Shown here: positions 1 through 64,000 of the stretch, in pieces
How positions within the stretch are numbered: the first letter of the stretch is position 1
How the letters are laid out: each line of letters starts with the position of its first letter
IMG/VR virus record: IMGVR_UViG_3300032205_000001
Location: 108,218-172,217 of that record
Source: a virus
Lineage: Duplodnaviria > Heunggongvirae > Uroviricota > Caudoviricetes
DNA length: 64,000 nucleotides
Direction: 5' to 3' (one strand)
Translations under genes and position numbers: made by a program
Notes under the pieces: model-generated
Databases searched by the model: none
What the model saw: the letters and a program-made list of their open reading frames with translations, nothing else
Told to the model about the DNA's origin: nothing

Positions 1-137
1 TCTTCGTCGCACCACTTCGTGAGCATCTCGTAGACTTCCTTGTCGATGCCCTTCTTCGTCGAAGAGAGGCCTCGCCGGATGACGTAGATGACGTCTTCTA
101 GGTGTTCCTCAGGAATCGCGAGAATCTCTTTGGCCAT
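1..137 (-). CDS. hypothetical protein, truncated by window edge
   Basis: Manual translation MAKEILAIPEEHLEDVIYVIRRG...; ATG overlaps the TAA of the upstream ORF (TAATG coupling). Confidence 0.6.
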   Translation of the reverse strand, partial: MAKEILAIPEEHLEDVIYVIRRGLSSTKKGIDKEVYEMLTKWCDE

Positions 138-316
138 TAGCTTTGAGCTGGTGGTTCGGGCGCCTGGTACTTGTGGACGAATTCATGAGCATGATCGTCA
201 CAGAGGGTCGTCTTGCCGGTACCCAGCGCCTGATCGGCGACATAGATGAAACCGGCCTTGCACCAATGACAAGGCCGGTTCTCGGACACCTTTTCGATTT
301 TCACTTCCAATTGCAT
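137..316 (-). CDS. small Cys/His (zinc-binding-like) hypothetical protein
   Basis: ORF track 137..346; start moved to ATG 316 because the longer version overlaps tRNA-Arg; CHWC...CDDH. Confidence 0.55.
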   Translation of the reverse strand: MQLEVKIEKVSENRPCHWCKAGFIYVADQALGTGKTTLCDDHAHEFVHKYQAPEPPAQS

Positions 317-319
317 TCG

Positions 320-393
320 TGATTCCGGCAGGATTCGAACCTGCAAATTTTCTCTTTAGGAAAGAGGCGCCTTATCCATTGGGCTACGGAACC
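320..393 (-). tRNA. tRNA-Arg(CCU)
   Basis: Cloverleaf, anticodon loop TTCCTAA, T-loop TTCGAAT. Confidence 0.85.
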
Positions 394-395
394 AT

Positions 396-472
396 TGGTA
401 CATCCGGCAGGATTTGAACCTGCGACCTTGGAGGTAGAAGCTCCCTGCTCTGGTCCACTGAGCTACGGATGC
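396..472 (-). tRNA. tRNA-Arg(UCU)
   Basis: Cloverleaf, loop CTTCTAC, encoded CCA. Confidence 0.9.
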
Positions 473-504
473 GCAGAGCATCCGCCGGAACAAGCTACGG
501 ATGC

Positions 505-2343
505 CTAAGCGACCTTGTCGTCCTCGGTCTGAGTCTCGACGGTTGCCTGGTCATGGGAACGGAAGACATTCTCCTCTGGAACGTCGTCATTGTCAAAGGC
601 CAAGACGCCCTTGGTGGCACGACGAGTCGATGGGATGTACTGCGCGTTCTCGGGACCCTTGACGTAGTCCTTCTTCCAGAACCTCTTAATCGCAAGCCAT
701 TCGCCAGGCTGAGGCAGCGCCATGTCACGCTCGCGCAGTTCGTTGCGAACCCACTCATCGACAGGGCGGTCCTTGTAGATGCTGTACTTCTTATTGTCGA
801 GATCAAGTTCCAGTTCGACATCCATCGGCGTGTAGCCACGATAGATTTTGCAGCACCAGTGGCCGCGCACATCAAATCGATGAGACAGCTTCGCGCGCAG
901 CTTGCCGCCTGAGTATCCCTTGCTGATCTCCCTGATCACTTTGTCGCGCAGGTAGACCGTGTAGAACATCGGAGGGACGGCTTGCTTGATGCCGAGGTCG
1001 CCAAGCTTGTTCTTGAACTTGCTGATCGTGTGCAGGCTGGGCTTGCGCTGAGCGATGACGGTTGAGTGGTGATCGTTGATGCAGTCGACGAGCCCGTGCA
1101 GGACGAACGGCGCCAAACACAGCTTGTGGTTCCACATCACGAATTCCTGGACGTGGTGCGTAGAGATATGGAGGTTCATCTCCCAGGTCTCGCCGTGATC
1201 GATGTAGCCCTTGCTGATCAAAATCTCGTGATGCTCGCCGCTGGCCTCGGCGATGATGCCGACGAGCATGTATTCACCTGGGTCAAGACCACGCGTCTCA
1301 GCCTGGAGCTGGGAAAGCGCAATTCCGCCTGTGAGCGCAAACCAGCAAGTGTCGAACGGAAGCTTGTCCGGGAACGGAAGGCGCTGCAGGGCTTCGGCCT
1401 GACGCTTGTGGAGAAGGATCCCCTCTTCCTCGGGAACGTCCACATGTCCCTCACGAGGGTCGTAGAACTTGAGATGGGCGATATCCTCGGTGACGTGACG
1501 GTCGACCGAAATATGCAGCTCGTTGTACGACTCCGGCGTGATCTCGAAGATGCGCGCTTTGCGAAGGTAGTTGTACATAGCCCCGCACTCGGTACGGAAC
1601 TTCTCTTTGACCTTCTTGTTCCCCCAGTTCTGCTTGAGGGCGCGGAGAACCATCAGGTAGTTCTCGACGACGTACTCGTGGGCCTTGTTGTCGGGCTTGC
1701 CCCACCACGGCATCTCCTTTGGCTTCCACGGCAGCGGTCCGCCACCGATTTCTTCTAGAAGTGTAGGGATGCGCAGGATGCGCTCCATCTGAAGCTTGAG
1801 CCGGCTGGTCTCAGGAAGCCACTGCGGCGCCTTCGCGCGCAACGTTTTCAGCGTGTCTTCCCATGCCCGCTGGATGCTGGAACGAAGCTCGTCGGCGGTG
1901 AACCTCTCGGCCTGCTCCAAGATCATGTTGATGATGCCACCGGGAAAATGGCCGCCATCATTGAAGTACAGCCAGTAGACGTCTTTCTCTTCGTCTTGGC
2001 GACGCGCACGCAAGAACCACATCCCCCACTTTTTGCGGAGGCTCTCGAACAGCAGCCGGTCGTTTTCCGAGACTCGGTAGCCGACCCATTGCTCACCGCT
2101 ATCCAGCATGAGGCCGATGTATTTAGGGTTCGGCGACTTTGATGGCTTGTCAGCGTCGAGCTTGTCCTGCCACCGGATGGTGATGTTGCCCTCGGGGATT
2201 ACCTGCTGTTCTGTCACAGGCCAGATGAGCTGAACGACGGGGTAGAGATAATGCGTCGCCCCCCTTGGACAAGGGACCGCATCCGCTCCGACACGGACGA
2301 TGTTCTGTCCTTCGACGATGGGGGTGTCCGGGGTGACCTTCAT
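505..2343 (-). CDS. large hypothetical phage protein (612 aa)
   Basis: Long ORF with natural composition; no family recognised. Confidence 0.8.
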   Translation of the reverse strand: MKVTPDTPIVEGQNIVRVGADAVPCPRGATHYLYPVVQLIWPVTEQQVIPEGNITIRWQDKLDADKPSKSPNPKYIGLMLDSGEQWVGYRVSENDRLLFESLRKKWGMWFLRARRQDEEKDVYWLYFNDGGHFPGGIINMILEQAERFTADELRSSIQRAWEDTLKTLRAKAPQWLPETSRLKLQMERILRIPTLLEEIGGGPLPWKPKEMPWWGKPDNKAHEYVVENYLMVLRALKQNWGNKKVKEKFRTECGAMYNYLRKARIFEITPESYNELHISVDRHVTEDIAHLKFYDPREGHVDVPEEEGILLHKRQAEALQRLPFPDKLPFDTCWFALTGGIALSQLQAETRGLDPGEYMLVGIIAEASGEHHEILISKGYIDHGETWEMNLHISTHHVQEFVMWNHKLCLAPFVLHGLVDCINDHHSTVIAQRKPSLHTISKFKNKLGDLGIKQAVPPMFYTVYLRDKVIREISKGYSGGKLRAKLSHRFDVRGHWCCKIYRGYTPMDVELELDLDNKKYSIYKDRPVDEWVRNELRERDMALPQPGEWLAIKRFWKKDYVKGPENAQYIPSTRRATKGVLAFDNDDVPEENVFRSHDQATVETQTEDDKVA

Positions 2344-2596
2344 GCGGACCTAGCTACAAGGCATTTGGTCCGCGCTTTCATGAATCTGCGAAAACGCTTG
2401 CGCCGACCGTAGTTGTCACTTTTTTACGATTGGCTGTCAGATGCGACGCCCTGTGACCGTCATGAGGGTGGAAGGCGCAGGTCTCATATCAGATAGACCT
2501 CGGCCGTTATGGATACAGAAAGGAGATAGGACGGCCGATTTTCTGTCCGATTGGTGTCACACGGCGCGTCCAGAGAACGACAGGCAAACAGAACAT

Positions 2597-2788
2597 GCTC
2601 TCGCTGGAGAGATTCGACCGTCCGGGGTTATCGCGGAAGAAACCGGCTCTAGGCCGCACACCCATGCCTTCGGTACCTGCCGTTGGGATGGTAGCGGCAA
2701 CCTGCGCAGGTCTGAGCTGGGGACCTGAGGCGTCTACAGGAAACCGGGAAATGCGGTCGTTGCGTGGGTTCGAATCCCACGGAGAGCA
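2597..2788 (+). ncRNA. tmRNA-shaped small RNA (~192 nt)
   Basis: 5' GCTCTC...GATTCGAC (tmRNA-like D-loop analogue); helix GACCGT/GCGGTC; 3' T arm CGTGGG-TTCGAAT-CCCACG followed by GAGAGC-A pairing with the 5' end. Confidence 0.65.
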
Positions 2789-2791
2789 CGA

Positions 2792-3073
2792 ATGGCAAAG
2801 AGGACTAAAAAAGAACAGCGCCAGCTGGAGGCCCAGTGGCGCGACGAGGAGGAGTACCTCAAGGAGGAGATAGAGCGCGACCTTGAGGAGAACGTGCGTC
2901 GTCTGTGGAAAACGACGCGGTGGTACCTCGGTCACGAGGAGTGGACCTTCTACCAGGGTTTCGAAGAGGACACCTGGTGCGGTTGCGACTGCAACAGGTG
3001 GAACCGCTTTGAGCTGCAGAAGGCGATCGATCGTCTACGAGCTTGGCGTGCCCGCAGGGAATACTGGATCTAG
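2792..3073 (+). CDS. hypothetical protein
   Basis: 93-aa ORF starting 3 nt after the tmRNA-like RNA. Confidence 0.6.
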   Translation: MAKRTKKEQRQLEAQWRDEEEYLKEEIERDLEENVRRLWKTTRWYLGHEEWTFYQGFEEDTWCGCDCNRWNRFELQKAIDRLRAWRARREYWI

Positions 3074-3164
3074 CGGAAGACGGCGGAGTCGAACCGCAAG
3101 CGAGTTCATCACCCGCTCCATCCCGCTTCCAACGGGCTCAGGCTCCACAGCCTGTTCATCTTCC
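3074..3164 (-). tRNA. tRNA-Ser(GGA)
   Basis: GGAAGAT acceptor, loop TTGGAAG, long variable arm. Confidence 0.85.
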
Positions 3165-3168
3165 AGTG

Positions 3169-3378
3169 CTACCGACGTCTAGCACGTTTTTCCGGTAGCT
3201 GTATGACCTGATTGCTATTGCGGCTCGTTTTCACTGGGAGCTTCCTGATCTCGGCGAGGCGACGGGGATGAGCCCGTTTGGCCTCTGTCGTCGTCCCGCA
3301 CTGTTGGCAGTACGTGACGTAAGCATTTTCCGTGTCGTGAACGTCGAGGTGATCGTAGCCGCAATTGAAACACTTCAA
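3169..3378 (-). CDS. zinc-ribbon protein
   Basis: CxxC...CxxC (CFNC, CQQC). Confidence 0.65.
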   Translation of the reverse strand: MKCFNCGYDHLDVHDTENAYVTYCQQCGTTTEAKRAHPRRLAEIRKLPVKTSRNSNQVIQLPEKRARRR

Positions 3379-3384
3379 GGTGTT

Positions 3385-4054
3385 TTAATCCCAGTCCCCT
3401 CTCAGGTACCTCTTGAGCTGCCACTGCTTGTTCAGCACGTGATCAGTGACAACGCCGTCCTGAGAACGGATCGTTCTGCGTTTGTCTCCCCGCATCCCCG
3501 AACCGACCTGTTCACGCCGCGAAGATGACGTTTGCGCAGAATGTTGGTTGTGTGCCGCATCCCAGAGTCTTGCTCGAAGAACCTCAAGCGCAGTTTCTTT
3601 GTTGCTGTGCTGAGATCTTTCAGACTCACATCTAACCGTGATCCCGCTCGGTATGTGCGTGAGCACGACGGCGCTATCCGTCACGTTTCGGTGCTGGCCG
3701 CCGGCCCCAGATCCACGACAGAATTTCCAATCCAGGTCGCCATCGTTGACGATGACCTGAGTCGGAGAGCGCTCGGGCAGAACGGCAACCGTGATGGTGC
3801 TGGTCTGCATCCGTCCACGCTTCTCGGTGGGCGGCACCCTCTGCCATCTGTGCCCACCTGATTCGTTGGCAAACGCTACATCGGAGCCCTTGCCAGAGGC
3901 CTTGAAGACAAGAAGGCCTGGTCTCTCGCTCACGATTTCGAGGTCAAAGACCCCTCCGAGCCCCCATCTTTGCGTAGATCGCAAACTGGTCGCGAACGAG
4001 TAATTTGGCATCATCGCCGCCCTCGGCGGCCCTAATTTCGACAAAAACCGACAT
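3385..4054 (-). CDS. class I peptide chain release factor-like protein (RF1-type PxT, GGQ; lacks domain 1), expressed via +1 programmed frameshift, 222 aa
   Basis: ORF1 from ATG 4054 MSVFVEIRAAEGGDDAKLL...RRGL ends at CTT-TGA-C (3949-3943); the +1 frame continues DLEIVSERPG...GGHRWQRVPPTE...GSGAGGQHRN. Confidence 0.9.
3943..3958 (-). promoter_or_regulatory. prfB-type +1 frameshift cassette (internal SD GGAGG, 3-nt spacer, CTT TGA C)
   Basis: Minus-strand CGGAGG-GGT-CTT-TGA-C; same layout as E. coli prfB AGGGGG-TAT-CTT-TGA-C. Confidence 0.85.
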
Positions 4055-4072
4055 CCACCGACCATAGCCGAT

Positions 4073-4240
4073 TCAGATGTCTATGACAATAATCGTCGAC
4101 TTAGGCTCTTCTTGTCGAGGGCGTTCCTCTGGTTCCCAGGGGTGATGCTCGATTTGCAGCGGGGCATGGATGTCCTGCTTTGGGCAATGCGGACAGTAAT
4201 GCCAGGCTGGCCTCGCATGAGGGCATAGCGGTATGTCCAT
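4073..4240 (-). CDS. small Cys/His-rich hypothetical protein (55 aa)
   Basis: Manual translation MDIPLCPHARPAWHYCPHCPK...; fills the gap between RNA ligase and RF. Confidence 0.5.
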   Translation of the reverse strand: MDIPLCPHARPAWHYCPHCPKQDIHAPLQIEHHPWEPEERPRQEEPKSTIIVIDI

Positions 4241-4258
4241 ACTCAAAGTATAGCCCGT

Positions 4259-4876
4259 TCAGCTGTCGACGATCTTGCGACCTTCAACCTCGCCATATTT
4301 CGTCATGACGCGGTCGATCCATTTCTGGGTCTTGGCCTTCGACATGACGAGCTTATGTCCTTCTCCGCCTTTACCGACGACACCTTCTTCGGTGATGTCG
4401 GATATCTCTCCCTGTCGGACTTGGTCGACGAAGCCACGCGTCCATCGACGAGTGCCGAGAAATCTGGGAATGTTGAGATGCTCGAACAGCTTGAGAAATT
4501 GTTTCGGGCCGAGAATTCCCTTCTTGTACGGATTCACATCGAACAGGGTTAGCTGTTTTTCGTCTTCAGGTTCATGGAGCCCAGCGAACGAGCGAGGTCC
4601 CCAGAATTCAGTGAAAACGATCATCCGTTCCCATCGCTCATCGCGTGCGACCTTGATCAGTGGTTCAGCGAGAGTTCTTTCAAACACGGCGATGGCGCCG
4701 CCGAACACCTCGTCGGTTTCGTCAAACAAACGAGTGCGAGTGCCGTGCTTGTACCAGCCGCTCTTCCTGGCCCACTCCCAACGCAGGTTGGAACCGTCGA
4801 GCTTGTCGAAGACGTAGGCATCGAATTCTCGAAAGTCCTGCCCAGTGCTTCGCGGGATGGATGGATAGTCCTTCAT
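4259..4876 (-). CDS. ATP-dependent RNA ligase-like nucleotidyltransferase
   Basis: Motif I KLDGSN, EF(W)G motif, EGVV motif IV, C-terminal KAK. Confidence 0.8.
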   Translation of the reverse strand: MKDYPSIPRSTGQDFREFDAYVFDKLDGSNLRWEWARKSGWYKHGTRTRLFDETDEVFGGAIAVFERTLAEPLIKVARDERWERMIVFTEFWGPRSFAGLHEPEDEKQLTLFDVNPYKKGILGPKQFLKLFEHLNIPRFLGTRRWTRGFVDQVRQGEISDITEEGVVGKGGEGHKLVMSKAKTQKWIDRVMTKYGEVEGRKIVDS

Positions 4877-5145
4877 TGAACGAGATCATCATCATGCAGC
4901 CGGCAGTAGCCGAGAGGCTCTCCGCCACCGCCGCAGGTGCAGTCAGCCTCTTCAAGGCAGCCTTCAGGAAGACAGACCGCCGAAAAAGGATAATCCGCCC
5001 GAGGGAGCACCTTATCCATCTCGACGATGTATAGATGACCGACGGACGGGAACGACGCGGCAACCCCTCTGACTCGCCCACGACCCTTCAGGTCTGGTGT
5101 GTCGACGAAGACAAGCTGGTCTTGCCTGTACGTGTACTCGGCCAT
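4873..5145 (-). CDS. hypothetical protein
   Basis: 90-aa ORF coupled to the ligase gene by overlap. Confidence 0.6.
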   Translation of the reverse strand: MAEYTYRQDQLVFVDTPDLKGRGRVRGVAASFPSVGHLYIVEMDKVLPRADYPFSAVCLPEGCLEEADCTCGGGGEPLGYCRLHDDDLVQ

Positions 5146-5182
5146 TTACCCGGGGTATCAGGTGATGGTCGGATTGTCAAGA

Positions 5183-5275
5183 TGGAGGAGAGCTGAGGAA
5201 TCGGACCCCAACCGAGTTACTCACCCGGTCCCTTCCGCTTCAAACGGACGCCCGTCCCAGACGGGTTAACTCTCC
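5183..5275 (-). tRNA. tRNA-Ser(UGA)
   Basis: Loop TTTGAAG, long variable arm, CCA; T-loop variant TCCGATT. Confidence 0.8.
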
Positions 5276-5300
5276 AAATGCGGCCGAAGCCGCTACAGGC

Positions 5301-5855
5301 TCACTCGTCCTGCTGCTCGGTCAAATCCGAGGTCCAGTACAGGTACGACGCCCAGGCGTCAGGAGCTGACGTCTGGCTGACCTGGATGGTCATCACCGGT
5401 ACCCAGTTCGGCTGCGCCGGCTTCGAAAGCAGACGCATTCCAGCCTGAGCCGGCGTGCGGTCTTTCTTGTCGCGGTTGCAGTCGTAGCAACAGGTGACGA
5501 TGTTGCTCCACTCGGTCTTTCCGCCCTGCGCGCGGGGAGTGACGTGGTCGTACGTCAGATCCGCCATCTTGCCCTTCATGCCACAGTACTGGCAGGTGTA
5601 CTTGTCGCGGGCGAAGATGTTGACACGAGAGAACTTGACCTTCTGCTTGTGGCGCCGGAACGCATTCAGCAGACGGACAACAGCGGGGATCTTGATGACG
5701 AGGCTGACCGACCGGACATCGTGGTCGTACTCCTCGATGACCTCAACCTTTCCCATCGTCAGTAGAGTGATAGCCCTCTGCCAGGAGATGGCCTTGATCG
5801 GCTCATATCCCTGAGAGAGCACAAGAGTTCGCAAATTCGTAGTAGCAGTCGACAC
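5301..5855 (-). CDS. HNH endonuclease
   Basis: CQYCG...TYDHVTPRAQGG...NIVTCCYDCNRDK. Confidence 0.92.
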   Translation of the reverse strand: MSTATTNLRTLVLSQGYEPIKAISWQRAITLLTMGKVEVIEEYDHDVRSVSLVIKIPAVVRLLNAFRRHKQKVKFSRVNIFARDKYTCQYCGMKGKMADLTYDHVTPRAQGGKTEWSNIVTCCYDCNRDKKDRTPAQAGMRLLSKPAQPNWVPVMTIQVSQTSAPDAWASYLYWTSDLTEQQDE

Positions 5856-5915
5856 GAGGGCACCTCCTTTCGTTTGGTTCTATATCTACAATCGTAACAG
5901 ATTTCGTTTTCAGGG

Positions 5916-5998
5916 TGCCCCGGGCGGGAGTCGAACCCGCACGCTTTTTACGGCGCTCGTTTTTGAAACGAGTGTGTCTACCACTCCACCACCAGGGC
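5916..5998 (-). tRNA. tRNA-Leu(CAA)
   Basis: Loop TTCAAAA, variable arm. Confidence 0.88.
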
Positions 5999-6071
5999 GC
6001 ACGCGACCGGAATCGAACCGGCAACCTTCCCGTTGCTTAGGCGGGATGTTCTACCTTTGAACTACGCGAGC
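5999..6071 (-). ncRNA. aberrant tRNA with 9-nt anticodon loop (CCTAAGCAA)
   Basis: D and T arms normal; U3-U70 mismatch; no discriminator or CCA, abuts tRNA-Leu directly. Confidence 0.7.
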
Positions 6072-6079
6072 ATGAGCCG

Positions 6080-6108
6080 ATTAAATCGTCTCTCTATTCG
6101 AATGTCAA
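6080..6108 (-). promoter_or_regulatory. sigma70-type promoter
   Basis: TTGACA-17 bp-TTTAAT just upstream of the 5999-6071 RNA. Confidence 0.55.
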
Positions 6109-6114
6109 AAGAGA

Positions 6115-6196
6115 TGGTGCCGGAATCGGGACTCGAACCACAATTTCTCTCGGCGCCTCACGGCGGCGAGCACATTATCGATATATGCTATCCGGC
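6115..6196 (-). ncRNA. tRNA-like RNA whose anticodon arm is a GNRA-capped stem
   Basis: GCCGGA/TCCGGC-A-CCA; arm CTCG-C-CGCC-GTGA-GGCG-C-CGAG; weak T stem. Confidence 0.65.
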
Positions 6197-6201
6197 ATTC
6201 G

Positions 6202-6315
6202 TGCGGATGGATGGACTCGAACCACCGACTCCCAAGTTATAAACCTGGTACTCTTCCTGGCGTCCTTGTTCACGTCGATTGCTCTTCGTGGGATCGCTCT
6301 CTGAGTTACATCCGC
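6202..6315 (-). tRNA. tRNA-Ile(UAU)-like gene with ~40-nt D-loop insertion
   Basis: GCGGATG/CATCCGC; D stem ACTC/GAGT enclosing 49 nt; loop TTTATAA. Confidence 0.7.
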
Positions 6316-6320
6316 AGATG

Positions 6321-6396
6321 CGGATCGGGCGGGATTTGAACCACACAGTTCCCAGGGCTATTAACCCCGGGTGTTCTACCGTTGAACTACCGATCC
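6321..6396 (-). tRNA. atypical tRNA, anticodon AAU (Ile, A34), 7-bp anticodon stem
   Basis: CCCGGGG-TTAATAG-CCCTGGG; bulged T stem. Confidence 0.65.
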
Positions 6397-6402
6397 ATTT
6401 GG

Positions 6403-6756
6403 TTATTTGATCAGAGGGAAGTTTGACACCTCCTTCTTCACAAGGGATCGGTGGCACGGCACGATGCCGATAGCCATAAGTTGACCATTCCAGGGAGCAT
6501 CGGGCTCTCGGATGGCAACATGAGGAATGTTCTTCTTCTTGAGCTTCTGTTCGAGTCGAAGAAGCTCAAGCTCGCTGCGCGCACCAAGGGCAACCGCTCG
6601 TGTATCAGACGGAAGGTTGCCAGGGCTGCTCTCGCCTGCGGCGTGAATCAGCTGGGCGCAGAGGTCACCGATGGGAGCATCGAGGCGACCAATGCAGTAG
6701 TGGTAGAGGCAATTCTCGACGGAAACGACCGGAGAATCGTCTGGACTTGCAGGCAA
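6403..6756 (-). CDS. peptidyl-tRNA hydrolase type 2 (Pth2)-like protein, start uncertain
   Basis: CAQLIHAAGES...SELELLRL...IREPD...MAIGIVP pattern resembling the PTH2 fold. Confidence 0.6.
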   Translation of the reverse strand: MPASPDDSPVVSVENCLYHYCIGRLDAPIGDLCAQLIHAAGESSPGNLPSDTRAVALGARSELELLRLEQKLKKKNIPHVAIREPDAPWNGQLMAIGIVPCHRSLVKKEVSNFPLIK

Positions 6757-6843
6757 CCACGCCGCCTGCGGGGCACTCGAAGCGTCAAGCTCGGGAAGAC
6801 ATCGTGGAAATGACGATAGGGCCGACCAGGAGACCTGTCAACC

Positions 6844-7155
6844 CTACTTCTCGACTTTCACGCAACGGCCGAAAATCGCAGAGGGAGCAACCCAGCCGTT
6901 GATGAATCCCTTGTTGTTGGCGATTTGGAATCGCTTATCGGCGCCGATGGCCCTGATGAGATGGAAGAGCACCTTGCCGTTTACCTTGACGAGTACAACG
7001 TCACCAACGTTGAGTGAGCCGGCATCTGTCACCGGCTCCACGGTGCAGAGGTTCCCGTCATCCACCTTGCCCGTCATTGAATTGCCGCGAGGCCGGAACT
7101 GAACGGTTTCTCCAGCCTTCAGCTTCGCGATATGTCCTGTTGCCCATCCATCCAT
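6844..7155 (-). CDS. S24/S26 peptidase-like protein
   Basis: GNSM motif, GDVVLVK...HLI. Confidence 0.6.
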   Translation of the reverse strand: MDGWATGHIAKLKAGETVQFRPRGNSMTGKVDDGNLCTVEPVTDAGSLNVGDVVLVKVNGKVLFHLIRAIGADKRFQIANNKGFINGWVAPSAIFGRCVKVEK

Positions 7156-7172
7156 TGCTTGTACCTACAAAT

Positions 7173-7352
7173 CTAGAAGCAGCAGCTATCACGGTAGTGA
7201 CACTTTGGGCACTTCATATGCGCGTGTTCGGGCACTAACGGGATATTGCAGGTTGGACAGGAGATATCCGGGTCACATGTAGCGCCTAGAAGACGCTCAA
7301 GTTCCGCTACATCCACGAATCTAGGTTCCGCCTTCTTTTTCTCGTCTGTCAT
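7173..7352 (-). CDS. zinc-ribbon protein (59 aa)
   Basis: CPTC...CPKC; start set at ATG 7352, outside the tRNA. Confidence 0.6.
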   Translation of the reverse strand: MTDEKKKAEPRFVDVAELERLLGATCDPDISCPTCNIPLVPEHAHMKCPKCHYRDSCCF

Positions 7353-7355
7353 TTG

Positions 7356-7438
7356 TGTCACCGACTGGATTCGAACCAGCACGCCTTGCGGCACCAGCAC
7401 CTCAAGCTGGCGAGTCTACCAAGCTCCTCCACGGTGAC
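7356..7438 (-). tRNA. tRNA-Leu(GAG)
   Basis: Loop TTGAGGT, variable arm GCCGCAAGGC. Confidence 0.9.
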
Positions 7439-7442
7439 GTAA

Positions 7443-8660
7443 CTACTTCTTGTACTTGCCGATGCCGAAATGGTCAGCAAGTGTCTTCTTCACGTCTTCG
7501 AAGATCTCGTTCACGGAGCGGTTCATGTCGAGCGTAACGACGTTCGACATGTCGCCGAACAGCTTCTTGTACTCGACGTCGCAGGCATGCGCGTATTTGA
7601 CGGCACTTTCCTCTGCGCTCTGTGAGTATCCGATGTCCATGCCGGCGGCGTAGTAATTGGGAACGCCCTTGTCTTTCATGATGCGCTCGAACGCCAGCCG
7701 AACTGGTGCGATGCAGTGGAAGATCAGATCGGGCTTCCGCATGCCACTGTAGACGTAGTTCAGAAGCTGCGTGTCTACGCCGCGAACCTTGTCTCGTACG
7801 TACGAGGTGTAGATATAGCGATCTGTGACGACGATGTTGTTCTCCTGCAGAGCAGGAATCACATCGTTTTCGTAGCGAGTGATCATGTCAGCCGCGTGCA
7901 GGATGCTGAACATGACCGGCGTCAGAAGTTTTTTCTTCTTGGCCTTCTTGATCGTCTTGCCGAGCAGCTTTGACGAATTCCACTTGGTGGTGGCGACGTC
8001 GTATCCGTGATCATCTAGCCAGTCGACGAGATGCTCCGTTTGAGTCGTCTTGCCCACGCCATCCACGCCCTCAAATACGATGAAGAGTCCTTTGTCGGTT
8101 TTCGTCTTGGCGTTGAGGATGTCGTTGACCTGGTCGTCGATGATATCTTCGACGAGGGCGCCTGGTGCCCGCATGATTGCTTCAACCGTCTTGTGGTGGG
8201 CGAAAGCGAAGCTCGCAGCATGGTGAATGCGGGCGTTGTCCTGGAAGGCCATGTGCGGCAACTTGCCAATGGAGCACCACTTCGCCTCGGCGGCGTCAGA
8301 TCCGGCCTTTGCTTCCGCGTTCGGCTTAACCTTGGCCCAGAACGTCACCCCTGATTTGTTGTGTCCGAATTCCGGGTATCCTGGATTCCACGGGGCAAGA
8401 AGGTGCAGCTCCTTTAGGTGAAGGCCGGTTTCTTCTTTGGCTTCCCTGCGAGCGCCATCTTCAACGGTCTCGTATTGCTCGACATGACCGCCGGGTAGAG
8501 CCCACCAGCCCTTGAACGGGGCGCCGCCACGTTTGGTGATCAATACTTCGATGCCGTTCTGAGGGTCTTCGCGGAAGATGGCCACGCAAGCAAGGACGCC
8601 AGTATCATTGGACGTCATCTCGCGAAGCTCGTCGCAAACCCGTCTCAACGACGTAAGCAT
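7443..8660 (-). CDS. tmk: Nudix hydrolase - thymidylate kinase fusion
   Basis: Nudix box GGHVEQYETVEDGARREAKEETGL; P-loop EGVDGVGKTTQ; DRY motif. Confidence 0.9.
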   Translation of the reverse strand: MLTSLRRVCDELREMTSNDTGVLACVAIFREDPQNGIEVLITKRGGAPFKGWWALPGGHVEQYETVEDGARREAKEETGLHLKELHLLAPWNPGYPEFGHNKSGVTFWAKVKPNAEAKAGSDAAEAKWCSIGKLPHMAFQDNARIHHAASFAFAHHKTVEAIMRAPGALVEDIIDDQVNDILNAKTKTDKGLFIVFEGVDGVGKTTQTEHLVDWLDDHGYDVATTKWNSSKLLGKTIKKAKKKKLLTPVMFSILHAADMITRYENDVIPALQENNIVVTDRYIYTSYVRDKVRGVDTQLLNYVYSGMRKPDLIFHCIAPVRLAFERIMKDKGVPNYYAAGMDIGYSQSAEESAVKYAHACDVEYKKLFGDMSNVVTLDMNRSVNEIFEDVKKTLADHFGIGKYKK

Positions 8661-8662
8661 GA

Positions 8663-8872
8663 TCAGTCCGAGTAGCCCTTAACGCCACGGCGCGGGATGT
8701 TCACATCGTCAGGGGCTTTGGTCTTCAGCTGCTTCTTGCCTTGCTGACGGAGGTAGCGGGTAGCTCCGCGTTTGGCTTCCTTGCTGGCACCGGGGCTGCG
8801 CTGAAACGCAGCACGCAAGGAGCCGCGCATCAAAGCCTCGGTGCGAATGTCTTCGATCAGCTGCTTGAACAT
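8663..8872 (-). CDS. hypothetical protein
   Basis: 69-aa ORF, tightly packed. Confidence 0.6.
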   Translation of the reverse strand: MFKQLIEDIRTEALMRGSLRAAFQRSPGASKEAKRGATRYLRQQGKKQLKTKAPDDVNIPRRGVKGYSD

Positions 8873-9126
8873 TAGCGTCGACCTCTCTCATACCAGTCGC
8901 TGCACATTTCATCGAGCGGCCAGCTGGGAAGTTTATGGCTGCCGCCATTCCAGCGAGCGTAGTGAGGAGACCCGCAGGAATGCTCCTTTACGTTCACGAA
9001 ACGGCAGTTGGCGCAGGAAGATCCACCTTTTGGAACCCTCAGCAACGCCTTATGGTCGGACGGGAATGTCTCCGCGTTAGTCTCGCTAAGCACGCGACGA
9101 GATTCGTGGATGATCCATCCGAACAC
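8872..9126 (-). CDS. hypothetical protein (Cys-rich)
   Basis: 84 aa; CANC...C...C. Confidence 0.6.
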   Translation of the reverse strand: MFGWIIHESRRVLSETNAETFPSDHKALLRVPKGGSSCANCRFVNVKEHSCGSPHYARWNGGSHKLPSWPLDEMCSDWYERGRR

Positions 9127-9182
9127 CTCGCTACACTATTCCAACAGATCCGTGCTGTCAAACCTCAGCAAACACACGGTTT

Positions 9183-9260
9183 TGGTACCGACGAGGGGAT
9201 TCGAACCCCTACTGCTCAGATCCTAAGTCTGACGCCTCCTACCAGTTGGGCTACGTCGGC
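9183..9260 (-). tRNA. tRNA-Leu(UAG), short variable loop
   Basis: Loop CTTAGGA, CCA. Confidence 0.85.
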
Positions 9261-9268
9261 AAAATCTT

Positions 9269-9345
9269 TGGTACCCCCGGCCGGAGTCGAACCGGCACTG
9301 GACCAGGCTTAAACTGGATGTCTCCTACCGTTGGACTACGAGGGC
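9269..9345 (-). tRNA. tRNA-Leu(UAA), short variable loop
   Basis: Loop TTTAAGC, CCA. Confidence 0.85.
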
Positions 9346-9530
9346 AAACACAACTCTAGCGGGACCTTTTGCACGATAATGGTGTTGCCGCACCGAAAGA
9401 AGTAGGTTCTTCCATCGTGGGAATCGGCGTCTGCAAGCGCTTGCGCGGCTGCCGAAGATGGCCCCAGGATTCTGGCCGTTGCCTCTAACACGTCCCTTGA
9501 GACCTTCGTCAGCTTCTTGCGTACTGCCAT
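9336..9530 (-). CDS. hypothetical protein
   Basis: 64-aa ORF; stop lies in the tRNA 5' end. Confidence 0.45.
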   Translation of the reverse strand: MAVRKKLTKVSRDVLEATARILGPSSAAAQALADADSHDGRTYFFRCGNTIIVQKVPLELCLPS

Positions 9531-9800
9531 TTAGTTCACCGGAGCTGTGTTGAACCCCATCTGGATGAGCGCGTTGCGCAGGTTGCGGAAGTTGGGGTTC
9601 GCACTGTTGACGGTTGATGCCGCCAACTCGATGTATCCAACCAGGGATTCATTGTCGAGTTCGTCGATGCGGGCTCCGGTGAAGAGAACGGCATCATGGA
9701 GCAGGCTGTAGCAATGACGCTTTTGGTCGTCACGCTTGCACTGACGCTGAAGGTCAGCCATCTGAGCCTGCATCCGCTTGACCTTATCTTGAATCGACAT
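9531..9800 (-). CDS. hypothetical protein
   Basis: 89-aa ORF. Confidence 0.6.
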   Translation of the reverse strand: MSIQDKVKRMQAQMADLQRQCKRDDQKRHCYSLLHDAVLFTGARIDELDNESLVGYIELAASTVNSANPNFRNLRNALIQMGFNTAPVN

Positions 9801-9802
9801 CT

Positions 9803-9878
9803 TGGTACCCCCGGCAGGGATTGAACCTGCGACATCCGGCTTGTAAAACCAGCGCTACTTCCACTGAGCTACAGGGGC
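9803..9878 (-). tRNA. tRNA-Val(UAC)
   Basis: Loop TTTACAA, CCA. Confidence 0.88.
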
Positions 9879-9911
9879 AAGGTCCGTCATTTTCATCAAG
9901 TGACCAACTTT

Positions 9912-10751
9912 TTAGATGGGCGCCCGCAGCACATCGCGGACATCGTAGCTGAGGCTGTTCCACCACTCCAGCTCCGCCTTGGTGAGCTTCTTGTAGTACC
10001 GCCACACACCGAAGACACGATGCTCGGTGGAGTAGGTGCGCCACCAACCATTGTCTCCGAGGGAGCGGAATCCCGGCGAGCTGTACTTCTCGACGAGAGC
10101 AGCCGGCGTGGTCTCGACACGGCGGTGGAGGTCGTGGGAGATGTGGCAGCGACCACGGATGGCCTTGCAGGTATCCCAACGATCGACGTCATCGTGGAGC
10201 GCCCAGGCGTGGGGCTTCCAGCCGCTGTCGATCACCTTCCGGTCACGAGCAAAGGCGAGAGCCTGCGCCAGGGACGGACCGCTGTATCCGCTCTGCCATA
10301 CACGACGGTAGCGCTTGCCACGGTCCTGCAGCAGTCCCTCATCGTCGATGAAGAAGCGCTGGCTGCGGTAGTGCGCCAGAGCATCGCTCGTCGTGCCAGC
10401 ACCCTCCACCTCGGTCAGCATGTGCTGATTGACGATGTGCCAGGCGCTGAGCTTGCGAGTATCGAACGTCCCCGCGAGCTTGCTGCGGACATCATCCCAG
10501 CGCTCGCCGCAGTGGCTAGCAAGCCAGCCGTAGCAGGGACCGAGATTGTCCGTGAAGCCCTTGTGGACCTTGTTGCGAGGCTCCGGGTCGGAATCCTCGG
10601 CGGCGTCGATGTCGAAACGCACGTTATCGAGCCAGACCTTGGTCCGGCTGCGCTCGTGACGGTGCGACTCGTTGCGCTCGTCTTTGTTGTGCTTATAGCG
10701 TCCGCCCTCGACGGCGGACCTCGAAATATCCTTGGTTGCCATGTACGTCAC
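9912..10751 (-). CDS. hypothetical phage protein (279 aa)
   Basis: Long ORF with SD-like GGAG upstream. Confidence 0.75.
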   Translation of the reverse strand: MTYMATKDISRSAVEGGRYKHNKDERNESHRHERSRTKVWLDNVRFDIDAAEDSDPEPRNKVHKGFTDNLGPCYGWLASHCGERWDDVRSKLAGTFDTRKLSAWHIVNQHMLTEVEGAGTTSDALAHYRSQRFFIDDEGLLQDRGKRYRRVWQSGYSGPSLAQALAFARDRKVIDSGWKPHAWALHDDVDRWDTCKAIRGRCHISHDLHRRVETTPAALVEKYSSPGFRSLGDNGWWRTYSTEHRVFGVWRYYKKLTKAELEWWNSLSYDVRDVLRAPI

Positions 10752-10850
10752 TCCTGGAAATGCACTGCAAGTTCGCTAACTTACATGTGATTTCAGTAGT
10801 GCCGCGCATTGGTGTTTCCTTGGACTTTCGGTTGGTTTCTACGAGAGAGG

Positions 10851-10894
10851 CTTGCTTACCGTTGCTCCCTTCCGGGCCTGGCGGGGTTCACAAG
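10851..10894 (-). ncRNA. SRP RNA domain IV (helix 8) hairpin
   Basis: CTTGTGAACCCCGCCAGG-CCC-GGAA-GGG-AGCAACGGTAAGCAAG: CAGG/AGCA symmetric loop and GGAA tetraloop. Confidence 0.8.
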
Positions 10895-10902
10895 TTGAAT
10901 GC

Positions 10903-10931
10903 ACCCTAATGGACGAGCGGCGCATTGTCAA
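10903..10931 (-). promoter_or_regulatory. sigma70-type promoter upstream of the SRP-like hairpin
   Basis: TTGACA-17 bp-TAGGGT. Confidence 0.55.
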
Positions 10932-10938
10932 GAATTAG

Positions 10939-11067
10939 TCTGGCAGTGAAGAGTCGAACTTCTGTTTGATAACCGTTTCCGGTCGGTTCGCGAACGAACA
11001 AAGAAGTGGTCACGGAGCGCTACAGGCTTGCGCCTGCACCCTAGGGCCCTCCTAGGGAAGCTGCCAG
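10939..11067 (-). ncRNA. tRNA-like/Y-like hybrid RNA 1
   Basis: CTGGCAG/CTGCCAG ends, T-loop TTCGACT, two hairpins in place of the D arm, module TTGTTCG-TTCG-CGAACCGA...ACGGTTATC. Confidence 0.75.
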
Positions 11068-11069
11068 AT

Positions 11070-11202
11070 TGGTCGACAGGGTCGGGAATTGAACCCAACT
11101 ACCACCAGTCCCTTGGTAACCATAAATCTACGGTTCACCGAAGCGAACAAAGAGCGATCCACGGCGTTTTTTACTGGTGCTCTACCGTTGAGCTACCTGT
11201 CG
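11070..11202 (-). ncRNA. tRNA/Y-like hybrid RNA 2
   Basis: Full tRNA body with CCA; module TTGTTCGC-TTCG-GTGAACCG...ATGGTTACC inserted in the anticodon arm. Confidence 0.8.
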
Positions 11203-11203
11203 G

Positions 11204-11274
11204 TCCCCCACGGAAGAGTCGAACTTCCGTCCTTCGCTTATCAAGCAACCGCTCTGCCATTGAGCTAGTGGGGG
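11204..11274 (-). tRNA. tRNA-Ile(GAU)
   Basis: Loop TTGATAA. Confidence 0.82.
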
Positions 11275-11330
11275 TTGTTACAGATCTTTGTGCGTTTGTT
11301 CCAGATCCAGATCGGGGATAGCCTTTGATC

Positions 11331-11489
11331 ATGCTGATCGCAATCTGGCCACTCGTCATCGCCGTCATTGGCGCCCTTGTGTACGCGCTTGCGAGTAACT
11401 CGAAAGCGGCTGAACTTGGCCGCCTCGTGTTCTTCTGCGGGTTCTTCTGGCTGGTGTACAGCCTCGTTGGACACACGCTGAAGATGTGA
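11331..11489 (+). CDS. small two-TM membrane protein (52 aa)
   Basis: Manual translation MLIAIWPLVIAVIGALVYALAS...FFCGFFWLVYSLVGHTLKM; sits exactly between two tRNA-Ile genes. Confidence 0.65.
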   Translation: MLIAIWPLVIAVIGALVYALASNSKAAELGRLVFFCGFFWLVYSLVGHTLKM

Positions 11490-11492
11490 TCG

Positions 11493-11565
11493 TAGGACTG
11501 GCTGGATTTGAACCAGCTACCCCGCGCTTATCAAGCACGTGCTCTACCAAGTGAGCTACAGTCCC
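11493..11565 (-). tRNA. tRNA-Ile(GAU)
   Basis: Loop TTGATAA. Confidence 0.9.
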
Positions 11566-11575
11566 AAACTGAAAG

Positions 11576-11659
11576 TGCCGGTGACAGGGGTCGAACCTGC
11601 CTGGCCTTGCGGCCACTGCGCCCTGAACGCAGCGTGTCTACCAAATCCACCACACCGGC
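11576..11659 (-). tRNA. tRNA-Leu(CAG)
   Basis: Loop TTCAGGG, variable arm. Confidence 0.9.
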
Positions 11660-11663
11660 AAAA

Positions 11664-12069
11664 GGGAAGTCCGTGAGTGTGCTGCTACGCCAAATGCTCT
11701 AAGGGCTGTTTCGGCCGTCGGGGCTCTCGCACTTCTGCGTTCGCACTGCTTCCCCTCAGACCCGCATTTCCTCTCGTACTGCGCGGGCAAAGCCGATCCG
11801 TGCTACCTGACTGTTTGGTCACGAGCGCCGAAGCTGTTGGAGGAAACTTACCCGTTTGACCGGGGTTAGAAATGCCAACGTGCTGCAACGCCGTCTAGTC
11901 TTCGCGTCCCTGTGGTTATACTCCGGTCGAGCAGTCTATCCCTCGGTCGTACTATTGACCTTTGTTGGGGACCGGAAAAGCTTGATTTCGCCTGCGCCGG
12001 GCTACTTTCTACCACTCGCAACTCTTCAAAGGATTGCTGCTTCTAAGCCAACCTCCTCATCGTCCTTCC
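11664..12069 (-). ncRNA. ~405-nt structured RNA containing 23S rRNA H43 and sarcin-ricin loop sequences
   Basis: GGAGGTTGGCTTAGAAGCAGCAATCCTTTGAAGAG at 12022-12056; CCCGC-GC-AGTACGAGAGGAA-AT-GCGGG at 11761-11787; ends pair GGAAG/CTTCC; bounded by two tRNAs. Confidence 0.75.
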
Positions 12070-12070
12070 G

Positions 12071-12144
12071 TCGGGGTGGTGAGACTCGAACTCACGAATT
12101 CCCTGGTCCCAAACCAGGTGTCCTGGCCGCTAGACTACACCCCG
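12071..12144 (-). tRNA. tRNA-Pro(UGG)
   Basis: C1-G72, loop TTTGGGA. Confidence 0.88.
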
Positions 12145-12150
12145 TAAACA

Positions 12151-12525
12151 CTAACCGAACCTGTTGCTGCCGAACGGCGCTATCATGCATCGTACGCCAG
12201 CATCGTCAAGAATTCCTGCCATCCTTCGACGACCAGCATCGTTAAATGAGTGCAGGACAACGAACTTTGGCCGCATCTCTTCCGGCAAGGTGGCGATGAA
12301 TTCAGCCACGTGTGTGCCGGTCTTCTCGTCGGATGCTGGACGACCAGCCGCAGCTAGCTCGGACAGGTCGTGGTCAAGGTACGCGAGATCGAACTTGGTC
12401 TTGGCAAGAGCCGCGCAAGCATCTGCGTAGTTCATGACCGCTGTGATGTCCATGCCGATGCGATCCATCTTGAACTTCTTGTGGCGCTCAGCGTCGTCGT
12501 CTAGGAAGAAAATTTTCTGGTTCAT
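12151..12525 (-). CDS. cyclic-phosphate processing receiver (cREC)-like domain protein
   Basis: FLDDD...YLDHDL...TG...LHSFN..GRRRM signature. Confidence 0.8.
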   Translation of the reverse strand: MNQKIFFLDDDAERHKKFKMDRIGMDITAVMNYADACAALAKTKFDLAYLDHDLSELAAAGRPASDEKTGTHVAEFIATLPEEMRPKFVVLHSFNDAGRRRMAGILDDAGVRCMIAPFGSNRFG

Positions 12526-12533
12526 ATGATCTT

Positions 12534-12668
12534 TGGTTGGACAGGTCGGGCTCGAACCGACAACACTCCGCGTTCTAGGCGATAACCATTCCTCGGTCGG
12601 TTCACTTGCGTGAACAAGGAATTGAAAAACGGCGTTTTAGAGGCCTCTACCAATTGGGCTACTGTCCA
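12534..12668 (-). ncRNA. tRNA/Y-like hybrid RNA 3
   Basis: TGGACAG/CTGTCCA-A-CCA; module TTGTTCAC-GCAA-GTGAACCG...ATGGTTATC in the 5' strand of the anticodon stem; residual loop CTAGAAC. Confidence 0.8.
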
Positions 12669-12678
12669 AAAAGTTTCG

Positions 12679-12808
12679 TTGCGCAACCAGGACTCGAACC
12701 TGGAACATCCCGCTTAATAGGCGATAACCATCTCTCGATCGGTTCGGTTGCCCGAACAATGTGGTGAAAAACGGTGTTTTAGGCGCTCTACCCTTGAGCT
12801 ATTGCGCA
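12679..12808 (-). ncRNA. tRNA/Y-like hybrid RNA 4
   Basis: TGCGCAA/TTGCGCA; module TTGTTCGG-GCAA-CCGAACCG...ATGGTTATC; residual loop CTATTAA. Confidence 0.8.
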
Positions 12809-12819
12809 GTAACAGATCG

Positions 12820-12946
12820 AGCGGCGAGGAGGAATTGGACCTCCACTTTCTCCTTGCATGGGATAACCATCCTCAGGCGGTTCGGTTGCCCGAACAAGAT
12901 GGCGAAGACGGAGATTTTAGACGTGCTACCGTTACACTATCGCCGC
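12820..12946 (-). ncRNA. tRNA/Y-like hybrid RNA 5
   Basis: GCGGCGA/TCGCCGC; module TTGTTCGG-GCAA-CCGAACCG...ATGGTTATC; residual loop CATGCAA. Confidence 0.8.
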
Positions 12947-12948
12947 AG

Positions 12949-13021
12949 TGGGAGCGGAGGGATTTGAGCCCTAACACCGAACGGCTTATGAGACCGTCGT
13001 CCTGACCCGCAGGTCGCTCCC
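12949..13021 (-). tRNA. tRNA(CAU), elongator Met or Ile2
   Basis: Loop CTCATAA; reduced D arm; T-loop CTCAAAT. Confidence 0.7.
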
Positions 13022-13022
13022 G

Positions 13023-13217
13023 TTATACAAGGCCGTGCTTTTCAGCCAGCCACAGTGGAATCACTAGGGTGCCCTCCGTGTCTTCCTTGTAGACCTCGGA
13101 GTCGTCGTCGATCTGAGACTTAGGAAGCCAGACCTCCTCGCCTTCGATCTCCACGAGGAGGGCCTTCTCGGTCTCACGAAGTGCCTTTGCGTTCTGGATT
13201 TGGACTGTTTCCGCCAT
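13023..13217 (-). CDS. small acidic hypothetical protein
   Basis: 64 aa, ETEKALLV...WLPKSQI; SD-like sequence upstream. Confidence 0.7.
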   Translation of the reverse strand: MAETVQIQNAKALRETEKALLVEIEGEEVWLPKSQIDDDSEVYKEDTEGTLVIPLWLAEKHGLV

Positions 13218-13303
13218 CCGAGGAACCCTCGATACTTGGACGGGAAACCATTGTCAAGAACCGTCGGTTGCTGGATCTACCGAACTTGTAGTATTCATGG
13301 GAC

Positions 13304-13852
13304 ATGTTCAGGCCACTGATCGACGCTTTCCGTGCCGAGCTTCAGGAAGACGAGACGTCCACCGATCGCCCAGAGCCAGAAGGCGAAAAGAAGGCTGCTC
13401 CAGATGCTGAAGCCTCGCCGAAGCGGAGCAAGCACGACCGCGCCTCCGATCGGATGGGCTTCATCCTGAGCACTCCGCTTGCGAACATGTCCCGCAAGAA
13501 GATGATGAAGATGATCCCGCATCTGATGCATCACTTCACGAAGGGTCACGGCAAGCCAGGCGAAGATGGCAGCGTTGACCGGGATGACCTGTCCACGCTG
13601 AGTCGTCATGCGAAGCACATCTCCGACCAGGCCAACGGCATTCGTCGTATGCCTGGAGCGGCTCACCACCTCGCTGGTCACCTCACGCGGCACGTTGCTG
13701 ACTGCCACGATCGTATGGCCAAGACGATGAAGATGGCCGACATGCCAGAAGAGGCCGACCTTCACGCGAACGAGGGTGGCAAGTTCCGTGCGCTATCGAA
13801 GCACCACAAGATGACCGCTCGCCGTCACGGCATCTACGACGAGAGCTACTAG
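13304..13852 (+). CDS. His-rich hypothetical protein
   Basis: 182-aa ORF antisense to the array. Confidence 0.65.
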   Translation: MFRPLIDAFRAELQEDETSTDRPEPEGEKKAAPDAEASPKRSKHDRASDRMGFILSTPLANMSRKKMMKMIPHLMHHFTKGHGKPGEDGSVDRDDLSTLSRHAKHISDQANGIRRMPGAAHHLAGHLTRHVADCHDRMAKTMKMADMPEEADLHANEGGKFRALSKHHKMTARRHGIYDESY

Positions 13853-14088
13853 AAACGATCCCAGGGCGGCATGTGCGGCGAACGCTGCACGTGATCCCTC
13901 CAGCCAGTGGCGCCAGGCACGAACGAACCAAGGTACGGCTGCCAGTGTGGCTTGACTCGATGAACCTCATCGCGAGCGTTCTCGAAGTCTAGCTTGCCGT
14001 CTACGTAGTCGACGTAGAGGAAGATCGTGTCCTTGACCTCTCCGCAGCCCTGGTAAACGTTCAGCAGTGTCAGCTTCCTCGTGCGCAT
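13849..14088 (-). CDS. hypothetical protein
   Basis: ORF from ATG 14088 with SD AAAGGA. Confidence 0.55.
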   Translation of the reverse strand: MRTRKLTLLNVYQGCGEVKDTIFLYVDYVDGKLDFENARDEVHRVKPHWQPYLGSFVPGATGWRDHVQRSPHMPPWDRF

Positions 14089-14102
14089 GTCGTCCTTTCT
14101 AG

Positions 14103-14173
14103 TCCACCACGCTGGACTTGAACCAGCAACCAACCGCTTATAGGGCAGCCGCTCTACATTGAGCTAGTGGTGG
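14103..14173 (-). tRNA. tRNA-Ile(UAU)
   Basis: Loop CCTATAA. Confidence 0.75.
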
Positions 14174-14174
14174 A

Positions 14175-14244
14175 TGGCAGGCTGTGAGGGAATCGAACCC
14201 CCCTTCCCGGCTTTGGAGACCAGGACCGTCCCAGACGACAACCT
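14175..14244 (-). tRNA. tRNA-Trp(CCA), reduced D arm
   Basis: Loop CTCCAAA, G73, CCA. Confidence 0.75.
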
Positions 14245-14249
14245 AAGAG

Positions 14250-14321
14250 CGCATCTACGAGGACTTGAACCTCGGTTTCAGCTTTCGGAGAGCTGTGTCC
14301 TATCCACTGGACGATAGATGC
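14250..14321 (-). tRNA. tRNA-Arg(CCG)
   Basis: Loop CTCCGAA. Confidence 0.88.
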
Positions 14322-14322
14322 A

Positions 14323-14397
14323 TGGTACCCCTACCAGGACTCTAACCCGGATCTGCCGGTCCGTAGCCGACCGCTCTTTACATTGAGCTATAGGGGC
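14323..14397 (-). tRNA. tRNA-Arg(ACG)
   Basis: Loop CTACGGA, CCA; T-loop TTAGAGT. Confidence 0.8.
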
Positions 14398-14398
14398 A

Positions 14399-14474
14399 TG
14401 GTGACTCCAAGAGGACTCGAACCTCTAACTTCCTGTTCCGTAGACAGGCGCTCTATCCATTGAGCTATGGAGCC
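14399..14474 (-). tRNA. tRNA-Arg(ACG)
   Basis: Loop CTACGGA, CCA. Confidence 0.9.
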
Positions 14475-14489
14475 AAGAAACGATCGGCT

Positions 14490-14744
14490 CTACGGTGAAC
14501 CGGAGCCGAGATGCTTAATGTACGCTGCCAGCCGGGCGACGACTTCATCAGCTTGGGGGTAGCTGATGTCGCGTAGGACTTGCTCGATGGTGGACAGAAT
14601 TTTGGTGTCTGGCCAGCCGCATCCACGAGCATCCTTGTAGAACGAGACCCAACAAGGGATCAAATCGTTCCGCCGGAGAAACTCGAAGACGATCTCAAGC
14701 GGTATCCCGCGAGAATTGTATGCGGCGAACACGTTGCCCACCAC
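14490..14744 (-). CDS. hypothetical protein
   Basis: 84-aa ORF; F..Y...G.PL motif loosely like an AlaRS segment. Confidence 0.55.
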   Translation of the reverse strand: MVGNVFAAYNSRGIPLEIVFEFLRRNDLIPCWVSFYKDARGCGWPDTKILSTIEQVLRDISYPQADEVVARLAAYIKHLGSGSP

Positions 14745-14919
14745 GTACCTTCCGTCTCTGGTCTCTCCTATGTAGAAAAGCTTTCGGCGTCCCGCGACAT
14801 TTCGTACCTCCGTTGTGAATGAGTTAAGTACGCGTTGCCCGACTTACGCGGCAGGGTAGCCACCGCGCACCATACCTGGCTGCACCATTAAGATTATCTT
14901 GAGTGGAACACGTACCTAG

Positions 14920-14993
14920 AGCCCGCACCCAGAGTCGAACTGGGCCATCCTGCTTACCAAGCAGGCGTGCCGAACCGCGATCACTTTACGGGC
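14920..14993 (-). tRNA. tRNA-Thr(GGU)
   Basis: Loop TTGGTAA; unusual D arm. Confidence 0.75.
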
Positions 14994-14997
14994 ATGC

Positions 14998-15203
14998 TGC
15001 TTCTGGTCGGATTTGAACCGACGTCTCTCGATTCGTCATGCGTCGCATGTAGTCGACCGATTGATCAGACCGGCCTCCTTGAAGGTGATCTGCCTCCGTG
15101 CGACTTACCCGGTCAGCTCAGCCGTAAGAGACGATCTATCCCTCCGTGCTGTGCCGATGAGCTGCTGCTTGATCGAGCGCCTTAACCACTAGGCTACAGG
15201 AGC
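14998..15203 (-). ncRNA. tRNA body with ~130-140-nt insertion at the anticodon loop
   Basis: GCTCCTG acceptor, D arm TAGCCTAGTGGTTAAGGC, stem CTCGAT/ATCGAG enclosing the insert, T arm GTCGG-TTCAAAT-CCGAC. Confidence 0.8.
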
Positions 15204-15358
15204 AAAAGTTTGATTCTCCCAGTTTGTGCTCGTGACTAGACCTTTCCGTCGGGCCCTGCTGACGCTCCACATTACTGGGCGTCCGTCCGAGTTACTGGTT
15301 GGTATCTCATCGGCTGGTTCTAGAAGGGCCGACTTTGACCTCCAGACGAATCACTCCG

Positions 15359-15431
15359 TACACGAGCTGGGACTCGAACCCAGGATATTCGGCATGTGAA
15401 GCCGACGTTCTTGCCGCTGAACTACTCGTGC
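15359..15431 (-). tRNA. tRNA-Val(CAC)
   Basis: Loop TTCACAT. Confidence 0.88.
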
Positions 15432-15436
15432 GTGAC

Positions 15437-15542
15437 GTGAACAAGGTGTGCATCTTGGAGATCAGCAACCACCGTTTAGAAGCGGCAGCGCATGACAGTC
15501 GGGTTATTAACCTGATTTGGTAACCAATCTGCGTCGGTTCAC
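15437..15542 (-). ncRNA. Y-RNA-like element A
   Basis: GTGAAC-C-GA...TGGTTACC...CCAA...TT-GTTCAC. Confidence 0.7.
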
Positions 15543-15546
15543 TTCG

Positions 15547-15618
15547 TGCGCGATACTGGAATCGAACCAGTGATCTCTTGCATGTCAAGCAAGCGTTCTG
15601 CCGCTGAACTAATCGCGC
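15547..15618 (-). tRNA. tRNA-Val(GAC)
   Basis: Loop TTGACAT. Confidence 0.9.
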
Positions 15619-15621
15619 ATA

Positions 15622-15680
15622 GACGAACAAGTGGGTGCTCGTGGGTGATTTACAAGATAACCCATGGGCTTCGGTTCGTC
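15622..15680 (-). ncRNA. Y-RNA-like element B
   Basis: GACGAAC-C-GA...TGGGTTATC...ACCCAC...TT-GTTCGTC. Confidence 0.75.
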
Positions 15681-15802
15681 GAAAATCTGTGCCTTTGACT
15701 CCAGGAAAAATCCGGTTATATTTGATCCGATGATCTGAGACCAGTGTATCGGTCTCATTGATGCCCGACCTCTGGAGTGATGGTGGGCGGCTGGCGCTTT
15801 GA

Positions 15803-15878
15803 TGGTGACCCTGGTGGGAATCGAACCCAACATTTCCGGGGTGAAAAGCCGGTTGCTTAGCCATTGGCAGACAGGGCC
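15803..15878 (-). tRNA. tRNA-Glu(UUC)
   Basis: Loop TTTTCAC, CCA. Confidence 0.8.
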
Positions 15879-15882
15879 ATGT

Positions 15883-16071
15883 ATGAAGAAGGAAGATCTA
15901 GTTCGCTGGTTGAAAGTTTACGGAGACCACAAGGACAGCTGTGGAATTACCCAGGTGATCAGAGATCACCGGGCGAAAACCGACTCGGAGGGCAGAAAAA
16001 TCTACCCAGAATGCAGCTGCGGCTGGACTGAGATCAGCCGGTCGCTGGACAAACTATTCAAGCTGAATTGA
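15883..16071 (+). CDS. hypothetical protein (62 aa)
   Basis: ATG 15883 to TGA 16071 fills the gap between two tRNAs; HxxxC...CxC. Confidence 0.5.
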   Translation: MKKEDLVRWLKVYGDHKDSCGITQVIRDHRAKTDSEGRKIYPECSCGWTEISRSLDKLFKLN

Positions 16072-16140
16072 GCACGCCGAGGGAGTCGAACCCACTACTT
16101 ACAGGGTTGCAATCTGTAGCCTGGCCGCCAGGTGACGTGC
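16071..16140 (-). tRNA. tRNA-Cys(GCA)
   Basis: Loop TTGCAAC, U73. Confidence 0.8.
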
Positions 16141-16146
16141 AAAGCC

Positions 16147-16212
16147 CACGAACAAAGAGATGAACCTTGGGGTGATCATTAACAGTGATAACCAAAGCTC
16201 GAACGGTTCGCG
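16147..16212 (-). ncRNA. Y-RNA-like element C
   Basis: CGCGAAC-C-GT...TTGGTTATC...CCAA...TT-GTTCGTG. Confidence 0.72.
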
Positions 16213-16221
16213 GAAAAAATT

Positions 16222-16286
16222 GAACGAACAAGTTGGTTGCTCCAAGGAGTCACATGTTAGGTAACCTTGGTGCGATCGGTTCGCTC
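16222..16286 (-). ncRNA. Y-RNA-like element D
   Basis: GAGCGAAC-C-GA...CCAAGGTTACC...CCTTGG...TT-GTTCGTTC. Confidence 0.75.
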
Positions 16287-16324
16287 GAAAAGTTCGGTGA
16301 GCAAGAATTTGTGACTGGTTAGGT

Positions 16325-16398
16325 TGGTCGGGAGGCGGATTTCAACCGCTACCTCCGGGGGTTCTAGCCCCGGCGCTCTAGCAATTAAGCTACCCCGG
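16325..16398 (-). ncRNA. aberrant tRNA, anticodon AGA, short class I body, weak acceptor stem
   Basis: CCGGGG-CTAGAAC-CCCCGG; encoded CCA; only about 5 acceptor pairs. Confidence 0.6.
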
Positions 16399-16424
16399 CG
16401 GTAATCCAATCACGACGGCTCACC

Positions 16425-16501
16425 TGGCATCGCTACAGGGATTCGAACCCTGGTTTCCGCGCTGAGAACGCAGCGTACTCGGCCGACTGTACGATAGCGA
16501 C
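16425..16501 (-). tRNA. tRNA-Glu(CUC)
   Basis: Loop TTCTCAG, CCA. Confidence 0.85.
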
Positions 16502-16507
16502 AAAATA

Positions 16508-16566
16508 GCGAACAAGTTTGTGCTCGTGGGGTACATTTGGCAGATAACCCACATGCTTCGGTTCGC
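16508..16566 (-). ncRNA. Y-RNA-like element E
   Basis: GCGAAC-C-GA...GTGGGTTATC...CCCAC...TT-GTTCGC. Confidence 0.75.
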
Positions 16567-16567
16567 A

Positions 16568-16644
16568 TGGTGACCCTACTGGGATTTGAACCCGAGATTT
16601 CAGCCTTGAGAGGGCCGCGTCCTAAACCGTTGGACGATAGGGCC
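16568..16644 (-). tRNA. tRNA-Glu(CUC)
   Basis: Loop CTCTCAA, CCA. Confidence 0.9.
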
Positions 16645-16647
16645 AAA

Positions 16648-16714
16648 GAACGAACAAGAAATGGAGCAGGGGTTGTTCATCCAATTGAGGTAACCCTGTT
16701 CCGACGGTTCGTCC
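16648..16714 (-). ncRNA. Y-RNA-like element F
   Basis: GGACGAAC-C-GT...CAGGGTTACC...CCCTG...TT-GTTCGTTC. Confidence 0.75.
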
Positions 16715-16725
16715 AAAAAGAAAGC

Positions 16726-16811
16726 GATGAACAAGTAGCGCGTCTGGCTTGCAGGTTCGACCCTGCACGGCTTTCGCCGCTTTTCCGATAACTCAAACGC
16801 CTCGGTTCACC
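16726..16811 (-). ncRNA. Y-RNA-like element G with internal T-arm-like hairpin
   Basis: GGTGAAC-C-GA-G-GCGTTTG-AGTTATC...GCAGG-GTCGAA-CCTGC...CAGACGC...TT-GTTCATC. Confidence 0.72.
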
Positions 16812-16854
16812 TAAAACGGACTTTCGCCTGTCTTGAGGCGATTGTCAAAAGGAA

Positions 16855-16917
16855 GCTCGCTACAATCGACGGACTTGAACCGTCGTAGTCGACGTACCAA
16901 CCCAGGTTGCAGCAAGC
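16855..16917 (-). ncRNA. acceptor/T-arm minihelix-like RNA
   Basis: T arm GACGG-TTCAAGT-CCGTC on a ~13-bp terminal stem; no D or anticodon arm. Confidence 0.55.
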
Positions 16918-16919
16918 CG

Positions 16920-16991
16920 CGTACTCCATGGGGATCGAACCCATCTCTGACGGTTTAACAGACCGGCGCATCACCAGATCGCTAGGAGTAC
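16920..16991 (-). tRNA. tRNA-Asn(GUU)
   Basis: Loop CTGTTAA, G73. Confidence 0.75.
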
Positions 16992-17134
16992 AATTTCGCC
17001 ATGTGGACCTGACGTCTCGGGTCCTCTGCTCACGAGGGAAACCGTCCTGACGAGGATCGTGCTAGCTGTCCTTGTCTTCCAGACGACTTCAATGTGAAGC
17101 CTTGCTGCATGCCGCATGGCGACGGCTTGCCTAG

Positions 17135-17217
17135 CTCCAGGGGTTGGATTCGAACCAACGATTGGGTTTCCCACGCACGGTTAACAGCCGTGTGCCTTAC
17201 CGCTAGGCTACCCTGGA
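17135..17217 (-). tRNA. tRNA-Asn(GUU) with long variable arm
   Basis: U1-A72, loop CTGTTAA, variable arm containing TGGG-AAA-CCCA. Confidence 0.8.
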
Positions 17218-17297
17218 ATAGGGCGAACCGGATCACTAACGGACCTTGCGGTCCTTACGCAATCGCTCCCGGGGATATTCCACCCTAGTAGTTCGCT

Positions 17298-17372
17298 TGG
17301 AGCTGACGCCCGGACTTGAACCGGGAACCTCGTCTTTACGAAAGACTTGCACCGCCATTGTGCTACGCCAGC
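17298..17372 (-). tRNA. tRNA-Thr(CGU)
   Basis: Loop TTCGTAA, CCA. Confidence 0.88.
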
Positions 17373-17381
17373 TAATATTCG

Positions 17382-17453
17382 TTCGGGCGGAAGGAGTCGA
17401 ACCCTCAACATTAGGCTCCAAAGGCCCACGTTCTGCCATTGAACTACGCCCGA
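17382..17453 (-). tRNA. tRNA-Gln(UUG)
   Basis: U1-A72, loop CTTTGGA. Confidence 0.88.
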
Positions 17454-17477
17454 TCAGTTTCTGTGTATACTCAGCCT

Positions 17478-17654
17478 ATGCACGACAAAAGAAAGCAGAG
17501 CCTCTATTTTCCCGAGGGAATGCTCGAAGAAGTCGTCGCAGAAGCGACGAGACTCGATCGATCATTGTCCTGGGTTGTTCAAAAGGCCTGGGAGCTGTCG
17601 AAGGAAAAGCTTAAGGAGCTTCCTGCGGCACCTGGAGCTGGCGACGGGATTTGA
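17478..17654 (+). CDS. TIGR04563 (MXAN_4361/4362)-like small RHH-type protein
   Basis: DKRKQSLYFPEGML...AEATRLDRSLSWVVQKAW matches my recollection of this myxobacterial family. Confidence 0.75.
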   Translation: MHDKRKQSLYFPEGMLEEVVAEATRLDRSLSWVVQKAWELSKEKLKELPAAPGAGDGI

Positions 17655-17707
17655 ACTCGTAACCTTCTGCTTACAAGGCAGCTGCACTACCGTTGTGCTA
17701 CGCCAGC
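17633..17707 (-). tRNA. tRNA-Thr(UGU)
   Basis: Loop CTTGTAA, CCA. Confidence 0.88.
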
Positions 17708-17712
17708 ATTCG

Positions 17713-17785
17713 AGCGGACAGCGGGAATCGAACCCAGCCTGAAGATGCTTGGAAGGCACCTGCCTCACCAGTCGGCCTTGTCCGC
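17713..17785 (-). tRNA. tRNA-Gly(UCC)
   Basis: Loop CTTCCAA, U73. Confidence 0.85.
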
Positions 17786-17787
17786 GT

Positions 17788-17863
17788 TGGGGTGTCTAGA
17801 GGGAATTGAACCCTACTCTTCAAGAGCCACAATCTTGCGTGCGACCACTACACTATAGACACC
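17788..17863 (-). tRNA. tRNA-His(GUG)
   Basis: G-1:C73, loop TTGTGGC, CCA. Confidence 0.9.
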
Positions 17864-17869
17864 ATATCG

Positions 17870-17942
17870 AGCGGACGGCGGGATTCGAACCCAGCCTGAT
17901 CTTCCTTGGCAAGGAAGTGCCGCACCTAGCGGCTTCGTCCGC
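17870..17942 (-). tRNA. tRNA-Gly(GCC)
   Basis: Loop TTGCCAA, U73. Confidence 0.85.
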
Positions 17943-17950
17943 AAAATCAG

Positions 17951-18025
17951 TCGGGGTAGCCGGATTTGAACCGGCAATCTCATGGTCCCGAACCACGCGC
18001 TCTAACCAGATTGAGCCATACCCCG
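17951..18025 (-). tRNA. tRNA-Pro(CGG)
   Basis: Loop TTCGGGA. Confidence 0.9.
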
Positions 18026-18082
18026 GAAAGGGCGCTAGGCGTACTGCCTAGCTTTCATCTCCCACGGATGGGAGCACCCCGG

Positions 18083-18154
18083 TCGAGCTAGCGGGAATCG
18101 AACCCGCGATCCCTTGTCCCCCAGACAAGTGCGATGCCGCTTCGCTATAGCTCG
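18083..18154 (-). tRNA. tRNA-Pro(GGG)
   Basis: Loop CTGGGGG. Confidence 0.82.
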
Positions 18155-18240
18155 GAAAATGGGCTTCGTTGATCAGTAAAGATCTGCAGGGCCTTTAACC
18201 CCAAACCAGGGCACGCAGCTCACACCCTGGACTTGAATCG

Positions 18241-18330
18241 TGCCGCTCTGGGAGTCGAACCCGCATCCTACGCCAGGAACAGAGGCATTTCCTCCTCCAG
18301 CTGGCTTAGGTTCCCGCCAGGAGGAACGGC
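18241..18330 (-). ncRNA. tRNA-like RNA lacking an anticodon loop
   Basis: GCCGTTC/GAGCGGC-A; T-loop TTCGACT; GCCAG/CTGGC arm encloses a GAGG/CCTC hairpin. Confidence 0.55.
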
Positions 18331-18343
18331 GCAAATGCTTTCG

Positions 18344-18431
18344 CGGAAGATGAGAGACTCGAACTCTCGGAGCAGTTATTAGCCGCTCTACGGTTTAGCA
18401 AACCGCTGCCTTACCACTCGGCCAATCTTCC
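18344..18431 (-). tRNA. tRNA-Ser(GCU)
   Basis: Loop TTGCTAA, long variable arm. Confidence 0.92.
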
Positions 18432-18436
18432 AGTCG

Positions 18437-18507
18437 TGGAGCCAAGGAGAATCGAACTCCTATATCTCGGGTGCAAGCCGAGCGCACTCCCTTTGTGCTA
18501 TGGCCCC
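18437..18507 (-). tRNA. tRNA-Ala(UGC)
   Basis: G3-U70, loop CTTGCAC. Confidence 0.9.
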
Positions 18508-18509
18508 GT

Positions 18510-18637
18510 TGGGATCGAGGACGGGATTCTCACCCGCAACCTGCCGGGTACCTAACCCGGAACTCTTGTAGCACTTGTTCGTGACCAAGTAAATGCGCAC
18601 TCCTTGATCCGTAACAGAGCCTTGAGCTACCTCGATC
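18510..18637 (-). ncRNA. tRNA-like RNA with ~50-nt D-loop insertion, anticodon AGG
   Basis: 8-bp GATCGAGG/CCTCGATC plus CCA; arm CCGGG-TTAGGTA-CCCGG. Confidence 0.7.
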
Positions 18638-18638
18638 G

Positions 18639-18709
18639 TGGACCCACGGGGAATCGAACCCCGATCTCAGCGATGCGAACGCTGCATATTCCCGTTGTAC
18701 GATGGGCCC
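18639..18709 (-). tRNA. tRNA-Ala(CGC)
   Basis: G3-U70, loop TTCGCAT. Confidence 0.88.
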
Positions 18710-18719
18710 GAATCTATCG

Positions 18720-18790
18720 TGGAGTCACCGGGAATCGAACCCGGGTCTCTGCGCTGCCAGCGCAGCATCTTCCCTCTGGACGATGACCCC
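18720..18790 (-). tRNA. tRNA-Ala(GGC)
   Basis: G3-U70, loop CTGGCAG. Confidence 0.88.
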
Positions 18791-18792
18791 AA

Positions 18793-19014
18793 CTATTTCT
18801 GTTTCTTGAGTAGCTGACAGTTGGCGCAGAGCAGCTCGTAATCTGTTGGCCAGTTCTTCAACTTGAGAATTCTCGGAAGCGTCTCGTCAGGAGCTATATT
18901 TTTGCCGGTTACGCGGAGAAACGAGAGCACTCGTTCATCTGCGATTCCGCAGGTCTTACAGGCCCCGCCGTAGTGAGCAAACGCTTCGGCTTTGTCTTGT
19001 GGATCGTTCGGCAT
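18793..19014 (-). CDS. HNH-like zinc-finger protein, probably degenerate
   Basis: YGGACKTCG...LLCANC; catalytic DH not evident. Confidence 0.55.
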   Translation of the reverse strand: MPNDPQDKAEAFAHYGGACKTCGIADERVLSFLRVTGKNIAPDETLPRILKLKNWPTDYELLCANCQLLKKQK

Positions 19015-19028
19015 GTTGCCGAGTATAG

Positions 19029-19102
19029 CGGGAACGACGGGACTCGAACCCGCGATCTCCGGCGTGACAGGCCAGCGGGGACTCCAGCTCCCCTACGTCC
19101 CC
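19029..19102 (-). tRNA. tRNA-Asp(GUC)
   Basis: Loop CTGTCAC, G73. Confidence 0.88.
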
Positions 19103-19109
19103 AACTCAG

Positions 19110-19182
19110 CGGATGCAACGAGGATCGAACTCGCCTGGTCTTGATCGACAATCAAGCGCCCTCACCAGAGAGCAATACATCC
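19110..19182 (-). tRNA. tRNA-Asp(GUC)
   Basis: Loop TTGTCGA, G73. Confidence 0.78.
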
Positions 19183-19256
19183 AAAAAGAAGAAACGGGCA
19201 GGTGAGCTTGTATCACCTTGTGGCGCTTATGACCGTCCAACCCGTTTCAGAACTTG

Positions 19257-20168
19257 TTACGACCGAGGGCGAGCGCCGTTGCCGTTGCCGCCGATGTTGG
19301 TCATCAGGGCGAGAGCCTCGGACTGAGCCTTCGAGTTGGCGGCGCCATCGACTGCAGCGCGAGCCAGCTTGACGTTCTCCTCGTAGGCCGTCTTGAGCTG
19401 AGCCTGCAGCTCCTTGATCTGTGCGTCGTTGCTGACGACCTGCTGCTGGAAGCGCTGGTTGTCGAACTGCAGCTTGTCGACCTCCGTCTTGTGCTGCATC
19501 TGAGCGATCTGCGCCTGGTGGTTGAAGTCCTTCGTCAGCACGTTCTTCAGGATGGCCTCAGCCTTGGAGACCTCCTTCTTCACGTCCTCGTCGAAGGTAG
19601 CGGCCTTCTGGAGAGCGGCCTGGTACTCGGTCTCCTTGGTCTTCAGGACGAACTCGCGGTTGGCGACGTCCTTCTCGAAGGCCTCCTGGCGATCACGCTC
19701 CTGGTTGTTGCGAACCCGAAGCTCCTCGGTCCACTTGTCGTTCTCGGCCCGACGATTCTGGTGAAGCTTGTAGGTGTAGGCTTCCTCGTCACGGGTACGC
19801 TCCTGAGCCCGCTGAGCGATGGTCGCCAGGTTGTCCTGGGCGAGCTGCTCCTTCTGCTTCGCTTGCTCTTCGAGGTACTGCTGATGAAGAGCCTTGGCCT
19901 CATCGATGGTCAGCAGGACGTTGTCGACCCCGTGAAGGTTCTCCATCTCCTGCTTCTTCAGAGTGATGGCTTCGGTGACCGCTTGGTACTCGGCGTTCTT
20001 CTGGATCAGCTCTTCGCTGATTTTCGAGAAGTCCGCCTGGACCTTGAGGCTGGTTGCCGTGATCGCCGACAGCGACGATTCGACATTGAAATTCGCAGCC
20101 CTGCCGACTGCAACCGCGTTCTTGTTCTGCTGGACCTGTTGCTTCTTGGTGCTCTTCTTCGATGCCAC
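19257..20168 (-). CDS. coiled-coil protein (303 aa)
   Basis: Q/E/K/A-rich heptad composition; SD GGGAG. Confidence 0.85.
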   Translation of the reverse strand: MASKKSTKKQQVQQNKNAVAVGRAANFNVESSLSAITATSLKVQADFSKISEELIQKNAEYQAVTEAITLKKQEMENLHGVDNVLLTIDEAKALHQQYLEEQAKQKEQLAQDNLATIAQRAQERTRDEEAYTYKLHQNRRAENDKWTEELRVRNNQERDRQEAFEKDVANREFVLKTKETEYQAALQKAATFDEDVKKEVSKAEAILKNVLTKDFNHQAQIAQMQHKTEVDKLQFDNQRFQQQVVSNDAQIKELQAQLKTAYEENVKLARAAVDGAANSKAQSEALALMTNIGGNGNGARPRS

Positions 20169-20263
20169 GGTGACTCTCCCTGAAATGGTTTGACGTGCCC
20201 TATGTCTGGGCTACGCGAACAATCGCAGAAGGGTCTGACATCGAATGCCGGTAATTGTCTACG

Positions 20264-20351
20264 CGGAAGACGGAGGTATCGATCCCCAACCGGGTCACCC
20301 CGGTCCATCTCAGTTCGAATGAGCGCCCCTGCCATCAGAGGTTCATCTTCC
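20264..20351 (-). tRNA. tRNA-Ser(CGA)
   Basis: GGAAGAT acceptor, loop TTCGAAC, long variable arm. Confidence 0.8.
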
Positions 20352-20425
20352 ATGCTGCCTCAACCCTTGCGGGAAACCGTTGAAGGCTTCGGTGCTGCCA
20401 CCGAGGTTTTACAAAGCACACAGCC

Positions 20426-20501
20426 TGGTGCCCCCAGAAGGACTCGAACCTTCAACCAACCGATTAAGAGTCGGGTGCTCTAACCATTGAGCTATGGAGG
20501 C
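20426..20501 (-). tRNA. tRNA-Lys(CUU)
   Basis: Loop CTCTTAA, CCA. Confidence 0.92.
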
Positions 20502-20558
20502 GAACTTCATCAGGTACTACCCATGCTGATGAGCCATGCCGTCGCGGCAAACGTCGGG

Positions 20559-20631
20559 TGCCCCAGTTCTGAGTCGAACAGAAATCTTCCCGTCTTCAGC
20601 GGGACGCTTAGACCACCTAAGCTACCGGGGC
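20559..20631 (-). tRNA. tRNA-Phe(GAA)
   Basis: Loop CTGAAGA. Confidence 0.85.
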
Positions 20632-20751
20632 GAAATGGGGACTTGGCGGTCCCCGCGTCGTTCATCTATTCAGTTATCAGGAGCCTCGCTTGGGTTGTCC
20701 GGGATTCTCTCTTGGAGAAGTTATGCCCAGTCGCGCTTTGCTTTGGCTTGG

Positions 20752-20823
20752 TTCGGGCTCAGGGATTCGAACCCCGATTCATGGTTCCAGAGACCAGTGT
20801 CCTGCCTGTTGGACGAAGCCCGA
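20752..20823 (-). tRNA. tRNA-Gln(CUG)
   Basis: U1-A72, loop CTCTGGA. Confidence 0.85.
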
Positions 20824-20847
20824 ATGATTACTGCTGCATCGTTGAAG

Positions 20848-20918
20848 TAGGGCCGCAGGGAATCGAACCCTGATCACAAGGTTAAAAGCCAAGTGCTCTG
20901 CCATTGAGCTACGACCCC
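20848..20918 (-). tRNA. tRNA-Lys(UUU)
   Basis: Loop CTTTTAA; two U-U mismatches in the anticodon stem. Confidence 0.75.
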
Positions 20919-20961
20919 AGAATTAGGGACGTAGATCTGTTTTCGAATGGTCAACATGTCG

Positions 20962-21045
20962 TGGGAGCGCCAGGAGTCGAACCTGAAGTGACCGCAAGGG
21001 CCAACGCGTTTACAGCGCGCCTGATGCACCGGCATCAACACTCCC
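20962..21045 (-). tRNA. tRNA-Tyr(GUA)
   Basis: Loop CTGTAAA, variable arm. Confidence 0.85.
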
Positions 21046-21054
21046 AGAAACTAG

Positions 21055-21088
21055 AAAAGCCCCCCGGGTTTCCCTGGGAGGCCTCTCT
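21055..21088 (-). terminator. possible intrinsic terminator
   Basis: Imperfect GC hairpin followed by TTTT on the minus strand. Confidence 0.35.
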
Positions 21089-21329
21089 GAGTTCTAGGTA
21101 TTTGTTGGTCTACCTAGCTTGAGGGGCCTCCAGTGGGATCATTCGCGCGCTTGGCCTGGAGATACTGCGGGAGGGGGTGGCTTTCGACGCCGACGGTACC
21201 CAAGGTCTCCAGGCCCGACGCAATAAACCCTTTGCGCCACGAGCACGTGCTCGTTCCGCAGAGGTCTTGCGCTAGGTATGTGGACAGGGATGACATTGAA
21301 GGCGTGCTCTTGGTTTGGTGCTTATCTCG

Positions 21330-21401
21330 TTGCGGAAACGGGGGTCGAACCCGATGTCTCTGGGTTATGAGCCCAGCGTGGAACCGTTTCACTCTTCCGC
21401 G
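21330..21401 (-). tRNA. initiator tRNA-fMet(CAU)
   Basis: C1-A72 mismatch, GGG/CCC anticodon stem, loop CTCATAA. Confidence 0.85.
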
Positions 21402-21407
21402 AATCAG

Positions 21408-21436
21408 AGCCTACGAAAAGATTTACGGTTTGTCAA
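21408..21436 (-). promoter_or_regulatory. sigma70-type promoter at the head of the tRNA array
   Basis: TTGACA-17 bp-TAGGCT, 6 nt before the tRNA-fMet 5' end. Confidence 0.65.
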
Positions 21437-21607
21437 GACTGAAGGCACCTACAGGTGTAAGTATCCGATTTTTCGATGACTCAATCTTTGGCGTCTTGAA
21501 TGTCTTACACGTGTCTAATAGGTGAAGCAGACGTTACGTTATGAAAAGGACTTGATCTTTTCAGAATTGTTGGCATGCTCAAGGCACTCCATGAAAGGAG
21601 GTCCCGT

Positions 21608-21928
21608 ATGAAGTACACACGAGTTCTCATCGCCAAGGTAGCCCTGGGTGTAGCAACCGAAGACGAGGTCTTCTGGGTGGGCAAGTGCATCGCTGATGGA
21701 TGCGGCTGCAAGAACGACGTCGAGAACATCCGTGCGTTTGCGGAGCTTCCATCGACACCGTTCTGCGTCGACGAGCGTGACCTGATCCAAATCGCCGACA
21801 CGAACAAGATGTCGACGATGGCGGCAGATCACATCGTTGCCTGCGAGCGGTGCTCGAAGATCGGCCACTACATCGCGAACATGTCGAACCCGGAGACGGG
21901 CATCGAGCGCAAGTCTCTCGCGGGCTGA
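21608..21928 (+). CDS. Cys-rich hypothetical protein
   Basis: Strong SD AAAGGAGG before ATG 21608. Confidence 0.75.
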   Translation: MKYTRVLIAKVALGVATEDEVFWVGKCIADGCGCKNDVENIRAFAELPSTPFCVDERDLIQIADTNKMSTMAADHIVACERCSKIGHYIANMSNPETGIERKSLAG

Positions 21929-21947
21929 TCTATCCACCACAACCAAC

Positions 21948-21989
21948 GAAGCCGGCTGGTCCAACTCGGGCCGCCGGCTTCTTGTTTTT
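21948..21989 (+). terminator. intrinsic terminator
   Basis: GAAGCCGGC...GCCGGCTTC followed by TTGTTTTT. Confidence 0.7.
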
Positions 21990-22032
21990 CTAGCTACAAC
22001 TCCTCTAGACAATTGGGCATCCCCTGGATACC

Positions 22033-22308
22033 GTGCGCCGGATGAAGGGTTTGCAGGTACTTCTTCTGCTCGGGCTGCTTAGCATCTCGACGTGGGGACT
22101 CTCCGGGGAAGGCCCCATCTGGACGAAGTACGTCGGCGCCGGCTTCGTGCTGGTGGTCTTGATGCTGATCCTGCAAGGCGTGTCCAACCTTCCAACGGCG
22201 ACTGACTTGCGCAAGGCGATGAGCGCCGTCGAACAAACCAAGCAGGTCGTCAACCCAGATGACATGGACATTGTCGAGGCTCGCAGCCAGAGGGTTCCGC
22301 GAAACTAA
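22033..22308 (+). CDS. small membrane protein
   Basis: Two hydrophobic segments. Confidence 0.65.
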   Translation: MRRMKGLQVLLLLGLLSISTWGLSGEGPIWTKYVGAGFVLVVLMLILQGVSNLPTATDLRKAMSAVEQTKQVVNPDDMDIVEARSQRVPRN

Positions 22309-22925
22309 TGGCGAGCAAGATCGTCATCCTTGAAGTCCCGGACGACAAATGCGACGGGCTTATCGATGCCATGCAGAAGCGTTCGTATACCGTCCATGTG
22401 TTGGATCGGGACGGGCGCAAGAAGCTCGTTGACTGCCCAGCGTGTAATCACAAACTGAGCAGAGAGAAGACGTATACGATCGACGATGGCTTCGTGGAGG
22501 TCTTGACGAAGATCGCCAAGAAGATGGTCGTCGCCAAAACGGTCATCGTCACGAACAAGAACAATCCGATGACCGCAATTCCACCAATCGAATATCCGCG
22601 ATGCGTGGAGATTGATCAGACCATGATGTTCAGGGCTGAGACCTTCGGCATGGTCAAAAGATTCCAGGACGGCAACCGGCTGACGCATTACGTGACCGCC
22701 GCAGGTCTCTCGTTCCTTAGCGGTGAGAAACCTGCTTCGCCCTGTACAGTGGTAACGCTAGACGGCGACGTTGTCGAAACATCTGGAGAACTTGCGCTTG
22801 AAAATGTAGACTACGAAAACGAAATCAGAGCGGGGACTCTGAAGCGTGACGCCCAGGACGCCGTCGAGGAGATTCCTGAACACGTCATGAAATTTGTGAT
22901 TAACGGCCAGATGAGCCTTATCTGA
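22308..22925 (+). CDS. hypothetical protein
   Basis: 205 aa, CPAC motif, overlap-coupled. Confidence 0.75.
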   Translation: MASKIVILEVPDDKCDGLIDAMQKRSYTVHVLDRDGRKKLVDCPACNHKLSREKTYTIDDGFVEVLTKIAKKMVVAKTVIVTNKNNPMTAIPPIEYPRCVEIDQTMMFRAETFGMVKRFQDGNRLTHYVTAAGLSFLSGEKPASPCTVVTLDGDVVETSGELALENVDYENEIRAGTLKRDAQDAVEEIPEHVMKFVINGQMSLI

Positions 22926-22935
22926 GGGGGCACCG

Positions 22936-23211
22936 ATGACGAAGTCCGATTTGATCCGCCACATCTCTGTGATGAACGAAATCCCTTACCCGGAAGCCGA
23001 GAATGCGGTTAACGCCGTATTTGACACGATGTCGGGCGCCCTCAAAGATGGTCGGCGCGTCGAGATCCGTGGGTTCGGTTCGTTTGCTCCCAGGGAGTAT
23101 GACGGATACATGGGGCGCAATCCGAGGACCGGGGAGGTCGTCAACGTTGCCCCCAAGAAGCTACCGCACTTCAAGTGCGGAAAAGAGATGCGCGAAGCGC
23201 TGAACGCCTGA
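22936..23211 (+). CDS. ihfB: integration host factor beta-like protein
   Basis: MTKSDLI...RVEIRGFGSF...GRNPRTGE...PHFKCGKEMREALN. Confidence 0.88.
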   Translation: MTKSDLIRHISVMNEIPYPEAENAVNAVFDTMSGALKDGRRVEIRGFGSFAPREYDGYMGRNPRTGEVVNVAPKKLPHFKCGKEMREALNA

Positions 23212-23217
23212 GCAAGG

Positions 23218-23535
23218 ATGAACATGAGCGAGAGCGTAACCAAGGCAGTGCTCACCGATGCGGTGATCGAATCCGTTCCGTCGCTGACGGGCAAGAAGGC
23301 AGTGGCAGTCGTGGAGAGCATCTTCGACTGCATCTGCGAAACGCTTGTCAAAGGCGAGGAGGTGAAAATCTCCGGGTTCGGGAAGTTCAGCCCACACGAG
23401 AAGAAGGCGCGCAAGGGCCGCAATCCGAAGACAGGCGAGCCCATCACCATCTCAGACCGTCGCGTCCTCAAATTCAAGGTCAGCGACTGTCTCAAGGCCG
23501 AGATGAACGGAGCAACCTTCAATGGCGAAGAGTAA
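23218..23535 (+). CDS. ihfA: integration host factor alpha-like protein
   Basis: VKISGFGKF...KARKGRNPKTGEPITISDRRVLKFK. Confidence 0.88.
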   Translation: MNMSESVTKAVLTDAVIESVPSLTGKKAVAVVESIFDCICETLVKGEEVKISGFGKFSPHEKKARKGRNPKTGEPITISDRRVLKFKVSDCLKAEMNGATFNGEE

Positions 23536-23737
23536 TATCGAGACCGGCGTTGAGAATATCGCCGGACTGGCCGTCATTTCCGTGGAAAAGGAATTCGGAA
23601 TCGCTGGTCTTGATCACTTGCTTAAGGTTGTGGAAGAGCGAAGAAAGACGCTACTCTACGAGGCTCAGAAGGAGCGCAATTGGGCTCCCAAATGACCATA
23701 CCTTGACAATGCGGGCAACACCGCATAATGTCTTGCT

Positions 23738-24184
23738 ATGGCAAGTGCAGCACGCAAGATGAGTGGTCCAACGAAGATTGTCGAGCTAGACGGCGTTCCG
23801 ATAGCGAAGTGGAAGATAGATCCCAACGCTGTCCACCTGTGGAAGGGCAAGCTGTGGAAGAAGGAGAACGTCGGTTGCGTTCTCTGCGTCGAGAAGGAAG
23901 GCAACGAGCACATCACGCTCTGCCACTCCGACGACTCCGGCAAAGAGCACTTCTACTGCATGGAGCACGGTGAGCTGTCTGCTGTGCCGTACTCTTCGAA
24001 GAAGGTCTACACGATCACCATCGGGACCGTCACGCGCGAGGGCGAAGAGACGCTCAATGACGTGATGCTCTTTCCTGCCGAGATGACGCTGCCTGAGCAG
24101 GAGAAGCTCATCAATCGTCTCCTGGACGAAGCTCAGAAAGAGGAAGTCGACTCAGGCCCGATTCCTTCCGATGAAGACGAGTGA
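23738..24184 (+). CDS. hypothetical protein
   Basis: 148 aa; TTGACA promoter-like sequence at 23703. Confidence 0.75.
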   Translation: MASAARKMSGPTKIVELDGVPIAKWKIDPNAVHLWKGKLWKKENVGCVLCVEKEGNEHITLCHSDDSGKEHFYCMEHGELSAVPYSSKKVYTITIGTVTREGEETLNDVMLFPAEMTLPEQEKLINRLLDEAQKEEVDSGPIPSDEDE

Positions 24185-24244
24185 TTGAGGCCTATACACG
24201 TGAAAAGTGTAGACAATCACAAAGCTGGCGGGCATCTATATCGC

Positions 24245-24433
24245 ATGTCCCCAAGTGGTCCTCGCCCGCGCGAGCCAAGCGAGAGACAGGTAGAAGCTGC
24301 CGCCCAGGCGTGGATGACGTGGCAGTTCCCTGGTCGTGACTGGGATGATGCTGTTCCAGCGATGAAGAACAAGTTCAGAGACGGAGCCCGACGTGCATTG
24401 CTTGCTGCAGCCATTGCCGAGCTAGAACGCTGA
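24245..24433 (+). CDS. hypothetical protein
   Basis: ORF from ATG 24245. Confidence 0.5.
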   Translation: MSPSGPRPREPSERQVEAAAQAWMTWQFPGRDWDDAVPAMKNKFRDGARRALLAAAIAELER

Positions 24434-24530
24434 AAAAGTCTTCCAGGCTGATTGTAGATACGGGGTGAGCTAAGTGCTCGCCCCGTTTCGTTTTGACAAT
24501 CAACGGGTTGACCTATATACCGGAGTCCAC

Positions 24531-25862
24531 GTGAAGGTACCGCTAACGATCGAGGATGATTACGTCGCTGACTGGGGCCTGTTCGAGGGTGTTCGCGAGT
24601 TCATGCAGAACGGTCGTGATGCCACCCGAGATGGTTGCACGTTCGATGTCGTGTATTTGCCCGACGCAAACACGATTCGAGCAAAGACGGTCGGCGCCAA
24701 GCTAGAGCACAGATCTCTGCTCCTCGGCGCCTCTACCAAGCGTGGCCGCAGCGACATGCTTGGTAACAAGGGCGAGGGCTACAAAGTTGGCTCGCTCGCG
24801 CTAATTCGTCTCGGCAAGGGCATCAAGATTCGAACCGGCAGCGAAGTCTGGGTTCCGGCCATCGAGTTCTCGAAGAAGTTCGGCGCGAATGTTCTTGTGT
24901 TCGACATCGATGGCAACCGCAAGGACGTCAAAGAGGTCGTCGTCGACATCACGGGCGTGACCCAGGACGAGTGGGATTCGATCAAGCGTCGCTTCCTCTT
25001 TATCGACGACGATCATAAGACCATCGTCGATTCGCCGGTCGGCGCAGTCATCTTGGACGGCCTCGGTCAGGTATTCGTCGACGGCATCGAGGTCTGCAAG
25101 CTGGAGAAGTTCCGCCACGGCTACAACTTCCGCCCTCAGGATGTGAAGCTGGACCGTGATCGTCGCCTCGTCGAGTACTGGGAAGCGCATCAGCTGACCG
25201 CAAAGGTCTGGGAAGCGCTGTACATGCGTACAACGCGCGAATTCTGTGACCAGGTCGATCGAATGCTGGCCGACAACGTGCCCGACATCGAGCATTTCCG
25301 CTACGAGTGGTGCGTGGGCATGAACACGCGCAAGCAGGTTGCCGAGCGCTTCAAGGAGAAGATGGGCGGTCCCATTATTCCTGTGAAGACCGAGAGCGAG
25401 GTCCGTGAGATCGAGTTCTACGGTCGCAAGGGAACCGTCGTCGAGTCCGAACCTCTTCGGGCCATCCTGGAGAAGGAAGTCGGAACCATCGAACAGGTCA
25501 AGAAGGAGCTGGCCGACGAAATCAAGTCGGAGCATCCGATGGTTACCCTGGCGCCAGAAGAGGCCAAGAACTTCGTGATGGCCTTGGAGTTCGTGTCCAA
25601 GGCGACCAAGCGAGCCGGTCTAACGATTACGCAAGACATCACGATCGCAGAGTTCCGTATGCCGAGCACGTTGGGCATGCGCAAGAGTGGAAAGATCTAT
25701 CTCAGCCGGAACACGCTCGTCTCCTTCCAGGAAGCGCTCAAGACGCTTGTGGAGGAAGTCGCTCACGAGGTTGGCGGCGACGCCACGCACGACCATGTTG
25801 AGCGCATGCACGAGATCTACGCCAACGGCGTCGCTGCGATGATCGAGGGTAGTGGTGCCTAA
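24531..25862 (+). CDS. GHKL-type ATPase-domain protein
   Basis: N-box REFMQNGRD; LLLGASTKR...GNKGEGYKVG; C-terminal EEVAHE. Confidence 0.75.
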   Translation: MKVPLTIEDDYVADWGLFEGVREFMQNGRDATRDGCTFDVVYLPDANTIRAKTVGAKLEHRSLLLGASTKRGRSDMLGNKGEGYKVGSLALIRLGKGIKIRTGSEVWVPAIEFSKKFGANVLVFDIDGNRKDVKEVVVDITGVTQDEWDSIKRRFLFIDDDHKTIVDSPVGAVILDGLGQVFVDGIEVCKLEKFRHGYNFRPQDVKLDRDRRLVEYWEAHQLTAKVWEALYMRTTREFCDQVDRMLADNVPDIEHFRYEWCVGMNTRKQVAERFKEKMGGPIIPVKTESEVREIEFYGRKGTVVESEPLRAILEKEVGTIEQVKKELADEIKSEHPMVTLAPEEAKNFVMALEFVSKATKRAGLTITQDITIAEFRMPSTLGMRKSGKIYLSRNTLVSFQEALKTLVEEVAHEVGGDATHDHVERMHEIYANGVAAMIEGSGA

Positions 25863-26142
25863 GGCTGAATCAGATGCCGTCCTTTGCGTTGGCTGCGGAC
25901 GACCTATCGGAAAGTACAAGTCGCCCCGTAATCCGGGCGAACGTGCTGTCGAGGTTCGTGTTGGCAAGCTACTACAGAGCCAGATTTCCGACGGAAAACG
26001 GAAGCCAGGCCGACCACGAACGAAGGTTGAGAAGTTCAAAGCCGAGAAGCTCTGGGGGATGATGCATCTCGAATGCTTCGTCAGGTCGCTTGAATCGCCT
26101 GATGACGTGTTTGCCCAACTGAGCGCCATCAATGGCCGATGA
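25852..26142 (+). CDS. hypothetical zinc-binding protein
   Basis: CVGC...HLEC. Confidence 0.65.
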   Translation: MVPKAESDAVLCVGCGRPIGKYKSPRNPGERAVEVRVGKLLQSQISDGKRKPGRPRTKVEKFKAEKLWGMMHLECFVRSLESPDDVFAQLSAINGR

Positions 26143-26356
26143 TGATGACAACAGCATCCTCGGCGGCCTCAAGAAGATGGCCGAGCTGGAGGGATACAGA
26201 GAGGGCACGCCCGGAAATGAGAGACGTGTCCGCCAGCTCAAGGTGATCAAATGCCGCGAGCTTCGCGGTGTATCGTTCTGCTCCGAATGCAAGTATTACG
26301 ATGACTGCGAGCTGATCAAACAGGTAATGCGCGAGCAGCAGGGCTACGAGGAGTAG
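26132..26356 (+). CDS. Cys-rich hypothetical protein
   Basis: C...CSEC....C. Confidence 0.65.
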   Translation: MADDDDNSILGGLKKMAELEGYREGTPGNERRVRQLKVIKCRELRGVSFCSECKYYDDCELIKQVMREQQGYEE

Positions 26357-26362
26357 GCGGCC

Positions 26363-27166
26363 ATGTCTATCGTCAAGATTCTATTCGACGACATCAAGTT
26401 CCATCCTGAGATCAAGAATCCTCGCGATGAGCTGAAAGACATCGACGATCTAATTTCTTCGCTGAAGTCGGTCGGGCTCCAGGTGCCGCTGACCGTTATG
26501 GAGATCGAACTAGAGAACTACCTCGTGGTCGGGTTCCGTCGACACGAGGCAATTCGCCGCATCAGAGAAGGCGATCCACGGGCATTTAGAACCATCGAAG
26601 TCAGGAAGTTCAAGGGCTCGCTTGCAGAGGCGCAGGTTCTCAACATTACCGAGAACATTCAGCGTTCCGAGCTGACGCCGATGGAGATCTGTCGCAGCGT
26701 CGAGATCCTCATGAACCTCGGGTACAAACAAAAGGAAGTCGCCGAGAAAATTGGCAAATCCCAAACGTGGGTCTCAAATGCCATGCAGTTCAGAAAGCAG
26801 GCAGTTCCACAGCTTCAGGAGGCTGTGAGAACAGGCGATATTCCTTATGGTTTTGCCAGAGATATCGCAACGCTTCCAGACAAAGAGCAAAGGGATAAGG
26901 TCAAGACCCTGGCGAAGAAGACCAGCGCGTCTGATCAGAATGATGTAAAAGGGGCGCCCAAGACCAACAAGGCGGTAGACGCTCAAGTGAGAAAGGTCGT
27001 CAGAGAAACATCCGGCAGGGTCATTCGGCCATCGACATCGGAAATTCGTTACGAGGTAAATAGGCTATCCGATACAGGCCGCAAGCCGTCCGACGACTTT
27101 GATCTGGGCGTCATGATTGCCCTCGAATGGGCACTTGGGGAGAGAAAGACGCTTCGGCGTCCATAA
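26363..27166 (+). CDS. ParB/Spo0J-like protein
   Basis: GLQVPL...VVGFRRHEA...NITENIQRSELTPME plus HTH QKEVAEKIGKSQTWVS. Confidence 0.88.
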   Translation: MSIVKILFDDIKFHPEIKNPRDELKDIDDLISSLKSVGLQVPLTVMEIELENYLVVGFRRHEAIRRIREGDPRAFRTIEVRKFKGSLAEAQVLNITENIQRSELTPMEICRSVEILMNLGYKQKEVAEKIGKSQTWVSNAMQFRKQAVPQLQEAVRTGDIPYGFARDIATLPDKEQRDKVKTLAKKTSASDQNDVKGAPKTNKAVDAQVRKVVRETSGRVIRPSTSEIRYEVNRLSDTGRKPSDDFDLGVMIALEWALGERKTLRRP

Positions 27167-27179
27167 CCCGGAGGCACTG

Positions 27180-27812
27180 ATGTTGAGATGGTTGTTCCCA
27201 GGCTTTAACTGGGCAGTGGTGTTTTTTGTTTTTTGGGGAGGATGGGCTGATGCAGATGCTCCAAAAATCGTTCCAGCAGAGACCGTGGAGTACGCGAGTA
27301 TTGTCTCATCTGGATCGGCTGTTCAGCTTCCGCCGTCACCTGATGAGAATGGTGTCGGGTCCAGATTCGGCGATCCTGGCGATCAGTGGACAGGCGGAGC
27401 CATGGCTTGTTCGCCGCACGCCAAGGTAGACTCCAAGATGCATGCATGCGCGCACCGTTGGTACCCGTGCGGCACGCTGCTCATCGTGGAGTACAAGGGT
27501 CAACGCAACTGGTGCGAGGTCACCGATCGAGGACCGTACGGCGCAAACGTTTTCGCGGCTGACGGCAAGATGGTCATGGACGGTGGCTCTCCAGCTTGGT
27601 ACGTGATGGTCCACCAGGGAGACCCTCCACCCGACGAGCTGTGCCCCGATGGCGGCTGCAAAGGTCGTTGGCGCGGCGTCATCGACATGAGCCCGGCCGT
27701 CAGCAAGGGCATGGGACATCCAGGGATGGGCTACGTGCGCGTCTGGACGCTCAAGAAGATAGTCGACTACCAGAACTATCTCGCCACCAAGAAGCCGCCT
27801 GCATCGTCGTAG
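27180..27812 (+). CDS. RlpA-like double-psi beta-barrel protein, signal/TM at N terminus
   Basis: CAHRWYPCGT...VTDRGPY...VIDMSPA motif. Confidence 0.75.
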   Translation: MLRWLFPGFNWAVVFFVFWGGWADADAPKIVPAETVEYASIVSSGSAVQLPPSPDENGVGSRFGDPGDQWTGGAMACSPHAKVDSKMHACAHRWYPCGTLLIVEYKGQRNWCEVTDRGPYGANVFAADGKMVMDGGSPAWYVMVHQGDPPPDELCPDGGCKGRWRGVIDMSPAVSKGMGHPGMGYVRVWTLKKIVDYQNYLATKKPPASS

Positions 27813-27833
27813 CTTGAACGCGGGTCGGAGCAG

Positions 27834-28226
27834 GTGTTACCTTCCGGCTCCGTGTCGCAAGAAGCCGCCAACAGGGCCCTGTCCATCGTCGTCGGGATGA
27901 TGAACGACAGGAGCGGCCTTTGGCAGGTTACGCCGGAACGTATATCTCTACTTAGAGATGCATGCGGGCAGATGTCTTCACGTGCAAAGCCAGCCGTGGA
28001 GGATATGCTCGTGGTTGCTGCGAGTGGGGAGCGTTTCTGGAAACCTACGGCGGAGCAGTACTTCGCCCTGGCGGAAATCAGAACCAAGTCGCTTTCCATC
28101 GATAAGAAGACGATCGAGAAAACGATCAACGAAGTAATCGCCTGTGCGCAACGTGACCGAGTGGCTCATCGCGAATGGGTCAAGAACGTTATCGACGTTC
28201 TCACCAGGCTCGCCAACGAGAAGTGA
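27834..28226 (+). CDS. hypothetical protein, start uncertain
   Basis: 130-aa ORF. Confidence 0.6.
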   Translation: MLPSGSVSQEAANRALSIVVGMMNDRSGLWQVTPERISLLRDACGQMSSRAKPAVEDMLVVAASGERFWKPTAEQYFALAEIRTKSLSIDKKTIEKTINEVIACAQRDRVAHREWVKNVIDVLTRLANEK

Positions 28227-28238
28227 CCTTCGAGGGAC

Positions 28239-28499
28239 ATGTTGACAATGCACATGCCAGGTGGTTCGATGACTGTTCGGAAGCAGATAAAGCAGGAATA
28301 TGTAAGGCATCCGTTCACAAAGAAAAAGCTCCTCGTTATTGACACGTTTGAGCCGAGCGATGCCGCGCCATGTCCTCAGTGCAAGACCGGAACGATCAAA
28401 CAAATCAAGGTAGTTGAGTCGGAGTATCGTGGAGGGGTTCGCTACAACATCGTTACCTGCGATAAGTGCGAGCAGCCTGTGTGGGTTGTGCCGATGTGA
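28239..28499 (+). CDS. zinc-ribbon protein
   Basis: CPQC...CDKC. Confidence 0.7.
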   Translation: MLTMHMPGGSMTVRKQIKQEYVRHPFTKKKLLVIDTFEPSDAAPCPQCKTGTIKQIKVVESEYRGGVRYNIVTCDKCEQPVWVVPM

Positions 28500-28564
28500 T
28501 GGTTTTGAGAAGGTGACCGACGGCATTCTGCAAAACCTGATGTAGTTCGAAAGGCAGCGTATCG

Positions 28565-29173
28565 ATGGGTGCTCTCCTAATGTTTCCTTCTCGCTTTCGT
28601 GACTACACGGACAGCTTCACCGAATGGAAGCAGCAGACCTTTAGGTCGTTACCAGTGCTAATGAAGCAGGTCATCCGTCAACACGAGGTGGCCTGGTCAG
28701 CGAAGCTGGAAGAGAACCTGAACCGTCCGATGGCTGAGATGGAACAAGCCGACGAGGTTCATCCTGGAGTCTGGATTGGAAGCTACTCGTCGGTCGTCGA
28801 TGACCGGCTCATGAACAACGAAATCGACGTCGTGCTCAACATGGCCATCGAGTGCGACTACGCGCTGAAGGCACCGAAGACGCAGCTCGTGAAGATCGGC
28901 ATCGAGGATGGTCGTCTCACGAACGTCGGCGTCTTTCGTAAGGCGGCCGAGGTGATTCACACGGCCAAAGAACAAGGCAGGGCGACGCTGACCCACTGTG
29001 CTGCCGGCGTGAGCAGGAGCAGCACGGCGGTGCTTGCGTACTTGATGATCTATGAACGCATGGGATGGAGCGACGCCCTCTCGTATGTTCAGTCCGGCAG
29101 ATCGTGCGTCAACCCGCATCCTCTCCTGGTGAGGTCCCTCATCCGAGATCTTGGATCTGACTTCGTCCCCTAG
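28565..29173 (+). CDS. dual-specificity protein phosphatase
   Basis: P-loop HCAAGVSRS; IEDG acid loop. Confidence 0.92.
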   Translation: MGALLMFPSRFRDYTDSFTEWKQQTFRSLPVLMKQVIRQHEVAWSAKLEENLNRPMAEMEQADEVHPGVWIGSYSSVVDDRLMNNEIDVVLNMAIECDYALKAPKTQLVKIGIEDGRLTNVGVFRKAAEVIHTAKEQGRATLTHCAAGVSRSSTAVLAYLMIYERMGWSDALSYVQSGRSCVNPHPLLVRSLIRDLGSDFVP

Positions 29174-29295
29174 TGTACCGACCCACTAGAGAACACTAGG
29201 AGTGAGCCAGCCATGTGCTGGCTTCTCTTCGTTTTATTGACATTGACGGACACGGTCTATAGCGTGCGCCCCCTACAAGGATCTTGGGGTGCTCG

Positions 29296-30537
29296 ATGTC
29301 GATCGATGAAGATCTGCAGGTCTCTTCCGAAGTCGTAAACGCAGACTGGCAGTTCGATGTAATTCGAACCTATGTCCTTGGCGTTGAAATCTTGGACACA
29401 CGTCTAAGTGACGCCGAATTTCGTTTACTCACTCTGTTGAGACTAAGGGCAGGCGGCGGCCGAAACAACGTCGTCTCGTACGAAACGCTGGCCAAAGATC
29501 TTGGAACGAGCGCACGCACAATCAAGCGCACGATGGCCGGTCTAAAAGAGAACGGGTACGTCACCTGCGAAGCGCGCGGATATGGCGCTTCCACAAAGAA
29601 GACCATCGCCTCGATGAGTGAGCGCTTCGACGCCGACATCCTGACGATGAACCGCAAGCAGCTCCTAGGGTCCGAGCGCACCGACGACATGCTCAACCGG
29701 CTGCGCAGCCTTAACAATGCAGCCGAACATCCATTGGTGCCAAAAATGTCCCCATCCGAAACTACTGGGGAAAATCAGGTCCAGAGGGGACAAATTTGTC
29801 ACCATGGAGGGGACAAAAATGGCACCTCAGAGGGGACAAATCTGGCCCCTAAAGTAAATCAAGATAACGTAAATCAAATCGAAATAGATTCACCTCGCGC
29901 TGCTCGGTGTCAGCCACCTATGGTGTCTGATCCTACAAGATCTTCGAAGATCGAAGACACAGAGGGAGACAGAGACTCAGGAAGTCTGAGATCTGAGAAA
30001 GCAGAGACACCTCGCGATTCCCGTGACGACGACATGGAGCGCGCAAAGGCAGCAGCCGATGCCGCCATGAACAACGCCACCGCAAGATCCAGGGTCCAGT
30101 TGGACAAGCGGCGAGAGAGGGCCGAGCGGGAAGATCGTGACGGAACCCGTGAGGAGCGCGAGAAGCTCAAGCGCATGACCAAGCAGGAGCGCCAGACGAT
30201 TGGCGCAAGGTTCGAGGACTGGGCCCGCAACGAATACGATCTGTTCTTCCCGGAGGAAAACCTTCGCATGGCTCGCTTGGACGAGAAGGGCTTCTCGGTC
30301 CTGAAGCGAATGTTCGAACAGTACGACGGCAACGAGCGGATCATCCGCCGTGCTTGGACGTACACCTGCGAGAACTGGGACGAGCTTCGGAAGAAGTTGA
30401 AAATTGAGGACACCGTTCCTACCATCTGGCTGCTGTACGCATTCCGTGCGCGGATTTTCCCGCTGTCACAGGAACGCCAAACGAATCGCCAGGTGGCAGA
30501 GCACGCAACCACCGAGAAAAAGGCCGGTGAGTGGTGA
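29296..30537 (+). CDS. replication initiator with N-terminal winged HTH
   Basis: LSDAEFRLL...SYETLAKDLGTSARTIKR; directly upstream of loader and DnaB; internal iterons. Confidence 0.75.
   Translation: MSIDEDLQVSSEVVNADWQFDVIRTYVLGVEILDTRLSDAEFRLLTLLRLRAGGGRNNVVSYETLAKDLGTSARTIKRTMAGLKENGYVTCEARGYGASTKKTIASMSERFDADILTMNRKQLLGSERTDDMLNRLRSLNNAAEHPLVPKMSPSETTGENQVQRGQICHHGGDKNGTSEGTNLAPKVNQDNVNQIEIDSPRAARCQPPMVSDPTRSSKIEDTEGDRDSGSLRSEKAETPRDSRDDDMERAKAAADAAMNNATARSRVQLDKRRERAEREDRDGTREEREKLKRMTKQERQTIGARFEDWARNEYDLFFPEENLRMARLDEKGFSVLKRMFEQYDGNERIIRRAWTYTCENWDELRKKLKIEDTVPTIWLLYAFRARIFPLSQERQTNRQVAEHATTEKKAGEW
29747..29840 (+). repeat. iteron-like repeats, probable origin
   Basis: GAGGGGACAAA at 29784, 29807 and 29830 (23-bp period) plus inverted TGTCCCC at 29747. 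Confidence 0.7.
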
Positions 30538-31190
30538 ACGACGAAAACGCTTGCGCAGATGACCGCCCACACCGACGAAAGCTAACGGAGGCGGACTTCC
30601 GTCGAGTCAACGTCGGCAAGGCGTTCTGGGGGTCGCGCACCGATCATATTCAGCATGATGAGACGAGGGACGTGATCCTCCGCTACCGGAAGAACATCGA
30701 GTCGATGATCAAGACCGGAAGCGGCCTGATCTTCCTAGGTCCACCAGGGGTCGGGAAGACGTCGGCCGCCGTGTGCATCGTGAAGGAAGCCATCGTGGCT
30801 AGGTACAGCGTGTATTTCGCAACCCATGCCGAGATGCGCGAGCTTCGCTTTTCGAGGAGGGATGAGCTTTTCGGGGATGGTACCGACGGAATTACGATAG
30901 CCAAGAAGGTCGAGATCGCAGACCTGTTGGTGCTCGATGGGTTCAACGAGCCATTCTTCACGGACAAGGTGTTCGGCCCGCTGCAGTTGGAGGAGCTGCT
31001 TGTTTATCGGTCGTCGCGGAAGCTGACCACGATGATGACTACGAGAAGCGGGGCCACGCTGAAGAAGGAAGAATTCACCGATCTGTTCGAGCAGATCAGC
31101 CAGTGCATGGTCCCGTTGAACATGGGCGGGAAAAACATGCGAGACGATGACCGCAAGAAACTTAGTGTCCGAGTTCTAGGTGGACGCTAA
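30531..31190 (+). CDS. DnaC/IstB-like AAA+ helicase loader
   Basis: GPPGVGKT; LLVLD. Confidence 0.82.
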   Translation: MVNDENACADDRPHRRKLTEADFRRVNVGKAFWGSRTDHIQHDETRDVILRYRKNIESMIKTGSGLIFLGPPGVGKTSAAVCIVKEAIVARYSVYFATHAEMRELRFSRRDELFGDGTDGITIAKKVEIADLLVLDGFNEPFFTDKVFGPLQLEELLVYRSSRKLTTMMTTRSGATLKKEEFTDLFEQISQCMVPLNMGGKNMRDDDRKKLSVRVLGGR

Positions 31191-31194
31191 ATAA

Positions 31195-31446
31195 ATGGGT
31201 CCAGATCTATCCTTCACTTGTCAGATCTGCGGGCAGTCAATTTCTCGTGGAGAACACACTATCCGGGTTGTCGCTGAGACATGTATAAGCGACGGCATCG
31301 GCGGTGGCTCTAAGCAGACAGACGGCAGCGAGGTCGTCTTCTCTGTGTTCCATATGGAATGCGTTTGTGCGACCTACGCTAGTCGTGAATGCGACGTCAT
31401 TGCCTATATTTCAGAAGCCCGCGAGGTGATCGATGGACATCGATAA
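31195..31446 (+). CDS. hypothetical zinc-binding protein
   Basis: CQIC...HMEC. Confidence 0.6.
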   Translation: MGPDLSFTCQICGQSISRGEHTIRVVAETCISDGIGGGSKQTDGSEVVFSVFHMECVCATYASRECDVIAYISEAREVIDGHR

Positions 31447-32776
31447 GGAATTCGTTCGAGCTGTTGTTCGTGGCGGAAGGCCTGCTGTTCTGGCGGCCAT
31501 CGACAGGTACATCGATCGCGAAGTAGAAATTGGCGGCGAAAAGGGGACCTACCTCTTCGGCGACGGGAAAAAGGCGTGGGGATTCGTTAAGGAATTCTAT
31601 AACAAGTACAACGATGTGCCTTCTATCGAAGCCATCGAAGGAAACCTTGGAATCGACCTTAGCGGCACGATGAACGAGCCCTATGGGTTCTTCCTCGAAG
31701 AGATCCTGAAACGCCGCCTATGGCAGTTACAGCGCCACGGAACCAAGACGGTTAGCGAGAAGCTGGAGGCCAAAGATCCTACCGGAGCTGCTGAGGTTTG
31801 GGCCGAGATTCATCGCAAGATTCAGGAAGAGGCCCTCACGGTACGCAAGGTCGAGTCCCTGTTGTCGCTCGGAAAGGATCTAATCCAGGACTACAAGGAC
31901 GCGAAGGCAGGCAAGCGTGGAATTCCTACGCCGTGGCCATCAATGGACCAGCAGACCCTGGGATGGCAGCCAGAAGACCTGATTCTTTTCGTTGGACGTC
32001 TCGGCGTCGGAAAGACCTGGTCGTTGGTGATTTGTGCGCATACGGCATGGAAGCACGGTAAGCGAGTTCTGGTCGTCTCTACGGAGATGAACAAGAAACA
32101 GATGGCCCGGCGCTTCTTTGCGTTGCACCTGAAGATGCCGTATGACGAGATCAGACGAGGCAAGCTTGGCGAGTTCGTCGAGGACAAGTTCTACAAGGGC
32201 GTCGAGGAGATCATGGGAGAGCAGGGCATCGACATCGTTGCCGGCGATTTCGATTACTCGATCGACAACATCTCGGCGGTTCTTGGCGACCTGAAGCCTG
32301 ACCTCATGGCTCTCGACGGTCCGTACCTGATCAAGAATTCAGGAAAAGATCGCCACGAGCGTGTCTCGAACACGTTTGACGATTTCAAGAAGCTCGGAAA
32401 GCGCCACCTACACGCGACCATCACCAACCTCCAGTTCAACCGTTCTGCCAAGACTGGCGATGCCAAGACGATCGCCGCCGACAACATCGGCATCACCGAC
32501 GTCGCCGGCTGGAACGCTGATGCCGCCTACGGTCTTCAGCAGACCGAGGAAATGCGGAAGAACTGGGAGATGGGCATGAAAGGCCTTAAGGTTCGTGAGG
32601 GCTTGCCAGATGAATTCAAGATCCACTGGAACCATCAAGCGATGGATTTCTCGGAGATTGGCGGCAGTAATACGACGCCAACTAGCCCAACGTCTGGAGG
32701 AGGAACGCCAAGCGGCGGAGGAGGCGATGCTGCCTACGCCGTCGAGGACGACGGATTCGACGATGTCCCATTCTGA
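31433..32776 (+). CDS. dnaB: DnaB-like replicative helicase
   Basis: GRLGVGKT, STEM, LDG, LQFNR, KVRE. Confidence 0.9.
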   Translation: MDIDKEFVRAVVRGGRPAVLAAIDRYIDREVEIGGEKGTYLFGDGKKAWGFVKEFYNKYNDVPSIEAIEGNLGIDLSGTMNEPYGFFLEEILKRRLWQLQRHGTKTVSEKLEAKDPTGAAEVWAEIHRKIQEEALTVRKVESLLSLGKDLIQDYKDAKAGKRGIPTPWPSMDQQTLGWQPEDLILFVGRLGVGKTWSLVICAHTAWKHGKRVLVVSTEMNKKQMARRFFALHLKMPYDEIRRGKLGEFVEDKFYKGVEEIMGEQGIDIVAGDFDYSIDNISAVLGDLKPDLMALDGPYLIKNSGKDRHERVSNTFDDFKKLGKRHLHATITNLQFNRSAKTGDAKTIAADNIGITDVAGWNADAAYGLQQTEEMRKNWEMGMKGLKVREGLPDEFKIHWNHQAMDFSEIGGSNTTPTSPTSGGGTPSGGGGDAAYAVEDDGFDDVPF

Positions 32777-33032
32777 AGTCGAACCCCGGCGTTGTCCGCG
32801 CTGCAGCAAGTTTGTGACGAGCAAAACCGCCTTCGCCGTCCATCTGTGGACCGATGGAGACAGGCTGCTTTACGATGTTGTTTCGGCCAAAAATACGCCT
32901 ACAACAGGGATGCTAATGCATCTTACAGGGGACAGACAGTGTGGGTCAGAAGTTTCTGGTTATGTAGGCAAACTACTCAAAAGGCTAGGACTCACGCTGG
33001 ACTGCGATACCTCGTTTTTGGACGGGTTGTAG
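32763..33032 (+). CDS. hypothetical zinc-binding protein
   Basis: CPRC...HLTGDRQC. Confidence 0.55.
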   Translation: MSHSEVEPRRCPRCSKFVTSKTAFAVHLWTDGDRLLYDVVSAKNTPTTGMLMHLTGDRQCGSEVSGYVGKLLKRLGLTLDCDTSFLDGL

Positions 33033-33117
33033 CCGTTGACAATTTAGCCTTTACCTCTTAATGTCCGATATAGAAAAGGTGCTAAGATAAGCACCATCGA
33101 CAGCTAAGAGGTAAGCC

Positions 33118-33465
33118 ATGGCGACCAAGCGAGTTCAGGAAGTGATCGATCGGTTCGTTGCAGAACTGGTCGAGGTTTGTGAGAAGGAGGCCGCCGAGAA
33201 CATTCAGAGCAGGCTGCGAGATGCTTTGGGTTCGGAAATTGCGCTGCCTCCTATGACAGTGAAGCGCAGGAAGACGACGAAGGGCTATTCGGTTCTTCGT
33301 CCCTGCCCGATCCCGGACTGCAAGGACACGGCAGCGCCTCGTCACGGAATGGTGTGCAAGAAGCACAGCACGCTTCCGCGTGAGGAAATTCTGGTTGCCC
33401 GTGACAACGCGGTCAAAGAGGGCGGCGTTTGGTTCAATCTGAAGCCAGGCAGGAAGACCGCCTGA
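33118..33465 (+). CDS. small zinc-finger protein
   Basis: CPIPDC...GMVCKKH; SD GAGG. Confidence 0.75.
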   Translation: MATKRVQEVIDRFVAELVEVCEKEAAENIQSRLRDALGSEIALPPMTVKRRKTTKGYSVLRPCPIPDCKDTAAPRHGMVCKKHSTLPREEILVARDNAVKEGGVWFNLKPGRKTA

Positions 33466-33728
33466 TGCCGAAGAAGAAGCCAGCGAAGAAGAAGGTACGA
33501 ACCGAAGAGGAGTATCAGGAGCTGCGCAAGGCAACGGTTGCGCTGGCGAACTGCGCAATCCTGACCCTCGCCAGCAAGGGCAAGCTCGGTGCCGGTTCAG
33601 GGATGACGATCAACCTGAAGACCAAGCAGGTCAGGCACTGGTCTGCGCAGTTCTTCGATGCGCTCGATATGGTTGGCATCGTATACGATCGAGACAAGTA
33701 CTTCGAGAAGCCGAAGCGCAAGCGCTGA
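33465..33728 (+). CDS. hypothetical protein
   Basis: TGATG-coupled. Confidence 0.65.
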   Translation: MPKKKPAKKKVRTEEEYQELRKATVALANCAILTLASKGKLGAGSGMTINLKTKQVRHWSAQFFDALDMVGIVYDRDKYFEKPKRKR

Positions 33729-33746
33729 TCGTGGTATCATGGACGC

Positions 33747-34181
33747 ATGAAGTGGCAGGACGTACCTGCACTCGTGCGTCATTCGACGTTGGCGATCTAC
33801 AACAAGTCGACTGGCGGCGGTGCCGACGGTTTTATCAAGGCGCTACGCATCTCCAGGGACACCCTTGCGAAGCAGGGGTACGTCTACGCTGGCCAGAAGA
33901 TGGCAGTGCTTGAGGAAATCAAGCTGACAGCCAAGGGCTGGTTGCAGAATCGCAAGCATGTGGCCGAGGGGCGATCGGGGGCGGAGAAGGACAAGGCGTT
34001 CGCTCAGCTGTGGAAGCTGATCGAAAATCGCGTCTGGGAATTGGATGGTCCATCCGGCGAAAAGCCGAGCCCGCCAAAGAACAGCGAAGAAGCCGCTGCT
34101 CGTGAGAAAATGCCATCGAAGCCAGGCGAGAAGCCAAAGGTTGACGATAGACGAGGTCTTGTCTACCCTCCGCCTAAATGA
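33747..34181 (+). CDS. hypothetical protein
   Basis: 144-aa ORF. Confidence 0.7.
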   Translation: MKWQDVPALVRHSTLAIYNKSTGGGADGFIKALRISRDTLAKQGYVYAGQKMAVLEEIKLTAKGWLQNRKHVAEGRSGAEKDKAFAQLWKLIENRVWELDGPSGEKPSPPKNSEEAAAREKMPSKPGEKPKVDDRRGLVYPPPK

Positions 34182-35239
34182 GAGCTGAGCACATAGAATA
34201 TGTGCTGCGAGAGCTTGGCTGTTCTAAAATCAAAAACAAGGGCAACGAAGTAGAGAGTAGGTGCCCGTTCGTAGCGTGCTCAAACAAACGCGGCTCGTCC
34301 TTTTATATCGACGTGTCTCTAGATGATGAGAGCACGTTTTTTTGTCACAGATGCAAAGCGAAGGGCACGTTACGAGGGTTGATGTATCTCCTCTATAAGG
34401 AGTCTGGACGAGACCGTTCAGATCTAAGGGCGTTTGTTCTTGCGAACAATTTAGTAGATCCAAAAAAACAGCTGGCGAGGGTGGACGCTGCAGCTGGCTG
34501 GTATGCGACGCCTAGGAGCGATCGTATGCCTGCGACCGTAGAAGGCGGCAAGGATTACTCAGATCCTTTACTGCGCGCCGACATGAAGCCGCCACTTCCA
34601 GAATCAGCCGTCGAGCTGATGGAGAAGATGCGCACCTGGATTGACCAGGAGGCGTGGAATTATCTGACAGGACCAGAGCGAAGGTTGACGCCACAGACGA
34701 TTGAGAAGTGGAAAATCGGTTGGCATCCGAGACTGCGTCGAATTTCAGTTCCTCAATACGACCGGATCGGCCGACTGGTAAATCTATCGGGGCGTCATGT
34801 GCCGTATTGGCCTGAGTGCGTTCCGTTGTCGGAGTGGGAAAGCAAGGCGCCCAAATGGATGCACTCGCATGGGTTCGATCGCGAGCTGTATCTGTTTGGC
34901 GAAGATTGGCTCAAAACCGACGGAGACGGCAAGGGAACTGTGTTTCTCGTCGAGGGTGCGTTCGACGCCATCTACATGGACCAATGCGGCGTTCCCAACG
35001 TTGCCGGAATCAACGGCTCGTACATCAACGATACGCAGGTCGACAAGATCCTAAAGTGGTTCGACTTTGTAGTTATTCTGATGGATGGAGATCAGGCCGG
35101 CATCGACGCTGCTGCTAGAATCGAAGCAAGACTACTGCGAAGGATCCAAACGGTTACGTTCCTGATCCCCGACGGCAGAGATCCAAATCAGATGACAGAC
35201 AACGAGGTCGAAGATCTGAAGAGCCGGTTCCTTTCTTGA
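34178..35239 (+). CDS. DNA primase (zinc-binding domain plus Toprim)
   Basis: CPF..C...CHRC; VEGAFDAI; MDGDQAG. Confidence 0.9.
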   Translation: MRAEHIEYVLRELGCSKIKNKGNEVESRCPFVACSNKRGSSFYIDVSLDDESTFFCHRCKAKGTLRGLMYLLYKESGRDRSDLRAFVLANNLVDPKKQLARVDAAAGWYATPRSDRMPATVEGGKDYSDPLLRADMKPPLPESAVELMEKMRTWIDQEAWNYLTGPERRLTPQTIEKWKIGWHPRLRRISVPQYDRIGRLVNLSGRHVPYWPECVPLSEWESKAPKWMHSHGFDRELYLFGEDWLKTDGDGKGTVFLVEGAFDAIYMDQCGVPNVAGINGSYINDTQVDKILKWFDFVVILMDGDQAGIDAAARIEARLLRRIQTVTFLIPDGRDPNQMTDNEVEDLKSRFLS

Positions 35240-35326
35240 CTATGTCAGACCCTCTTGGTACTGCTGGACCGTCGCCCGAACCGGACGACTCAAGGTTCCG
35301 ACAAGGACCACTTCAGGAGATCTAAG

Positions 35327-36109
35327 ATGGCGAAATCATGGTACGAGACTGGATACGAGGGTGCGGAGAAGGAGCAGGAGCGCAGGGCGATGGGTTACCC
35401 ACCCGATCGCTTCTGGCTGAAGCCAGGCACCTCCAAGGAGATCGTCTTTGTTGGAGACGATCCGTTCTGCATCAACGAGCATTCGTGGCGTGATAGCGAG
35501 GGTAACTGGCATCAAGCCACTTGCACCGCGAAGATCAACGACAACGGATGCGGTGGTTGCGGCCAACCGGGTGTAAGCCGCCCGGACTACACGGGCCACT
35601 ACACGATCGTCGACATCACCGGCTACACGACACAGAAGGGTGAGAACAAGAACAGACTCATCCTTCTGCCGGCCAAGACCAAGGTGATCAACAAGTTCAA
35701 GTTCAAGAAGGAGAACAGGGGTTCTCTTCTTGGGCAGCTGTGGAACATCACACGCGCCGACGAGAACGCTCCCAACACGGGCGACGATCTCGATCATGTG
35801 CGCGAGCTGAAGTCCATGGAGGGCCTCCTCAGCGTTGTCCAGTACAAGGGCAAGAGCCTGAAGGAGATGATCGAGAAGGCCAACGGTTCTGGTTCGGAAG
35901 CCGAGAAGACACGCAAGTATCTCGCGCACCACTTCCAGATCCCTGACAGCGGTCCGATCCCGATGAAGATCCCGCAGTTCAACTTCCCGGTGCTCTGTGC
36001 CCCGTTGGAGTTCGGAACACTGCGGGCACTCGTTGCGGATGCTCAGCCCTTCAAGAAGCAGGGCGGCGCGTCGGAGACCAGCAAGTCCGACGACGAAGTT
36101 CCGTTTTGA
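35327..36109 (+). CDS. phage single-stranded DNA-binding protein (gp32-like)
   Basis: DRFWLKPG N terminus, H/C zinc ligands, acidic DDEVPF tail; follows the primase. Confidence 0.65.
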   Translation: MAKSWYETGYEGAEKEQERRAMGYPPDRFWLKPGTSKEIVFVGDDPFCINEHSWRDSEGNWHQATCTAKINDNGCGGCGQPGVSRPDYTGHYTIVDITGYTTQKGENKNRLILLPAKTKVINKFKFKKENRGSLLGQLWNITRADENAPNTGDDLDHVRELKSMEGLLSVVQYKGKSLKEMIEKANGSGSEAEKTRKYLAHHFQIPDSGPIPMKIPQFNFPVLCAPLEFGTLRALVADAQPFKKQGGASETSKSDDEVPF

Positions 36110-36181
36110 TCGTCTGACGGAATGGTAGCGAGTGGCCGCTCTTTGCGGCTTCTCGCTATTTGCGTTCTGGAATGGAATCAA

Positions 36182-37603
36182 ATGCAGATCCACGTCGATG
36201 GATGGTCATGGCTTAAACTTGAAGAACTGAGCGAAACCAACGCCCAGGTCATCAAGCGCAAGCTGACGCTTGTCGATGTAGTTCGTCGTTCAGCGGTCGT
36301 AAACAGGGCGTACGTCGAGAGGGATGGGCGGCTTGGAATCCCACGTTCGTTCTTCAGGAAGTCGGTCACCAAAGAACATGATGTAGTCTTCGACTGCAGT
36401 CATGGGCTTCCGTGGCCTGGTCGCGTTAAGGCCCCAGATGGAGCCCTTTGGGCGCATGCTCAGGATGGCGACGTCGACGACCTTGCCCTTGTTGATGCTT
36501 TCACCGGGGGCAAGCCAGCGGACTTCTTTTCGAAGGACCAGAAGACTGGGATAGGGCTGATCCTGAATTCGTTGTGTGACCAACGAGCCGGTGATGGCAT
36601 CGCCATTTTTTCTTCCGAGCAAGCAGCCGCCAAAGTCTGCTTATCGATCATCAAGTCGTTCAAGATGCGAACGCTAGTGGTGACACCGCCAGGCGCACCA
36701 CTAGCGATGTGGAAAACGGTTGTTGGCAGGTACTTGCCCGACGCAAGCGTTTGCGTCATACGCCGAGGCCAACGGGATAACGTTGACGCCCACATCACGA
36801 TCAGCACCATCGATGACATCCAGGACTTCATTACTCGTGGTGAGATCAAGCCTGACGAGTTCGGGTTCATCGTTACGCATCAGATACAGGCAATCGACCC
36901 GGTTGCATGGTCGAGAGCGATATCGTTCTTCTCAGCGTCAAAGCGTCTAGGAATCGCGGATTCCGGGGCCAAGTTCGATGCGGGCATGAACAGGATCTAC
37001 AAGTATCACCTTGGAGATCCTGTGTTCTGCTCTGACCCGGACTACGCGCCGGTCAAGGTCAGGCGTGTTTGGTCGACGTGGAAAATTAGCTCGTGGGCCA
37101 AGGTGAATCCGCAGTTCGTTTCCAAGGAGACGCTGCTGAGCCACATGTGTACCGCCACGACGTACAACACACAGGTCGTTGAGCAGGTTATTGAGGCCAT
37201 GAAGAAGGATCGCAAGATTCTGGTCTTCAGCGAGCGTGTCCCTCATCTCAAGACGCTCAAGCTACAGATCGAGTCAGAGTGGTCAGGGACAGCCAAGAAG
37301 GTCGACTTTGCGATCGATGGCATGTCACCCGAGGAAGTTGCTGACGCTGCTGACGGCGACGTGATCTTGACAACGTATTCGTTCGCCAAATCCATGCCAG
37401 AGATCATCCTGCTGGATACGATCGTCCTGGCTACGCCGATACAGAACCCGTTGCCGTTTGCGAAGCTTTGCCAGATCAAGGATCCAAGTAAAAAGCAGCC
37501 GATTATCGTGGACATGCGATGCGATGAGATCCCGGTTTGTCGAGATTACGGCAAGTTGAGGGACGACATATATCGCGTGTCATTTGGCCAAGATAGCGGA
37601 TAG
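36182..37603 (+). CDS. SF2 helicase-like protein with degenerate motifs
   Basis: Helicase layout (ITISTID, LGIADS, ILVFSERV.HL, LDTIVLATP) but no GKT or DExH. Confidence 0.7.
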   Translation: MQIHVDGWSWLKLEELSETNAQVIKRKLTLVDVVRRSAVVNRAYVERDGRLGIPRSFFRKSVTKEHDVVFDCSHGLPWPGRVKAPDGALWAHAQDGDVDDLALVDAFTGGKPADFFSKDQKTGIGLILNSLCDQRAGDGIAIFSSEQAAAKVCLSIIKSFKMRTLVVTPPGAPLAMWKTVVGRYLPDASVCVIRRGQRDNVDAHITISTIDDIQDFITRGEIKPDEFGFIVTHQIQAIDPVAWSRAISFFSASKRLGIADSGAKFDAGMNRIYKYHLGDPVFCSDPDYAPVKVRRVWSTWKISSWAKVNPQFVSKETLLSHMCTATTYNTQVVEQVIEAMKKDRKILVFSERVPHLKTLKLQIESEWSGTAKKVDFAIDGMSPEEVADAADGDVILTTYSFAKSMPEIILLDTIVLATPIQNPLPFAKLCQIKDPSKKQPIIVDMRCDEIPVCRDYGKLRDDIYRVSFGQDSG

Positions 37604-37650
37604 CCATGATTGACAGTGGAGGATCTACTAGGTAGTTTCCGAATGTTCAG

Positions 37651-38232
37651 ATGGAGTCAATGATGATCGAAAATGAGAACGTAAGCGGGCAGAACGGAAA
37701 GTCGGAGGCTCCATCTGACGGTAAGACTGTTTGGACGTATCGTGGCTGGTACGAGAAGAACAAGGAAGCGCTCTCAAAGAAACGCAAGGAGCGCTACCGC
37801 AAGGACAAGGATTACCGCGAGAAGGTTCTTGAGCAGAACAAGGACTACCGCGCGAAGAAGGCCAAGGAGAAACCGGCCCAACCCAAGGCCAAGGTAAGAA
37901 CGCCGAAGCATCGTAAGCCAGTGATGATGGAGATCCCGGTGAAGGGGAAGCCGCAGCAGGTCTCCATGGTCCATGTCGGAGCGTTTGCCAGGGCGATCGG
38001 ACGCAGCGTTCCAACGATTCATCAGTGGGAACGTGTTGGGCTGTTGCCACGTACGCCGTTCCTTCTTGAGGGCAGGAACAAACAGGAGCGTCTGTACTCG
38101 GCCGATATGATCGGCGTCGTGCGTAATGTGTTGAGCAGGCGTGGTGCGACCGTTGCTTCTACGGATACGAATTTCTACACGGAGATCAGGGACGGCTGGA
38201 TTGCTCTTGGCGTTCCTCTGGAGGATGACTAG
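37651..38232 (+). CDS. DNA-binding protein with MerR-like HTH
   Basis: VGAFARAIGRSVPTIHQWERVGLLP...RLYS. Confidence 0.75.
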   Translation: MESMMIENENVSGQNGKSEAPSDGKTVWTYRGWYEKNKEALSKKRKERYRKDKDYREKVLEQNKDYRAKKAKEKPAQPKAKVRTPKHRKPVMMEIPVKGKPQQVSMVHVGAFARAIGRSVPTIHQWERVGLLPRTPFLLEGRNKQERLYSADMIGVVRNVLSRRGATVASTDTNFYTEIRDGWIALGVPLEDD

Positions 38233-38543
38233 TGAAGGCGCAAAATTCTACGGTCTATGTGACTCGCACGATTGGTTCAAACAAAGGACCGAAGACGAGC
38301 AGTGAGTCTGAGGACATCATCGCCATTCACAAGTTCGAAACGGAACCGGCAAAGGTGACAGTCGACTATGCGTTGACGGTTAACCTGGGCAACTTCGAAT
38401 CTGCAAAGATCGGCGTTTCTGTCACTGTTCCGTGCTACTCGGAAGAGATCGACAAGGCGTACGAATTTGCTCAGGGATGGGCAGAGGAACGTCTCTCTCA
38501 CGAGAGAGACCAGATCGTCAACCGCAGCCAGGCGCCGCTCTAG
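38232..38543 (+). CDS. hypothetical phage protein
   Basis: TVNLGNFESAKIGV motif. Confidence 0.7.
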   Translation: MKAQNSTVYVTRTIGSNKGPKTSSESEDIIAIHKFETEPAKVTVDYALTVNLGNFESAKIGVSVTVPCYSEEIDKAYEFAQGWAEERLSHERDQIVNRSQAPL

Positions 38544-38552
38544 GAGATACAG

Positions 38553-39779
38553 ATGGCCAGGAAAAAGAAGAGCGAGGAAGAGGTCGAGGAGGTCGAACAG
38601 GAGCAAGTGCAGGAAGAAAAGAAGCCTGCCAAGCCTGGCGTTGACGATCGCGATGAGCAGCTCTCTGCCTACTTCAAGCAGGCAGAGAAGAACTACGGCA
38701 AGGGAGCTATCCAGTTCGCCATCGATCATGGTCATGAGAACATTTCCAGGATCACCACCGGGATTCTGCCGCTCGACGTGAGTCTTGGTGGCGGCCTACC
38801 TGTTGGCAGGATCTCGATGTTCTACGGACCAAAGTCGTCGTCGAAAACGACCTGCTTTCTTCGTGCCCTAGGCCGCGCCCAGCGGATGTGCTCAACCTGC
38901 TGGACGCCTGCGTTTCCTATTTGGCGCGTTGACATCTCCGGTCTGAAGCCGAAGTGCAAATGCGGCGAGTATCGCAAGGTCAACGCTGCCTGGCTGGATG
39001 TTGAGGGCGTCTGGGATGCCGGATGGTCAAGTAGGTTCCTGGACACGTCGCGTATCGTTTTCAGCGATCCTGATACAGGAGAGCAGGCCTGCGACATTGC
39101 AGACTCGCTTCTGCGCTCAGGCGCGGTCGACATCATCGTGATCGATTCCGTTGCGTTCATGACGCCGGTAGCGGAAATCGAGAGGTCGGCGGCTGATCCA
39201 ACGGTTGGAACCCAGGCACGACTTCTCGGCAACATGTTTCGCAAGCTCGTCTCTGGAACTAACACAGTGGGCAAGCGAGACGGTCGGCGTCCAACGGTCT
39301 GGTTCACCAATCAGATCCGCCACAAGGTTGGCGTCATGTTCGGCAACCCGGAAACGGTGCCTGGTGGATTCGCTCAGGGGTTTGCGACGTCTACGGAGAC
39401 GCGCATGTCACAGGGCAAGACCCACGAGGACAAAGAGACCGGAATCATTTCTCGTGTGGAGATGAGGATCCGTAACGAGAAGAACAAGTGCGGCGTCGCG
39501 AAGATGGAAGGGGAGTACGACCTCATTCTTCGTGATAGCGAGGTCAAGAAGCTGGGCGACGTCTACGACGAGAACTATGCCATCAAGATTGGCCAGCAAT
39601 GCGGTCTGATTGAGATTGGCCGTGGTCGTGGCAACACCGTCTGGAACGGCAAAGAATTCGATGGCAAGTCCTTGCTGGAACGGTACTGGATGCAGAACCG
39701 AGACGAGTACGAAGACTTCAAGCTGAAGCTTCTCGAACACGTCAGGACGGTCAGCATCGAGCACGAGGCTCAGCTTTGA
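38553..39779 (+). CDS. recA: RecA recombinase
   Basis: LDVSLGGGLPVGRI, GPKSSSKTT, IVIDSVA, FTNQIRHKVGVMFGNPET; Cys-rich insertion. Confidence 0.93.
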   Translation: MARKKKSEEEVEEVEQEQVQEEKKPAKPGVDDRDEQLSAYFKQAEKNYGKGAIQFAIDHGHENISRITTGILPLDVSLGGGLPVGRISMFYGPKSSSKTTCFLRALGRAQRMCSTCWTPAFPIWRVDISGLKPKCKCGEYRKVNAAWLDVEGVWDAGWSSRFLDTSRIVFSDPDTGEQACDIADSLLRSGAVDIIVIDSVAFMTPVAEIERSAADPTVGTQARLLGNMFRKLVSGTNTVGKRDGRRPTVWFTNQIRHKVGVMFGNPETVPGGFAQGFATSTETRMSQGKTHEDKETGIISRVEMRIRNEKNKCGVAKMEGEYDLILRDSEVKKLGDVYDENYAIKIGQQCGLIEIGRGRGNTVWNGKEFDGKSLLERYWMQNRDEYEDFKLKLLEHVRTVSIEHEAQL

Positions 39780-40159
39780 GCGATTCCAAGCTGCCGTCGT
39801 ACTTCACTCCGCACGAAAAGAAGACGCGGAAGAAGAAGTCCATGGCCCAGGAGGGCCGTGTGGCGGGTGCTGTTGGTGGCCGCCGTCAGAAGGCGTCTGG
39901 CGCTCTTCCTGGATCCAAAGGTGATGTGCGCTCTGTAGAGCTGTTGAACGAGTGCAAGCGCACGGACAAGAAGAGCATCTCGATCACCATCGAGTATCTC
40001 CAGAAGATCACCCAGGAGGCGGCCTTCTATAACAAGGTTCCGTCTGTCGCCATCGAGATTGAATCCCCGCCCAAGTTCGTGAACCGGGACTGGATCCTAG
40101 TTCCTGCTGGGTTCTTCAACGAGCTGATTGAGGTCTATCGTGGAAGAAAATCAGACTGA
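39776..40159 (+). CDS. PD-(D/E)xK nuclease / Holliday junction resolvase-like
   Basis: QE.RVA...SGA...KGDV...ECK. Confidence 0.75.
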   Translation: MSDSKLPSYFTPHEKKTRKKKSMAQEGRVAGAVGGRRQKASGALPGSKGDVRSVELLNECKRTDKKSISITIEYLQKITQEAAFYNKVPSVAIEIESPPKFVNRDWILVPAGFFNELIEVYRGRKSD

Positions 40160-40610
40160 AGAAGTCCAAGAGATTCAGCCGACACCATCTCTGCCGATCA
40201 CGGATAGTGAGCGTGCGGCCATCGATGCTGCCATCGAACAGTGGGCGAAACTTGGCAAGCGTCGCGGTGTATTCTCTGAATCGACCAGATACAGGGAGAT
40301 CATCGCTGACCAAGACCTATGCAAGAGGGCCGACGAACTGATTGCAGAGGGCCTCGTCTCTATCAAGACGAAGGTCAAGGAAGACACCGCCGAGAAGATG
40401 TTCGATCGCTTGGCCAAGATCGTTGACGACTGGAAGGACCGCGACGAGCAGACCACGTTGGCGATCGTGTTCTTTCGATACATGGATACGATGCGGTTCT
40501 TTATGGCCTACCGTGGCAAATATCGTGGCAGGGAGCGCAAGTCGTCGTTGACAAAGCAAGAAGCGCTTGCTGAGCTGAAGGCTCGCGGGCTTACCAAGGG
40601 CAAATCATGA
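40128..40610 (+). CDS. hypothetical protein
   Basis: 160-aa ORF; start may be GTG 40140. Confidence 0.7.
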   Translation: MRSIVEENQTEEVQEIQPTPSLPITDSERAAIDAAIEQWAKLGKRRGVFSESTRYREIIADQDLCKRADELIAEGLVSIKTKVKEDTAEKMFDRLAKIVDDWKDRDEQTTLAIVFFRYMDTMRFFMAYRGKYRGRERKSSLTKQEALAELKARGLTKGKS

Positions 40611-40867
40611 AGACGAGAATTCAGCTTGCAGGCGGCGCACACGGATCTCAGGAAAAAACCCTTTGGAGGGGAGAACTTCCTCTGTGGTCCGGTATTCCTG
40701 GCATGCGGGTTGTTCTATACAAGCCCAGCGATGAAGGCGAGGGCGAAGCAGTGCCTCTGCAGTTTCGTCAGGTGGCGCTTGAGATCAACATCACTACGAA
40801 CGAATCCGAGCAGGTTATCTACGTCTCGCCGGTAGACAAGACCAAGCAGAACGAACTGCTGGGATGA
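40607..40867 (+). CDS. hypothetical protein
   Basis: Overlap-coupled ORF. Confidence 0.65.
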   Translation: MKTRIQLAGGAHGSQEKTLWRGELPLWSGIPGMRVVLYKPSDEGEGEAVPLQFRQVALEINITTNESEQVIYVSPVDKTKQNELLG

Positions 40868-40868
40868 C

Positions 40869-41147
40869 ATGTTTGGATGGCTACGCGAGAAACGAGCGAA
40901 GAAAATGCGTGCATCACTAGCGGATGCGCTACTCGCTCAGGCGGCTGCTTCGCTGCAGGGCGGTAGTAGGTTCCAGTTTCGCGTGGAGGCCATCGGCGGA
41001 GAGTCGGAGCTGAAGCGGTTCGTGGTCAAGCTGTCGACGGTCGTTGGCTACAATGTTTGGGCCAACTGCGGTCACGGTCTAGTTACGGTGTACAGCAACG
41101 ACACGGTTGAGAATTCCAAGATCGTTATCGCCACTGTGAGCATGTAA
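40869..41147 (+). CDS. hypothetical protein
   Basis: 92-aa ORF. Confidence 0.65.
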   Translation: MFGWLREKRAKKMRASLADALLAQAAASLQGGSRFQFRVEAIGGESELKRFVVKLSTVVGYNVWANCGHGLVTVYSNDTVENSKIVIATVSM

Positions 41148-41491
41148 TGTCCTATCTGGCCATCAAGAGAAACAAGTTCCTTGTTCGACCGGATGGCTCG
41201 GTTGAGTTGAGGGTGGAGCTACTTAGCGATCTGTCTTCGGAGCCGAGGATTTGGCTTCAGTGTGCGTCGTGTGGCGATGAACTTGTGGAGTGGTCGGATA
41301 GGAAGTTGTTTGCCTGCCCGGAGTGTGGCCACGAAATCACGTTTCCTGAGATTGATGTGCTCGGGAAAAAGACGGCGACGGTTCTCTGCGAACGATTTGG
41401 CCTACCTGAGGGCTACAAAAAGAAGGGACTTCTATGGCGCTTTCTCGGCTTGTTCGGAAGCAAAAAAAGACTTCCAGCGCCAAAGAGCTGA
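41147..41491 (+). CDS. zinc-ribbon protein
   Basis: CASC...CPEC. Confidence 0.7.
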   Translation: MSYLAIKRNKFLVRPDGSVELRVELLSDLSSEPRIWLQCASCGDELVEWSDRKLFACPECGHEITFPEIDVLGKKTATVLCERFGLPEGYKKKGLLWRFLGLFGSKKRLPAPKS

Positions 41492-42336
41492 TCGAGGCCG
41501 CTATGCGGCAGGCTGTCGGCGAAATGGCGCCGATGAGGCCGGACGATTGGATTCGTATATCCAGTCTTGGTGCCCTATGCCCACGCGAGCAGGTACTTCG
41601 TGCTCGATTCAACGTACCCAAAAAGGTTGGCATCAGCCCAGATCTCGGGTTCACGTTCGAGTTCGGTCACGACGTCCACTACATGATGCAGAACAAAGTC
41701 ATGCCAGCGACAGGCAAGATTGTTGGCTCATGGCGCTGCGTCTGGTGCGGCGAGGTTTACGGGTCTATTCGTGGCGAGGGCCTGGTTCCGCGCCCAGATC
41801 GATGTATCCGCTGTGGTGGCATTGCCGGCGAGCAGACGAGAGTCAACAACAGACCCATCGAACACGAGAGGTCGGAGTCGTTTGTGTTCGTTGAGGAGTG
41901 GGTTGGAAACTACGAGCACATGATTGGCGGCTCGCCAGACGGCTATTTTGTCGATGGAGATCCCAAGTCGTTTACACCAAACGATGTGGTGATCTTGGAA
42001 TTCAAGGGCGCTGCAGACGGCACCTATGTGAAGTTCGAGAAGGCGCCAGACTTCATGCACGTAATTCAATCCCAGTGTTACATGTGGATCACTGGGTTCA
42101 AGCGCACGAAGATCATCTACATCAACAAGGGCAACACCGGGTTGGACGGCATCGCTGAGCACGATGTGGTGTATGATCCAGAAACCATCACCATGGTGAC
42201 GAACGCAGTCAAGGAAATCAGGACCGGGCTGGCTGGCGGCCCTGTGCCGAGGCGTGAGGCCTGTGGCGATCCTGGATGTCCTAGGGCCAAAGCCTGTGAT
42301 GTTTCGAAGCAATGCTTCTCTGGAGACTTCAAATGA
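41434..42336 (+). CDS. Cas4-like PD-(D/E)xK exonuclease
   Basis: C at N terminus, GHDVH, GSPDG, LEFK, QSQCY, C-terminal C..C...C. Confidence 0.8.
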   Translation: MALSRLVRKQKKTSSAKELIEAAMRQAVGEMAPMRPDDWIRISSLGALCPREQVLRARFNVPKKVGISPDLGFTFEFGHDVHYMMQNKVMPATGKIVGSWRCVWCGEVYGSIRGEGLVPRPDRCIRCGGIAGEQTRVNNRPIEHERSESFVFVEEWVGNYEHMIGGSPDGYFVDGDPKSFTPNDVVILEFKGAADGTYVKFEKAPDFMHVIQSQCYMWITGFKRTKIIYINKGNTGLDGIAEHDVVYDPETITMVTNAVKEIRTGLAGGPVPRREACGDPGCPRAKACDVSKQCFSGDFK

Positions 42337-42692
42337 AGAAGCCGATCATCATAGACTCTGAGTGGATTAGGCCGATGGACGCTGGTTCGTCCGCCAAGAT
42401 CTGCATCGCCTGTTCGATGGAAAGCGCCCGTTGGAGCGTTGGGAAGCCACCTAACACCTATCTGACTTGTGCGCGTTGTTTTCTCTATACGAGCCCATGG
42501 GGGAAGTCGAACAAGGAGAAAATTGCCTCATTCGTTGCTGAGGTCCAAGAAGTGCTTGGCCGCAAGATTGAGGACGATGGCTTTGTTCGGCACGGAGAAG
42601 CGGACAGGATCCTGTCGTCTATTGTTGCGGTTTCTGGAATCGCTCGCGTGAGGGCTCAAAGAAGGCTTAGGAATGAAAGTCCTGGCTCTTGA
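42333..42692 (+). CDS. hypothetical zinc-binding protein
   Basis: CIAC...CARC. Confidence 0.65.
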   Translation: MKKPIIIDSEWIRPMDAGSSAKICIACSMESARWSVGKPPNTYLTCARCFLYTSPWGKSNKEKIASFVAEVQEVLGRKIEDDGFVRHGEADRILSSIVAVSGIARVRAQRRLRNESPGS

Positions 42693-43317
42693 TCTAAGTC
42701 TCAAGGGAACTGGAATCTGTGTCCTCGAAGGTGAGCTTGGTTCGAAGCCAGCCATGCGGACAGAGAGATTCCCGCAACCAGAGGTCAAGACGGTCGAAGA
42801 CAGGATCAAGCGTCTTGAGGCCATCGCTGAGCACATTGTCCAGCTGATGGACGGCGAGCGCCCAGACCACGTGATCATCGAAGCGCCGGCCAAGAATCAA
42901 ATGTGGCAGGCGGCGGCCATTGGCGAGGTCCACGGCGTCGTCAAGCTGCAGATCTATCTGGCTACGAAGAAGATCCCGATGGTCAAGGAGGCCTCCGAGA
43001 TGCGGAAGGTTGTCGTCGGGAAAATCGAGAGAAAGATGGTTCCGGTCGTCGACCGGAAGGGAAAGGTCAAGAAGCAGGCGTCCTACGGTCAAATTGATGG
43101 CAAACGGGGAAAGAAGCGAGCGACCATCAAGGATGTCATTGAAATGCGCCTAGCCGAGCTGGGGCTGCACTTTTCTACCCAGGACGAAATGGACGCCTAT
43201 GTCGCTGCCAAGTACTGCTGGGATAAGGTTAGCCCCACAGAGCAGGGCAGTTTTGATGACCCAAAAGAGACGCAGAATGACCGGGCAAAACCAGGTTCTG
43301 ATCAGCGGCTACGTTGA
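42673..43317 (+). CDS. RuvC-like resolvase
   Basis: VLALDLS..GTG; VIIE; DEMDA. Confidence 0.85.
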   Translation: MKVLALDLSLKGTGICVLEGELGSKPAMRTERFPQPEVKTVEDRIKRLEAIAEHIVQLMDGERPDHVIIEAPAKNQMWQAAAIGEVHGVVKLQIYLATKKIPMVKEASEMRKVVVGKIERKMVPVVDRKGKVKKQASYGQIDGKRGKKRATIKDVIEMRLAELGLHFSTQDEMDAYVAAKYCWDKVSPTEQGSFDDPKETQNDRAKPGSDQRLR

Positions 43318-43612
43318 ATCTCGTGTGCTTGCTGGGAAGACCGGGGACGGCGGAGAAGCCTGTTCCTTTACAGTTGCATCTGGAGATAGCGGGCAGAAGA
43401 CCACCCACGTGAGAATCAATGCGTACGGATCGATCGCTGAACAATGTGAACAGGAGAGCAGAGTCGGCGTGTACTGCGTGATCTTCGGCGAGTTGATGAA
43501 TCGACCGGGGAAGTTCGGTAAGCTTACCGAGATTAGAGCCAAAAAAGTGGAGTTCGTCTCCGACGTTGACAATGGAGCCCAAGGAGATTCAGATGCCGGA
43601 CCCGAAGACTGA
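43277..43612 (+). CDS. ssb: SSB-family OB-fold protein
   Basis: NQVLISG...FTVA...INAYG..AE...VIFGEL. Confidence 0.7.
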   Translation: MTGQNQVLISGYVESRVLAGKTGDGGEACSFTVASGDSGQKTTHVRINAYGSIAEQCEQESRVGVYCVIFGELMNRPGKFGKLTEIRAKKVEFVSDVDNGAQGDSDAGPED

Positions 43613-43736
43613 AAAGAAGCACGAAGCACCAGGTTGTGGATCCTGTGGTGACAAGCGAGTCATGCTTTCGGAGGAGAAAAACTCTCCACCGAGGTGTGCT
43701 GGCTGTGGTAAGCCTGTTCCCCGACCGAAGACCTGA
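43593..43736 (+). CDS. small zinc-finger protein (47 aa)
   Basis: Manual translation CGSC...CAGC; SD AAGGAG. Confidence 0.55.
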   Translation: MPDPKTEKKHEAPGCGSCGDKRVMLSEEKNSPPRCAGCGKPVPRPKT

Positions 43737-43752
43737 AACAGGGGGAATCTAA

Positions 43753-44727
43753 ATGGGCACGACCCTTCGAGTAGTTGGCAATGGCGAGAAAAAGATCGTT
43801 GGTTCGGATGCTTCGAAGCCGTCCGAAGAAGATCTTCTCAAGGCAGAGAACCAACTACGCGAAGAGGCTCGATCTCTGGTCCAGGAAATCGACCGGAAGT
43901 ATTGGGATCTTGGTCGCGTCCTGTTCGAGGTCTATGACGGCGTGCCGGGCGGTTACCGTGCCCTGATGAGCGGCGCTGGATCCAAGCAGGATCGTAAGGC
44001 GTTGTTCGAGAAGTGGGGCTACAAGAACTTCGGCGAGTACTGCGAAAACGAAGTTGGCCTTCGTAAGCGGACTGCCGAGAACCTCCGGTACGCCTACTAC
44101 TACTTCACGATCCAGCAGGAGATGCCCGAGTCGGTCATCGACCAGCTGGTCTCGATCGGCCGCTCGAAGGTTTACCTGCTCGCCGGCATGGCGACCAAGA
44201 GCAGTATCGCCTTGTGGCTTGAGAAGGCCAAGGAGCTGACCTTCGAAGATCTGAAGAAGTCCATCAAGTCGGCCAAGGCAGTTGCCGCTGGCAAGAGTGA
44301 AGATTCCGAGGAGAGAGACTCGACTCCTCCCAGGTCGACGGCGACGGTGCCCGACGAGGATGAGTCCGACGAAGAGTCAAACAGCGAGAAGTACGACACC
44401 AAGGATCTTCCGAAGCCAGACGAGTGGCACACGATCACCGGCAACATGGTGGACTCGCAGTACGAGGTCTACCAGGCGGCGCTAAAGCGGGCCTCTGGAA
44501 TCACCAGCTCGGACAAGGTTGGCTACAACCTGGACTTCATCTGCCAGGACTTCCTCGCCAACAACAATTTCTCGAACGTCAAAGAGAAGGATCGTAGCGC
44601 CTATCTGAACAAGATGGAGCGCAGGCTCGGTGTCCTCCTGATCGCGATTGATCCGAACACTGGCAAGCCGATTCATGGCCGTGACCTTCTCTGGCGGATG
44701 ATCGAGGAAAGCAAGTCGGAGAAGTAA
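43753..44727 (+). CDS. hypothetical protein
   Basis: 324-aa ORF. Confidence 0.8.
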   Translation: MGTTLRVVGNGEKKIVGSDASKPSEEDLLKAENQLREEARSLVQEIDRKYWDLGRVLFEVYDGVPGGYRALMSGAGSKQDRKALFEKWGYKNFGEYCENEVGLRKRTAENLRYAYYYFTIQQEMPESVIDQLVSIGRSKVYLLAGMATKSSIALWLEKAKELTFEDLKKSIKSAKAVAAGKSEDSEERDSTPPRSTATVPDEDESDEESNSEKYDTKDLPKPDEWHTITGNMVDSQYEVYQAALKRASGITSSDKVGYNLDFICQDFLANNNFSNVKEKDRSAYLNKMERRLGVLLIAIDPNTGKPIHGRDLLWRMIEESKSEK

Positions 44728-45197
44728 TGGGCTTCGGCAAGAAGAAGAGACAGATCCGAGAAGCAGTCGAGAAGTGGGGTTGCTTCGGCTTCTTTGGCTA
44801 CGGCCAGGGAAGGGCTGTGGCCGAATTCGGCCAGAAGGTGATGGACGGAAAATCCGCCTGTTTTGATTTTTGCACGCGCGCAAGTGCTTGCAGAGATCAG
44901 CACCACGAGGCCATGAACAAGCGCTACCCACAGCTTGCCCAGCTCGTCGAGAGCACGGCCAGAATCGCGACGCTCCGCAAGTTGGACGTTGTGAAGGAAG
45001 TCGTCGAGGCGATGAACAACGCCGTCGAGATGAAGATGGATGAGGCGCTTGAAGTTCAGCAGTCTCTCACTAAGTTCAAGATCAACACGATGACGGACCA
45101 CTTCCGGGTAGGCCAATTCGAGAACATCCAGGATGGTCTCGACAGAAAAACGCCTGGATCTAGTGCGCCGTCGACGTCTTTGATCAAAGCTTCTTAG
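44727..45197 (+). CDS. hypothetical protein
   Basis: TAATG-coupled. Confidence 0.75.
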   Translation: MGFGKKKRQIREAVEKWGCFGFFGYGQGRAVAEFGQKVMDGKSACFDFCTRASACRDQHHEAMNKRYPQLAQLVESTARIATLRKLDVVKEVVEAMNNAVEMKMDEALEVQQSLTKFKINTMTDHFRVGQFENIQDGLDRKTPGSSAPSTSLIKAS

Positions 45198-45205
45198 GAG
45201 GGACT

Positions 45206-45673
45206 ATGGCTCGCATCTATCAGGCTCTGCAGCGTCAGAGTGACAAACGCTGGGATATGACAGTTTCCTCTGATGAGGAAGGCTGGGCCCATGCCGAGGG
45301 ATACTGCGCAGGCTGGCGTGGAGATCCCGACGAAGCCGAAAAAGAACGCCTCAACAAGATGTTCGGCGAAGGCTTCTCAGATCGCCTCCAGGCTGACTGG
45401 GATGCGAAGCGCGAGTTCAAGGACAAGTTCCACACCGACGGTCACGCAACCAGCGCCGAGGCGTATGACTGCTACAGGCAGTACGAGCTGGATTGCGAGC
45501 TTCGTTTTTGGGAGAGCAAGTCCGAGCAGCGGAAGTGCCAGGTCTGCGAAACGTGGACTACGCACCGAGCAGAACTTGGGCATGGATGCTCTCGCGAGTT
45601 CATCGTGTGCCCAGAGCATTCGACGAAAGACCAGATCAAAACCCTGATGGAGAGAAAAGATGTCGCTCGTTGA
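45206..45673 (+). CDS. hypothetical protein
   Basis: SD GGAGG; Cys/His motifs. Confidence 0.75.
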   Translation: MARIYQALQRQSDKRWDMTVSSDEEGWAHAEGYCAGWRGDPDEAEKERLNKMFGEGFSDRLQADWDAKREFKDKFHTDGHATSAEAYDCYRQYELDCELRFWESKSEQRKCQVCETWTTHRAELGHGCSREFIVCPEHSTKDQIKTLMERKDVAR

Positions 45674-46229
45674 TCTGAACGGAATGCCCGTTGGGCAGGT
45701 TGGTCGTAGCAAGATTACCGACAAGAACGGGATCAACTACGAGGACATGAATCGCCTCTACGAGGTCATTCTCCAACGCCTCAAGACCAACCGCAAAGAG
45801 GGGGCGATTCATCGTCGTATCCACATCTCGATGCAGAAGGTCGAGTCGGCCATCGCCTTCTGGAAGAAGATCTACTTCGAGAACACCATCGAGGGCCGCT
45901 TCATGAACGGCATCGAGGCCTACGAGCTTGGCGACCCAGTGAAGACGCCCGGTGTGAAGTGCGACAAGGGTCCGTACATCGCCATGTGCAACCTGATGGC
46001 GCTGGAAGCGATCAGGATGATGGGTGACGAGATGCCGACTGCCGAGAAGGCAGAGCTGCTGGCCTTCGCCTCCGACCGCGAGAAGGAGATCTCGGCCTTT
46101 TGGAAGGAAGTCTTCGCTCCAACGGTCTTCATGGCCGAATGGTCGTGGAAGGCTGTCCTGGCTGTTCTCGTCGGGAATCCTGCGGCGATCTCTGAGATCT
46201 TGGATAACTACCAAGTACAACTGCCGTAA
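45660..46229 (+). CDS. hypothetical protein
   Basis: 189-aa ORF. Confidence 0.75.
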   Translation: MSLVDLNGMPVGQVGRSKITDKNGINYEDMNRLYEVILQRLKTNRKEGAIHRRIHISMQKVESAIAFWKKIYFENTIEGRFMNGIEAYELGDPVKTPGVKCDKGPYIAMCNLMALEAIRMMGDEMPTAEKAELLAFASDREKEISAFWKEVFAPTVFMAEWSWKAVLAVLVGNPAAISEILDNYQVQLP

Positions 46230-46341
46230 TCGGAGAAGCTTAGGTCGGAAGCCGCCTTACATGCCGTAAGGCGGATTTTTTGTGCCCGAATGCTTACGTA
46301 AATATTTGCGCGATTGATCGATTCATTGTATTTCCCTGGGA

Positions 46342-47118
46342 ATGGGGGAAGCCATTCCTGAGAAAAGGAAGAGGTCCCGTTGGACCTCAGACGAGGAAGA
46401 CCTTCTGCGTAAGCTGTGGGGCACGCAGAGGGACTCAGAGATCGCCGACAACCTTGGCAAAACGCTGAAGGCGGTTCGATCTAAGGCCACAGAGATGAAC
46501 GTTCGCGCCGAGAAGGGGCGGCGCACCGTTTGTAGATCCGGCAGGATCGCCTTTCCGTGGACCCAGGAAGAAGATCTGGTTCTCATCAAGAACGTCGGCC
46601 ACCTGAGTATCTTCGAGCTGCTTGAGCTGCTCCCTCGCCGGAACAGGCTCGCAATCGAGCGTCGGTGCTATGAGCTTGGTTTTTCGCCAACGCAAGGGAC
46701 GCACACCAGGCTGCAGATTGAGCGCGAAACGGGATACGACTGGCGACAGATCCAGCGTGCTCGTGATGCGCTCGGGCAGACCTGGAAGCGCTATGGCGTT
46801 CGCAAGTACATGATTACGTTTGATCAAGTTCAAGACATCATCGAGTACTTAAAGAACGAAACGAGGAAGTGGTCCCTCCACTACGATCTCGACTGCTGCC
46901 GTTTGTGTGGCGTGTCTGGCAACGAGGAGCGCACCAGGCACTCTGGCGACGGCCTGTGCAAGCGCTGCTGGGATTTCCGTCGGCACGGTAGGAGCCAGAT
47001 CGTCGACGCCCTGAAGAAGGGCAAGATGATGCTCCTCACTGAGGAGACGTGGCACGCCTACGTTCGTGATGAACCTCAGGTCGTTCCAGAGGAAACCATC
47101 ACCGCAGCGGCCAGTTAG
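46342..47118 (+). CDS. protein with Myb/SANT-like HTH repeats and a zinc finger
   Basis: RWTSDEEDLLRK and PWTQEEDLVL repeats; CRLC...CKRC. Confidence 0.7.
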   Translation: MGEAIPEKRKRSRWTSDEEDLLRKLWGTQRDSEIADNLGKTLKAVRSKATEMNVRAEKGRRTVCRSGRIAFPWTQEEDLVLIKNVGHLSIFELLELLPRRNRLAIERRCYELGFSPTQGTHTRLQIERETGYDWRQIQRARDALGQTWKRYGVRKYMITFDQVQDIIEYLKNETRKWSLHYDLDCCRLCGVSGNEERTRHSGDGLCKRCWDFRRHGRSQIVDALKKGKMMLLTEETWHAYVRDEPQVVPEETITAAAS

Positions 47119-47155
47119 TCTGGCTTATCTACAGCTGGATAGATAGGATGCGGGC

Positions 47156-47371
47156 ATGACAATGAAGATCAGGCCCGATACGGTGCGCAGCGAGATCGAG
47201 CAAGTGCTCGCAATCCTTGCTGGATGGAAAGAAAGGCTAGATGCTGGTATTCCAGGGGATGAAATGCCTGGTAACGAGCTGAACGTCGAGATCTTCCAGT
47301 TCCAGTTCCGAGGTGAAATTCAGCTCGCTGCCGAACGGCTGCTGGCCATTGTCGAGGTTCTTGAAGGATGA
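47156..47371 (+). CDS. hypothetical protein
   Basis: 71-aa ORF. Confidence 0.6.
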   Translation: MTMKIRPDTVRSEIEQVLAILAGWKERLDAGIPGDEMPGNELNVEIFQFQFRGEIQLAAERLLAIVEVLEG

Positions 47372-48126
47372 GCGATCTAGATATCGAACGTATCGAAGTG
47401 GATCCTGCGGACCTCGTAGGTGCCGAATGGAACCCCAACGAGATGGGGGAAAACGAGTTCAACCTCCTGAAGGAGCAGATCAGGGAGGTTGGGTTCATTG
47501 ACCCGCCAACAGTCGTCGAGGTCGAGAACCAGAAGGGCAACCGTTTCTATCGAATCATTGGCGGTCACCATCGCGTGGCAGCAGCCAAGGAAGTCGGCTT
47601 GCCGAAGATTCCCGTCGACCTTCTCAAAGGTGACCGCTGGAAGGATGAGGATCTCCAGAAGCTGCAGACCGTTCGCATGAACGTGCTGCACGGCAAGATG
47701 AACCCAGAGAAGATGGTCGCGCTCTACAACGAGATGGCGACCAAGTACGGACCAGCCGTCACCAAGATGCTTGGGTACACGAGCGACCAAGGCATCAAGA
47801 AGATGATCAAGGCCGTCTCTGCCGAGCTGGCGAAGGGCCTTCCACCGGACTTGTCTGCGCAGTTTCAAGAGCAGGCGAAGGAGGCCAAGACCGTCGACGA
47901 TCTGGAGAAAATCATCCAGAAGCTGATGCAGGAGAGCGGCGACTCGGCGAAGTACGGCTTCGTTGTGTTCGCGTGGGGCGGCAAGGAGCATATCTACGTC
48001 GCTATGTCCGACAAGACCAGGGAAGCGATGAAGCGCATTGTTCGCGCTACTCGTTCAAAGAAGGTCGACATCAACGAGCTGATCGAAGAAGCCGTTGTTG
48101 ATGCAGCTCGGAATCTGGAGTTCTAA
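47368..48126 (+). CDS. ParB-like N-terminal domain protein
   Basis: WNPNEM...GFIDPP...IIGGHHRV.AA. Confidence 0.85.
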   Translation: MSDLDIERIEVDPADLVGAEWNPNEMGENEFNLLKEQIREVGFIDPPTVVEVENQKGNRFYRIIGGHHRVAAAKEVGLPKIPVDLLKGDRWKDEDLQKLQTVRMNVLHGKMNPEKMVALYNEMATKYGPAVTKMLGYTSDQGIKKMIKAVSAELAKGLPPDLSAQFQEQAKEAKTVDDLEKIIQKLMQESGDSAKYGFVVFAWGGKEHIYVAMSDKTREAMKRIVRATRSKKVDINELIEEAVVDAARNLEF

Positions 48127-48423
48127 ATGGACCCGTCCAAGCCACAGCTTCTGCCAGACGACGTTGTAGGCGACACGCGCCGAATCCGTATCGTCAGCAT
48201 CGATCCTTCTACGGGAAGGGATAAATCGATCGTAGGAGAGGCCTGGCAGGACACGGACGGGAATCTGCACGGAACCGGCATTGCTGCAGTCATGCTGTTT
48301 CAGCCAGCAGCACAGGACAAGTACAGGACTTCGTCGGTGGCGGCCGATCTGTCTCCGCTTTCTGTTCTGTACGCGCGCATTGCACGAACGTCGTTTCTCA
48401 GAGTGGAGATCATTGAACCATGA
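48127..48423 (+). CDS. hypothetical protein
   Basis: 98-aa ORF. Confidence 0.65.
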   Translation: MDPSKPQLLPDDVVGDTRRIRIVSIDPSTGRDKSIVGEAWQDTDGNLHGTGIAAVMLFQPAAQDKYRTSSVAADLSPLSVLYARIARTSFLRVEIIEP

Positions 48424-50027
48424 GCGACGACTTTGGCGAAGCGCTTACTCGGGTGATCAAGAAGGTTCAGCGCAACGGTAAGCCCGTCAAGCAGGCATTT
48501 CATGTGAGGCAGGCAGCTCCCGGCGATGAATACTCGGCGCTCAAGACTTCGGCGCTCAAGACTTCGCCGCAGAAGAATCCGAAGGCGACTCCGAGGCCAG
48601 CATCGCAAGATCCTCAAGCAGTACAAGATCCGGCGGCGCAGGACATCCCTCCTGAGGAGATGCAGCAACCGCCGGTCACCAGGATGACCGTCAGTTATTT
48701 TGAGCCGCCCTGGAAGAAGGACGAGGAAGAGGAGCAAGACCCAATTCCTCGTGCTCTGCGGAAGCGGTTCGACAAGGACAACAAAGCGGCCAATTTCATC
48801 AATCCTCAGGTCACTGGGATGCCGGTGATTAGCGTTGTGCCGACGGATAGGATTTTCTGGGGCGGTGACGAGCCGGATATTTTGCGGGCTCTGCGCCTTG
48901 GTTCTATTCGCAGGATGCGCCTCGTTGGTGACAACGGGATGATGGTCGTCAAGCTGGAAGCGATAGGCAGTGGTTCGTATGCAGTGTCAGCCGGTTCCTT
49001 CTATGCCTACATGTGGATGGAGTCGCTTCGCTGTCCGCTATTGAGACAGATCTGGGGAGATCTGATCGATTTCGGTGAGAACGGTACGCTATCAAAGCGC
49101 GCTGCCGCAGCATATGAAACGGCCAAAGCATGCGGACTTGACGATCTGACGCCGCCGACGGTTTACCGCCAGGACACCGAAGGTGATGTCCGAGCGATGC
49201 TTCCTGATTCGCTCATCGAACGTATCTCAACAGAATGGGTGTCTAGGCAGACCGGCAAGGATGCCGATACGGTTCGTAAGGAAATCAGCGGTCATGCCAC
49301 GGTGCAGCTAATTAGAGGCGAGCCGTGGCCTATTGAAGAAGAAGAATGGTTCAGCAACCTGTTCAAGGAGAGCGACCCTGATGCGCTGAATCAGATCTGG
49401 TCGTACCTTCCGCCAGAGCGTCGTGTCGCATTTTTGCGGCTGGCAGCCTTGGATTTCCTTGTTGGATCTCTGGATCGCTCCTACGGAGACATGGCGTTCT
49501 CTGATGACCCACGCCACCCAGTGATGGTGTTTGGCGGGGAAATGAGCTGTCCGTGTCCTCGAAAAATCGGCCTTGCCTACATTGGCGGAAATTATTCCGG
49601 TTATGCAGACCCACTAGATCCGACATCCGGTGGTCTGCCATTGCTCTGGAGCGAAGCCTCAACAATGCTCGCTACACAGGGAACAGACCAGGAAATCGCA
49701 GACTTTGAGGCCATTGGTATTTCTGTGGCTGACCGTATGAAAGACGACCGAGGATCTGAGCTAGCCAGGGCTTTGCTTGAGTATGGGTTGACGCCTTTGC
49801 AGATTGCTGGGATTCTGACTCGGATCTGGATGATGCAGACGTTCTCTAGGGACATTGCCAGGGATCCTTACTTCGCTGCGAGGTATTACGGTTCTGTTGT
49901 CTCTGGGAATCCAGATTCGCTGATGGAAGGATTGGCCGACTTCGCGAACAACGTTCTAAGCAAGGTGATGGTCAACCCGTTCGACTTCTATGAAGAAATG
50001 AAGAGAGACGATGCAGGCGATATCTGA
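48420..50027 (+). CDS. HipA/PI3K-like kinase-fold protein, probably degenerate
   Basis: AAAYETAKACGLDDLTPPT; DFLVGSLDRSYGD. Confidence 0.6.
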   Translation: MSDDFGEALTRVIKKVQRNGKPVKQAFHVRQAAPGDEYSALKTSALKTSPQKNPKATPRPASQDPQAVQDPAAQDIPPEEMQQPPVTRMTVSYFEPPWKKDEEEEQDPIPRALRKRFDKDNKAANFINPQVTGMPVISVVPTDRIFWGGDEPDILRALRLGSIRRMRLVGDNGMMVVKLEAIGSGSYAVSAGSFYAYMWMESLRCPLLRQIWGDLIDFGENGTLSKRAAAAYETAKACGLDDLTPPTVYRQDTEGDVRAMLPDSLIERISTEWVSRQTGKDADTVRKEISGHATVQLIRGEPWPIEEEEWFSNLFKESDPDALNQIWSYLPPERRVAFLRLAALDFLVGSLDRSYGDMAFSDDPRHPVMVFGGEMSCPCPRKIGLAYIGGNYSGYADPLDPTSGGLPLLWSEASTMLATQGTDQEIADFEAIGISVADRMKDDRGSELARALLEYGLTPLQIAGILTRIWMMQTFSRDIARDPYFAARYYGSVVSGNPDSLMEGLADFANNVLSKVMVNPFDFYEEMKRDDAGDI

Positions 50028-50271
50028 CAGACGGCGCATCAGGATCTATATGATGACCGTCGCTGACGGTAAGCCATCGCTGTCTCCGGCGGCAGATGCG
50101 TGGCAAGAGGCCGACGGAACCGTGATCGTCTCTGGGCTGTGGGGCGGTTTGCTTCCGTTTGCTCAGGAAGATAACGCTCTCTTGGCTACTCAGGCTGGTG
50201 TGTCACCGCTTGAGTGGCTTCGTATGCGGTTGGCGAATATGCCGACCGTATCGACGGAGGTCTTCGACTAA
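50011..50271 (+). CDS. hypothetical protein
   Basis: 86 aa; similar layout to 48127..48423. Confidence 0.6.
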   Translation: MQAISDRRRIRIYMMTVADGKPSLSPAADAWQEADGTVIVSGLWGGLLPFAQEDNALLATQAGVSPLEWLRMRLANMPTVSTEVFD

Positions 50272-51584
50272 TGTCCAGGTCGTGGATCGATCCAGCAACA
50301 ATTCTTGCGCCAGGCAAGGCTGCGAAGCTGTTGTCCGAGATTGCTGCTGACAAGACAGCTGTTTTGCCCTCTCAGGCCCCAGGTCTGGCGGTCCAAAACG
50401 CTCCAGTTGCTCCGGCTGCTGATGTTGGCCAGGGTGCGCGCGGTAGCGCTCCGCCGCCTCAGATCGGAGTTCCGCCACCACCTGCAGCACCTGTTTCTCC
50501 AGCTGCTCCAAAGCCGATTCAGTTCCAGCAGGTTCCTCGTATGACGGAACTGCCTGGCCAAGAGCCCAGCTTGGCAGCAAGGGCACGCCCAGATCTTCCG
50601 ACGGCAGCGGAACGCCACCAGGGCTTCGTCGGTTCGTATAGCGATCCTCAGGCGATGAACAAGAGCCTGCGCCAACACGGCAAGGGCAGCTTGAATGTCG
50701 TATTTCATGGGCAGCTAGCAAATGGCGGTGGATACATCGCCAAGCCGCATGAAGGAATCGGGCATCGAGATCGCTTCCGTCCAGACGAAGCGCAGCGAAT
50801 GAATGATGAGACTTTTCAGTCTCTCAAGAACGATGCGCCTGCAAACGCCGAGCGTCACAACGCCACCTACGATTTGATGTCGGCAATGGGGGCTCATCAC
50901 ATGGTTGCGCCTGGAATGCAGGCGAACATGCATGGTGCTCATCAGTTCAAGGGCGCTTCGCCGGACGAGATGGACACGGACGAAAAGCGTCTGACGATGG
51001 CGAAGCACCATGCCGGTGGCCTCGCTCACGTTCAAGAATTCATCCCGGATACCACGCCGGTAAACCAGGCGTCCCCAGAACAATTAAACCAAGTCGACTC
51101 CGAGCACAGGCTACACGGACTCGTTAGTCATCTCCTGATGGGAAACGGAGACGCTCACAGCGCCAACGTTTTGCTCCATAAATCTGGTCACCCGGTTCTG
51201 ATCGACCACGACATTACCTTGGGTTCATCGCAAGCACAGGCATATAAAGAACATTTTGGAAAACCGTCGATTCGGTCGGTATTTGCGCCGGGCGGCGCGC
51301 TTGACTATCAAGCCAAAATGCCTAAGGATGCTAATGGTCAGCCGATGCCTGTTGGAACCAATTACCCGCCGAGAATGGCCGAAGTCCTGAATAGGGCAGC
51401 GGAGGGGTATTATTCCAAGGGTCCAGGCGCTCTCAATTTGTCACCGCAGGACCATGCCGTCTTGCAGCAGAACGCGCGTGACTTGCTTTCTCACGGCCTT
51501 GAGGGCACGCTGAGTCGCCGGCATGACATTGATGCCGAGCAGCGCGCCAAGAAGGCGGAGAAGGTAGCCAGGCTGAAGAAATGA
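50271..51584 (+). CDS. HipA/PI3-4K-like kinase with Pro/Ala-rich N terminus
   Basis: YIAKP; ATYDLMSAMG; HLLMGNGDAHSANVLL; LIDHD. Confidence 0.75.
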   Translation: MSRSWIDPATILAPGKAAKLLSEIAADKTAVLPSQAPGLAVQNAPVAPAADVGQGARGSAPPPQIGVPPPPAAPVSPAAPKPIQFQQVPRMTELPGQEPSLAARARPDLPTAAERHQGFVGSYSDPQAMNKSLRQHGKGSLNVVFHGQLANGGGYIAKPHEGIGHRDRFRPDEAQRMNDETFQSLKNDAPANAERHNATYDLMSAMGAHHMVAPGMQANMHGAHQFKGASPDEMDTDEKRLTMAKHHAGGLAHVQEFIPDTTPVNQASPEQLNQVDSEHRLHGLVSHLLMGNGDAHSANVLLHKSGHPVLIDHDITLGSSQAQAYKEHFGKPSIRSVFAPGGALDYQAKMPKDANGQPMPVGTNYPPRMAEVLNRAAEGYYSKGPGALNLSPQDHAVLQQNARDLLSHGLEGTLSRRHDIDAEQRAKKAEKVARLKK

Positions 51585-51880
51585 AGGTTCTCTTCGTCTC
51601 AAGTCAGGGTCGAACCAGGGCAGTCGTCTGGCAGAAGGATGTCGACATCGTCTTGGCTCGCGTCTGGTACGACAACAAGACGACCGAGGACAAGATCTGC
51701 GATTCCGACACCTTGTATGATGCGATTGATGAATGGGGCGGGCTCTATTCAGCTGTTCATATCGCAGAGGTGGATGACTTGCGCAGCGCGTTCAAGTACC
51801 TTGGCAAGGCTTCGGATCTAGCCGAGACTTTGCCCGAGGTCAGCGCGTATGAAATCCAGCCCATTGCCACAGCTCCGTAG
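51581..51880 (+). CDS. hypothetical protein
   Basis: 99-aa ORF. Confidence 0.65.
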   Translation: MKVLFVSSQGRTRAVVWQKDVDIVLARVWYDNKTTEDKICDSDTLYDAIDEWGGLYSAVHIAEVDDLRSAFKYLGKASDLAETLPEVSAYEIQPIATAP

Positions 51881-53189
51881 TGTTTTTGGGCCACTAGCGC
51901 AGAATCCGCCACAACGTAACAGTCAGCCAGCAGAAGAGCCGGCCGAGATTGATACGTCAGGCGTGCCGGATGTTCTTCCGGCTGAGGCAGTCTTCCATCC
52001 GAAGACCGAGGTTGAGCTGATTCCGGCATGCCGTATCGATGGCTCGGAGCGGAACGCGCCCTGGAATTTTGCAGAGCCGCAGGTCTGGAACTGGCTCCGA
52101 ACGACTCCGATCGAGCATATCGACGAACAGATGCTCGACGGCACAAGGGGAACGTTCTTGGCCTGGTGTCGGAACGACGACAACGAGCTACGTGGAACCC
52201 TCCTTCGTTTCGATACGGTTGGGTTCGACAAGATTTATGAGCTATGGGGCGACGAGTACACGTTGACCGTCGAAGCTCACGACCCACTTCGTCGTGAGCA
52301 GGCCGCCTACGAAGTTGCAAAGGCGATGGGATGTGAAGACATCGTTCCGCCGATCGCAGCTCGTGAGGTCAACCTTGTTCCTCTCATCTCTGATGCAGTA
52401 CGAGACAAGGTAGCCGCCCAGTACAACATGGATCCGCTTCTCGTCGACGAGACGTTTGGCGTTGTGGCGGCGCTTCAGCTTCTTCCTCTCAACGCTACGA
52501 ACTTCATCGAGTACTGGGCGACGTTGGGAGCTGATTCGGTCAACCGCTATAGCAGGGCGTCCGATGCTCTTCGTCACAGCATCTACAGAGCCATCGCATT
52601 GGATTTCGTTCTCGGCACCGGGAATCGTTCGCTCGCTGATTTCATGCACAACGAAGCAAATGACACCGTTGTCATGTACGGCATGGGCATAACGTTTCCG
52701 AGTCCTGTTGGGATCGCAGATAGCTATCTGAACCAGAGGTCCATTGGATGGGAACGCGAGCTTCCTGCGCCCACTCAGGATCCGATTCCTGGAGTTCCAC
52801 CATCGAGCGTGGACACGGTGTGGCTCAGCCGTGAATTCAGGAACAAAGAGATCGAAGAGTGCATGATGACCTTTCAGCAGATGAGCAAGGCCATGCAGCC
52901 GGAGGTCATATACCTGCTTATTCAAGCACTTGAGGACATCGGTGTACCGCCAGACAATGTGGCCGGATTCGTTGCTAGAGTTGCTTTTCTCCAGGAAGAT
53001 CCAGAGTCTGTGATTGCTAACCAGTTCGATTTTATTCGAAGCATTCTGGTTCCAATGCGCAGAGGGTACGGCTTCGACCAGGGCCGCAACGCCAAGATCG
53101 TGCAGATCGTCAACGACACCATGACGCAAGCGACTGGAGTGCCTTATGATTTCGTATCCAGCATGCAAGCGCAGACCGAACAGGAATGA
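51849..53189 (+). CDS. HipA/PI3K-like kinase-fold protein, probably degenerate
   Basis: EQAAYEVAKAMGCEDIVPP; DFVLGTGNRSLADF. Confidence 0.6.
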   Translation: MKSSPLPQLRSVFGPLAQNPPQRNSQPAEEPAEIDTSGVPDVLPAEAVFHPKTEVELIPACRIDGSERNAPWNFAEPQVWNWLRTTPIEHIDEQMLDGTRGTFLAWCRNDDNELRGTLLRFDTVGFDKIYELWGDEYTLTVEAHDPLRREQAAYEVAKAMGCEDIVPPIAAREVNLVPLISDAVRDKVAAQYNMDPLLVDETFGVVAALQLLPLNATNFIEYWATLGADSVNRYSRASDALRHSIYRAIALDFVLGTGNRSLADFMHNEANDTVVMYGMGITFPSPVGIADSYLNQRSIGWERELPAPTQDPIPGVPPSSVDTVWLSREFRNKEIEECMMTFQQMSKAMQPEVIYLLIQALEDIGVPPDNVAGFVARVAFLQEDPESVIANQFDFIRSILVPMRRGYGFDQGRNAKIVQIVNDTMTQATGVPYDFVSSMQAQTEQE

Positions 53190-53306
53190 CGCAAACACTT
53201 GCGCGGTAGTGTCCATGGCTACGATTTGAGGTGAATCGCGATTCCCGCTAAGATCTGGATAGTTCCATGTCGGATCTCCGACTTTACTGGGGACATTCAG
53301 AGAGGA

Positions 53307-54056
53307 ATGGCGATGTCTGATACCACCCGGCGTCCTCCAATTCGGCCAATCAGTCGAGAGCCAAAGCGCGTGGCGGCTTCGCTGCAGGAGTGCCGTTGTT
53401 TTGACGAGGTTGATCGTCGGCTCAGGATTGGATGGGGGTCGCCAGATCTTGCGAAGTTCATCCAGGAAGAGAGCCAAGAGCTGACCGAGCTGAGCACTAA
53501 CTACGTGCGCAAGATGATCGACGAATATCGCAAGACCATTCCGCCGGCTGAGCTGCTACTGACGACGCAGAATACGATCGTTGCTTCGAACGCAGCCAAG
53601 AAGTTCTCGAACGGCATGGAGGAGCTGGAGAAGCTCGACGAGCTGTACAACCTCCAGATGGAGCGCATCAAGATTGATGTCGCCAACGAGAAGAAGATCA
53701 ACAAGCTGTTTCCATCGACGGGACGCGAAGTCTTCTATGCGATGAAGATCATCCATCAGACGTCGCAGCTCAAGATGGATCTTGGTATTGCCAAACGACA
53801 GCTGGGAGAAGTCTCTGTCTCTGGCACTGCAGCCGTTCAGATCGGTGCCCGGTACGACGACAACGTTGGCCGCGTGATGGCTGACCCCGATGGCCGTCGC
53901 AAGGTGCTTGGAATGGTAGAGGCGCTGATGACGCTTGGGTCCAAGGTCAGCATCGACGCCTCGGAGATCGTGAAGAATGCGGCTGCCGCATACGCCGGGG
54001 AAGACATTCCTGACGACGACATTATCGATGTGCCATCTACGCCGGAAGCTGAGTAG
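53307..54056 (+). CDS. probable terminase small subunit
   Basis: Helical protein directly upstream of TerL; position-based inference. Confidence 0.5.
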   Translation: MAMSDTTRRPPIRPISREPKRVAASLQECRCFDEVDRRLRIGWGSPDLAKFIQEESQELTELSTNYVRKMIDEYRKTIPPAELLLTTQNTIVASNAAKKFSNGMEELEKLDELYNLQMERIKIDVANEKKINKLFPSTGREVFYAMKIIHQTSQLKMDLGIAKRQLGEVSVSGTAAVQIGARYDDNVGRVMADPDGRRKVLGMVEALMTLGSKVSIDASEIVKNAAAAYAGEDIPDDDIIDVPSTPEAE

Positions 54057-54058
54057 TT

Positions 54059-56077
54059 ATGGCGATCAAAGATCTCGGAGGGCGTGTTCGCAGCGAGCAG
54101 ACCTCAGACGAAATCGTCCGTATGCTCAAGGCGAATTTTGCGAGCCTTTCGCCAGCAGAGCAACAAGCTGTGATGCTCTGCCTTCAGGAGTTAAACGATC
54201 CGGCATTCAACGAACTTGAAGAGAAGGAAGGCGTTGCGCCGACCAGAATCTACGATGTTCTCACCGAAGCTGAGTACGCCCACAAGCCGGTGGACATCGA
54301 GACGTTCGTTCGCGATCCGTATTACCTCGGAAAGACCTGCGACGCCCTCTATCCGAAGCTGATGGATGACATGAAAGAACTATTCTCGGGCAGCTACCGA
54401 GAAATGATTCTTTCGGGGTCTATTGGTTGGGGAAAGAGCTTCTTTGCGTCGATTGCAGCATGCCGAATCATCTACGAGCTGTCTTGCATGCGCGACCCGC
54501 ACAAGAGCTTCGGCATCGGTAAGGGAACCGATATTACATTCGTCGTTCTCTCGGTTCAGGAAGACCTCGCCATCAAGGTCGCGTTTGAGAACATTGCAAA
54601 CAAGATCAAGGAGAGCGACTACTTCAAGGAGAATTTCGCGTTCAAGCCGCTCAAGAAGGAGATCATTTTCCCCAATCACATCCAGGTGGCCGCTCGTGCG
54701 TCGACAGACAGCGCAGCACTTGGTTTGAACGTCTTCTCGGCATGGATCGACGAGGGTAACTTCCTCGCTCCGATGCGCAAGAAGGGCGGCATCGAAAGTC
54801 GCATGGGCCTCACCGATCGCGCCCAGTTCCTGTACAGCCAGCTCATTCGTCGTATGAAGTCGCGCTTCCAGCGCCACGGCAAGTTGCCAGGCATGATGAT
54901 CGTAGTTTCTTCAAAGCAGACACACGACGACTTCACGGCCAAGCGCATTCGTGAATCGAAGGACGATCCGACTCTGTTCGTGAGGGACTACGCGACGTGG
55001 CACACCAAGCCAGAGGGTACGTACTCTAGTGAGACGTTCCAGGTGTTGGTAGGAAACAGCCTCGTTCCGTCGAAGGTTCTTACCCCAGAGGAGGTCGAGC
55101 CCACCAGGGCCAAGCTCCAGGACGGGATGATTATCATCGACGTACCGATCGACTTCAAACATGACTTCGTCAACGACTGCGAGAACGCAATCCGCGACGT
55201 TGCCGGCGTTGAAACCGTCTCGGTTTCTCCATTCATTCAACAGCGCGACAAGATCGTTCCCTGTATCGACATCAACAGAAAGCATCCATTTACTGTTGAT
55301 GAATGGGTTCAGACGCTAGGCGGCGATTTCATCTGGACGATGCTTGCAAGGCAGGTCGATCAGCGGGATGGAGCCGAGGTCATCAGGACGTGGCAGCCGC
55401 TCTATTTCCCAGGCTACGCACGCCACGTTCACATCGATCCGTCTCTCAATGGAGACGCGACAGGAATCGCAGTTGGATGCGTGACGGGCTACAAGAACGT
55501 GATGCGTCGTGATGAAGCGACGCAAGAGCAATACGTCGAGCGAGCCCCAGACATCTGGGTTGATTTCATGCTTCGAATCAAGCCGCCAATCGGCGGCGAG
55601 ATCGACCAGGGATTAGTAAGGGCGCTTGTCTACAAGCTGCAGGCGCATGGTTTCTACATTGCGCTGGCGACGATGGATCAGTTCAATAGCGCCTCAACTC
55701 TGCAGAAGTTCGCTGCGAAGTCGATGACAGCTGAACGTATCTCGGTTGATAAGCCGATGGATGCCTACGACTTGTTGAAGTCTGCCATCTATGAAGGTCG
55801 GATCAGCTTCTACAACTACAAGCCGTTGTTGGAGGAGTTGGGATGGATCCAGAAGGACAACATCCGCAACAAGGTCGACCACCCTCAGAACAAGAGCAAG
55901 GACGTCGCCGACGCTCTGGCCGGCATTACCTTCTCGTTGACGACGATGTATCACGGCACCCCTATGGGCGTGTTAAAAGGGGTGTCTCAGCACTCTGATC
56001 CAATACTTGAAGCCCAGCGTCAGGCAGTGGAAGATGAGCCGGCCGAGATCGAAATTCTTCCATTCTTGCAAGGATGA
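54059..56077 (+). CDS. terL: terminase large subunit
   Basis: SGSIGWGKS, WIDEG, VVSS, HIDPS, DVADA. Confidence 0.9.
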   Translation: MAIKDLGGRVRSEQTSDEIVRMLKANFASLSPAEQQAVMLCLQELNDPAFNELEEKEGVAPTRIYDVLTEAEYAHKPVDIETFVRDPYYLGKTCDALYPKLMDDMKELFSGSYREMILSGSIGWGKSFFASIAACRIIYELSCMRDPHKSFGIGKGTDITFVVLSVQEDLAIKVAFENIANKIKESDYFKENFAFKPLKKEIIFPNHIQVAARASTDSAALGLNVFSAWIDEGNFLAPMRKKGGIESRMGLTDRAQFLYSQLIRRMKSRFQRHGKLPGMMIVVSSKQTHDDFTAKRIRESKDDPTLFVRDYATWHTKPEGTYSSETFQVLVGNSLVPSKVLTPEEVEPTRAKLQDGMIIIDVPIDFKHDFVNDCENAIRDVAGVETVSVSPFIQQRDKIVPCIDINRKHPFTVDEWVQTLGGDFIWTMLARQVDQRDGAEVIRTWQPLYFPGYARHVHIDPSLNGDATGIAVGCVTGYKNVMRRDEATQEQYVERAPDIWVDFMLRIKPPIGGEIDQGLVRALVYKLQAHGFYIALATMDQFNSASTLQKFAAKSMTAERISVDKPMDAYDLLKSAIYEGRISFYNYKPLLEELGWIQKDNIRNKVDHPQNKSKDVADALAGITFSLTTMYHGTPMGVLKGVSQHSDPILEAQRQAVEDEPAEIEILPFLQG

Positions 56078-56841
56078 CCATGGCTGCCCATAAGAAGCGG
56101 AAGAAAAAGAAGCAGTATAGGTCAGTATTTCCAATACTATACCCATCTAGGCTGGGTACTCCGTATGGTTATCGCCCAGGATCTACGAACGAATTTGGTG
56201 GAAAGGGTGCTTCGCCTGGCGCTTCTGGCTCCAATGGCGGTTATGGCGCCGGGGTGATGCCTGGTGGCTCTGGCGGATCTGGAACTGGTGGCACCGGAGG
56301 TGGTGGGACCGGCGGGGTCGGAGAGTCACGCGGGATCAAGCCAAGCCGTGCTCGCGTTCTTCATGAGATGCGGAAGGCCATGGGATGTACGACCGGAAAT
56401 GACCGACCCAATTTCGGAGGCGACGCATTTCCGTCGAGTCCTCTCGTTGAGTATTTCGGCGATGGCCCGCAGGTCGCTTTCGGCGGCTATTCAGTCCCCA
56501 ATTGGTCAATGGTTGGAATGAGAGGCGGCGGCCCTGTTATCGGCGGCCCAGGCTTCTATCACGATGGCCACGGAGAAGGCGGTAAGTACAACTTTCAGAA
56601 GTCGCCTGGTCTCGGTTTCAGAACTGAGCAAGCCTGGAAGATCTGGGACAAGGCGCTTGAGCTGATGAAGTCGGAACCTCAGCTCACAAAGGAATCGATT
56701 CTCATGCGGGCGATGGCGAAATCCGGCGTCTATCGCGGGTCGATAGATCCAGCAGAGATTCGTCTTCTGGAGATGGGAATCGATTGGTATCTGAGCGATG
56801 CCGGTCAGTACACGAATCGTCGGGACGTCTTCTACACGTAA
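56074..56841 (+). CDS. Gly-rich hypothetical protein
   Basis: 255 aa, low-complexity G/S/T tract. Confidence 0.7.
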   Translation: MTMAAHKKRKKKKQYRSVFPILYPSRLGTPYGYRPGSTNEFGGKGASPGASGSNGGYGAGVMPGGSGGSGTGGTGGGGTGGVGESRGIKPSRARVLHEMRKAMGCTTGNDRPNFGGDAFPSSPLVEYFGDGPQVAFGGYSVPNWSMVGMRGGGPVIGGPGFYHDGHGEGGKYNFQKSPGLGFRTEQAWKIWDKALELMKSEPQLTKESILMRAMAKSGVYRGSIDPAEIRLLEMGIDWYLSDAGQYTNRRDVFYT

Positions 56842-56847
56842 GTATTC

Positions 56848-57114
56848 ATGAAAATACAATCAGAACTGAAGAACGACCCGGCCCAGGCCTTTGGAGACGC
56901 TCCAGAGGAGGAGTACACGTTCCTTCTGGTGCCCGTTGCGGTGTACTCAATGGTGTCGCAGATCGCACGACGGGATCAATGTTCGGTTGGAGAGGTGTTC
57001 CAAAGAGCGCTTCTGCAGTATGTTCAGGCCGCTGATTCGGCCGCTAAGCGGCCACAAGATCGACAGCAGATGGGAAGGCCAGAGCCAGCCATTGTTGTCA
57101 AAAAGAGGAGATAA
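56848..57114 (+). CDS. hypothetical protein, RHH-like
   Basis: 88-aa ORF. Confidence 0.6.
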   Translation: MKIQSELKNDPAQAFGDAPEEEYTFLLVPVAVYSMVSQIARRDQCSVGEVFQRALLQYVQAADSAAKRPQDRQQMGRPEPAIVVKKRR

Positions 57115-57116
57115 CG

Positions 57117-57542
57117 ATGTGGCAGACGGTTCTTGAAAATCTGATTCCGACGATCTTCATCATCATCACGCCGCCCCTGGCGCTATTTGTGGGCAAGCTG
57201 TTCCATAAGCTGGCCGTGAAGTGGCATATGGAGAGCGCCCTGGCCTACGAAGACAAGGTCGACGACCTTGTTATCAAGGGCATCCAAGCTGTTGAGCAGA
57301 AGAGCCTGGCTGCCGCCAAGAAAGGTGGAGAGCCAACGCCGAACGAGAAGAAGCTCGACGATGCGATGAAGTTCGTGAACGCACAGCTAGCTGCTCTCAA
57401 GTTGCCTGAGAAGGCTGCCAATGAGCTGTCTATGTTGGTTGAGTCGCACCTCTTCACTGGGGCCAAAGACCAGCCAGCCCCTGCTCCAGCTCCGCTGCCG
57501 CCAGCTGACGTAACACCAACTGACGTAAAGCCAGCATCTTGA
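57117..57542 (+). CDS. LL-H-type holin-like protein
   Basis: N-terminal TM, then IQAVEQ...KKLDDAMKFV...IESH-like pattern. Confidence 0.6.
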   Translation: MWQTVLENLIPTIFIIITPPLALFVGKLFHKLAVKWHMESALAYEDKVDDLVIKGIQAVEQKSLAAAKKGGEPTPNEKKLDDAMKFVNAQLAALKLPEKAANELSMLVESHLFTGAKDQPAPAPAPLPPADVTPTDVKPAS

Positions 57543-57556
57543 GGTAGGATCCGCCC

Positions 57557-57880
57557 ATGCCACTCGCGCCTGCATTTCCGCCTCCGCTGCCGAGCAACAT
57601 CAAGTCGATCCGGTTCTATGCGACCGGAACGGCTACCGGCGCGTTTACTGGCAACGAATTCGCCTTCCAGCGTGTTGACCCAGCAGATCCAGCGGTGCCG
57701 GAACAGGGTTGGTCGTACACGATCCAGATCACGGCAACCTCAGCGAATATTGAGTTCTCGTTCGATGGAACCAATGTTCACGGCATCGTCTTGGCTGGAA
57801 AGACGAACCAGTACCAGAAGCGTCACGAGGGTGGTATTGCGGTTCGTGGCTCGGGCACGTTTTACGTAGAAGCCTGGTAG
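57557..57880 (+). CDS. hypothetical protein, possibly virion
   Basis: Beta-rich 107 aa; SD GAGG. Confidence 0.7.
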   Translation: MPLAPAFPPPLPSNIKSIRFYATGTATGAFTGNEFAFQRVDPADPAVPEQGWSYTIQITATSANIEFSFDGTNVHGIVLAGKTNQYQKRHEGGIAVRGSGTFYVEAW

Positions 57881-57913
57881 GTTAGTCAAGATCCTTGTGG
57901 TAGTGTCCTCGCT

Positions 57914-58273
57914 ATGTCTGAGGAGGACTCTACGAAAAAGGCCGCTGATTCCGTTGATACGGACTGCGGCCTTTCCTTTTATGACGAACTTGCCGAGAAA
58001 CAAGGCATTTCCGTAAAAGCCGAGAGATCACCACTAGAAGACGCAATCCTTCAGCAGGCTTTGGCTTTTCAAAAAACCAAAGCAGCGAAGCGGGCAGACC
58101 GTCCCCAACAAGGACCATCTCCATCCGACTTCGGTGATCACGAGCCCATTCCACTCGATACGATCTGCATTGTCCCTGTGTTCGCCACAGGCGAGAGCGT
58201 CGTCGAAAACGTTCCCGAGACCGTAGAAGAACTGGAACAAGATCTCAAAGAAAGGAGAACGGCCGATGGTTGA
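57914..58273 (+). CDS. hypothetical protein
   Basis: 119-aa acidic ORF. Confidence 0.65.
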   Translation: MSEEDSTKKAADSVDTDCGLSFYDELAEKQGISVKAERSPLEDAILQQALAFQKTKAAKRADRPQQGPSPSDFGDHEPIPLDTICIVPVFATGESVVENVPETVEELEQDLKERRTADG

Positions 58274-58376
58274 GTTCACCATTCCGCGAAAGCGCATGCT
58301 TCGCCCTGTTCGTCGCTGCAAGTCGGGCTGCATAGGATAGCCGGGCCTGCAAAGGACCCGGCTTAACCATCAACAG

Positions 58377-58673
58377 ATGATGACCTTGATCTGCTTCATC
58401 CTTGCTTGCTACGGCGTCACCAACATCGTGACGGGCGGGAAGATTTTTCAATGGCTCCGAGATCTGCTCAAACCAGTCCCGGTCCTTGGCTACTGGATCA
58501 AGTGTCCGATGTGCATTTCAGTTCCGGTCGGAGTTGGGTGGTATCTGCTCGGACTTCGGCCGGAACTGGATGCGTCTTACTGGGTTTCTGCTGCGGCATG
58601 CGGGATGATTTCAAGCGGATCTTGTTGGATTTTCCGAGTGGTGCTGTTCCGCTTGGGAGAGGATGAACTGTAA
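58377..58673 (+). CDS. DUF1360-like membrane protein
   Basis: TM segments, IF..LRD, CPMC. Confidence 0.65.
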   Translation: MMTLICFILACYGVTNIVTGGKIFQWLRDLLKPVPVLGYWIKCPMCISVPVGVGWYLLGLRPELDASYWVSAAACGMISSGSCWIFRVVLFRLGEDEL

Positions 58674-60490
58674 TGGGCTTCTGGGGCGACATTGGATACC
58701 GAGTTCGCGGGCTGCTCCGTTATGACAAGGAGCAGGTTGTCCTAAGCCTGGCCAAGGGTGGAACTGCCTCTGGTTATCCAGCGACTGGTTTCGATCTGCT
58801 TCAGGCCTACGGCCAGGACATCCTCAGCGACTACCTCAAGCTCGAACACGACCTGATGTCCAGGTACGTCGACTACGAGGAGATGGACGATTACCCTGAG
58901 CTAGCCAGCGCGATCGACATCTACGCAGATGACGCCACTCAGGTTGAGTCGCTACAGAACAAGGTCGTTTGGGTAGACAGCCCAGACAAGACGGTTCAGT
59001 CGATTCTTGAGGAAATGCTCTGGAAGCGCTGCCGTGTTGACGAGGAAGTTTGGGAGATGACCCGGACGCTCGTGAAGTACGGCAACGACTACGAGGAGCT
59101 TCTCGTTACCGGCGATGGTCTCGTCGGATTCAACTTCTTGCCTCCGCCGACCATGCGCCGCATTGAGGGTCGCCGAGGTGAGTTGTTTGGTTTCGTCCAG
59201 GACTTCAAGGGACGCTTTGGATACTCGCCAGAGGAATTCAAGCAGCTGCTGGCTCAACGTGCCGGTGGCGGCAATACGCCGAATTACAAATACGCTGCCC
59301 TAGAGGACTGGGAGGTTGCTCACCTTCGTTTGCGTTCGAAGCATCGCCGCTCGATCTACGGGTACTCAGTTCTTGAACCGGCTCGTTGGATCTGGAAGCG
59401 ACTGATGCTGCTTGAGGATGCTGCGATGGTGTATCGCCTGCAGCGCGCTCCTCAGCGTTACGCCTTCTATATCGACGTCGGTGACATGCCGCCGAAGGAA
59501 GCAATGGGCTTCCTGCATAAGATGCGGCAGCAGTACAAAAAGACGAAGTTCTACAATCCGCAGACCGGCAAGCTGGATCTAAAATACAACCCGCTTTCCG
59601 TCGACGAAGACTTCTTTGTCCCCGTGCGCAAGGGCGTTCAGGCGACGAAGATTGACGTTGTTGGATCGCCCTCCTGGCAACACATGGAGGACATCGAGTA
59701 CTTCAAGTTGAAGCTCTATGCGGCGATTAAAGTGCCCAAGGTCTACCTTGGATCTGAGGCGCCTCGCGCTAAGGGTGTGCTTTCACAGGAAGATGTACGC
59801 TTCGCCAGAACTGTCCTTCGTATTCAACGCGAAGTGAGGAACGGCATCAAGAAGATGTGCCGCGTCCACCTGGCGGCCCTTGGAATCAATCCGGCGCAGG
59901 TTGAATTCGAGGTCTATATGACCGTGCCCAGCTCGATCTTTGAGCTGGCACAAATGGAGGTCCGTAATGCCAAGGCGGACTTTGCTGGCCGCATGAGCCA
60001 GTTCGTCTCCTTGCACTGGATTCTCCAGAAAGTCTTTGGACTTAGCGAAGAGGAGATCGAGTACATCATCAAGGAGCGCCACGAAGAGCAGCTCGCTGAT
60101 GCTGAGATCCAAGCGAAGGCGATGGGCCTCACCATGGACGTTCAAAACAAGGCCGCTCTACACCAGCAGGCGGCGTCGGCTGAGATTCAAAATCAGCAGG
60201 CTCAACAGATGGCAGCCGCGCAACCGAATACCGCCAAGGCGGAGGAACTGCGCAAGCACTTACGTCATGCTGGAAGCATGTCTCATACATGGCCACTAAT
60301 GAGACAGCGCCTTGGCTATCGCCCGATATCCGAACAAGAGCTGTATCACGGCAATCGTGAGCACGAGAAATTGGTCGGCGACAATCTCGACAAGATTTTG
60401 GCGTCCAATACCGGATTTGCTAGAAGACTCGAAGAGTTGGGGCAGCTCGTGAACGAAATCAAACTGAGCATGCCGCGCAACCAGTATTAG
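58673..60490 (+). CDS. portal protein (T4 gp20-like)
   Basis: LLEDAAMVYRLQRAPQRYAFYIDVGDMP...EDFFVP...DIEYFK.KLYAA.KVP. Confidence 0.93.
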   Translation: MGFWGDIGYRVRGLLRYDKEQVVLSLAKGGTASGYPATGFDLLQAYGQDILSDYLKLEHDLMSRYVDYEEMDDYPELASAIDIYADDATQVESLQNKVVWVDSPDKTVQSILEEMLWKRCRVDEEVWEMTRTLVKYGNDYEELLVTGDGLVGFNFLPPPTMRRIEGRRGELFGFVQDFKGRFGYSPEEFKQLLAQRAGGGNTPNYKYAALEDWEVAHLRLRSKHRRSIYGYSVLEPARWIWKRLMLLEDAAMVYRLQRAPQRYAFYIDVGDMPPKEAMGFLHKMRQQYKKTKFYNPQTGKLDLKYNPLSVDEDFFVPVRKGVQATKIDVVGSPSWQHMEDIEYFKLKLYAAIKVPKVYLGSEAPRAKGVLSQEDVRFARTVLRIQREVRNGIKKMCRVHLAALGINPAQVEFEVYMTVPSSIFELAQMEVRNAKADFAGRMSQFVSLHWILQKVFGLSEEEIEYIIKERHEEQLADAEIQAKAMGLTMDVQNKAALHQQAASAEIQNQQAQQMAAAQPNTAKAEELRKHLRHAGSMSHTWPLMRQRLGYRPISEQELYHGNREHEKLVGDNLDKILASNTGFARRLEELGQLVNEIKLSMPRNQY

Positions 60491-60568
60491 TTGGTAATCA
60501 GATCTGCGCGTGCTTGACACACGCGATCGATTAAACCAGTATCCCTTCAAGCAAAGGCTTGGGGATCG

Positions 60569-61525
60569 GTGAAAGCCAACCAAACATCAGCGTCTCGGAT
60601 CGTCCCGTTGGATTCGCTCAAGAGCCTCGTTGAGGGGTCGTTTGAGCATCTCGGAGCGAGCCTGGATGAAGCGGTTGCGAAAAATTTTTCGTCACTGTCC
60701 AAGACGAACGTCGAGGTTTCGCGCATTGCGACCTTTAAGGATCACTTGATCCTGGGCACCGCAGCTGGCGAGTACTTCAATGTCAAGTATGAGAACAAGA
60801 ACGGTGAAATCGTTCTCTCTGCTTGTGAGAAGGTCGACGTCCCAGTTGTGACGCCGTCCAATGCGGCGAAATCCGTCAAGGAATTCTCTCTCAACGCAGT
60901 TGATGCGTTGATGGCAGAGGACGCCCCTTCGGCAGCGAAGCGCATCCTTTACTTGGTCGATCTGCAGGAGCAGAACCAAGTGGTGAACGCTCGCGATTAC
61001 GTCGCTGAAGCGATGGCCACTGTTTCTTCTGGTCGGCCGTGGCGACAGGCTCTCTCTTCTCAGTCGAAGGAGATTGCCCGCCAGGTAGTAGACAAGCTGG
61101 AGTCGATCCGCTCGTCTGCTCTGGAAGCGAAGTACAAAGCCCTCTACGAGTCTGACGAAATTCCCGAGGGGGATTTCGAGAAGTTCAGGACTCTAGCGGA
61201 GAACGATCTCAAGTCGCTTGCAGATCGTTTGCGTGTCCTGCACGAGGCCGTTGAGGGAGCGTATTTGCCCTTCAAGGATTCCTTGACCAAGGATGAGCTG
61301 GACGAGTCCGACGAGGATGTCCTGTCTCACTTCTGCTTCTTCTCTGAAGACCTCATTGAGGATCTCGGCGAGGTCAGGTCACTGGTGGCGGACACGATCG
61401 AGAACGAACAATGTGTTATGTGCCTCGGTCAGGTTTACGACACTATTGCCGAGTCGCTTGCTGACTGCGAAATCGCAGGTGCGTTTGTTCAGCGCATGGC
61501 TGGCGCATTCGACGACGCAGCGTAA
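60569..61525 (+). CDS. hypothetical head-module protein
   Basis: 318-aa ORF between portal and protease. Confidence 0.75.
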   Translation: MKANQTSASRIVPLDSLKSLVEGSFEHLGASLDEAVAKNFSSLSKTNVEVSRIATFKDHLILGTAAGEYFNVKYENKNGEIVLSACEKVDVPVVTPSNAAKSVKEFSLNAVDALMAEDAPSAAKRILYLVDLQEQNQVVNARDYVAEAMATVSSGRPWRQALSSQSKEIARQVVDKLESIRSSALEAKYKALYESDEIPEGDFEKFRTLAENDLKSLADRLRVLHEAVEGAYLPFKDSLTKDELDESDEDVLSHFCFFSEDLIEDLGEVRSLVADTIENEQCVMCLGQVYDTIAESLADCEIAGAFVQRMAGAFDDAA

Positions 61526-61557
61526 ACCCGGAACCTCGACGAAATAGGAGAAGCGAA

Positions 61558-62541
61558 ATGTATCCAGGACGCAATTACAAGCTGACTACTCTCGAAGAGG
61601 ATTTCCGCAAGATCGGTCTTCTCCCGCCGGAGAAGAAGCTGCAAGAGGTCGACGACTCTACGGAGCCGCGCGACATTCCTTCGCCAGACCCGAGCACGAT
61701 GGGTGGCGGTTCCGGCAATGACGACAGCCAGGCTACGCCGGCTCGTCACAAGTACGCCAAGCAGCCGAAGCCGAAGATGGCGCCGGACGAGAAGGACGAT
61801 CATGACGATCCGCTGGAGGCTGGTGCCACCCAGGGCGGCAAGTCGGCCGGCTCGTACAAGAAGGTTGCCGGCGGCAAAGAAGCCAGCCTGGAAGACGTCA
61901 GCTATCCGCAGGGCTACCAGACCCTGAAGGACAAGGTGATGGCTCGCGCGAAGGACAAGGGCAAGACCCCAGCGGTCGCCCAGGGTCTTGAGCCGACCAA
62001 GAGCATCGCCGGCATGGGCAAGAAGCACGAGTCGCAGAACGTCAGCCGCGCTGCCGAGTTGGTGGGCGAGGTTGAGGCTCTGCTTCAGGGTTCGCAGATG
62101 GGCGAGGATCTCAACAACCTCGCACACGGTTTCACCCTGATCGGTGAGAACTGCGCACTTCTGGCGAATCGACTCGTCGATATCGCCGAGCACTACAACG
62201 TCGATGACGCCATCGCCGAGATGGAGGAGCTGTACAACAGCGCCGTTGAGGCCTGCAGCATCATCGAGTCTGCCGAGAAGGAAGAGGAGATCGACGTCGA
62301 CGGTCTCAAGGAAGCCTTCCGCGTCATGACGCTGTCTCTCATGGACGCCGTCGAGATGTACGACTCCACCCTCGTCGAGATGTCGAAGGAAGACGACGAC
62401 AAGGATGACGATGATGATGACGACGACAAGGATGACGACGGCGATGACGATGATGATGACAAGGACGACGACGGAGGCATGGCCGCTCGCATGGCCAAGC
62501 TGAAGGCGATGAAGGGCAAAAAAGGCCCTTTCGGAAAGTAG
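61558..62541 (+). CDS. acidic head-module protein, possibly scaffold-related
   Basis: 327 aa with an Asp-rich tail. Confidence 0.75.
   Translation: MYPGRNYKLTTLEEDFRKIGLLPPEKKLQEVDDSTEPRDIPSPDPSTMGGGSGNDDSQATPARHKYAKQPKPKMAPDEKDDHDDPLEAGATQGGKSAGSYKKVAGGKEASLEDVSYPQGYQTLKDKVMARAKDKGKTPAVAQGLEPTKSIAGMGKKHESQNVSRAAELVGEVEALLQGSQMGEDLNNLAHGFTLIGENCALLANRLVDIAEHYNVDDAIAEMEELYNSAVEACSIIESAEKEEEIDVDGLKEAFRVMTLSLMDAVEMYDSTLVEMSKEDDDKDDDDDDDDKDDDGDDDDDDKDDDGGMAARMAKLKAMKGKKGPFGK
62390..62473 (+). repeat. Asp-rich low-complexity coding repeat (D-run/K units)
   Basis: GAC/GAT runs punctuated by AAG. Confidence 0.8.
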
Positions 62542-62600
62542 GGCTCACTCTAGAAGAGCCCAGGGCCCGCAGGACGGCATATGCCTCGGGTCGCAAGGAA

Positions 62601-62768
62601 ATGGCGTTTGGATTGGAACCACGAGACGGCATCGGAGGAAAATCGACCAGGAACCCAAAACGGAGACAGAAGAAGTCGGATCTAGGATTTGATTACGACG
62701 TCGGATTTAAGTCTCCTTTCGGACCCAGGTCGCCTTTCGCCGGCACGTTCAAATGGATGAGAAGGTAA
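62601..62768 (+). CDS. small basic protein (55 aa)
   Basis: Manual translation MAFGLEPRDG...KWMRR; SD AAGGA; abuts the protease ATG. Confidence 0.55.
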   Translation: MAFGLEPRDGIGGKSTRNPKRRQKKSDLGFDYDVGFKSPFGPRSPFAGTFKWMRR

Positions 62769-64000
62769 ATGGCCCAACTCGGAAAACTCCTCGTAGACAC
62801 ACTCTCCTTTAGGGCGACAACCCTAGAGGAGAGCAAGTCTGAACCCGGCAAGTACATTGCTCGGGGCGAGTTCGCTCGTGCCGATCGAGCGACTGAGAAC
62901 AAGCGCCTCTACCCAGCATCCCTGTGGGAGCGTGAGATCGGACGCTTGGGCAAGCAGCTCAAGGAAGGGAAGGTCTACGGCGAACTAGACCACCCGATGG
63001 ACGGTCGCACCCAGCTCAAGCGCGTCAGCCATTTTATTACCGATCTACGACTTGAGAACAACGTCGTTGTCGGAACTGCGGTGATCCTTGACACGAGCGA
63101 AGGCCGCAACCTCAAGGCGATCCTTGATGGCGGTGGCGCGGTCGGTGTTTCTTCCCGTGGATTCGGAACCACGAAGCCGAACCTCAAGGGCGAAGAGGTC
63201 GTTCAGCCGGACTACCGACTGATGACTTTCGATTTCGTGGCAGAACCGGCGCAGCAAAGCGCCTATCCAGAAATCAGCGTTGAGAACAAAGAGCCTTCTC
63301 AACACACGGAGGCAGCAGCGATGGATGAGAACATGACGTTTGAGGACTTCAAGAAGGCTTATCCACAGCTTGCTGAGCACTTCGCAGACGATGCGGAGCG
63401 TGAGTACGAGAAGCGCATGGCCGCTGTTTGGGCGAAGAAGATCACCGGCTCGAAGGAGGAGGCTCAGACGAACCTCCGCGCCGAGTTCGCTGAGAAGCTC
63501 GAAGCTGCCGTTGCCGAGGCCAAGAAGGAGATGGAGAAGACCATCTCTGAGCGCCTGATGAAGGATCCGGGCGTCGGTCTTGCCAAGAAGACCCTTGGTG
63601 AGCTGAAGGAACTCCTTCGTCCGTTCATCATTCCCCAGGATGTTGAGCAGGTCGTCAAGGACAAGGAAGCCGAGATCTCAAGGCTGGAATCGAAGCTCGC
63701 CGAGAAGGAGCTGGAAATCGGCAAGTTCAAGCTCGAAGGCGAGAAGCTCGCTGCAATCGCCAAGGAAGCCGGCTATCGGTTCCACCTGGAGCAGCGTCTC
63801 AATGATATCGGCCACGCCGACGAGATCCGTCAGGCCGTTGGTGATGTCCTGCAGTTCGAGAACCTCAAGTCGATGGACAAGCGCATCGTCGAGATCGCCG
63901 AATCCATCATCGATCGTGAAGCTGCTGCTCAGCAGCGCGACACGGAGCTGGCTTCCCTCAAGGAAGAGGTTGCTCGCCAGAAGCTCATCGCCGAGAAGGC
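62769..64000 (+). CDS. prohead protease (T4 gp21-like) fused to a coiled-coil scaffold domain, truncated by window edge
   Basis: Manual translation: GELDHP, VSHFIT, VSSRGFG, DFVAEP, then a long coiled coil; no stop before 64000. Confidence 0.88.
   Translation, partial: MAQLGKLLVDTLSFRATTLEESKSEPGKYIARGEFARADRATENKRLYPASLWEREIGRLGKQLKEGKVYGELDHPMDGRTQLKRVSHFITDLRLENNVVVGTAVILDTSEGRNLKAILDGGGAVGVSSRGFGTTKPNLKGEEVVQPDYRLMTFDFVAEPAQQSAYPEISVENKEPSQHTEAAAMDENMTFEDFKKAYPQLAEHFADDAEREYEKRMAAVWAKKITGSKEEAQTNLRAEFAEKLEAAVAEAKKEMEKTISERLMKDPGVGLAKKTLGELKELLRPFIIPQDVEQVVKDKEAEISRLESKLAEKELEIGKFKLEGEKLAAIAKEAGYRFHLEQRLNDIGHADEIRQAVGDVLQFENLKSMDKRIVEIAESIIDREAAAQQRDTELASLKEEVARQKLIAEK

Follow-up and report, generated by a model that had tools for sequence, protein, structure and literature searches.

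Do the tRNA genes, host-RNA look-alikes and RNA-handling proteins that lie together in this phage genome form one co-evolved circuit, or does the tRNA array act as an expression and processing platform for cargo that was acquired independently? The locus comes from an uncultured T4-like phage whose genome, at 175 kb, is 80% complete; "the window" denotes the whole 64,000-nt stretch that was analysed. What we observed are sequence and structure identities, covariation, conservation and gene context, and on these grounds we lean, with modest confidence, towards the platform.

The tRNA array and its contents

319-21401, minus strand: tRNA array, 51 tRNA genes
21330-21401, minus strand: initiator tRNA-fMet, C1xA72
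20263-20351, minus strand: tRNA-Ser-CGA
19110-19182, minus strand: second tRNA-Asp
12949-13021, minus strand: CAU tRNA
14998-15203, minus strand: tRNA body with an insert of ~135 nt (Rfam tRNA, 47.8 bits)
5301-5855, minus strand: HNH endonuclease
7443-8660, minus strand: fusion of NUDIX and thymidylate kinase
2597-2788, plus strand: claimed tmRNA look-alike, a 7-bp acceptor stem and canonical T arm around ~150 nt

A standard ARAGORN run returned 47 tRNAs, and Rfam or relaxed ARAGORN added four (the initiator, Ser-CGA, second Asp and CAU genes listed above). Together they cover 19 amino acids plus the initiator, with Cys alone missing, and so bear out the near-complete set claimed in a sequence-only reading of this DNA. 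All tRNAs, like the Y-RNA-like modules described below, lie on the minus strand without exception. Under the platform model, this strand would be transcribed from a few sigma70-like promoters, and RNase P and RNase Z, in excising the tRNAs, would free the RNAs in between; a generic scan for sigma70 promoters detected no enrichment. The content of the island varies even among close relatives: the NUDIX-thymidylate kinase fusion, for example, is present in the related phage L260 and missing at the same place in the nearest relative, G001. HNH endonuclease genes are scattered through the island.

The supposed tmRNA did not survive examination. Neither Rfam nor ARAGORN gave a tmRNA match to 2597-2788, relaxed thresholds included, and the element, which is absent from G001, reads as a plus-strand tRNA-like acceptor stem and T arm holding a degenerate Y-like motif (CGACCG-N5-GGUUAUC).

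RNAs resembling protein-binding sites of host RNAs

10851-10894, minus strand: SRP RNA helix-8 (domain IV) hairpin, RF00169
11664-12069, minus strand: GTPase-associated-centre (GAC) mimic RNA, 406 nt, flush between tRNA-Pro and tRNA-Leu
11761-11787, minus strand: closed sarcin-ricin-core hairpin inside the GAC RNA insert, with the 12-nt core AGUACGAGAGGA
10940-11202 (11070-11202 and about 10940-11072), minus strand: two tRNA-shaped RNAs, the anticodon arm of each holding a closed (tetraloop-capped) Y-like module
12532-12948, minus strand: three tandem tRNA-shaped RNAs of ~140 nt each, with a closed Y-like module in the anticodon arm
15519-16809, minus strand: seven further copies of the Y-like module

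The SRP RNA look-alike is a helix-8 hairpin that reaches the Rfam gathering score (40.7 vs. 40 bits; E = 2.9e-5 for the window), and since it spans only model positions 24-66 of 97, the distal part is absent. Immediately upstream, at about 10905-10936, stands a conserved promoter-like box, TTGACA-N17-TAGGGT. The hairpin is kept in G001 and L260, with a closing pair that is U-A here and C-G in G001, and compensatory changes occur in four of the six consensus pairs. About a dozen other phage tRNA arrays contain SRP-type hairpins or full small SRP RNAs. If expressed, the hairpin would bind Ffh; according to one alternative, in which the mimic RNAs serve as sponges that disable rather than protect the host's functions, so minimal a hairpin would trap Ffh in a particle without the distal, GTPase-activating end of 4.5S RNA. 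Against such titration, the SRP RNA of G001 matches RF00169 over its full length (1-97) and L026 and L037 encode full small SRP RNAs, which fits replacement better than poisoning.

The look-alike of the 23S GAC proved to be a 406-nt RNA whose two ends pair with each other and rebuild H43 and H44. It consists of a closing helix, H43 (12022-12056), a 331-nt insert and an H44-like element (GCGUAGCAGCACAC, 11690-11677). The H43 core (12036-12049) is exact at 14 of 14 positions, and 35-36 nt are 89-91% identical to E. coli 23S 1049-1083, although the change C1076->A, unique to this copy within its family, breaks one H43 pair. Taken over its full ~410 nt, the RNA shows no folding advantage over shuffled sequence (z = +0.46).

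By sequence, this RNA belongs to a large phage RNA family, for which we found no match in Rfam 15 or in the literature searched. All 41 members have H43, GCGUAAUAGCACAC and a closing helix, together with an insert whose length varies (46-339 nt); because they were collected by an exact 14-mer search, the invariance of H43 is partly an artefact. The closing helix occurs as 40 distinct sequences and averages 7.5 contiguous pairs, as against 3.0 with swapped partners, and per-position counts at the 1058/1080 pair give U-A in 19 members, G-C in 15 and A-U in 7. A tRNA lies within 300 nt of 25 of the 41 members, typically at 7-21 nt, and the nearest tRNA shares the strand in 31 of 31 cases. Members were verified in the cultured phages XacN1, GAP32, Pseudomonas Milchi and Aeromonas 4_4572, and the gene neighbourhoods of the family show no conserved protein neighbour pointing to a partner. 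The ligands of the H43/H44 three-way junction would be uL11 and translational GTPases, or some other recogniser of the site.

In the present phage, the GAC mimic also carries an added sarcin-ricin-type hairpin, the second 23S look-alike claimed. Its AGUACGAGAGGA (11769-11780) is the sole exact copy in the 175-kb genome, the chance expectation being ~0.008 exact copies in the window by simple arithmetic.

The Y RNA look-alike is likewise real, and it is repeated: all 12 modules of the genome fall within 10968-16809. Free two-stem RNAs of ~65-70 nt account for five (15620-15682, 16145-16214, 16221-16287, 16505-16569 and 16647-16715), and another five are grafted into tRNA bodies. The latter had been described as anticodon-less; they are indeed tRNA-shaped, but a 51-56-nt module occupies the anticodon arm, and three of them come out as intron-bearing tRNAs when ARAGORN is run with its intron option. 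The consensus fold shows compensatory changes in 10 of 17 pairs. In G001, a module copy lies ~240 nt upstream of a gene for a TROVE/Ro60 protein (127 bits); a search of the present genome, of which 80% is available, recovered no Ro gene. The motif resembles the published Ro site, GGUCCGA / GNCGAAN0-1G (PMC4201824), and the bulged helix CGAACCG/UUGUUCG, both free and tRNA-grafted, would bind Ro60.

Could such RNAs be non-functional debris, pieces of abundant host RNAs that recombination brought into a fluid tRNA array, where they decay? The differences in content among close relatives, the pair-breaking change in the GAC copy and the interspersed HNH genes would all accord with this view. The extensive covariation in the GAC, Y-like and SRP RNAs largely refutes it; moreover, the GAC family has its own signature (GCACAC vs. 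GCUCAC in rRNA), the mimics are exact minimal hairpins whose closing stems are not those of the host, and the elements are found across phages of unrelated hosts. We therefore regard debris as highly improbable. Instead, sequence and fold show that each mimic RNA copies the protein-binding site of a stable host RNA, and we infer that it binds the corresponding protein outside the normal context.

Protein cargo and the distribution of the elements

3947-4054, minus strand: release factor (RF), frame 0, 36 codons from the ATG at 4054 (MSVFVEIRAAEGG...RRGL)
3385-3945, minus strand: RF, +1 frame, 186 codons, with PPT (PxT position) and GGQ
4259-4876, minus strand: RNA-ligase-like nucleotidyltransferase, 205 aa, KLDGSN motif
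6403-6756, minus strand: Pth2-like protein, marginal
12151-12525, minus strand: cREC (cyclic-phosphate-processing receiver) domain protein

The protein cargo consists of a release factor that is of the RF1 type but lacks domain 1, a cREC protein, a compact RNA ligase and a hydrolase resembling Pth2. The RF-1 domain scores 103.5 bits, and the frameshift gate can be read directly in the sequence as a prfB-style +1 cassette, GGAGG-N3-CUU-UGA-C: frame 0 ends with CTT (3949-3947) before TGA (3946-3944), preceded by an SD-like GGAGG (3957-3953) and the spacer GGT. Since synthesis needs the +1 shift at CUU-UGA-C, the factor would rise when termination at UGA is slow. The cassette is conserved in G001, L259, L260, L012, L013 and L018, and among 15 phage RF loci, 13 keep the gate at one and the same position.

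The domain 1 that the factor lacks is the part of an RF that contacts the uL11 stalk, and all 12 phage RFs, with open frames of 180-264 aa, are too short to include it. This returns us to titration, in which the GAC mimic would strip exchangeable uL11 off ribosomes, weakening RelA-dependent stringent control and shifting the RF1/RF2 balance, and an RF without domain 1 would be indifferent to the loss. The GAC family does retain both loops, H43 and H44, together with the G-C pairs through which these make tertiary contacts. GAC RNA and RF, however, occur together in only 2 of 12 RF-bearing genomes and, the full-length SRP RNAs also considered, we think a host take-over by titration quite unlikely.

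The remaining proteins were also correctly recognised. The ligase matches phrog_548 (E = 1.9e-10) and, while no direct Pfam or PDB sequence match was obtained, homologues 59-80% identical to it bear PF09414. The cREC domain scores 48.4 bits. The Pth2 match is marginal (26.4 bits, cut-off 23) and confined to the C-terminal two thirds of the model.

These parts had been combined into a co-ordinated, three-layer defence against RNA-targeting immunity, with spare tRNAs, resealing by ligase and cREC, and decoys of SRP RNA, the GAC, the sarcin-ricin loop, tmRNA and tRNA. Phages do counter such attack by tRNA replacement and RNA repair, as T4 does with Pnk/Rnl1 against PrrC; anticodon nucleases are many, and toxins are known that hit the sarcin-ricin loop (VapC20/26) and the GAC (Rhs ADP-ribosyltransferase). 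In addition, cREC is frequent, with 12 of 22 phage genomes carrying it and none of 14 cellular control genomes, the GAC RNA of XacN1 adjoins a gene for a 2'-5' RNA ligase, and a second phage, L148, retains the sarcin-ricin hairpin with two compensatory stem pairs. However, the L148 loop is GGGA rather than GAGA, presumably altering the A attacked by depurinating toxins, and a scan of phage tRNA arrays for the canonical sarcin-ricin-loop 14-mer recovered no mimics of it. Nor is there a tmRNA decoy; the module-bearing tRNA bodies lack the normal anticodon loops that anticodon nucleases recognise, and a search for RtcB found none.

Nor is co-conservation seen: in a set of 22 large phage genomes the elements assort independently. 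Neither the nearest relative, in all of its 194 kb, nor a third clade member has the GAC/sarcin-ricin RNA, the GAC motif occurs in 0 of 5 SRP-bearing genomes and an SRP match in 0 of 5 GAC-bearing ones, and 10 further RF-bearing genomes yielded one GAC motif and no SRP. Thus, the parts of the proposed counter-immunity island are real, and each is tied to translation or RNA quality control, but their joint retention was not observed, and we consider a co-ordinated counter-defence unlikely.

The platform reading takes the array as the common element and its cargo as independently acquired. The transcription, processing, binding partners and benefit of the island RNAs are inferred within this model, in which the cargo and a near-full tRNA set would sustain phage translation whenever the host apparatus is limiting or damaged, from whatever cause.

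Comparison with known systems

Each component has a recognisable counterpart. With bacterial small SRP (4.5S) RNA (RF00169), the hairpin shares helix 8, the GGAA tetraloop and the symmetric and asymmetric loops; unlike it, the phage hairpin is only 44 nt long, has no distal helix and forms the predicted 5' end of a transcript that runs on into a gene for a 279-aa soluble protein. In bacterial 23S rRNA, the counterpart of the GAC mimic is the fragment that binds uL11 and thiostrepton (H42-H44, E. coli 1051-1108). Both have the stem and loop of H43, the junction UUUAAAGAG, and an H44 loop that reads GUAAUA and has two G-C pairs; where the rRNA has H42, the mimic has a closing helix. It differs in being free-standing, phage-encoded and situated between tRNA genes, in the 331-nt insert that replaces about nt 1090, in GCACAC for GCUCAC, in C1076->A, and in a closing helix unrelated to H42 in sequence.

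Y RNAs and YrlA with Ro60 (Rsr) were reported by Chen et al. (2014) in 22 phage cases (PMC4201824). The present modules share their bulged lower helix (5' strand CCGA(A)G), two-stem shape, tRNA-like partner domain and, in G001, TROVE-adjacent copy. Here, by contrast, 12 copies sit within a tRNA array, the helix is circularly permuted and grafted into the tRNA anticodon arm in five, no Ro gene accompanies them in the available 80% of the genome, and scores fall below the cut-offs of the YrlA (28 vs. 69 bits) and nematode sbRNA (33.6 vs. 38 bits) models.

The frameshift cassette matches the autoregulatory +1 site of prfB (RF2) in its SD-like GGAGG, 3-nt spacer and CUU UGA C, whereas the phage protein is RF1-type, its shift site lies within domain 2 rather than at codon 26, and the corresponding place in relatives holds CUU UAG C or an in-frame stop. 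A 2025 survey reported neither TAG in the prfB motif nor programmed frameshifting in prfA (PMC12421855).

As an assembly, the island resembles phage tRNA clusters that contain extra small stable RNAs, such as T4 species 1/2 RNAs, or tmRNA and GOLLD in jumbo-phage arrays, where structured small RNAs, encoded on the same strand as the tRNAs, likewise fill "tRNA slots"; other phage arrays that we examined contain true tmRNA, GOLLD and RNase-P-like RNAs. What sets this one apart is that its cargo consists of recognisable copies of host-RNA protein-binding sites, several to an array.

The tRNA array and the distribution of its elements

The sequence-only reading took the island at 2597-21401, whose tRNA array spans 319-21401 on the minus strand, for one three-level counter to RNA-directed immunity, with co-conservation of its elements as the test. 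The occurrence of six elements was scored across 22 genomes of large phages, all of them picked for carrying at least one of the phage release factor (RF), the SRP hairpin and the RNA that mimics the GTPase-associated centre (GAC).

Occurrence of the six scored elements
RF: 12 of 22 genomes
PTH2: 13 of 22 genomes
cREC: 12 of 22 genomes
SRP: 7 of 22 genomes
GAC RNA: 7 of 22 genomes
TROVE: 5 of 22 genomes

Among these 22 genomes, RF, SRP, GAC, cREC and PTH2 occur together in the source genome only. The GAC motif was found in none of five SRP-bearing genomes and an SRP match in none of five GAC-bearing genomes, and ten further RF-bearing genomes yielded the GAC motif once and SRP never. Content also differs among the three relatives that are syntenic with the island, namely the nearest relative, G001 (IMGVR_UViG_3300015360_000024; 193,958 bp, 91% complete, with 65-83% DNA identity to the island), and two JGI contigs, L259 and L260. 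A NUDIX-thymidylate-kinase gene is absent from the corresponding place in G001, and an EF-Tu homologue lies inside the island of both G001 (C1:45126-45707, inside locus L006; 208 bits) and L260 (62-1243), the source genome being without one. Neither L260 nor any part of G001 contains the GAC RNA; the gap between tRNA-Pro and tRNA-Leu measures 5 nt in L260 and 90 nt in G001. The elements assort separately rather than being conserved as a set, and the 22-genome counts, from a small and selected sample, when combined with the way in which these three close relatives differ, argue that the parts have been gained and lost separately. The source phage lacks EF-Tu; among itself, G001 and L260 it is also the sole carrier of the RNA with the GAC and sarcin-ricin hairpin.

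The source virus record comprises 175,284 bp in IMG/VR (estimated 80% complete), of which the window covers bases 108218-172217; G+C is about 56%. The record includes genes for a T4-type portal, a RecA-like recombinase and a DnaB-like helicase; no close cultured phage was found, the best portal match being 36% identical. The island is on the minus strand. Its tRNA set had been called near-complete, correctly so: ARAGORN found 47 tRNAs, and Rfam with a relaxed ARAGORN run added four more, the set covering 19 amino acids with only Cys missing. No suppressor tRNA was found in the source genome.

Individual tRNA genes of the island
21330-21401: initiator tRNA-fMet, with C1xA72 and three G-C pairs in the anticodon stem
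19110-19182: second tRNA-Asp (Rfam / relaxed ARAGORN)
12949-13021: CAU tRNA (Rfam / relaxed ARAGORN)
20263-20351: tRNA-Ser(CGA) (Rfam / relaxed ARAGORN)

Several details of the array deserve record. The genes for tRNA-Leu(CAA) and tRNA-Leu(AAG) overlap by 4 nt (5914-6072, minus strand), and several tRNAs have A34 anticodons (AAG, AAU, AGA and two ACG). The tRNA body at 14998-15203 (minus strand; Rfam 47.8 bits) holds an insert of about 135 nt that is below group I intron size and matches no Rfam family; it has motifs in common with the GAC RNA insert, according to the sequence-only reading. Megablast matches to Bacillus phage P59 and Streptomyces phage Ankus proved to be plain tRNA similarity. 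Two tRNA genes of relatives have 8-nt anticodon loops: L259:8359-8434, called tRNA-Pyl(cta) by ARAGORN, is no amber suppressor: it is homologous to tRNA-Arg(CCU) and has an anticodon loop longer by one C. The other, L006:15234-15311, is a Leu-type gene in which ARAGORN reads the 4-nt anticodon 'taag'. Such genes could be frameshift-suppressor-like tRNAs or sequencing errors.

The box AATTCTTGACAATGC stands three times on the minus strand (10922-10936, 12200-12214 and 13248-13262), two copies having one or a few changes, and the copy before the SRP hairpin, along with a TAGGGT -10-like hexamer, is kept in G001. These boxes are probably the island's promoters; a generic sigma70/terminator scan was uninformative. 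Other phage tRNA arrays (L038:1981-2341, L059:1928-2292, L031:7049-7289, L175:6157-6399 and L122:685-1176) carry true tmRNAs, scoring 168 and 147 bits, as well as a GOLLD RNA at 165 bits; the RNase-P-like RNAs in them are truncated and stay below threshold, at 46 and 34 bits.

Copies of ribosomal and SRP RNA sites, and probable Y RNA sites

Structured RNAs discussed in this section
12069-11664, minus strand: GAC RNA, 406 nt
11769-11780: sarcin-ricin core AGUACGAGAGGA
10851-10894, minus strand: SRP hairpin
10968-16809, minus strand: stretch holding the twelve Y-like modules
2597-2788, plus strand: element claimed as a tmRNA

The GAC RNA lies on the tRNA strand, flush between tRNA-Pro (12070) and tRNA-Leu (11659). 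Its core of 23S rRNA helix H43 is exact at 14 of 14 positions and belongs to a run of 35-36 nt that is 89-91% identical to E. coli 23S 1049-1083; GCGUAGCAGCACAC, 331 nt beyond H43, is a near copy of the loop region of helix H44, with three mismatches to the H44-like motif; and the extreme ends of the RNA pair. The proposed resemblance to the 23S GAC stands.

An IMG/VR scan with the exact H43 14-mer matched at least 119 contigs, and among the matches listed were 39 distinct RNAs of the same build which, with those of the source phage and the cultured phage XacN1, make 41 members. In this build a closing strand is followed by H43 and the junction UUUAAAGAG; next come an insert, 46-339 nt long, and GCGUAAUAGCACAC, and last the second closing strand. 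The source phage locus has all four family features (H43 consensus, a variable insert of 331 nt, the H44-like GCGUAAUAGCACAC and the covarying closing helix). Because members were gathered by the exact 14-mer, invariance of the H43 loop is partly built in, and the H44 motif, closing helix and tRNA context are observations independent of that collection. Among the matches listed, the closing helix has 40 different sequences in the 41 members, and it averages 7.5 contiguous pairs, as compared with 3.0 when 3' strands are swapped between members (maximum of 200 permutations, 3.46). The 1058/1080 pair is U-A in 19 of these 41, G-C in 15 and A-U in 7. In contrast to 23S rRNA, the family has GCACAC in place of GCUCAC. 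A tRNA lies within 300 nt in 25 of the 41 members among the matches listed, usually at 7-21 nt, with the nearest tRNA never on the opposite strand.

At the GAC RNA loci Rfam 15 gave sub-threshold local LSU matches only, and a literature search returned no description of phage GAC, SRL or SRP mimics; we did not find the family catalogued in either source. No recurrent protein family accompanies it (136 neighbouring ORFs compared with Pfam), and the whole-RNA folding energy of the 410-nt GAC RNA is not exceptional. Cultured carriers with a verified H44 partner are XacN1, GAP32, Pseudomonas phage Milchi and Aeromonas phage 4_4572; Listeria phage matches to the H43 probe were spurious, being located within coding sequences. 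The XacN1 RNA (L187; XacN1 150244-150606) is intergenic and fills an unannotated gap of about 360 nt right after an annotated 2'-5' RNA ligase gene.

The sarcin-ricin (SRL) likeness survives in part. The sole exact copy of AGUACGAGAGGA in the source genome, inside the hairpin CCCGCGC...GCGGG, reproduces the core of the 23S SRL (2653-2667), with its bulged-G motif and GAGA tetraloop, as an exact 12-mer in a closed hairpin; the full 14-nt core (...GGACC) and the rRNA flanks are missing, the phage copy reading GGAAA. L148, an 81-kb complete phage with a member of the GAC family, has a homologous hairpin in the corresponding relative place, with two compensatory stem pairs and GGGA where the source phage has GAGA. 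The hairpin is therefore a real structured element of one GAC sub-family. Bulged-G motifs (S-turns) with a GNRA cap are a common building block of RNA, and for this reason the identity to the ribosomal SRL may be partly generic. Since a scan of IMG/VR for the canonical rRNA SRL 14-mer gave chance or true 23S matches only, with no such hairpin in other tRNA arrays, there is no sign of a class of SRL mimics in such arrays.

The SRP hairpin scores 40.7 bits against RF00169 (gathering score, 40), with helix 8, a GNAR tetraloop and symmetric and asymmetric loops. The claimed SRP RNA look-alike accordingly reaches the Rfam gathering score, for the helix 8 part only: model positions 24-66 of 97 are matched, and the extended helix 5 and distal end of bacterial small SRP RNA are missing. 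The G001 copy matches the whole model (1-97; 42.1 bits). The hairpin tip is identical in the source phage, G001 and L260, its closing pair changing from U-A to C-G in G001, and a conserved TTGACA-N17-TAGGGT box stands directly upstream. The product of the gene that follows the hairpin is a 279-aa viral protein, soluble and of unknown function, and we therefore dropped the idea of a membrane-targeting leader. The 18-nt tip pattern was found in 43 contigs of IMG/VR, for which about four chance matches would be expected with 16 specified bases (judged from 62 matches of an unrelated 14-mer); in about a dozen of the 43, minimal hairpins or full small SRP RNAs lie between tRNAs on large phage contigs. 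An alignment of 12 SRP hairpins has compensatory changes at four of six consensus pairs. SRP hairpins are recurrent cargo of phage tRNA arrays.

The Y-like module, a small bulged helix resembling the Ro-binding helix of Y RNA, follows the pattern CGA(A/G)CCG-N9-10-GGUUA(U/C)C, of which there are 12 copies in the island, all on the minus strand, and none elsewhere in the 175 kb; G001 has seven in its syntenic stretch, and L260 has three. CGA(A/G)CCG(AAG) pairs with UUGUUCG, leaving one C unpaired, and CCGA is present in 8 of the 12. In five copies the UUGUUCG partner lies 4-6 nt upstream and makes a tetraloop-capped helix in the anticodon arm of a tRNA-shaped RNA; in five others it lies 25-31 nt downstream, and there the helix closes a free RNA that is about 65-70 nt long. 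Such free modules share a two-stem fold with compensatory changes at 10 of 17 pairs, and their nearest match in Rfam, just below threshold, is to the nematode Y-RNA homologue sbRNA (33.6 and 28.4 bits; cut-off, 38). The YrlA gathering score of 69 was not reached, and the Rfam YrlA match, of 28.2 bits at 17321-17434, is two adjoining ordinary tRNAs.

The Ro-contacted motif is GGUCCGA in animals and GNCGAAN0-1G in bacteria, and YrlA RNAs beside Ro60 have been listed in 22 phages (Chen et al. 2014, PMC4201824). A TROVE/Ro60 gene of the nearest relative (557 aa, 127 bits) has an extra module copy, outside the island, about 240 nt upstream; this copy follows a sigma70-like promoter and has UUGUUCG as a partner 142 nt downstream, and CGAGCCGAAG in G001 fits the Ro-contacted motif. 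A Ro gene was not found in the available 80% of the source genome, and RtcB is absent from it and from G001. On the motif, the two-stem covariation and the copy near TROVE, and with the missing Ro gene as a caveat, we accept as likely the Y-RNA identity proposed for these modules.

The 'anticodon-less tRNA bodies' of the sequence-only reading are indeed tRNA-shaped RNAs with the module in the anticodon arm. The lack of an anticodon is less clear: with its intron option ARAGORN calls three of them intron tRNAs, with inserts of 51-56 nt at positions 30-33, and the excision point, hence any anticodon, is ambiguous. The safer description is of tRNA bodies with a Ro-type helix in the anticodon arm, which amounts to a circular permutation of the YrlA plan.

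The claim of a tmRNA look-alike fails. Neither the Rfam tmRNA model nor ARAGORN matched 2597-2788, and ARAGORN -m at ps80 found nothing and no tag; the G3-U70 alanine identity is missing, the plus-strand acceptor stem UGCUCUC/GAGAGCA having no G-U pair; and weak RF00023 matches in the genome are tRNA-Ala genes. The element, absent from G001, has an acceptor stem and T arm enclosing about 150 nt with CGACCG-N5-GGUUAUC, and may be another tRNA/Y chimera, on the opposite strand.

The release factor and its protein neighbours

The RF gene starts at ATG 4054 and runs for 36 codons to CUU UGA C, followed by 186 codons in the +1 frame. An SD-like GGAGG with a 3-nt spacer precedes the shift site and is conserved among relatives, in agreement with the frameshift gate first noticed in the sequence. 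This cassette resembles that of the programmed +1 frameshift of prfB, which encodes RF2, but the phage product is of RF1 type: it scores 190-192 bits with prfA models and 121 with prfB, and its PPT lines up with the PAT of RF1. In all 12 phage RF homologues the open frame is 180-264 aa, which leaves no room for domain 1. In 13 of 15 phage RF loci, the source phage not among them, the gene is interrupted at one conserved codon.

Interruption of phage RF genes
CUU-UGA-C, +1 shift: source phage (outside the 15), G001, L012, L013, L018; also L259 and L260
CUU-UGA-A, +1 shift: L021
CUU-UAG-C, +1 shift: L011, L014/15, L022
In-frame UAG: L017
In-frame stop, codon identity not read: L019
In-frame UGA: L023/24
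Uninterrupted: L016, L020 (2 of 15)

For an RF1-type factor, the UAG versions would be truly autoregulatory. A 2025 survey recorded neither a programmed frameshift in prfA nor TAG in the prfB motif (PMC12421855), and a prfB-style gate on an RF1-type factor extends programmed frameshift control to a class for which that survey had none.

Among the neighbouring proteins, the cREC domain (PF20274) is solid, at 48.4 bits against a gathering score of 27, and its 12 of 22 large phage genomes compare with none of 14 control cell genomes. The Pth2-like assignment (PF01981) is marginal: 26.4 bits exceeds the gathering score of 23, but the match spans only positions 48-114 of the 115 in the profile. Other large phages have clear PTH2 proteins. 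The RNA ligase claim finds support in motif I (KLDGSN, of the form KxDG) in a 205-aa protein, in a match to phrog_548 (E 1.9e-10, profile positions 3-154 of 341) and in PF09414 in many homologues 59-80% identical, a very conserved family, although the protein has no Pfam or PDB match of its own. In the nearest relative, the orthologous ligase gene carries TAG in frame (L006:17174-17176) where the source phage has a Trp codon (TGG), a difference that may reflect a pseudogene, read-through or an error. The examined parts of that genome yielded no tRNA with a CUA anticodon.

Possible roles of the island

From comparison of sequences, the island is best read as a platform, built on a tRNA array, that would express independently acquired cargo: tRNAs, RNAs that copy protein-binding sites, and proteins for translation maintenance. 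The RNA copies may be toxin decoys, as first suggested, or they may be host-protein sponges or host-RNA replacements. We offer tentatively, as a possibility that we would sooner doubt than assert, a more general model: large-phage tRNA arrays would express 'RNA-site mimics', free-standing copies of the sites at which proteins dock on stable RNAs of the host (the ribosomal factor-binding site, as GAC and sarcin-ricin hairpin on one RNA, SRP helix 8, and a Ro-binding helix on tRNA bodies). Away from the usual context, these copies would bind uL11, translational GTPases, Ffh, Ro or toxins directed at such sites. The source phage would be the richest single example, its mimics working with an RF1-type factor whose synthesis would sense termination failure.

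The question raised is whether phages manipulate or protect translation by RNA imitations of ribosomal and SRP sites, and since cultured carriers exist, bench testing of such imitations is feasible. The usual explanations for phage tRNA clusters are codon usage and evasion of anticodon nucleases. As this island shows, such clusters can also hold RNAs in which the protein-binding sites of SRP RNA, of the GAC and, probably, of Y RNA are recognisably copied, and at least two of these mimic classes recur in many unrelated large phages, including the cultured XacN1, GAP32, Aeromonas 4_4572 and Pseudomonas Milchi.

Follow-up and report, generated by a model that had tools for sequence, protein, structure and literature searches.

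Programmed +1 frameshifting at a Shine-Dalgarno (SD)-CUU-stop signal is a textbook property of one gene, prfB, and the chief reason for viewing prfB as an autoregulator of release factor 2 (RF2) is that its signal employs UGA strictly. Among 8,164 genomes with the frameshift motif, the internal stop of prfB is TGA in 98.6% and never TAG, and prfA was free of programmed frameshifts in a survey covering over 12,000 bacterial genomes (Prince et al. 2025, PMC12421855). Bacterial release factor genes in which an early in-frame stop is followed by continuation of the same frame were described as unknown, for RF2 with UGA as well as for RF1 with UAG, in the review of Atkins et al. (2016, PMC5009743), and the only case cited there is an amoebal giant virus whose eRF1 requires both readthrough and a frameshift. 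The papers dealing with release factors of huge and recoded phages (PMC7162821; 10.1101/2021.08.26.457843) mention no frameshift, internal gate, or loss of domain 1, and no mention of a PrfH frameshift was found in Baranov et al. 2006 (PMC1586002). Likewise, no description of an SD-CUU-stop +1 gate on an RF1-type gene was found in the literature searched.

Here, we analyzed a release factor gene located at 3385-4054 on the minus strand of a 64,000-nt stretch of phage DNA (hereafter the window, to which all coordinates refer). Its resemblance to prfB is close: the SD-like element lies 3 nt upstream of the site, CUU would occupy the P site and a stop codon followed by C at +4 the A site, the predicted slip is +1 to UUU, and the gene encodes a class-I release factor. 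Unlike prfB, it is phage-borne, and its product belongs to the RF1 rather than the RF2 lineage.

RESULTS

A release factor gene with a prfB-type signal in the tRNA island of a T4-like phage

The window belongs to a 175,284-bp contig of a T4-like phage (56.6% G+C) that encodes a T4-type portal along with a DnaB-like helicase and a RecA-like protein. Forty-seven tRNA genes were found between 319 and 21045, all on the minus strand, and the release factor gene lies inside this tRNA island. An alternative genetic code was rejected, since long genes are intact, no suppressor tRNA is present among the 47 tRNAs, and TGA closes about 50% of the genes (TAG, 28%; TAA, 22%; all figures from greedy ORF calls). 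The phage thus uses the standard genetic code, and UGA is a genuine stop here. Isolated in-frame stops that are flanked on both sides by coding signal are few in the phage genome.

Only one gene with a release factor domain was found in the 175-kb genome. Its upstream neighbors are a 57-amino-acid (aa) ORF and then a 205-aa RNA-ligase-like ORF (PHROG 548), which does not belong to the RtcB family. An analogy with the PrfH-RtcB pair through this ligase neighbor was considered and dropped, because the ligase-like gene adjoins the release factor gene in just 3 of 37 related loci and the search for RtcB in the 175-kb genome yielded none.

An odd tRNA-like gene with AAG in a 9-nt loop is located at 5995-6072. 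It was also found in the contigs of two relatives (L003 and L004) and possibly in genome G006, and it is absent from two other genomes of the frameshift type. A role as a helper tRNA for the shift was discarded, since the family evidently does not need it.

The release factor gene is organized in two overlapping frames on the minus strand. ORF1 (3947-4054, frame 0) runs from an ATG (4054-4052) to codon 36, a CTT, and specifies the N terminus MSVFVEIRAAEGGDDAKLLV of the product. It contains the helix-5 segment of RF1, EIRAAEGGDDAKLLV, whose tip EGGDDA (residues 11 to 16; 4007-4024, minus strand) aligned with GTGGEEA of Thermotoga maritima RF1, a stretch that, as known from RF1 structures, contains the element reading U1 of stop codons. 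Further down, the Arg-Arg codons CGG AGG spell an internal SD-like GGAGG (3953-3957), which is followed by the 3-nt spacer GGT (3950-3952), the E-site codon when a shift occurs, and by the shift site CTT TGA C (3943-3949, with CTT at 3949-3947, TGA at 3946-3944, and C at 3943). The full cassette, GGAGG-GGT-CTT-TGA-C, spans 3957-3943 on the minus strand. ORF2 (3388-3945, minus strand), in the +1 frame, encodes residues 37 to 222, comprising the remainder of RF1 domain 2 followed by domains 3 (with GGQ) and 4, as assigned by the C-terminal part of Pfam PCRF and the RF-1 domain. Within ORF2, PPT (residues 74 to 76; 3826-3834, minus strand) stands in place of the PxT of RF1, and the peptidyl-tRNA hydrolysis motif GGQ is found at residues 118 to 120 (3694-3702, minus strand); the full-length product is terminated by TAA (3385-3387, minus strand). 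Skipping one base in CTTT joins ORF1 and ORF2 without a gap and yields a 222-aa protein (P0001). A single copy of the 15-nt cassette is found in the window, where 0.01 copies are expected from shuffles, and GGAGG-N2-5-CTTTGA has a single occurrence across the entire 175-kb genome.

A prior inspection of the letters (the sequence-only reading) had proposed a prfB-type +1 cassette at this place, and all of its elements, i.e., GGAGG, the 3-nt spacer, CTT, the stop, and C, are indeed present, with the +1 frame continuing the protein. It had also set the start of the gene at ATG 4054 and regarded the N terminus of the listed single-frame ORF as spurious. This ORF, of 226 aa, begins at another ATG (4063-4065, minus strand) outside the gene. 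It matched the RF1 model with 191 bits, 32 below the joined protein, and only from residue 54 onwards, in agreement with a spurious N terminus, and the profile match of the joined protein begins at its residue 2, as expected for a start at ATG 4054. Direct translation from ATG 4065 was therefore rejected: residues 1 to 53 match nothing and the product would miss the helix-5 tip. This ATG is also missing in the nearest relatives (L003, L004, L005, and L063).

The joined product resembles an RF1 that lacks domain 1

When P0001 was compared with the NCBIfam RF1 model, one stretch was matched, with residues 2 to 221 falling on profile positions 105 to 331 of 347 at 223 bits. The scores obtained with the other models in the profile search were 128 bits for RF2, 91 bits for PrfH, and 41 bits for ArfB. 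Together with the presence of PPT and GGQ, this ranking upheld the previous assignment of the factor to the RF1 type, and the limits of the match (positions 105 to 331 only) confirmed that it is a domain-1-less form. The start of P0001 coincides with that of RF1 domain 2. The protein stays below the RF1 equivalog cutoff (TIGR00019/NF001859; 223 versus 400 bits), and it is also below the PrfH cutoff (TIGR03072; 91 versus 166.65 bits). The order RF1 > RF2 > PrfH was obtained for all 14 members scored, namely, P0001 and 13 relatives.

The best matches among solved structures were the RF1 proteins of T. maritima, Escherichia coli, and Thermus thermophilus (E ~1e-48), and such a match to solved RF1 (E = 1e-48) fixes the predicted fold of the joined protein as RF1 type. 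Across the junction, RRGL|DLEI was aligned by phmmer to RKGW-NLEV of T. maritima RF1 without a gap. The shift site itself aligns to about position 140 of the RF1 profile and about position 151 of the RF2 profile, which is in domain 2. Elements of RF1 decoding are retained in P0001, including Gln71, the loop Q71-R-V-P74-P-T76, Thr84, and the helix-5 tip E11-G-G-D-D-A. Since RF1 ranked first in the 14 members scored and GGQ is universal in the family (104 of 104 relatives; see below), we consider that these proteins represent an RF1 offshoot that is predicted to be catalytically competent.

Domain 1 is the domain of class-I release factors that contacts RF3 and L11. As stated in PMC1586002 citing Mora et al. 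2003, it is dispensable for codon-specific release and needed for the interplay with RF3 and the recycling that RF3 drives. Because this domain is missing, the phage factor should, by analogy, act independently of RF3.

The frameshift signal is conserved in a large family of relatives

Relatives were gathered from IMG/VR (35 loci), from metagenomes (80 of 359 matches), and from genome bins, and two GenBank records of huge phages (LR745208 and LR745206) were added. Removal of duplicates left 104 distinct proteins, which came from huge phages, from metagenomes, and from the chromosome of one myxobacterium. A +1 shift is required in 83 of the 104, at TGA in 46, at TAG in 35, and at TAA in 2. Another 15 are in frame with an internal TGA or TAG and 6 are in frame with no internal stop, such that some form of gate is retained in 98 of 104. 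The helix-5 motif xxEGGxDA is found family-wide, with the five commonest variants, all AAEGGxDA, accounting for 61 of 104. Among the cultured phages in GenBank, the family was not found, and only fragments of the GGQ domain were seen in Pseudomonas phages. The copy on a 1.44-Mb Myxococcales contig lies beside a large TPR protein, and neither a tRNA nor another phage hallmark was present among the few neighbors scanned. Membership of the family is thus not confined to viruses.

We then asked how well the signal is preserved among the 83 relatives of the +1 form. The shift falls at the alignment-equivalent codon (codons 32 to 36) in 78 of them; the P-site CTT is present in 82, the C after the stop in 72, and GGAGG in 60, with a spacer of 3 nt in all 60. 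Conservation of CTTTGAC in homologs, which the sequence-only reading had put forward as a check, was thus seen for CTT and for C at +4, but not for the stop, which varies among TGA, TAG, and TAA. Codon choice at the site is far from that of the genome at large: CTT is used at the shift codon in 77 of 78 (versus 22% of Leu codons genome-wide), CGG at the first Arg codon in 66 of 78 (versus 16% of Arg codons), and AGG at the second in 61 of 78 (versus 12% of Arg codons). The Arg-Arg pair spelling GGAGG is missing in the aligned in-frame relatives L008, L009, and L011 to L013. This bias at the synonymous sites of CTT, CGG, and AGG argues that the mRNA signal itself is under selection across the family.

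Differences among relatives in ORF1 fall mainly on third codon positions (11312, 5179, and 3594 at positions 3, 1, and 2, respectively), indicating that frame 0 of ORF1 evolves under coding constraint. Upstream of the shift site, 52 of 78 relatives have no ATG in the open +1 stretch that would allow the +1 part to be initiated independently. An independent assembly that is 95 to 96% identical (L061) retains the site despite adjacent synonymous changes. In four distant members (L033, L034, L145, and L146), CTT-TGA or CTT-TAG is located ten to fifteen codons further downstream, by which we judge that the device has been rebuilt elsewhere in these genes.

Had homologs been in frame at this site, an indel in the assembly would have been the simpler explanation; instead, 83 of 104 require the shift. 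An assembly error or a pseudogene was rejected, since the same +1 break recurs with a conserved signal in 83 sequences. As far as sequence comparison reaches, this rules out an artifact, a pseudogene, and a long ORF that is translated directly, and the frameshift is very probably programmed.

Interchange of TGA and TAG at the gate over unchanged decoding loops

On a maximum-likelihood tree (from a quick search), parsimony gives about 20 switches between TGA and TAG, at least 7 to 8 of which are on well-supported branches. Even among the seven members of the clade to which the window belongs, TGA is found in the window, L061, L003, and L063 and TAG in L004, L005, and L064. TAA, a necessary intermediate between TGA and TAG, is seen in 2 of the 83. 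TAA is read by both host release factors. The rarity of TAA gates, together with the C at +4, points to selection for a stop that is terminated slowly.

Changes of the gate were not accompanied by changes in the decoding elements. PPT, the commonest tripeptide of the family, was found in 26 of 46 TGA forms and in 25 of 35 TAG forms, and sister pairs with differing gates (L014/L138, L080/L100, and L111/L112) have near-identical decoding loops, some of them identical. The sole gate-linked residue is residue 37, which is dictated by the overlapping codon. No covariation of the gate codon with the PxT region or the helix-5 tip was found; the independent-pairs test, with only 6 well-supported pairs, had low power. 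Stop usage of the phages leans weakly in the same direction as the gate, as a trend only: TAG ends 35% of neighboring genes beside TAG gates versus 25% beside TGA gates (p = 0.12), and its genome-wide share is 36 to 38% in two TAG-gate genomes versus 27 to 31% in three TGA-gate genomes, which are few and related.

These results modify the notion that the gene carries a sensor of RF2 activity at UGA. It may hold for this copy, whose stop is UGA, but is not borne out in the family, in which TGA (46), TAG (35), and TAA (2) serve as gates and flip about 20 times over unchanged decoding loops. In the prfB loop, the gating stop is one read by the gene's own product only; here, an RF1-type product is combined with a UGA gate. 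Given that the decoding loops stay the same when the gate flips, there are two options: the factor acts on UGA as well as on UAG, or the gate reports the activity of host RF1 or RF2, not that of its own product. Most likely, it reports slow termination at a weak stop codon.

Loss of PxT and in-frame-stop forms among the relatives

L001, L012, L031, and the L004/L005/L064 group have lost the PxT loop, and about 16 further members carry another residue in place of its Thr (PPN, PPS, SPL, and PKN). As a result, the Thr or the whole loop is missing in about a quarter of the relatives. Judged from these sequences, there is room in the family for relaxed or codon-independent action such as ribosome rescue, and the recurrent loss of the loop lends some support to the altered specificity or rescue activity that had been raised as alternatives in the sequence-only reading.

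Several in-frame relatives carry a stop exactly at the shift position. They form a well-supported clade with TAT-TGA-C in L070, L079, L092, L094, and L099, CTA-TGA-C in L011, and TAT-TAG-A in L009; elsewhere on the tree, L012 has CTC-TGA-C in frame at this position. Beside loci with a single in-frame TGA, TGA ends 55% of the genes, and two whole genomes (G002 and G003) showed neither an excess of in-frame TGA nor a UCA tRNA. A search for the T4 portal in the phage genomes of the in-frame-stop form gave no match. From sequence context, the single in-frame-stop forms look like readthrough gates, not recoding. Two in-frame TGA codons characterize a low-GC clade (L002, L021, L023, L126, and L142), which is set apart from them by its neighborhood, where TGA terminates 1 of 21 genes, and which probably derives from TGA-recoded phages.

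DISCUSSION

Taken together, the above-described results make it likely that this gene is expressed by a programmed +1 frameshift that couples its synthesis to the termination capacity of the host cell; for the copy in the window, output is probably tied to the speed of termination at UGA. UGA followed by C is a weak termination context. We propose that ribosomes would initiate at ATG 4054, translate 36 codons, and pause when peptidyl-tRNA-Leu occupies the P-site CUU and UGA-C has entered the A site. GGAGG 3 nt upstream would then pair with the anti-SD of 16S rRNA, assuming that the host permits this pairing and supplies the tRNA-Leu. Host RF2 would then either terminate translation, releasing a 36-aa peptide, or be outpaced by a slip of tRNA-Leu from CUU to UUU, in which case GAC would be read as Asp37 and translation would continue in the +1 frame. 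Output is thus expected to rise when UGA termination is slow and to drop with increasing RF2 activity. If prfB is a guide, the shift should be ribosomal and sensitive to RF2, and for this copy the prfB mechanism gives reasonable grounds for the earlier proposal that the phage produces the factor only under weak UGA termination.

The feedback in such a circuit could take more than one form: cross-regulation by RF2 of a factor with RF1-type activity, broadened specificity, or a rescue role. If the factor has the UAA/UAG specificity of RF1, the UGA gate would not be autoregulatory and its selective logic would be weaker than that of prfB. The flips of the gate over unchanged loops and the loss of PxT suggest that canonical RF1 decoding may not be what the family conserves.

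The first alternative is a broad-specificity factor, an omnipotent release factor of the bacterial type that terminates at UGA in addition to UAG and UAA, with which TGA, TAG, and TAA gates would all close a negative autoregulatory loop. It would account for the use of three stops as gates and for some 20 TGA/TAG interchanges with no covarying decoding residue, and it draws on the PPT of the family versus PVT in T. maritima RF1 and on the retention of a gate in 98 of 104 relatives, which speaks for a regulatory benefit. However, all RF1 discriminators checked (Gln71, Thr76, Thr84, and the helix-5 tip) are present, every tested member scored far higher on the RF1 than on the RF2 model, no known UGA-reading RF1 was found, and members with a deleted PxT keep the gate as well. 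We therefore regard this explanation as rather unlikely.

It is also unlikely that the gene encodes a rescue factor of the PrfH or ArfB kind, loosely or not at all codon-dependent, whose gate would sense stalling at stops generally and whose substrates would be unterminated stops, truncated mRNAs, or damaged decoding centers during infection. The window copy retains every RF1 decoding element, PrfH scored 91 bits (cutoff, 166.65) versus 223 for RF1, an ArfB-type C-terminal tail is absent, and both the lack of RtcB in the genome and the rarity of the ligase neighbor (3 of 37 loci) speak against such a role. What keeps the idea in play is the absence of domain 1, as in PrfH (PMC1586002), the loss of the PxT loop in L001, L004/L005/L064, L012, and L031 and the replacement of its Thr in about 16 others while GGQ persists in 104 of 104, the position of the gene in a tRNA island beside an RNA-ligase-like gene, and a gate that would function with any stop.

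An improbable alternative is that the cassette is a fixed attenuator, setting a low and constant yield of a release factor that is harmful in excess, with no sensing. Release factor overexpression does reduce fitness (Prince et al. 2025, PMC12421855), and the gate codon seems loosely constrained between TGA and TAG. Yet a weaker start signal would serve the same end at no cost, exact SD spacing, CTT, a weak stop, and C at +4 are kept across about 80 lineages in which TAA is avoided, and the in-frame stops at the same place in relatives would tie output to termination as well. Finally, the view that there is no recoding at all, the gene being a pseudogene, an assembly indel, or a 226-aa ORF translated from ATG 4065, finds a single open frame (3385-4065) in this copy but is scarcely credible given the +1 break with its conserved signal in 83 independent sequences, the coding constraint on ORF1, an ATG 4065 that is not conserved and a +1 stretch without ATG in 52 of 78, and a 226-aa product whose residues 1 to 53 are unmatched and in which the helix-5 tip is absent.

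Beyond programmed frameshifting coupled to termination capacity, a more far-reaching interpretation can be offered tentatively: the family may be built on a termination-capacity sensor in three forms (+1 at UGA, +1 at UAG, and in-frame UGA or UAG readthrough) that controls a domain-1-less factor, either omnipotent or acting on stalled ribosomes. If true, this would be the first natural bacterial-type release factor with broadened specificity, independent of RF3 and the L11 stalk, and the in-frame members would be the first readthrough-gated release factor genes of the bacterial type. The family in any case offers natural variants for asking what termination gates sense, as its signal appears to work with UGA or UAG and coexists with in-frame-stop versions, and the cassette could provide a compact, portable frameshift switch. 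It also suggests that large phages handle termination on their own.

Comparison with known systems places this family between several lines of release factors. In prfB, the shift site is at codon 26, in domain 1, whereas the phage site is in domain 2 (about position 140 of the RF1 profile). From this nonhomologous position, the phage signal would have arisen independently of prfB, i.e., the same signal would have evolved a second time, at a different place and in the RF1 lineage. Also unlike the prfB stop, TGA and TAG are almost interchangeable in the phage family. As in huge and recoded phages (Al-Shayeb et al. 2020, PMC7162821; Borges et al. preprint, 10.1101/2021.08.26.457843), in which RF1 or RF2 genes are found among tRNA and other translation genes, the gene lies in a translation-related neighborhood, and the low-GC members with two TGA codons L002 (LR745206), L021, and L023 resemble the RF1 of TGA-recoded phages. 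In those papers, however, the release factor was proposed to support a code switch, while the present phage has the standard code and no suppressor tRNA. PrfH (RF-H, paired with RtcB2) is similar in size (about 200 to 220 aa), in the lack of domain 1, in GGQ, and in a possible rescue-type role, but the phage factor differs from it by its RF1-type PPT, its far higher RF1 score, and the lack of an RtcB partner. With ArfB/ICT1 it shares the GGQ domain (41 bits to the ArfB model); ArfB lacks domains 2 and 4 and probes the mRNA channel with its tail, in contrast to the phage factor, which retains domains 2 to 4. The closest viral parallel is the eRF1 of Megavirus and Mimivirus, likewise a viral class-I release factor whose synthesis depends on stop codons being recoded (Jeudy et al. 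2012, PMC3521657), albeit of an unrelated eukaryotic-type family, in viruses of amoebae, and with other signals. The parallel points to termination-sensing control of viral termination factors, and the phage family is the bacterial-type counterpart of these recoded eRF1 genes.

Gating and decoding-loop variation among relatives

Eight relatives of the release factor gene carry an in-frame stop precisely at the shift position, about nucleotide 3106 or 1606 of each locus, and reading resumes in the same frame past that stop. The sequence at this position is TAT TGA C in five of these loci (L070, L079, L092, L094, and L099), CTA TGA C in L011, CTC TGA C in L012, and TAT TAG A in L009. Because TGA is the commonest stop in the genes neighbouring these loci, we regard all eight as candidate readthrough-gated release factor genes. 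Release factor genes with an in-frame stop and same-frame continuation were unknown in bacteria according to a 2016 review of recoding (PMC5009743).

The site of the frameshift also varies. In four distant members of the family, CTT-TGA or CTT-TAG lies 10 to 15 codons downstream of the usual place (about 3139 in L033, 3145 in L034, 1073 in L145, and 3139 in L146), and this displacement indicated that the frameshift device is rebuilt at a second position. As for the decoding loop, a 4-residue deletion aligned to window positions 3826 to 3840 has removed the RF1-type PxT loop from L001, L004, L005, L064, L012, and L031. The deletion is found in several separate lineages, including the sister group of the window, and the relatives that carry it retain both the GGQ motif and the gate. 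In about 16 other relatives the Thr of PxT is swapped, giving PPN, PPS, SPL, or PKN.

Surroundings of the release factor gene

A sigma-70-like −35/−10 pair (TTGTCA, 17 nt, TATGGT) is located at window 4061 to 4089 on the minus strand, stopping 7 nt short of the start codon, ATG 4054. With this spacing, the mRNA of the release factor gene could have no leader or almost none. The −10-like block, GCTAKG, is kept in close relatives at a variable distance from the start codon. Farther upstream, a 205-aa open reading frame (window 4259 to 4876, minus strand) matches PHROG 548, a phage RNA ligase family, and contains a KxDG-type motif (DKLDGSN). It aligns solely with the N-terminal nucleotidyltransferase half of that family, and of the 37 related loci only 3 have it next to the release factor gene.

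About 2 kb upstream of the release factor gene, on the same (minus) strand, lies a tRNA-shaped gene (window 5995 to 6072), with counterparts in the relatives L003 (510 to 587) and L004 (1451 to 1525). Its anticodon loop has 9 nt in all three (CCUAAGCAA or CUUAAGCAA); ARAGORN called tRNA-Leu(aag) in the window and tRNA-???(taag) in both relatives. The gene lacks a long variable arm and scores below the Rfam tRNA threshold. A candidate expanded-loop CUU reader beside a gene whose translation slips +1 at CUU makes a suggestive pairing; however, no such tRNA-shaped gene is present in G005 and G007, two other phage genomes of the frameshift type.

Copies on bacterial-size contigs

The family is present in cellular chromosomes too. 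A CTT-TAG-C copy (L151, 3001 to 3655) resides on a 1,438,650-bp contig of a Myxococcales metagenome-assembled genome, adjoining the gene for an 868-aa TPR protein; its surroundings yielded no tRNAs, and the other neighbouring open reading frames that were scanned lacked any Pfam match. Another copy, L076, is located on a 1.17-Mb metagenome contig.

Stop codon use in phages carrying the family

Suppressor tRNAs are encoded in the phage genomes G002 (anticodon tta, 182322 to 182397) and G003 (cta, 111560 to 111633) and at the locus L026 (cta, 4725 to 4801), about 1 kb from the release factor gene. Among isolated in-frame stops flanked on both sides by coding signal in G002, TAG (23) exceeds TGA (9) and TAA (6), which hints at partial TAG recoding. 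In a low-GC clade (L002, L021, L023, L126, and L142), the release factor gene contains two in-frame TGA codons, at alignment codons 42 and 50. Since only 1 of 21 neighbouring genes ends in TGA, these are probably TGA-recoded phages carrying an RF1-type factor, a combination likewise described for the Jade phages.

Follow-up and report, generated by a model that had tools for sequence, protein, structure and literature searches.

A Mini SRP-RNA Hairpin within the tRNA Gene Island of a Large Uncultured Phage

The stretch of DNA analyzed here (64,000 nucleotides, hereafter the window) is part of a 175,284-bp IMG/VR virus record that is about 80% complete and encodes a portal protein, a UvsX-like recombinase, and a DnaB-like helicase. 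The window contains 47 tRNA genes in a 21-kb island that lies on the minus strand throughout, and a mini SRP-RNA hairpin is placed within this island. No close relative of the locus was found in the phage collection. A BLAST search with the hairpin against cultured phages returned two metagenome-derived "Acinetobacter phage MD-2021a" records and, apart from these, chance matches only. The features of the locus, in the order in which they would be transcribed, are as follows.

10926..10931, minus strand: −35 hexamer TTGACA, invariant in all seven hairpin-bearing sequences.
10903..10908, minus strand: −10 hexamer TAGGGT, 17 nt after the −35 hexamer; TAGGGT in six of these sequences and TACCGT in L088.
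10895-10925, minus strand: promoter palindrome, with further examples at 23703-23731 (plus strand), L091:2355-2390, and L096:1353-1381.
10895..10897, minus strand: predicted +1 at about 10896, placed by the usual 7-nt distance to the −10 hexamer.
10851..10894, minus strand: SRP RNA helix 8 (domain IV) hairpin of 44 nt, matching RF00169 and conserved in relatives.
10885..10888 (5′ AACC) and 10857-10858 (3′ UA), minus strand: asymmetric loop, from the sequence and the Rfam alignment; the same sequence is found in bacterial ffs.
10877..10880 (5′ CAGG) and 10863-10866 (3′ AGCA), minus strand: symmetric loop, an exact match.
10870..10873, minus strand: GGAA tetraloop on a CCC/GGG stem (10874-10876 with 10867-10869).
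10822..10850, minus strand: A/C-rich unstructured leader that starts with the pyrimidine run CCUCU; about 10 to 29 nt long among relatives.
10817..10821, minus strand: Shine-Dalgarno sequence AAGGA of the small ORF; CCAAGGAA is conserved in relatives.
10693..10809, minus strand: 38-codon ORF (MRGTTEITCK...LQC...) with conserved ATG and Shine-Dalgarno sequence and in-frame indels; it overlaps the start of the next ORF.
9912..10742, minus strand: 276-aa ORF with its start ATG at 10742 and the Shine-Dalgarno sequence AGGAG at 10751-10755.

Other elements of the island were recorded as well. A body with the shape of a tRNA and a long insert occupies 10937-11058 on the minus strand; its acceptor stem is CTGGCAG/CTGCCAG and its T arm is GAAGTTCGACTCTTC. 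This body stops a few bases short of the −35 box, and its 3′ end is CTA, not CCA. A cREC_REC (cyclic-phosphate processing receiver) protein is encoded at 12151-12525 (minus strand) and is found at the same position in the related contigs L088 and L089. Full-length homologues of EF-Tu (393 aa; GTP_EFTU, D2, D3) are present at the edge of the tRNA island in L089:1-235 and L095:1-359, and none was found in the window's own record.

An earlier reading, made from the sequence only, had described an isolated SRP RNA domain IV hairpin at this site. The observation is confirmed in every detail and is fully supported, with all of the described loops, the tip, and the stem present at 10894..10851 on the minus strand. 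The closure that was given as CTTG/CAAG lies within a CUUGU/GCAAG closing stem of five pairs (C-G, U-A, U-A, G-C, and U.G), which is followed by a G.A. A 3-bp CCG/CGG helix, with a C.A at its flank, separates the asymmetric loop from the symmetric loop. The CAGG/AGCA symmetric loop is the contact of the Ffh M domain in 4.5S RNA. The GGAA tetraloop is the docking place of the NG domain of the receptor in the early complex (PMC4737761).

The match to the Rfam model Bacteria_small_SRP (RF00169), a check that the sequence-only reading had proposed, was obtained with 40.7 bits and an E value of 2.9e-5 for the whole 64-kb window. It spans model positions 24-66 of 97, and no non-canonical pair is flagged. 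The gathering cutoff of this family is 40 bits, which is passed marginally and from the hairpin alone. The hairpin is the one SRP-like match in the 175-kb record. One occurrence of its 18-nt core pattern was found in the window, where 0.06 would be expected even with two mismatches allowed. The hairpin folds as predicted, and its stability is ordinary relative to shuffled sequences (z of −0.3). Such a value is expected of a loop-rich protein-binding element, but folding lends no independent support.

The long proximal helix of 4.5S RNA had been reported as missing, and it is indeed absent: the Rfam match is local, and the flanks of the hairpin do not pair. The 5′ flank is the promoter, and the 146-nt region around the hairpin folds worse than its shuffles (z of +2.3). 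Bacterial ffs genes with an identical core score 56-68 bits over model positions 1-97; for the phage copies, the scores are 40.7-41.1 bits, over positions 24-66. When a global alignment was forced with Infernal on a relative (L002), only 1.4 bits were gained and many non-canonical pairs resulted. A complete conventional 4.5S RNA, in which case the element would simply be a phage ffs gene, is excluded by the local-only match and the nonpairing flanks. Without helix 5, the distal docking site for the Ffh-FtsY GTPase pair is absent. Since the hairpin stands barely above the Rfam cutoff, annotation pipelines may mislabel phage copies as complete ffs genes.

The predicted start of transcription lies 1-2 nt ahead of the hairpin. 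A generic sigma-70 scan missed the promoter, the −10 hexamer of which (TAGGGT) agrees with TATAAT at three of six positions. Promoters of the form TTGACA-N15-19-TANNNT are nevertheless about 8-fold enriched in the window, with 8 copies against 0.97 expected and no case of at least 8 copies in 100 shuffles. All eight copies are oriented with the local genes, and their −10 boxes are mostly TAnnGT. With the copy TTGACA-17-TAGGCT at 21408-21436 (minus strand), +1 coincides with the opening base of the array's first tRNA (21401), and this tRNA would then need no 5′ processing. The spacer of the hairpin promoter diverges among relatives while the −35 hexamer is constant and the −10 hexamer varies as TAGGGT or TACCGT, a promoter-like pattern. 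In the hairpin-free relative L096, the same TAGGGT promoter precedes the same genes. In an unrelated 416-kb phage (L022), a TTGACA-17-TATAAA promoter ends 8 nt before a hairpin of the same kind, with the geometry found in the window.

On the basis of the enrichment, the orientation with the genes, the geometry at the first tRNA, the conserved −35 and −10 hexamers, and the promoter of L096, the TTGACA-17-TAGGGT sequence is accepted as the predicted promoter of the hairpin transcript. The proposal that such a promoter would start transcription about 2 nt before the hairpin is supported at the sequence level: the motif is present, is of the 8-fold enriched type, and is conserved in relatives. A stem formed by AAUGCGCC and GGGUGCAUU overlaps this promoter and occurs in shifted registers among relatives. 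Palindromes directly after the −35 hexamer (AATGC..GCATT, AGCCTG/CAGGCT) are common in the TTGACA promoters of this phage group, and the stem seems to be one of them. The AAUGCGCC/GGGUGCAUU stem was considered as a second RNA hairpin and rejected; its 5′ arm would not be transcribed from this promoter, and it was treated as a feature of the promoter. The palindrome could be an operator or could form a hairpin in read-through RNA. A separate copy of the promoter type, TTGACA-17-TAGTGT at 9133-9161 (minus strand), places +1 at 9126, which is the listed GTG start of the ORF at 8872..9126, and the mRNA of this ORF may be leaderless.

The hairpin had been placed upstream of an ORF at 9912..10751. 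An ORF does follow downstream; its start is most likely the ATG at 10742, not the GTG at 10751, and the 38-codon ORF (10809..10693) intervenes. The EIT...LQC motif of this small ORF is also found in the distant, hairpin-free relatives L090 and L092. No terminator was found after the hairpin in this clade, and the hairpin may consequently never exist as a free RNA. The 276-aa protein has 60 homologues, none of them named, and no Pfam or PHROG family or PDB sequence match was found for it. It falls only in unnamed viral clusters of the Atlas. With its AlphaFold model (pLDDT of 84), no Foldseek match was obtained at E ≤ 0.001, and the highest VIA Z is 5.7.

Relatives of the locus were collected by the DNA pattern and by homologues of the downstream ORF. 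The hairpin and promoter are present together in six further contigs: L080, L078, L079, L081 (the same contig as L002 and L003), L088, and L089. An IMG/VR search with the ORF alignment returned no additional relatives. Across the seven sequences (the window and the six contigs), 42 of the 44 positions of the hairpin are invariant, and the two variable positions form one compensatory pair, from U-A to C-G, in the closing stem. The end point of the helix is identical in all seven, and the hairpin is always in the same slot. The flanks diverge in the promoter spacer and in the sequence and length of the leader, and the neighboring protein is 57-88% identical. Invariance at 42 of 44 positions and the compensatory pair, set beside these diverged flanks, point to purifying selection on the hairpin.

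Seven more distant loci (L090-L096) contain the two-ORF unit without an SRP hairpin, and the small ORF is visibly conserved in several of them. The leaders of the hairpin-free loci are not notably structured, with folding no better than in shuffled sequences. A different 5′ hairpin in the same slot was considered for L091 and L096 and was rejected, as these leaders fold no better than their shuffles. The hairpin-bearing loci group together in a tree built from the 276-aa protein. This tree requires two changes, against a mean of five for shuffled labels; as few were obtained in 3 of 500 shuffles. Nested within the hairpin-bearing loci is L096, which has lost the hairpin or never had it; its position looks like the result of a secondary loss, and the hairpin is dispensable for the neighboring genes. 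The hairpin is best read as something added in this clade at the +1 position of an older transcription unit and not as an obligatory part of it.

The core pattern was found at 43 loci in IMG/VR, which fall into three groups. About 9 of these are chance matches in coding regions, where a flanking stem is missing and the free N-N position is unpaired. About 17 are ordinary full-length SRP RNAs, mainly on short or proviral contigs. The remainder are hairpin-only elements of 38-50 nt on large phage contigs, mostly within tRNA arrays, and they represent at least eight other large-phage lineages (L004, L005, L011/L012, L019, L022, L031, L038, and L039). The elements of L004 and L038 run into U runs. 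Two huge phages (L007/L016) carry a near full-length SRP RNA (57.7 bits). A nearly full-length small SRP RNA (57.7 bits, model 1-97) was recorded in the tRNA array of a 497-kb phage record (L083; G002:C1:349767-349859), in which no Ffh was found. At L005:3240-3470, the motif GGGGATCAAGACCTC..TTTCCGC stands on both sides of the SRP hairpin, and two weak YrlA-like Rfam matches (33-35 bits) were obtained there.

These hairpins share the core motif of the window's copy, mostly sit in tRNA arrays, and in L022 also have a promoter 8 nt upstream. Most of them differ from it in their closing stems, which are unrelated, and in having no asymmetric loop of the bacterial type. No other member of the set has as complete a helix 8 as the window's copy, which precedes an mRNA, has a well-supported promoter that puts it at the start of the predicted transcript, and can be compared with natural relatives that do or do not carry the hairpin. 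When ten hairpin elements were aligned without gaps, all 60 of 60 cells paired and 16 cells were changed on both sides. The covariation is 0.80 against 0.17 in shuffles (reached in 0 of 500), a value to be read with the choice of elements in mind: they were picked partly for forming stems, so that the flanking helix is biased, and the N-N pair of the search pattern is unbiased. Conservation and covariation together strengthen the structural reading of the hairpin. As judged from these comparisons, trimmed hairpins are retained convergently in independent large-phage lineages.

The 40-nt core of the window's hairpin is identical to helix 8 in 29 bacterial contigs, 14 of which are from Acidobacteriota. 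These contigs carry ordinary full-length ffs genes, and the identity ends exactly at the base of helix 8. The hairpin was probably captured from the ffs gene of a host and then trimmed to 44 nt. Acidobacteriota are a candidate host, which is only a lead, as other phyla share the same core.

We favor, with moderate confidence, the reading that the hairpin is a phage-made mimic of the tip of SRP RNA, probably inhibitory, with Ffh as its predicted partner. The mimic would correspond to the apical helix 8 (domain IV), in which the loops for the Ffh M domain and the GGAA tetraloop are retained. The early-type TTGACA-17-TAGGGT promoter would give an RNA that starts 1-2 nt before the hairpin, and the hairpin would either stay at the 5′ end of the mRNA for the 38-aa and 276-aa products or be clipped off within the A/C-rich leader. 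Searches for SRP54 M and G domains gave no match in this record or in five further records of phages with such RNAs; with no Ffh from the phage, the partner would have to be host Ffh. A particle of Ffh and the hairpin should still recognize signal sequences and contact FtsY through the tetraloop, and would be unable to complete the cycle. In the bacterial particle, once the receptor has docked at the tetraloop, the GTPase pair relocates to the distal end, the site at which hydrolysis is set off (PMC4737761). Shortening of the distal stem first reduces GTPase activation and targeting and then eliminates both, according to bioRxiv 10.1101/378745, which summarizes Ataide et al. 2011. Because helix 5 and its distal GTPase-docking site are missing from the phage hairpin, the particle should fail to complete the cycle. 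The predicted net effect is that Ffh, and possibly FtsY, is titrated away from productive targeting of host membrane proteins.

An Ffh decoy was also among the roles proposed in the sequence-only reading. We infer transcription, the binding of Ffh, and the inhibitory direction of the effect. E. coli cells contain more 4.5S RNA than Ffh and the two bind very tightly, which would require a decoy to be abundant or to catch newly made Ffh. The benefit of an SRP block to the phage is not obvious, since the phage itself needs membrane proteins. Extended beyond this locus, the proposal would be that many large-phage lineages make SRP RNA tips that load host Ffh into GTPase-dead particles, a viral dominant-negative RNA that shuts down or redirects co-translational membrane-protein targeting; this wider form is tentative and, in our estimation, doubtful.

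The hairpin could instead act in cis, as a 5′-terminal leader by which the mRNA recruits Ffh, either for protection of its 5′ end or for translation of the ORFs in dependence on the level of free Ffh. Ribosomal-protein leaders that imitate rRNA offer a resemblance. The geometry is suited to such a role, with the hairpin at +2/+3 of the predicted transcript, no terminator before the Shine-Dalgarno sequence 30 nt downstream, and the hairpin in the same slot in 7 of 7 members of the clade. A conserved pyrimidine run (CCUCU or UCUUC) that adjoins the hairpin could also pair with the AAGG of the Shine-Dalgarno sequence. RNAalifold does report this CCUY/AAGG pairing, which is weak, with 4 bp across a loop of variable length. 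No hydrophobic segment was found in the 38-aa or the 276-aa product, which removes a membrane-targeting rationale. The promoter and the two-ORF unit exist without a comparable hairpin in seven relatives, and the equivalent hairpins of other phages have tRNA genes beside them or terminator-like U runs after them, in place of ORFs. The nonhydrophobic products and the hairpin-free relatives that keep both ORFs make an obligatory cis role in SRP coupling unlikely. The suggestion of a cis element that couples the downstream mRNA to SRP loses support on these same grounds, together with the lack of an ORF after the equivalent hairpins, and we regard a cis-acting leader as unlikely.

A working minimal SRP RNA, which would support the targeting of phage membrane proteins by keeping Ffh loaded and active once the host's transcription has been stopped, appears improbable. 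Phages of this kind carry near-complete sets of tRNAs and other translation RNAs, which is suggestive of supplementation, and the nearly full-length copy in the 497-kb phage indicates that supplementation may be the ancestral role. Against this, host 4.5S RNA is stable and abundant, and its supply is unlikely to be limiting. Truncations of E. coli 4.5S RNA that are without the distal site also lose GTPase activation and targeting (PMC4737761, and bioRxiv 10.1101/378745, citing Ataide 2011).

The hairpin might also be a decoy for some other factor that recognizes helix 8, for example a host defense nuclease that targets RNA. Phage tRNAs are known to counter tRNA-cleaving defenses (PMC10264068). 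The literature search turned up no toxin or defense that cleaves or senses SRP RNA. We know of none, and consider a decoy of this type very improbable. Least probable of all is a functionless relic, either a fragment of host ffs picked up with tRNA genes or the remnant of an attachment site: the core is identical to bacterial ffs and phages can integrate into ffs (PMC12540744), but the hairpin is strictly conserved beside diverged flanks with a compensatory change, trimmed copies are kept independently in many phage lineages, and the center of the gene is retained, not the 3′ end as in att sites, with no integrase in the record. An attP remnant was rejected specifically because the shared segment is the central 40 nt, short of the 3′ end of the RNA gene, and no match to the integrase family PF00589 was found in the record (about 80% complete). 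An imitation of the 23S GTPase center or of an EF-G site was considered as well and set aside; the 3′ strand of the phage hairpin, GGGAGCAACGG, appears unlike the decamer of the old 4.5S/EF-G literature.

The favored reading, a mimic of the SRP RNA tip that would bind host Ffh, can be set beside several known systems. SRP is essential and universal. Our literature search, which covered subscription journals thinly, brought up no account of an SRP RNA, or a piece of one, encoded by a phage, and none of a virus that targets SRP with an RNA. The link between phages and ffs in the literature searched was the use of ffs as an attachment site only (PMC12540744). Phage phiEf11 uses ffs in this way, with a 27-nt att core adjoining the integrase (PMC12540744). 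The likeness is that phage DNA shares host ffs sequence; the window differs in that the central hairpin is shared, no integrase is present, and the DNA belongs to a large phage whose genes include those for a portal protein, a UvsX-like recombinase, and a DnaB-like helicase.

The T4 species 1 and 2 RNAs are stable non-tRNA RNAs of a phage tRNA cluster. These RNAs, phage tmRNAs, and YrlA-type Y RNAs are likewise small and structured, lie in phage tRNA clusters, and mimic or supplement the RNAs of the host. They belong to different RNA families, and fragments of SRP RNA are not among them. Should the hairpin bind Ffh, protein targeting would join the host processes that are manipulated with look-alikes of tRNA, tmRNA, and Y RNA.

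The closest counterpart is bacterial 4.5S RNA itself (ffs; RF00169), which has the same GGAA tetraloop, CAGG/AGCA loop, asymmetric loop, and flanking pairs, with 40 nt identical. The phage hairpin is 44 nt long, compared with about 97-114 nt for 4.5S RNA, and is without helix 5 and the distal docking site. It is also phage-encoded and lies at +2 of a promoter, with an mRNA after it. Laboratory fragments of 4.5S domain IV, used for Ffh M-domain binding and crystallography, and the blunt truncations of Ataide et al. 2011, as summarized in bioRxiv 10.1101/378745, span this same region. From these fragments and truncations, tight binding of Ffh with loss of GTPase activation would be expected of the phage hairpin. 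The laboratory fragments are artificial, whereas the phage hairpin is natural, conserved, and viral. If it binds Ffh, the phage hairpin would constitute a natural experiment on the tip of SRP RNA without the distal docking site, for which artificial truncations have so far been the only source.
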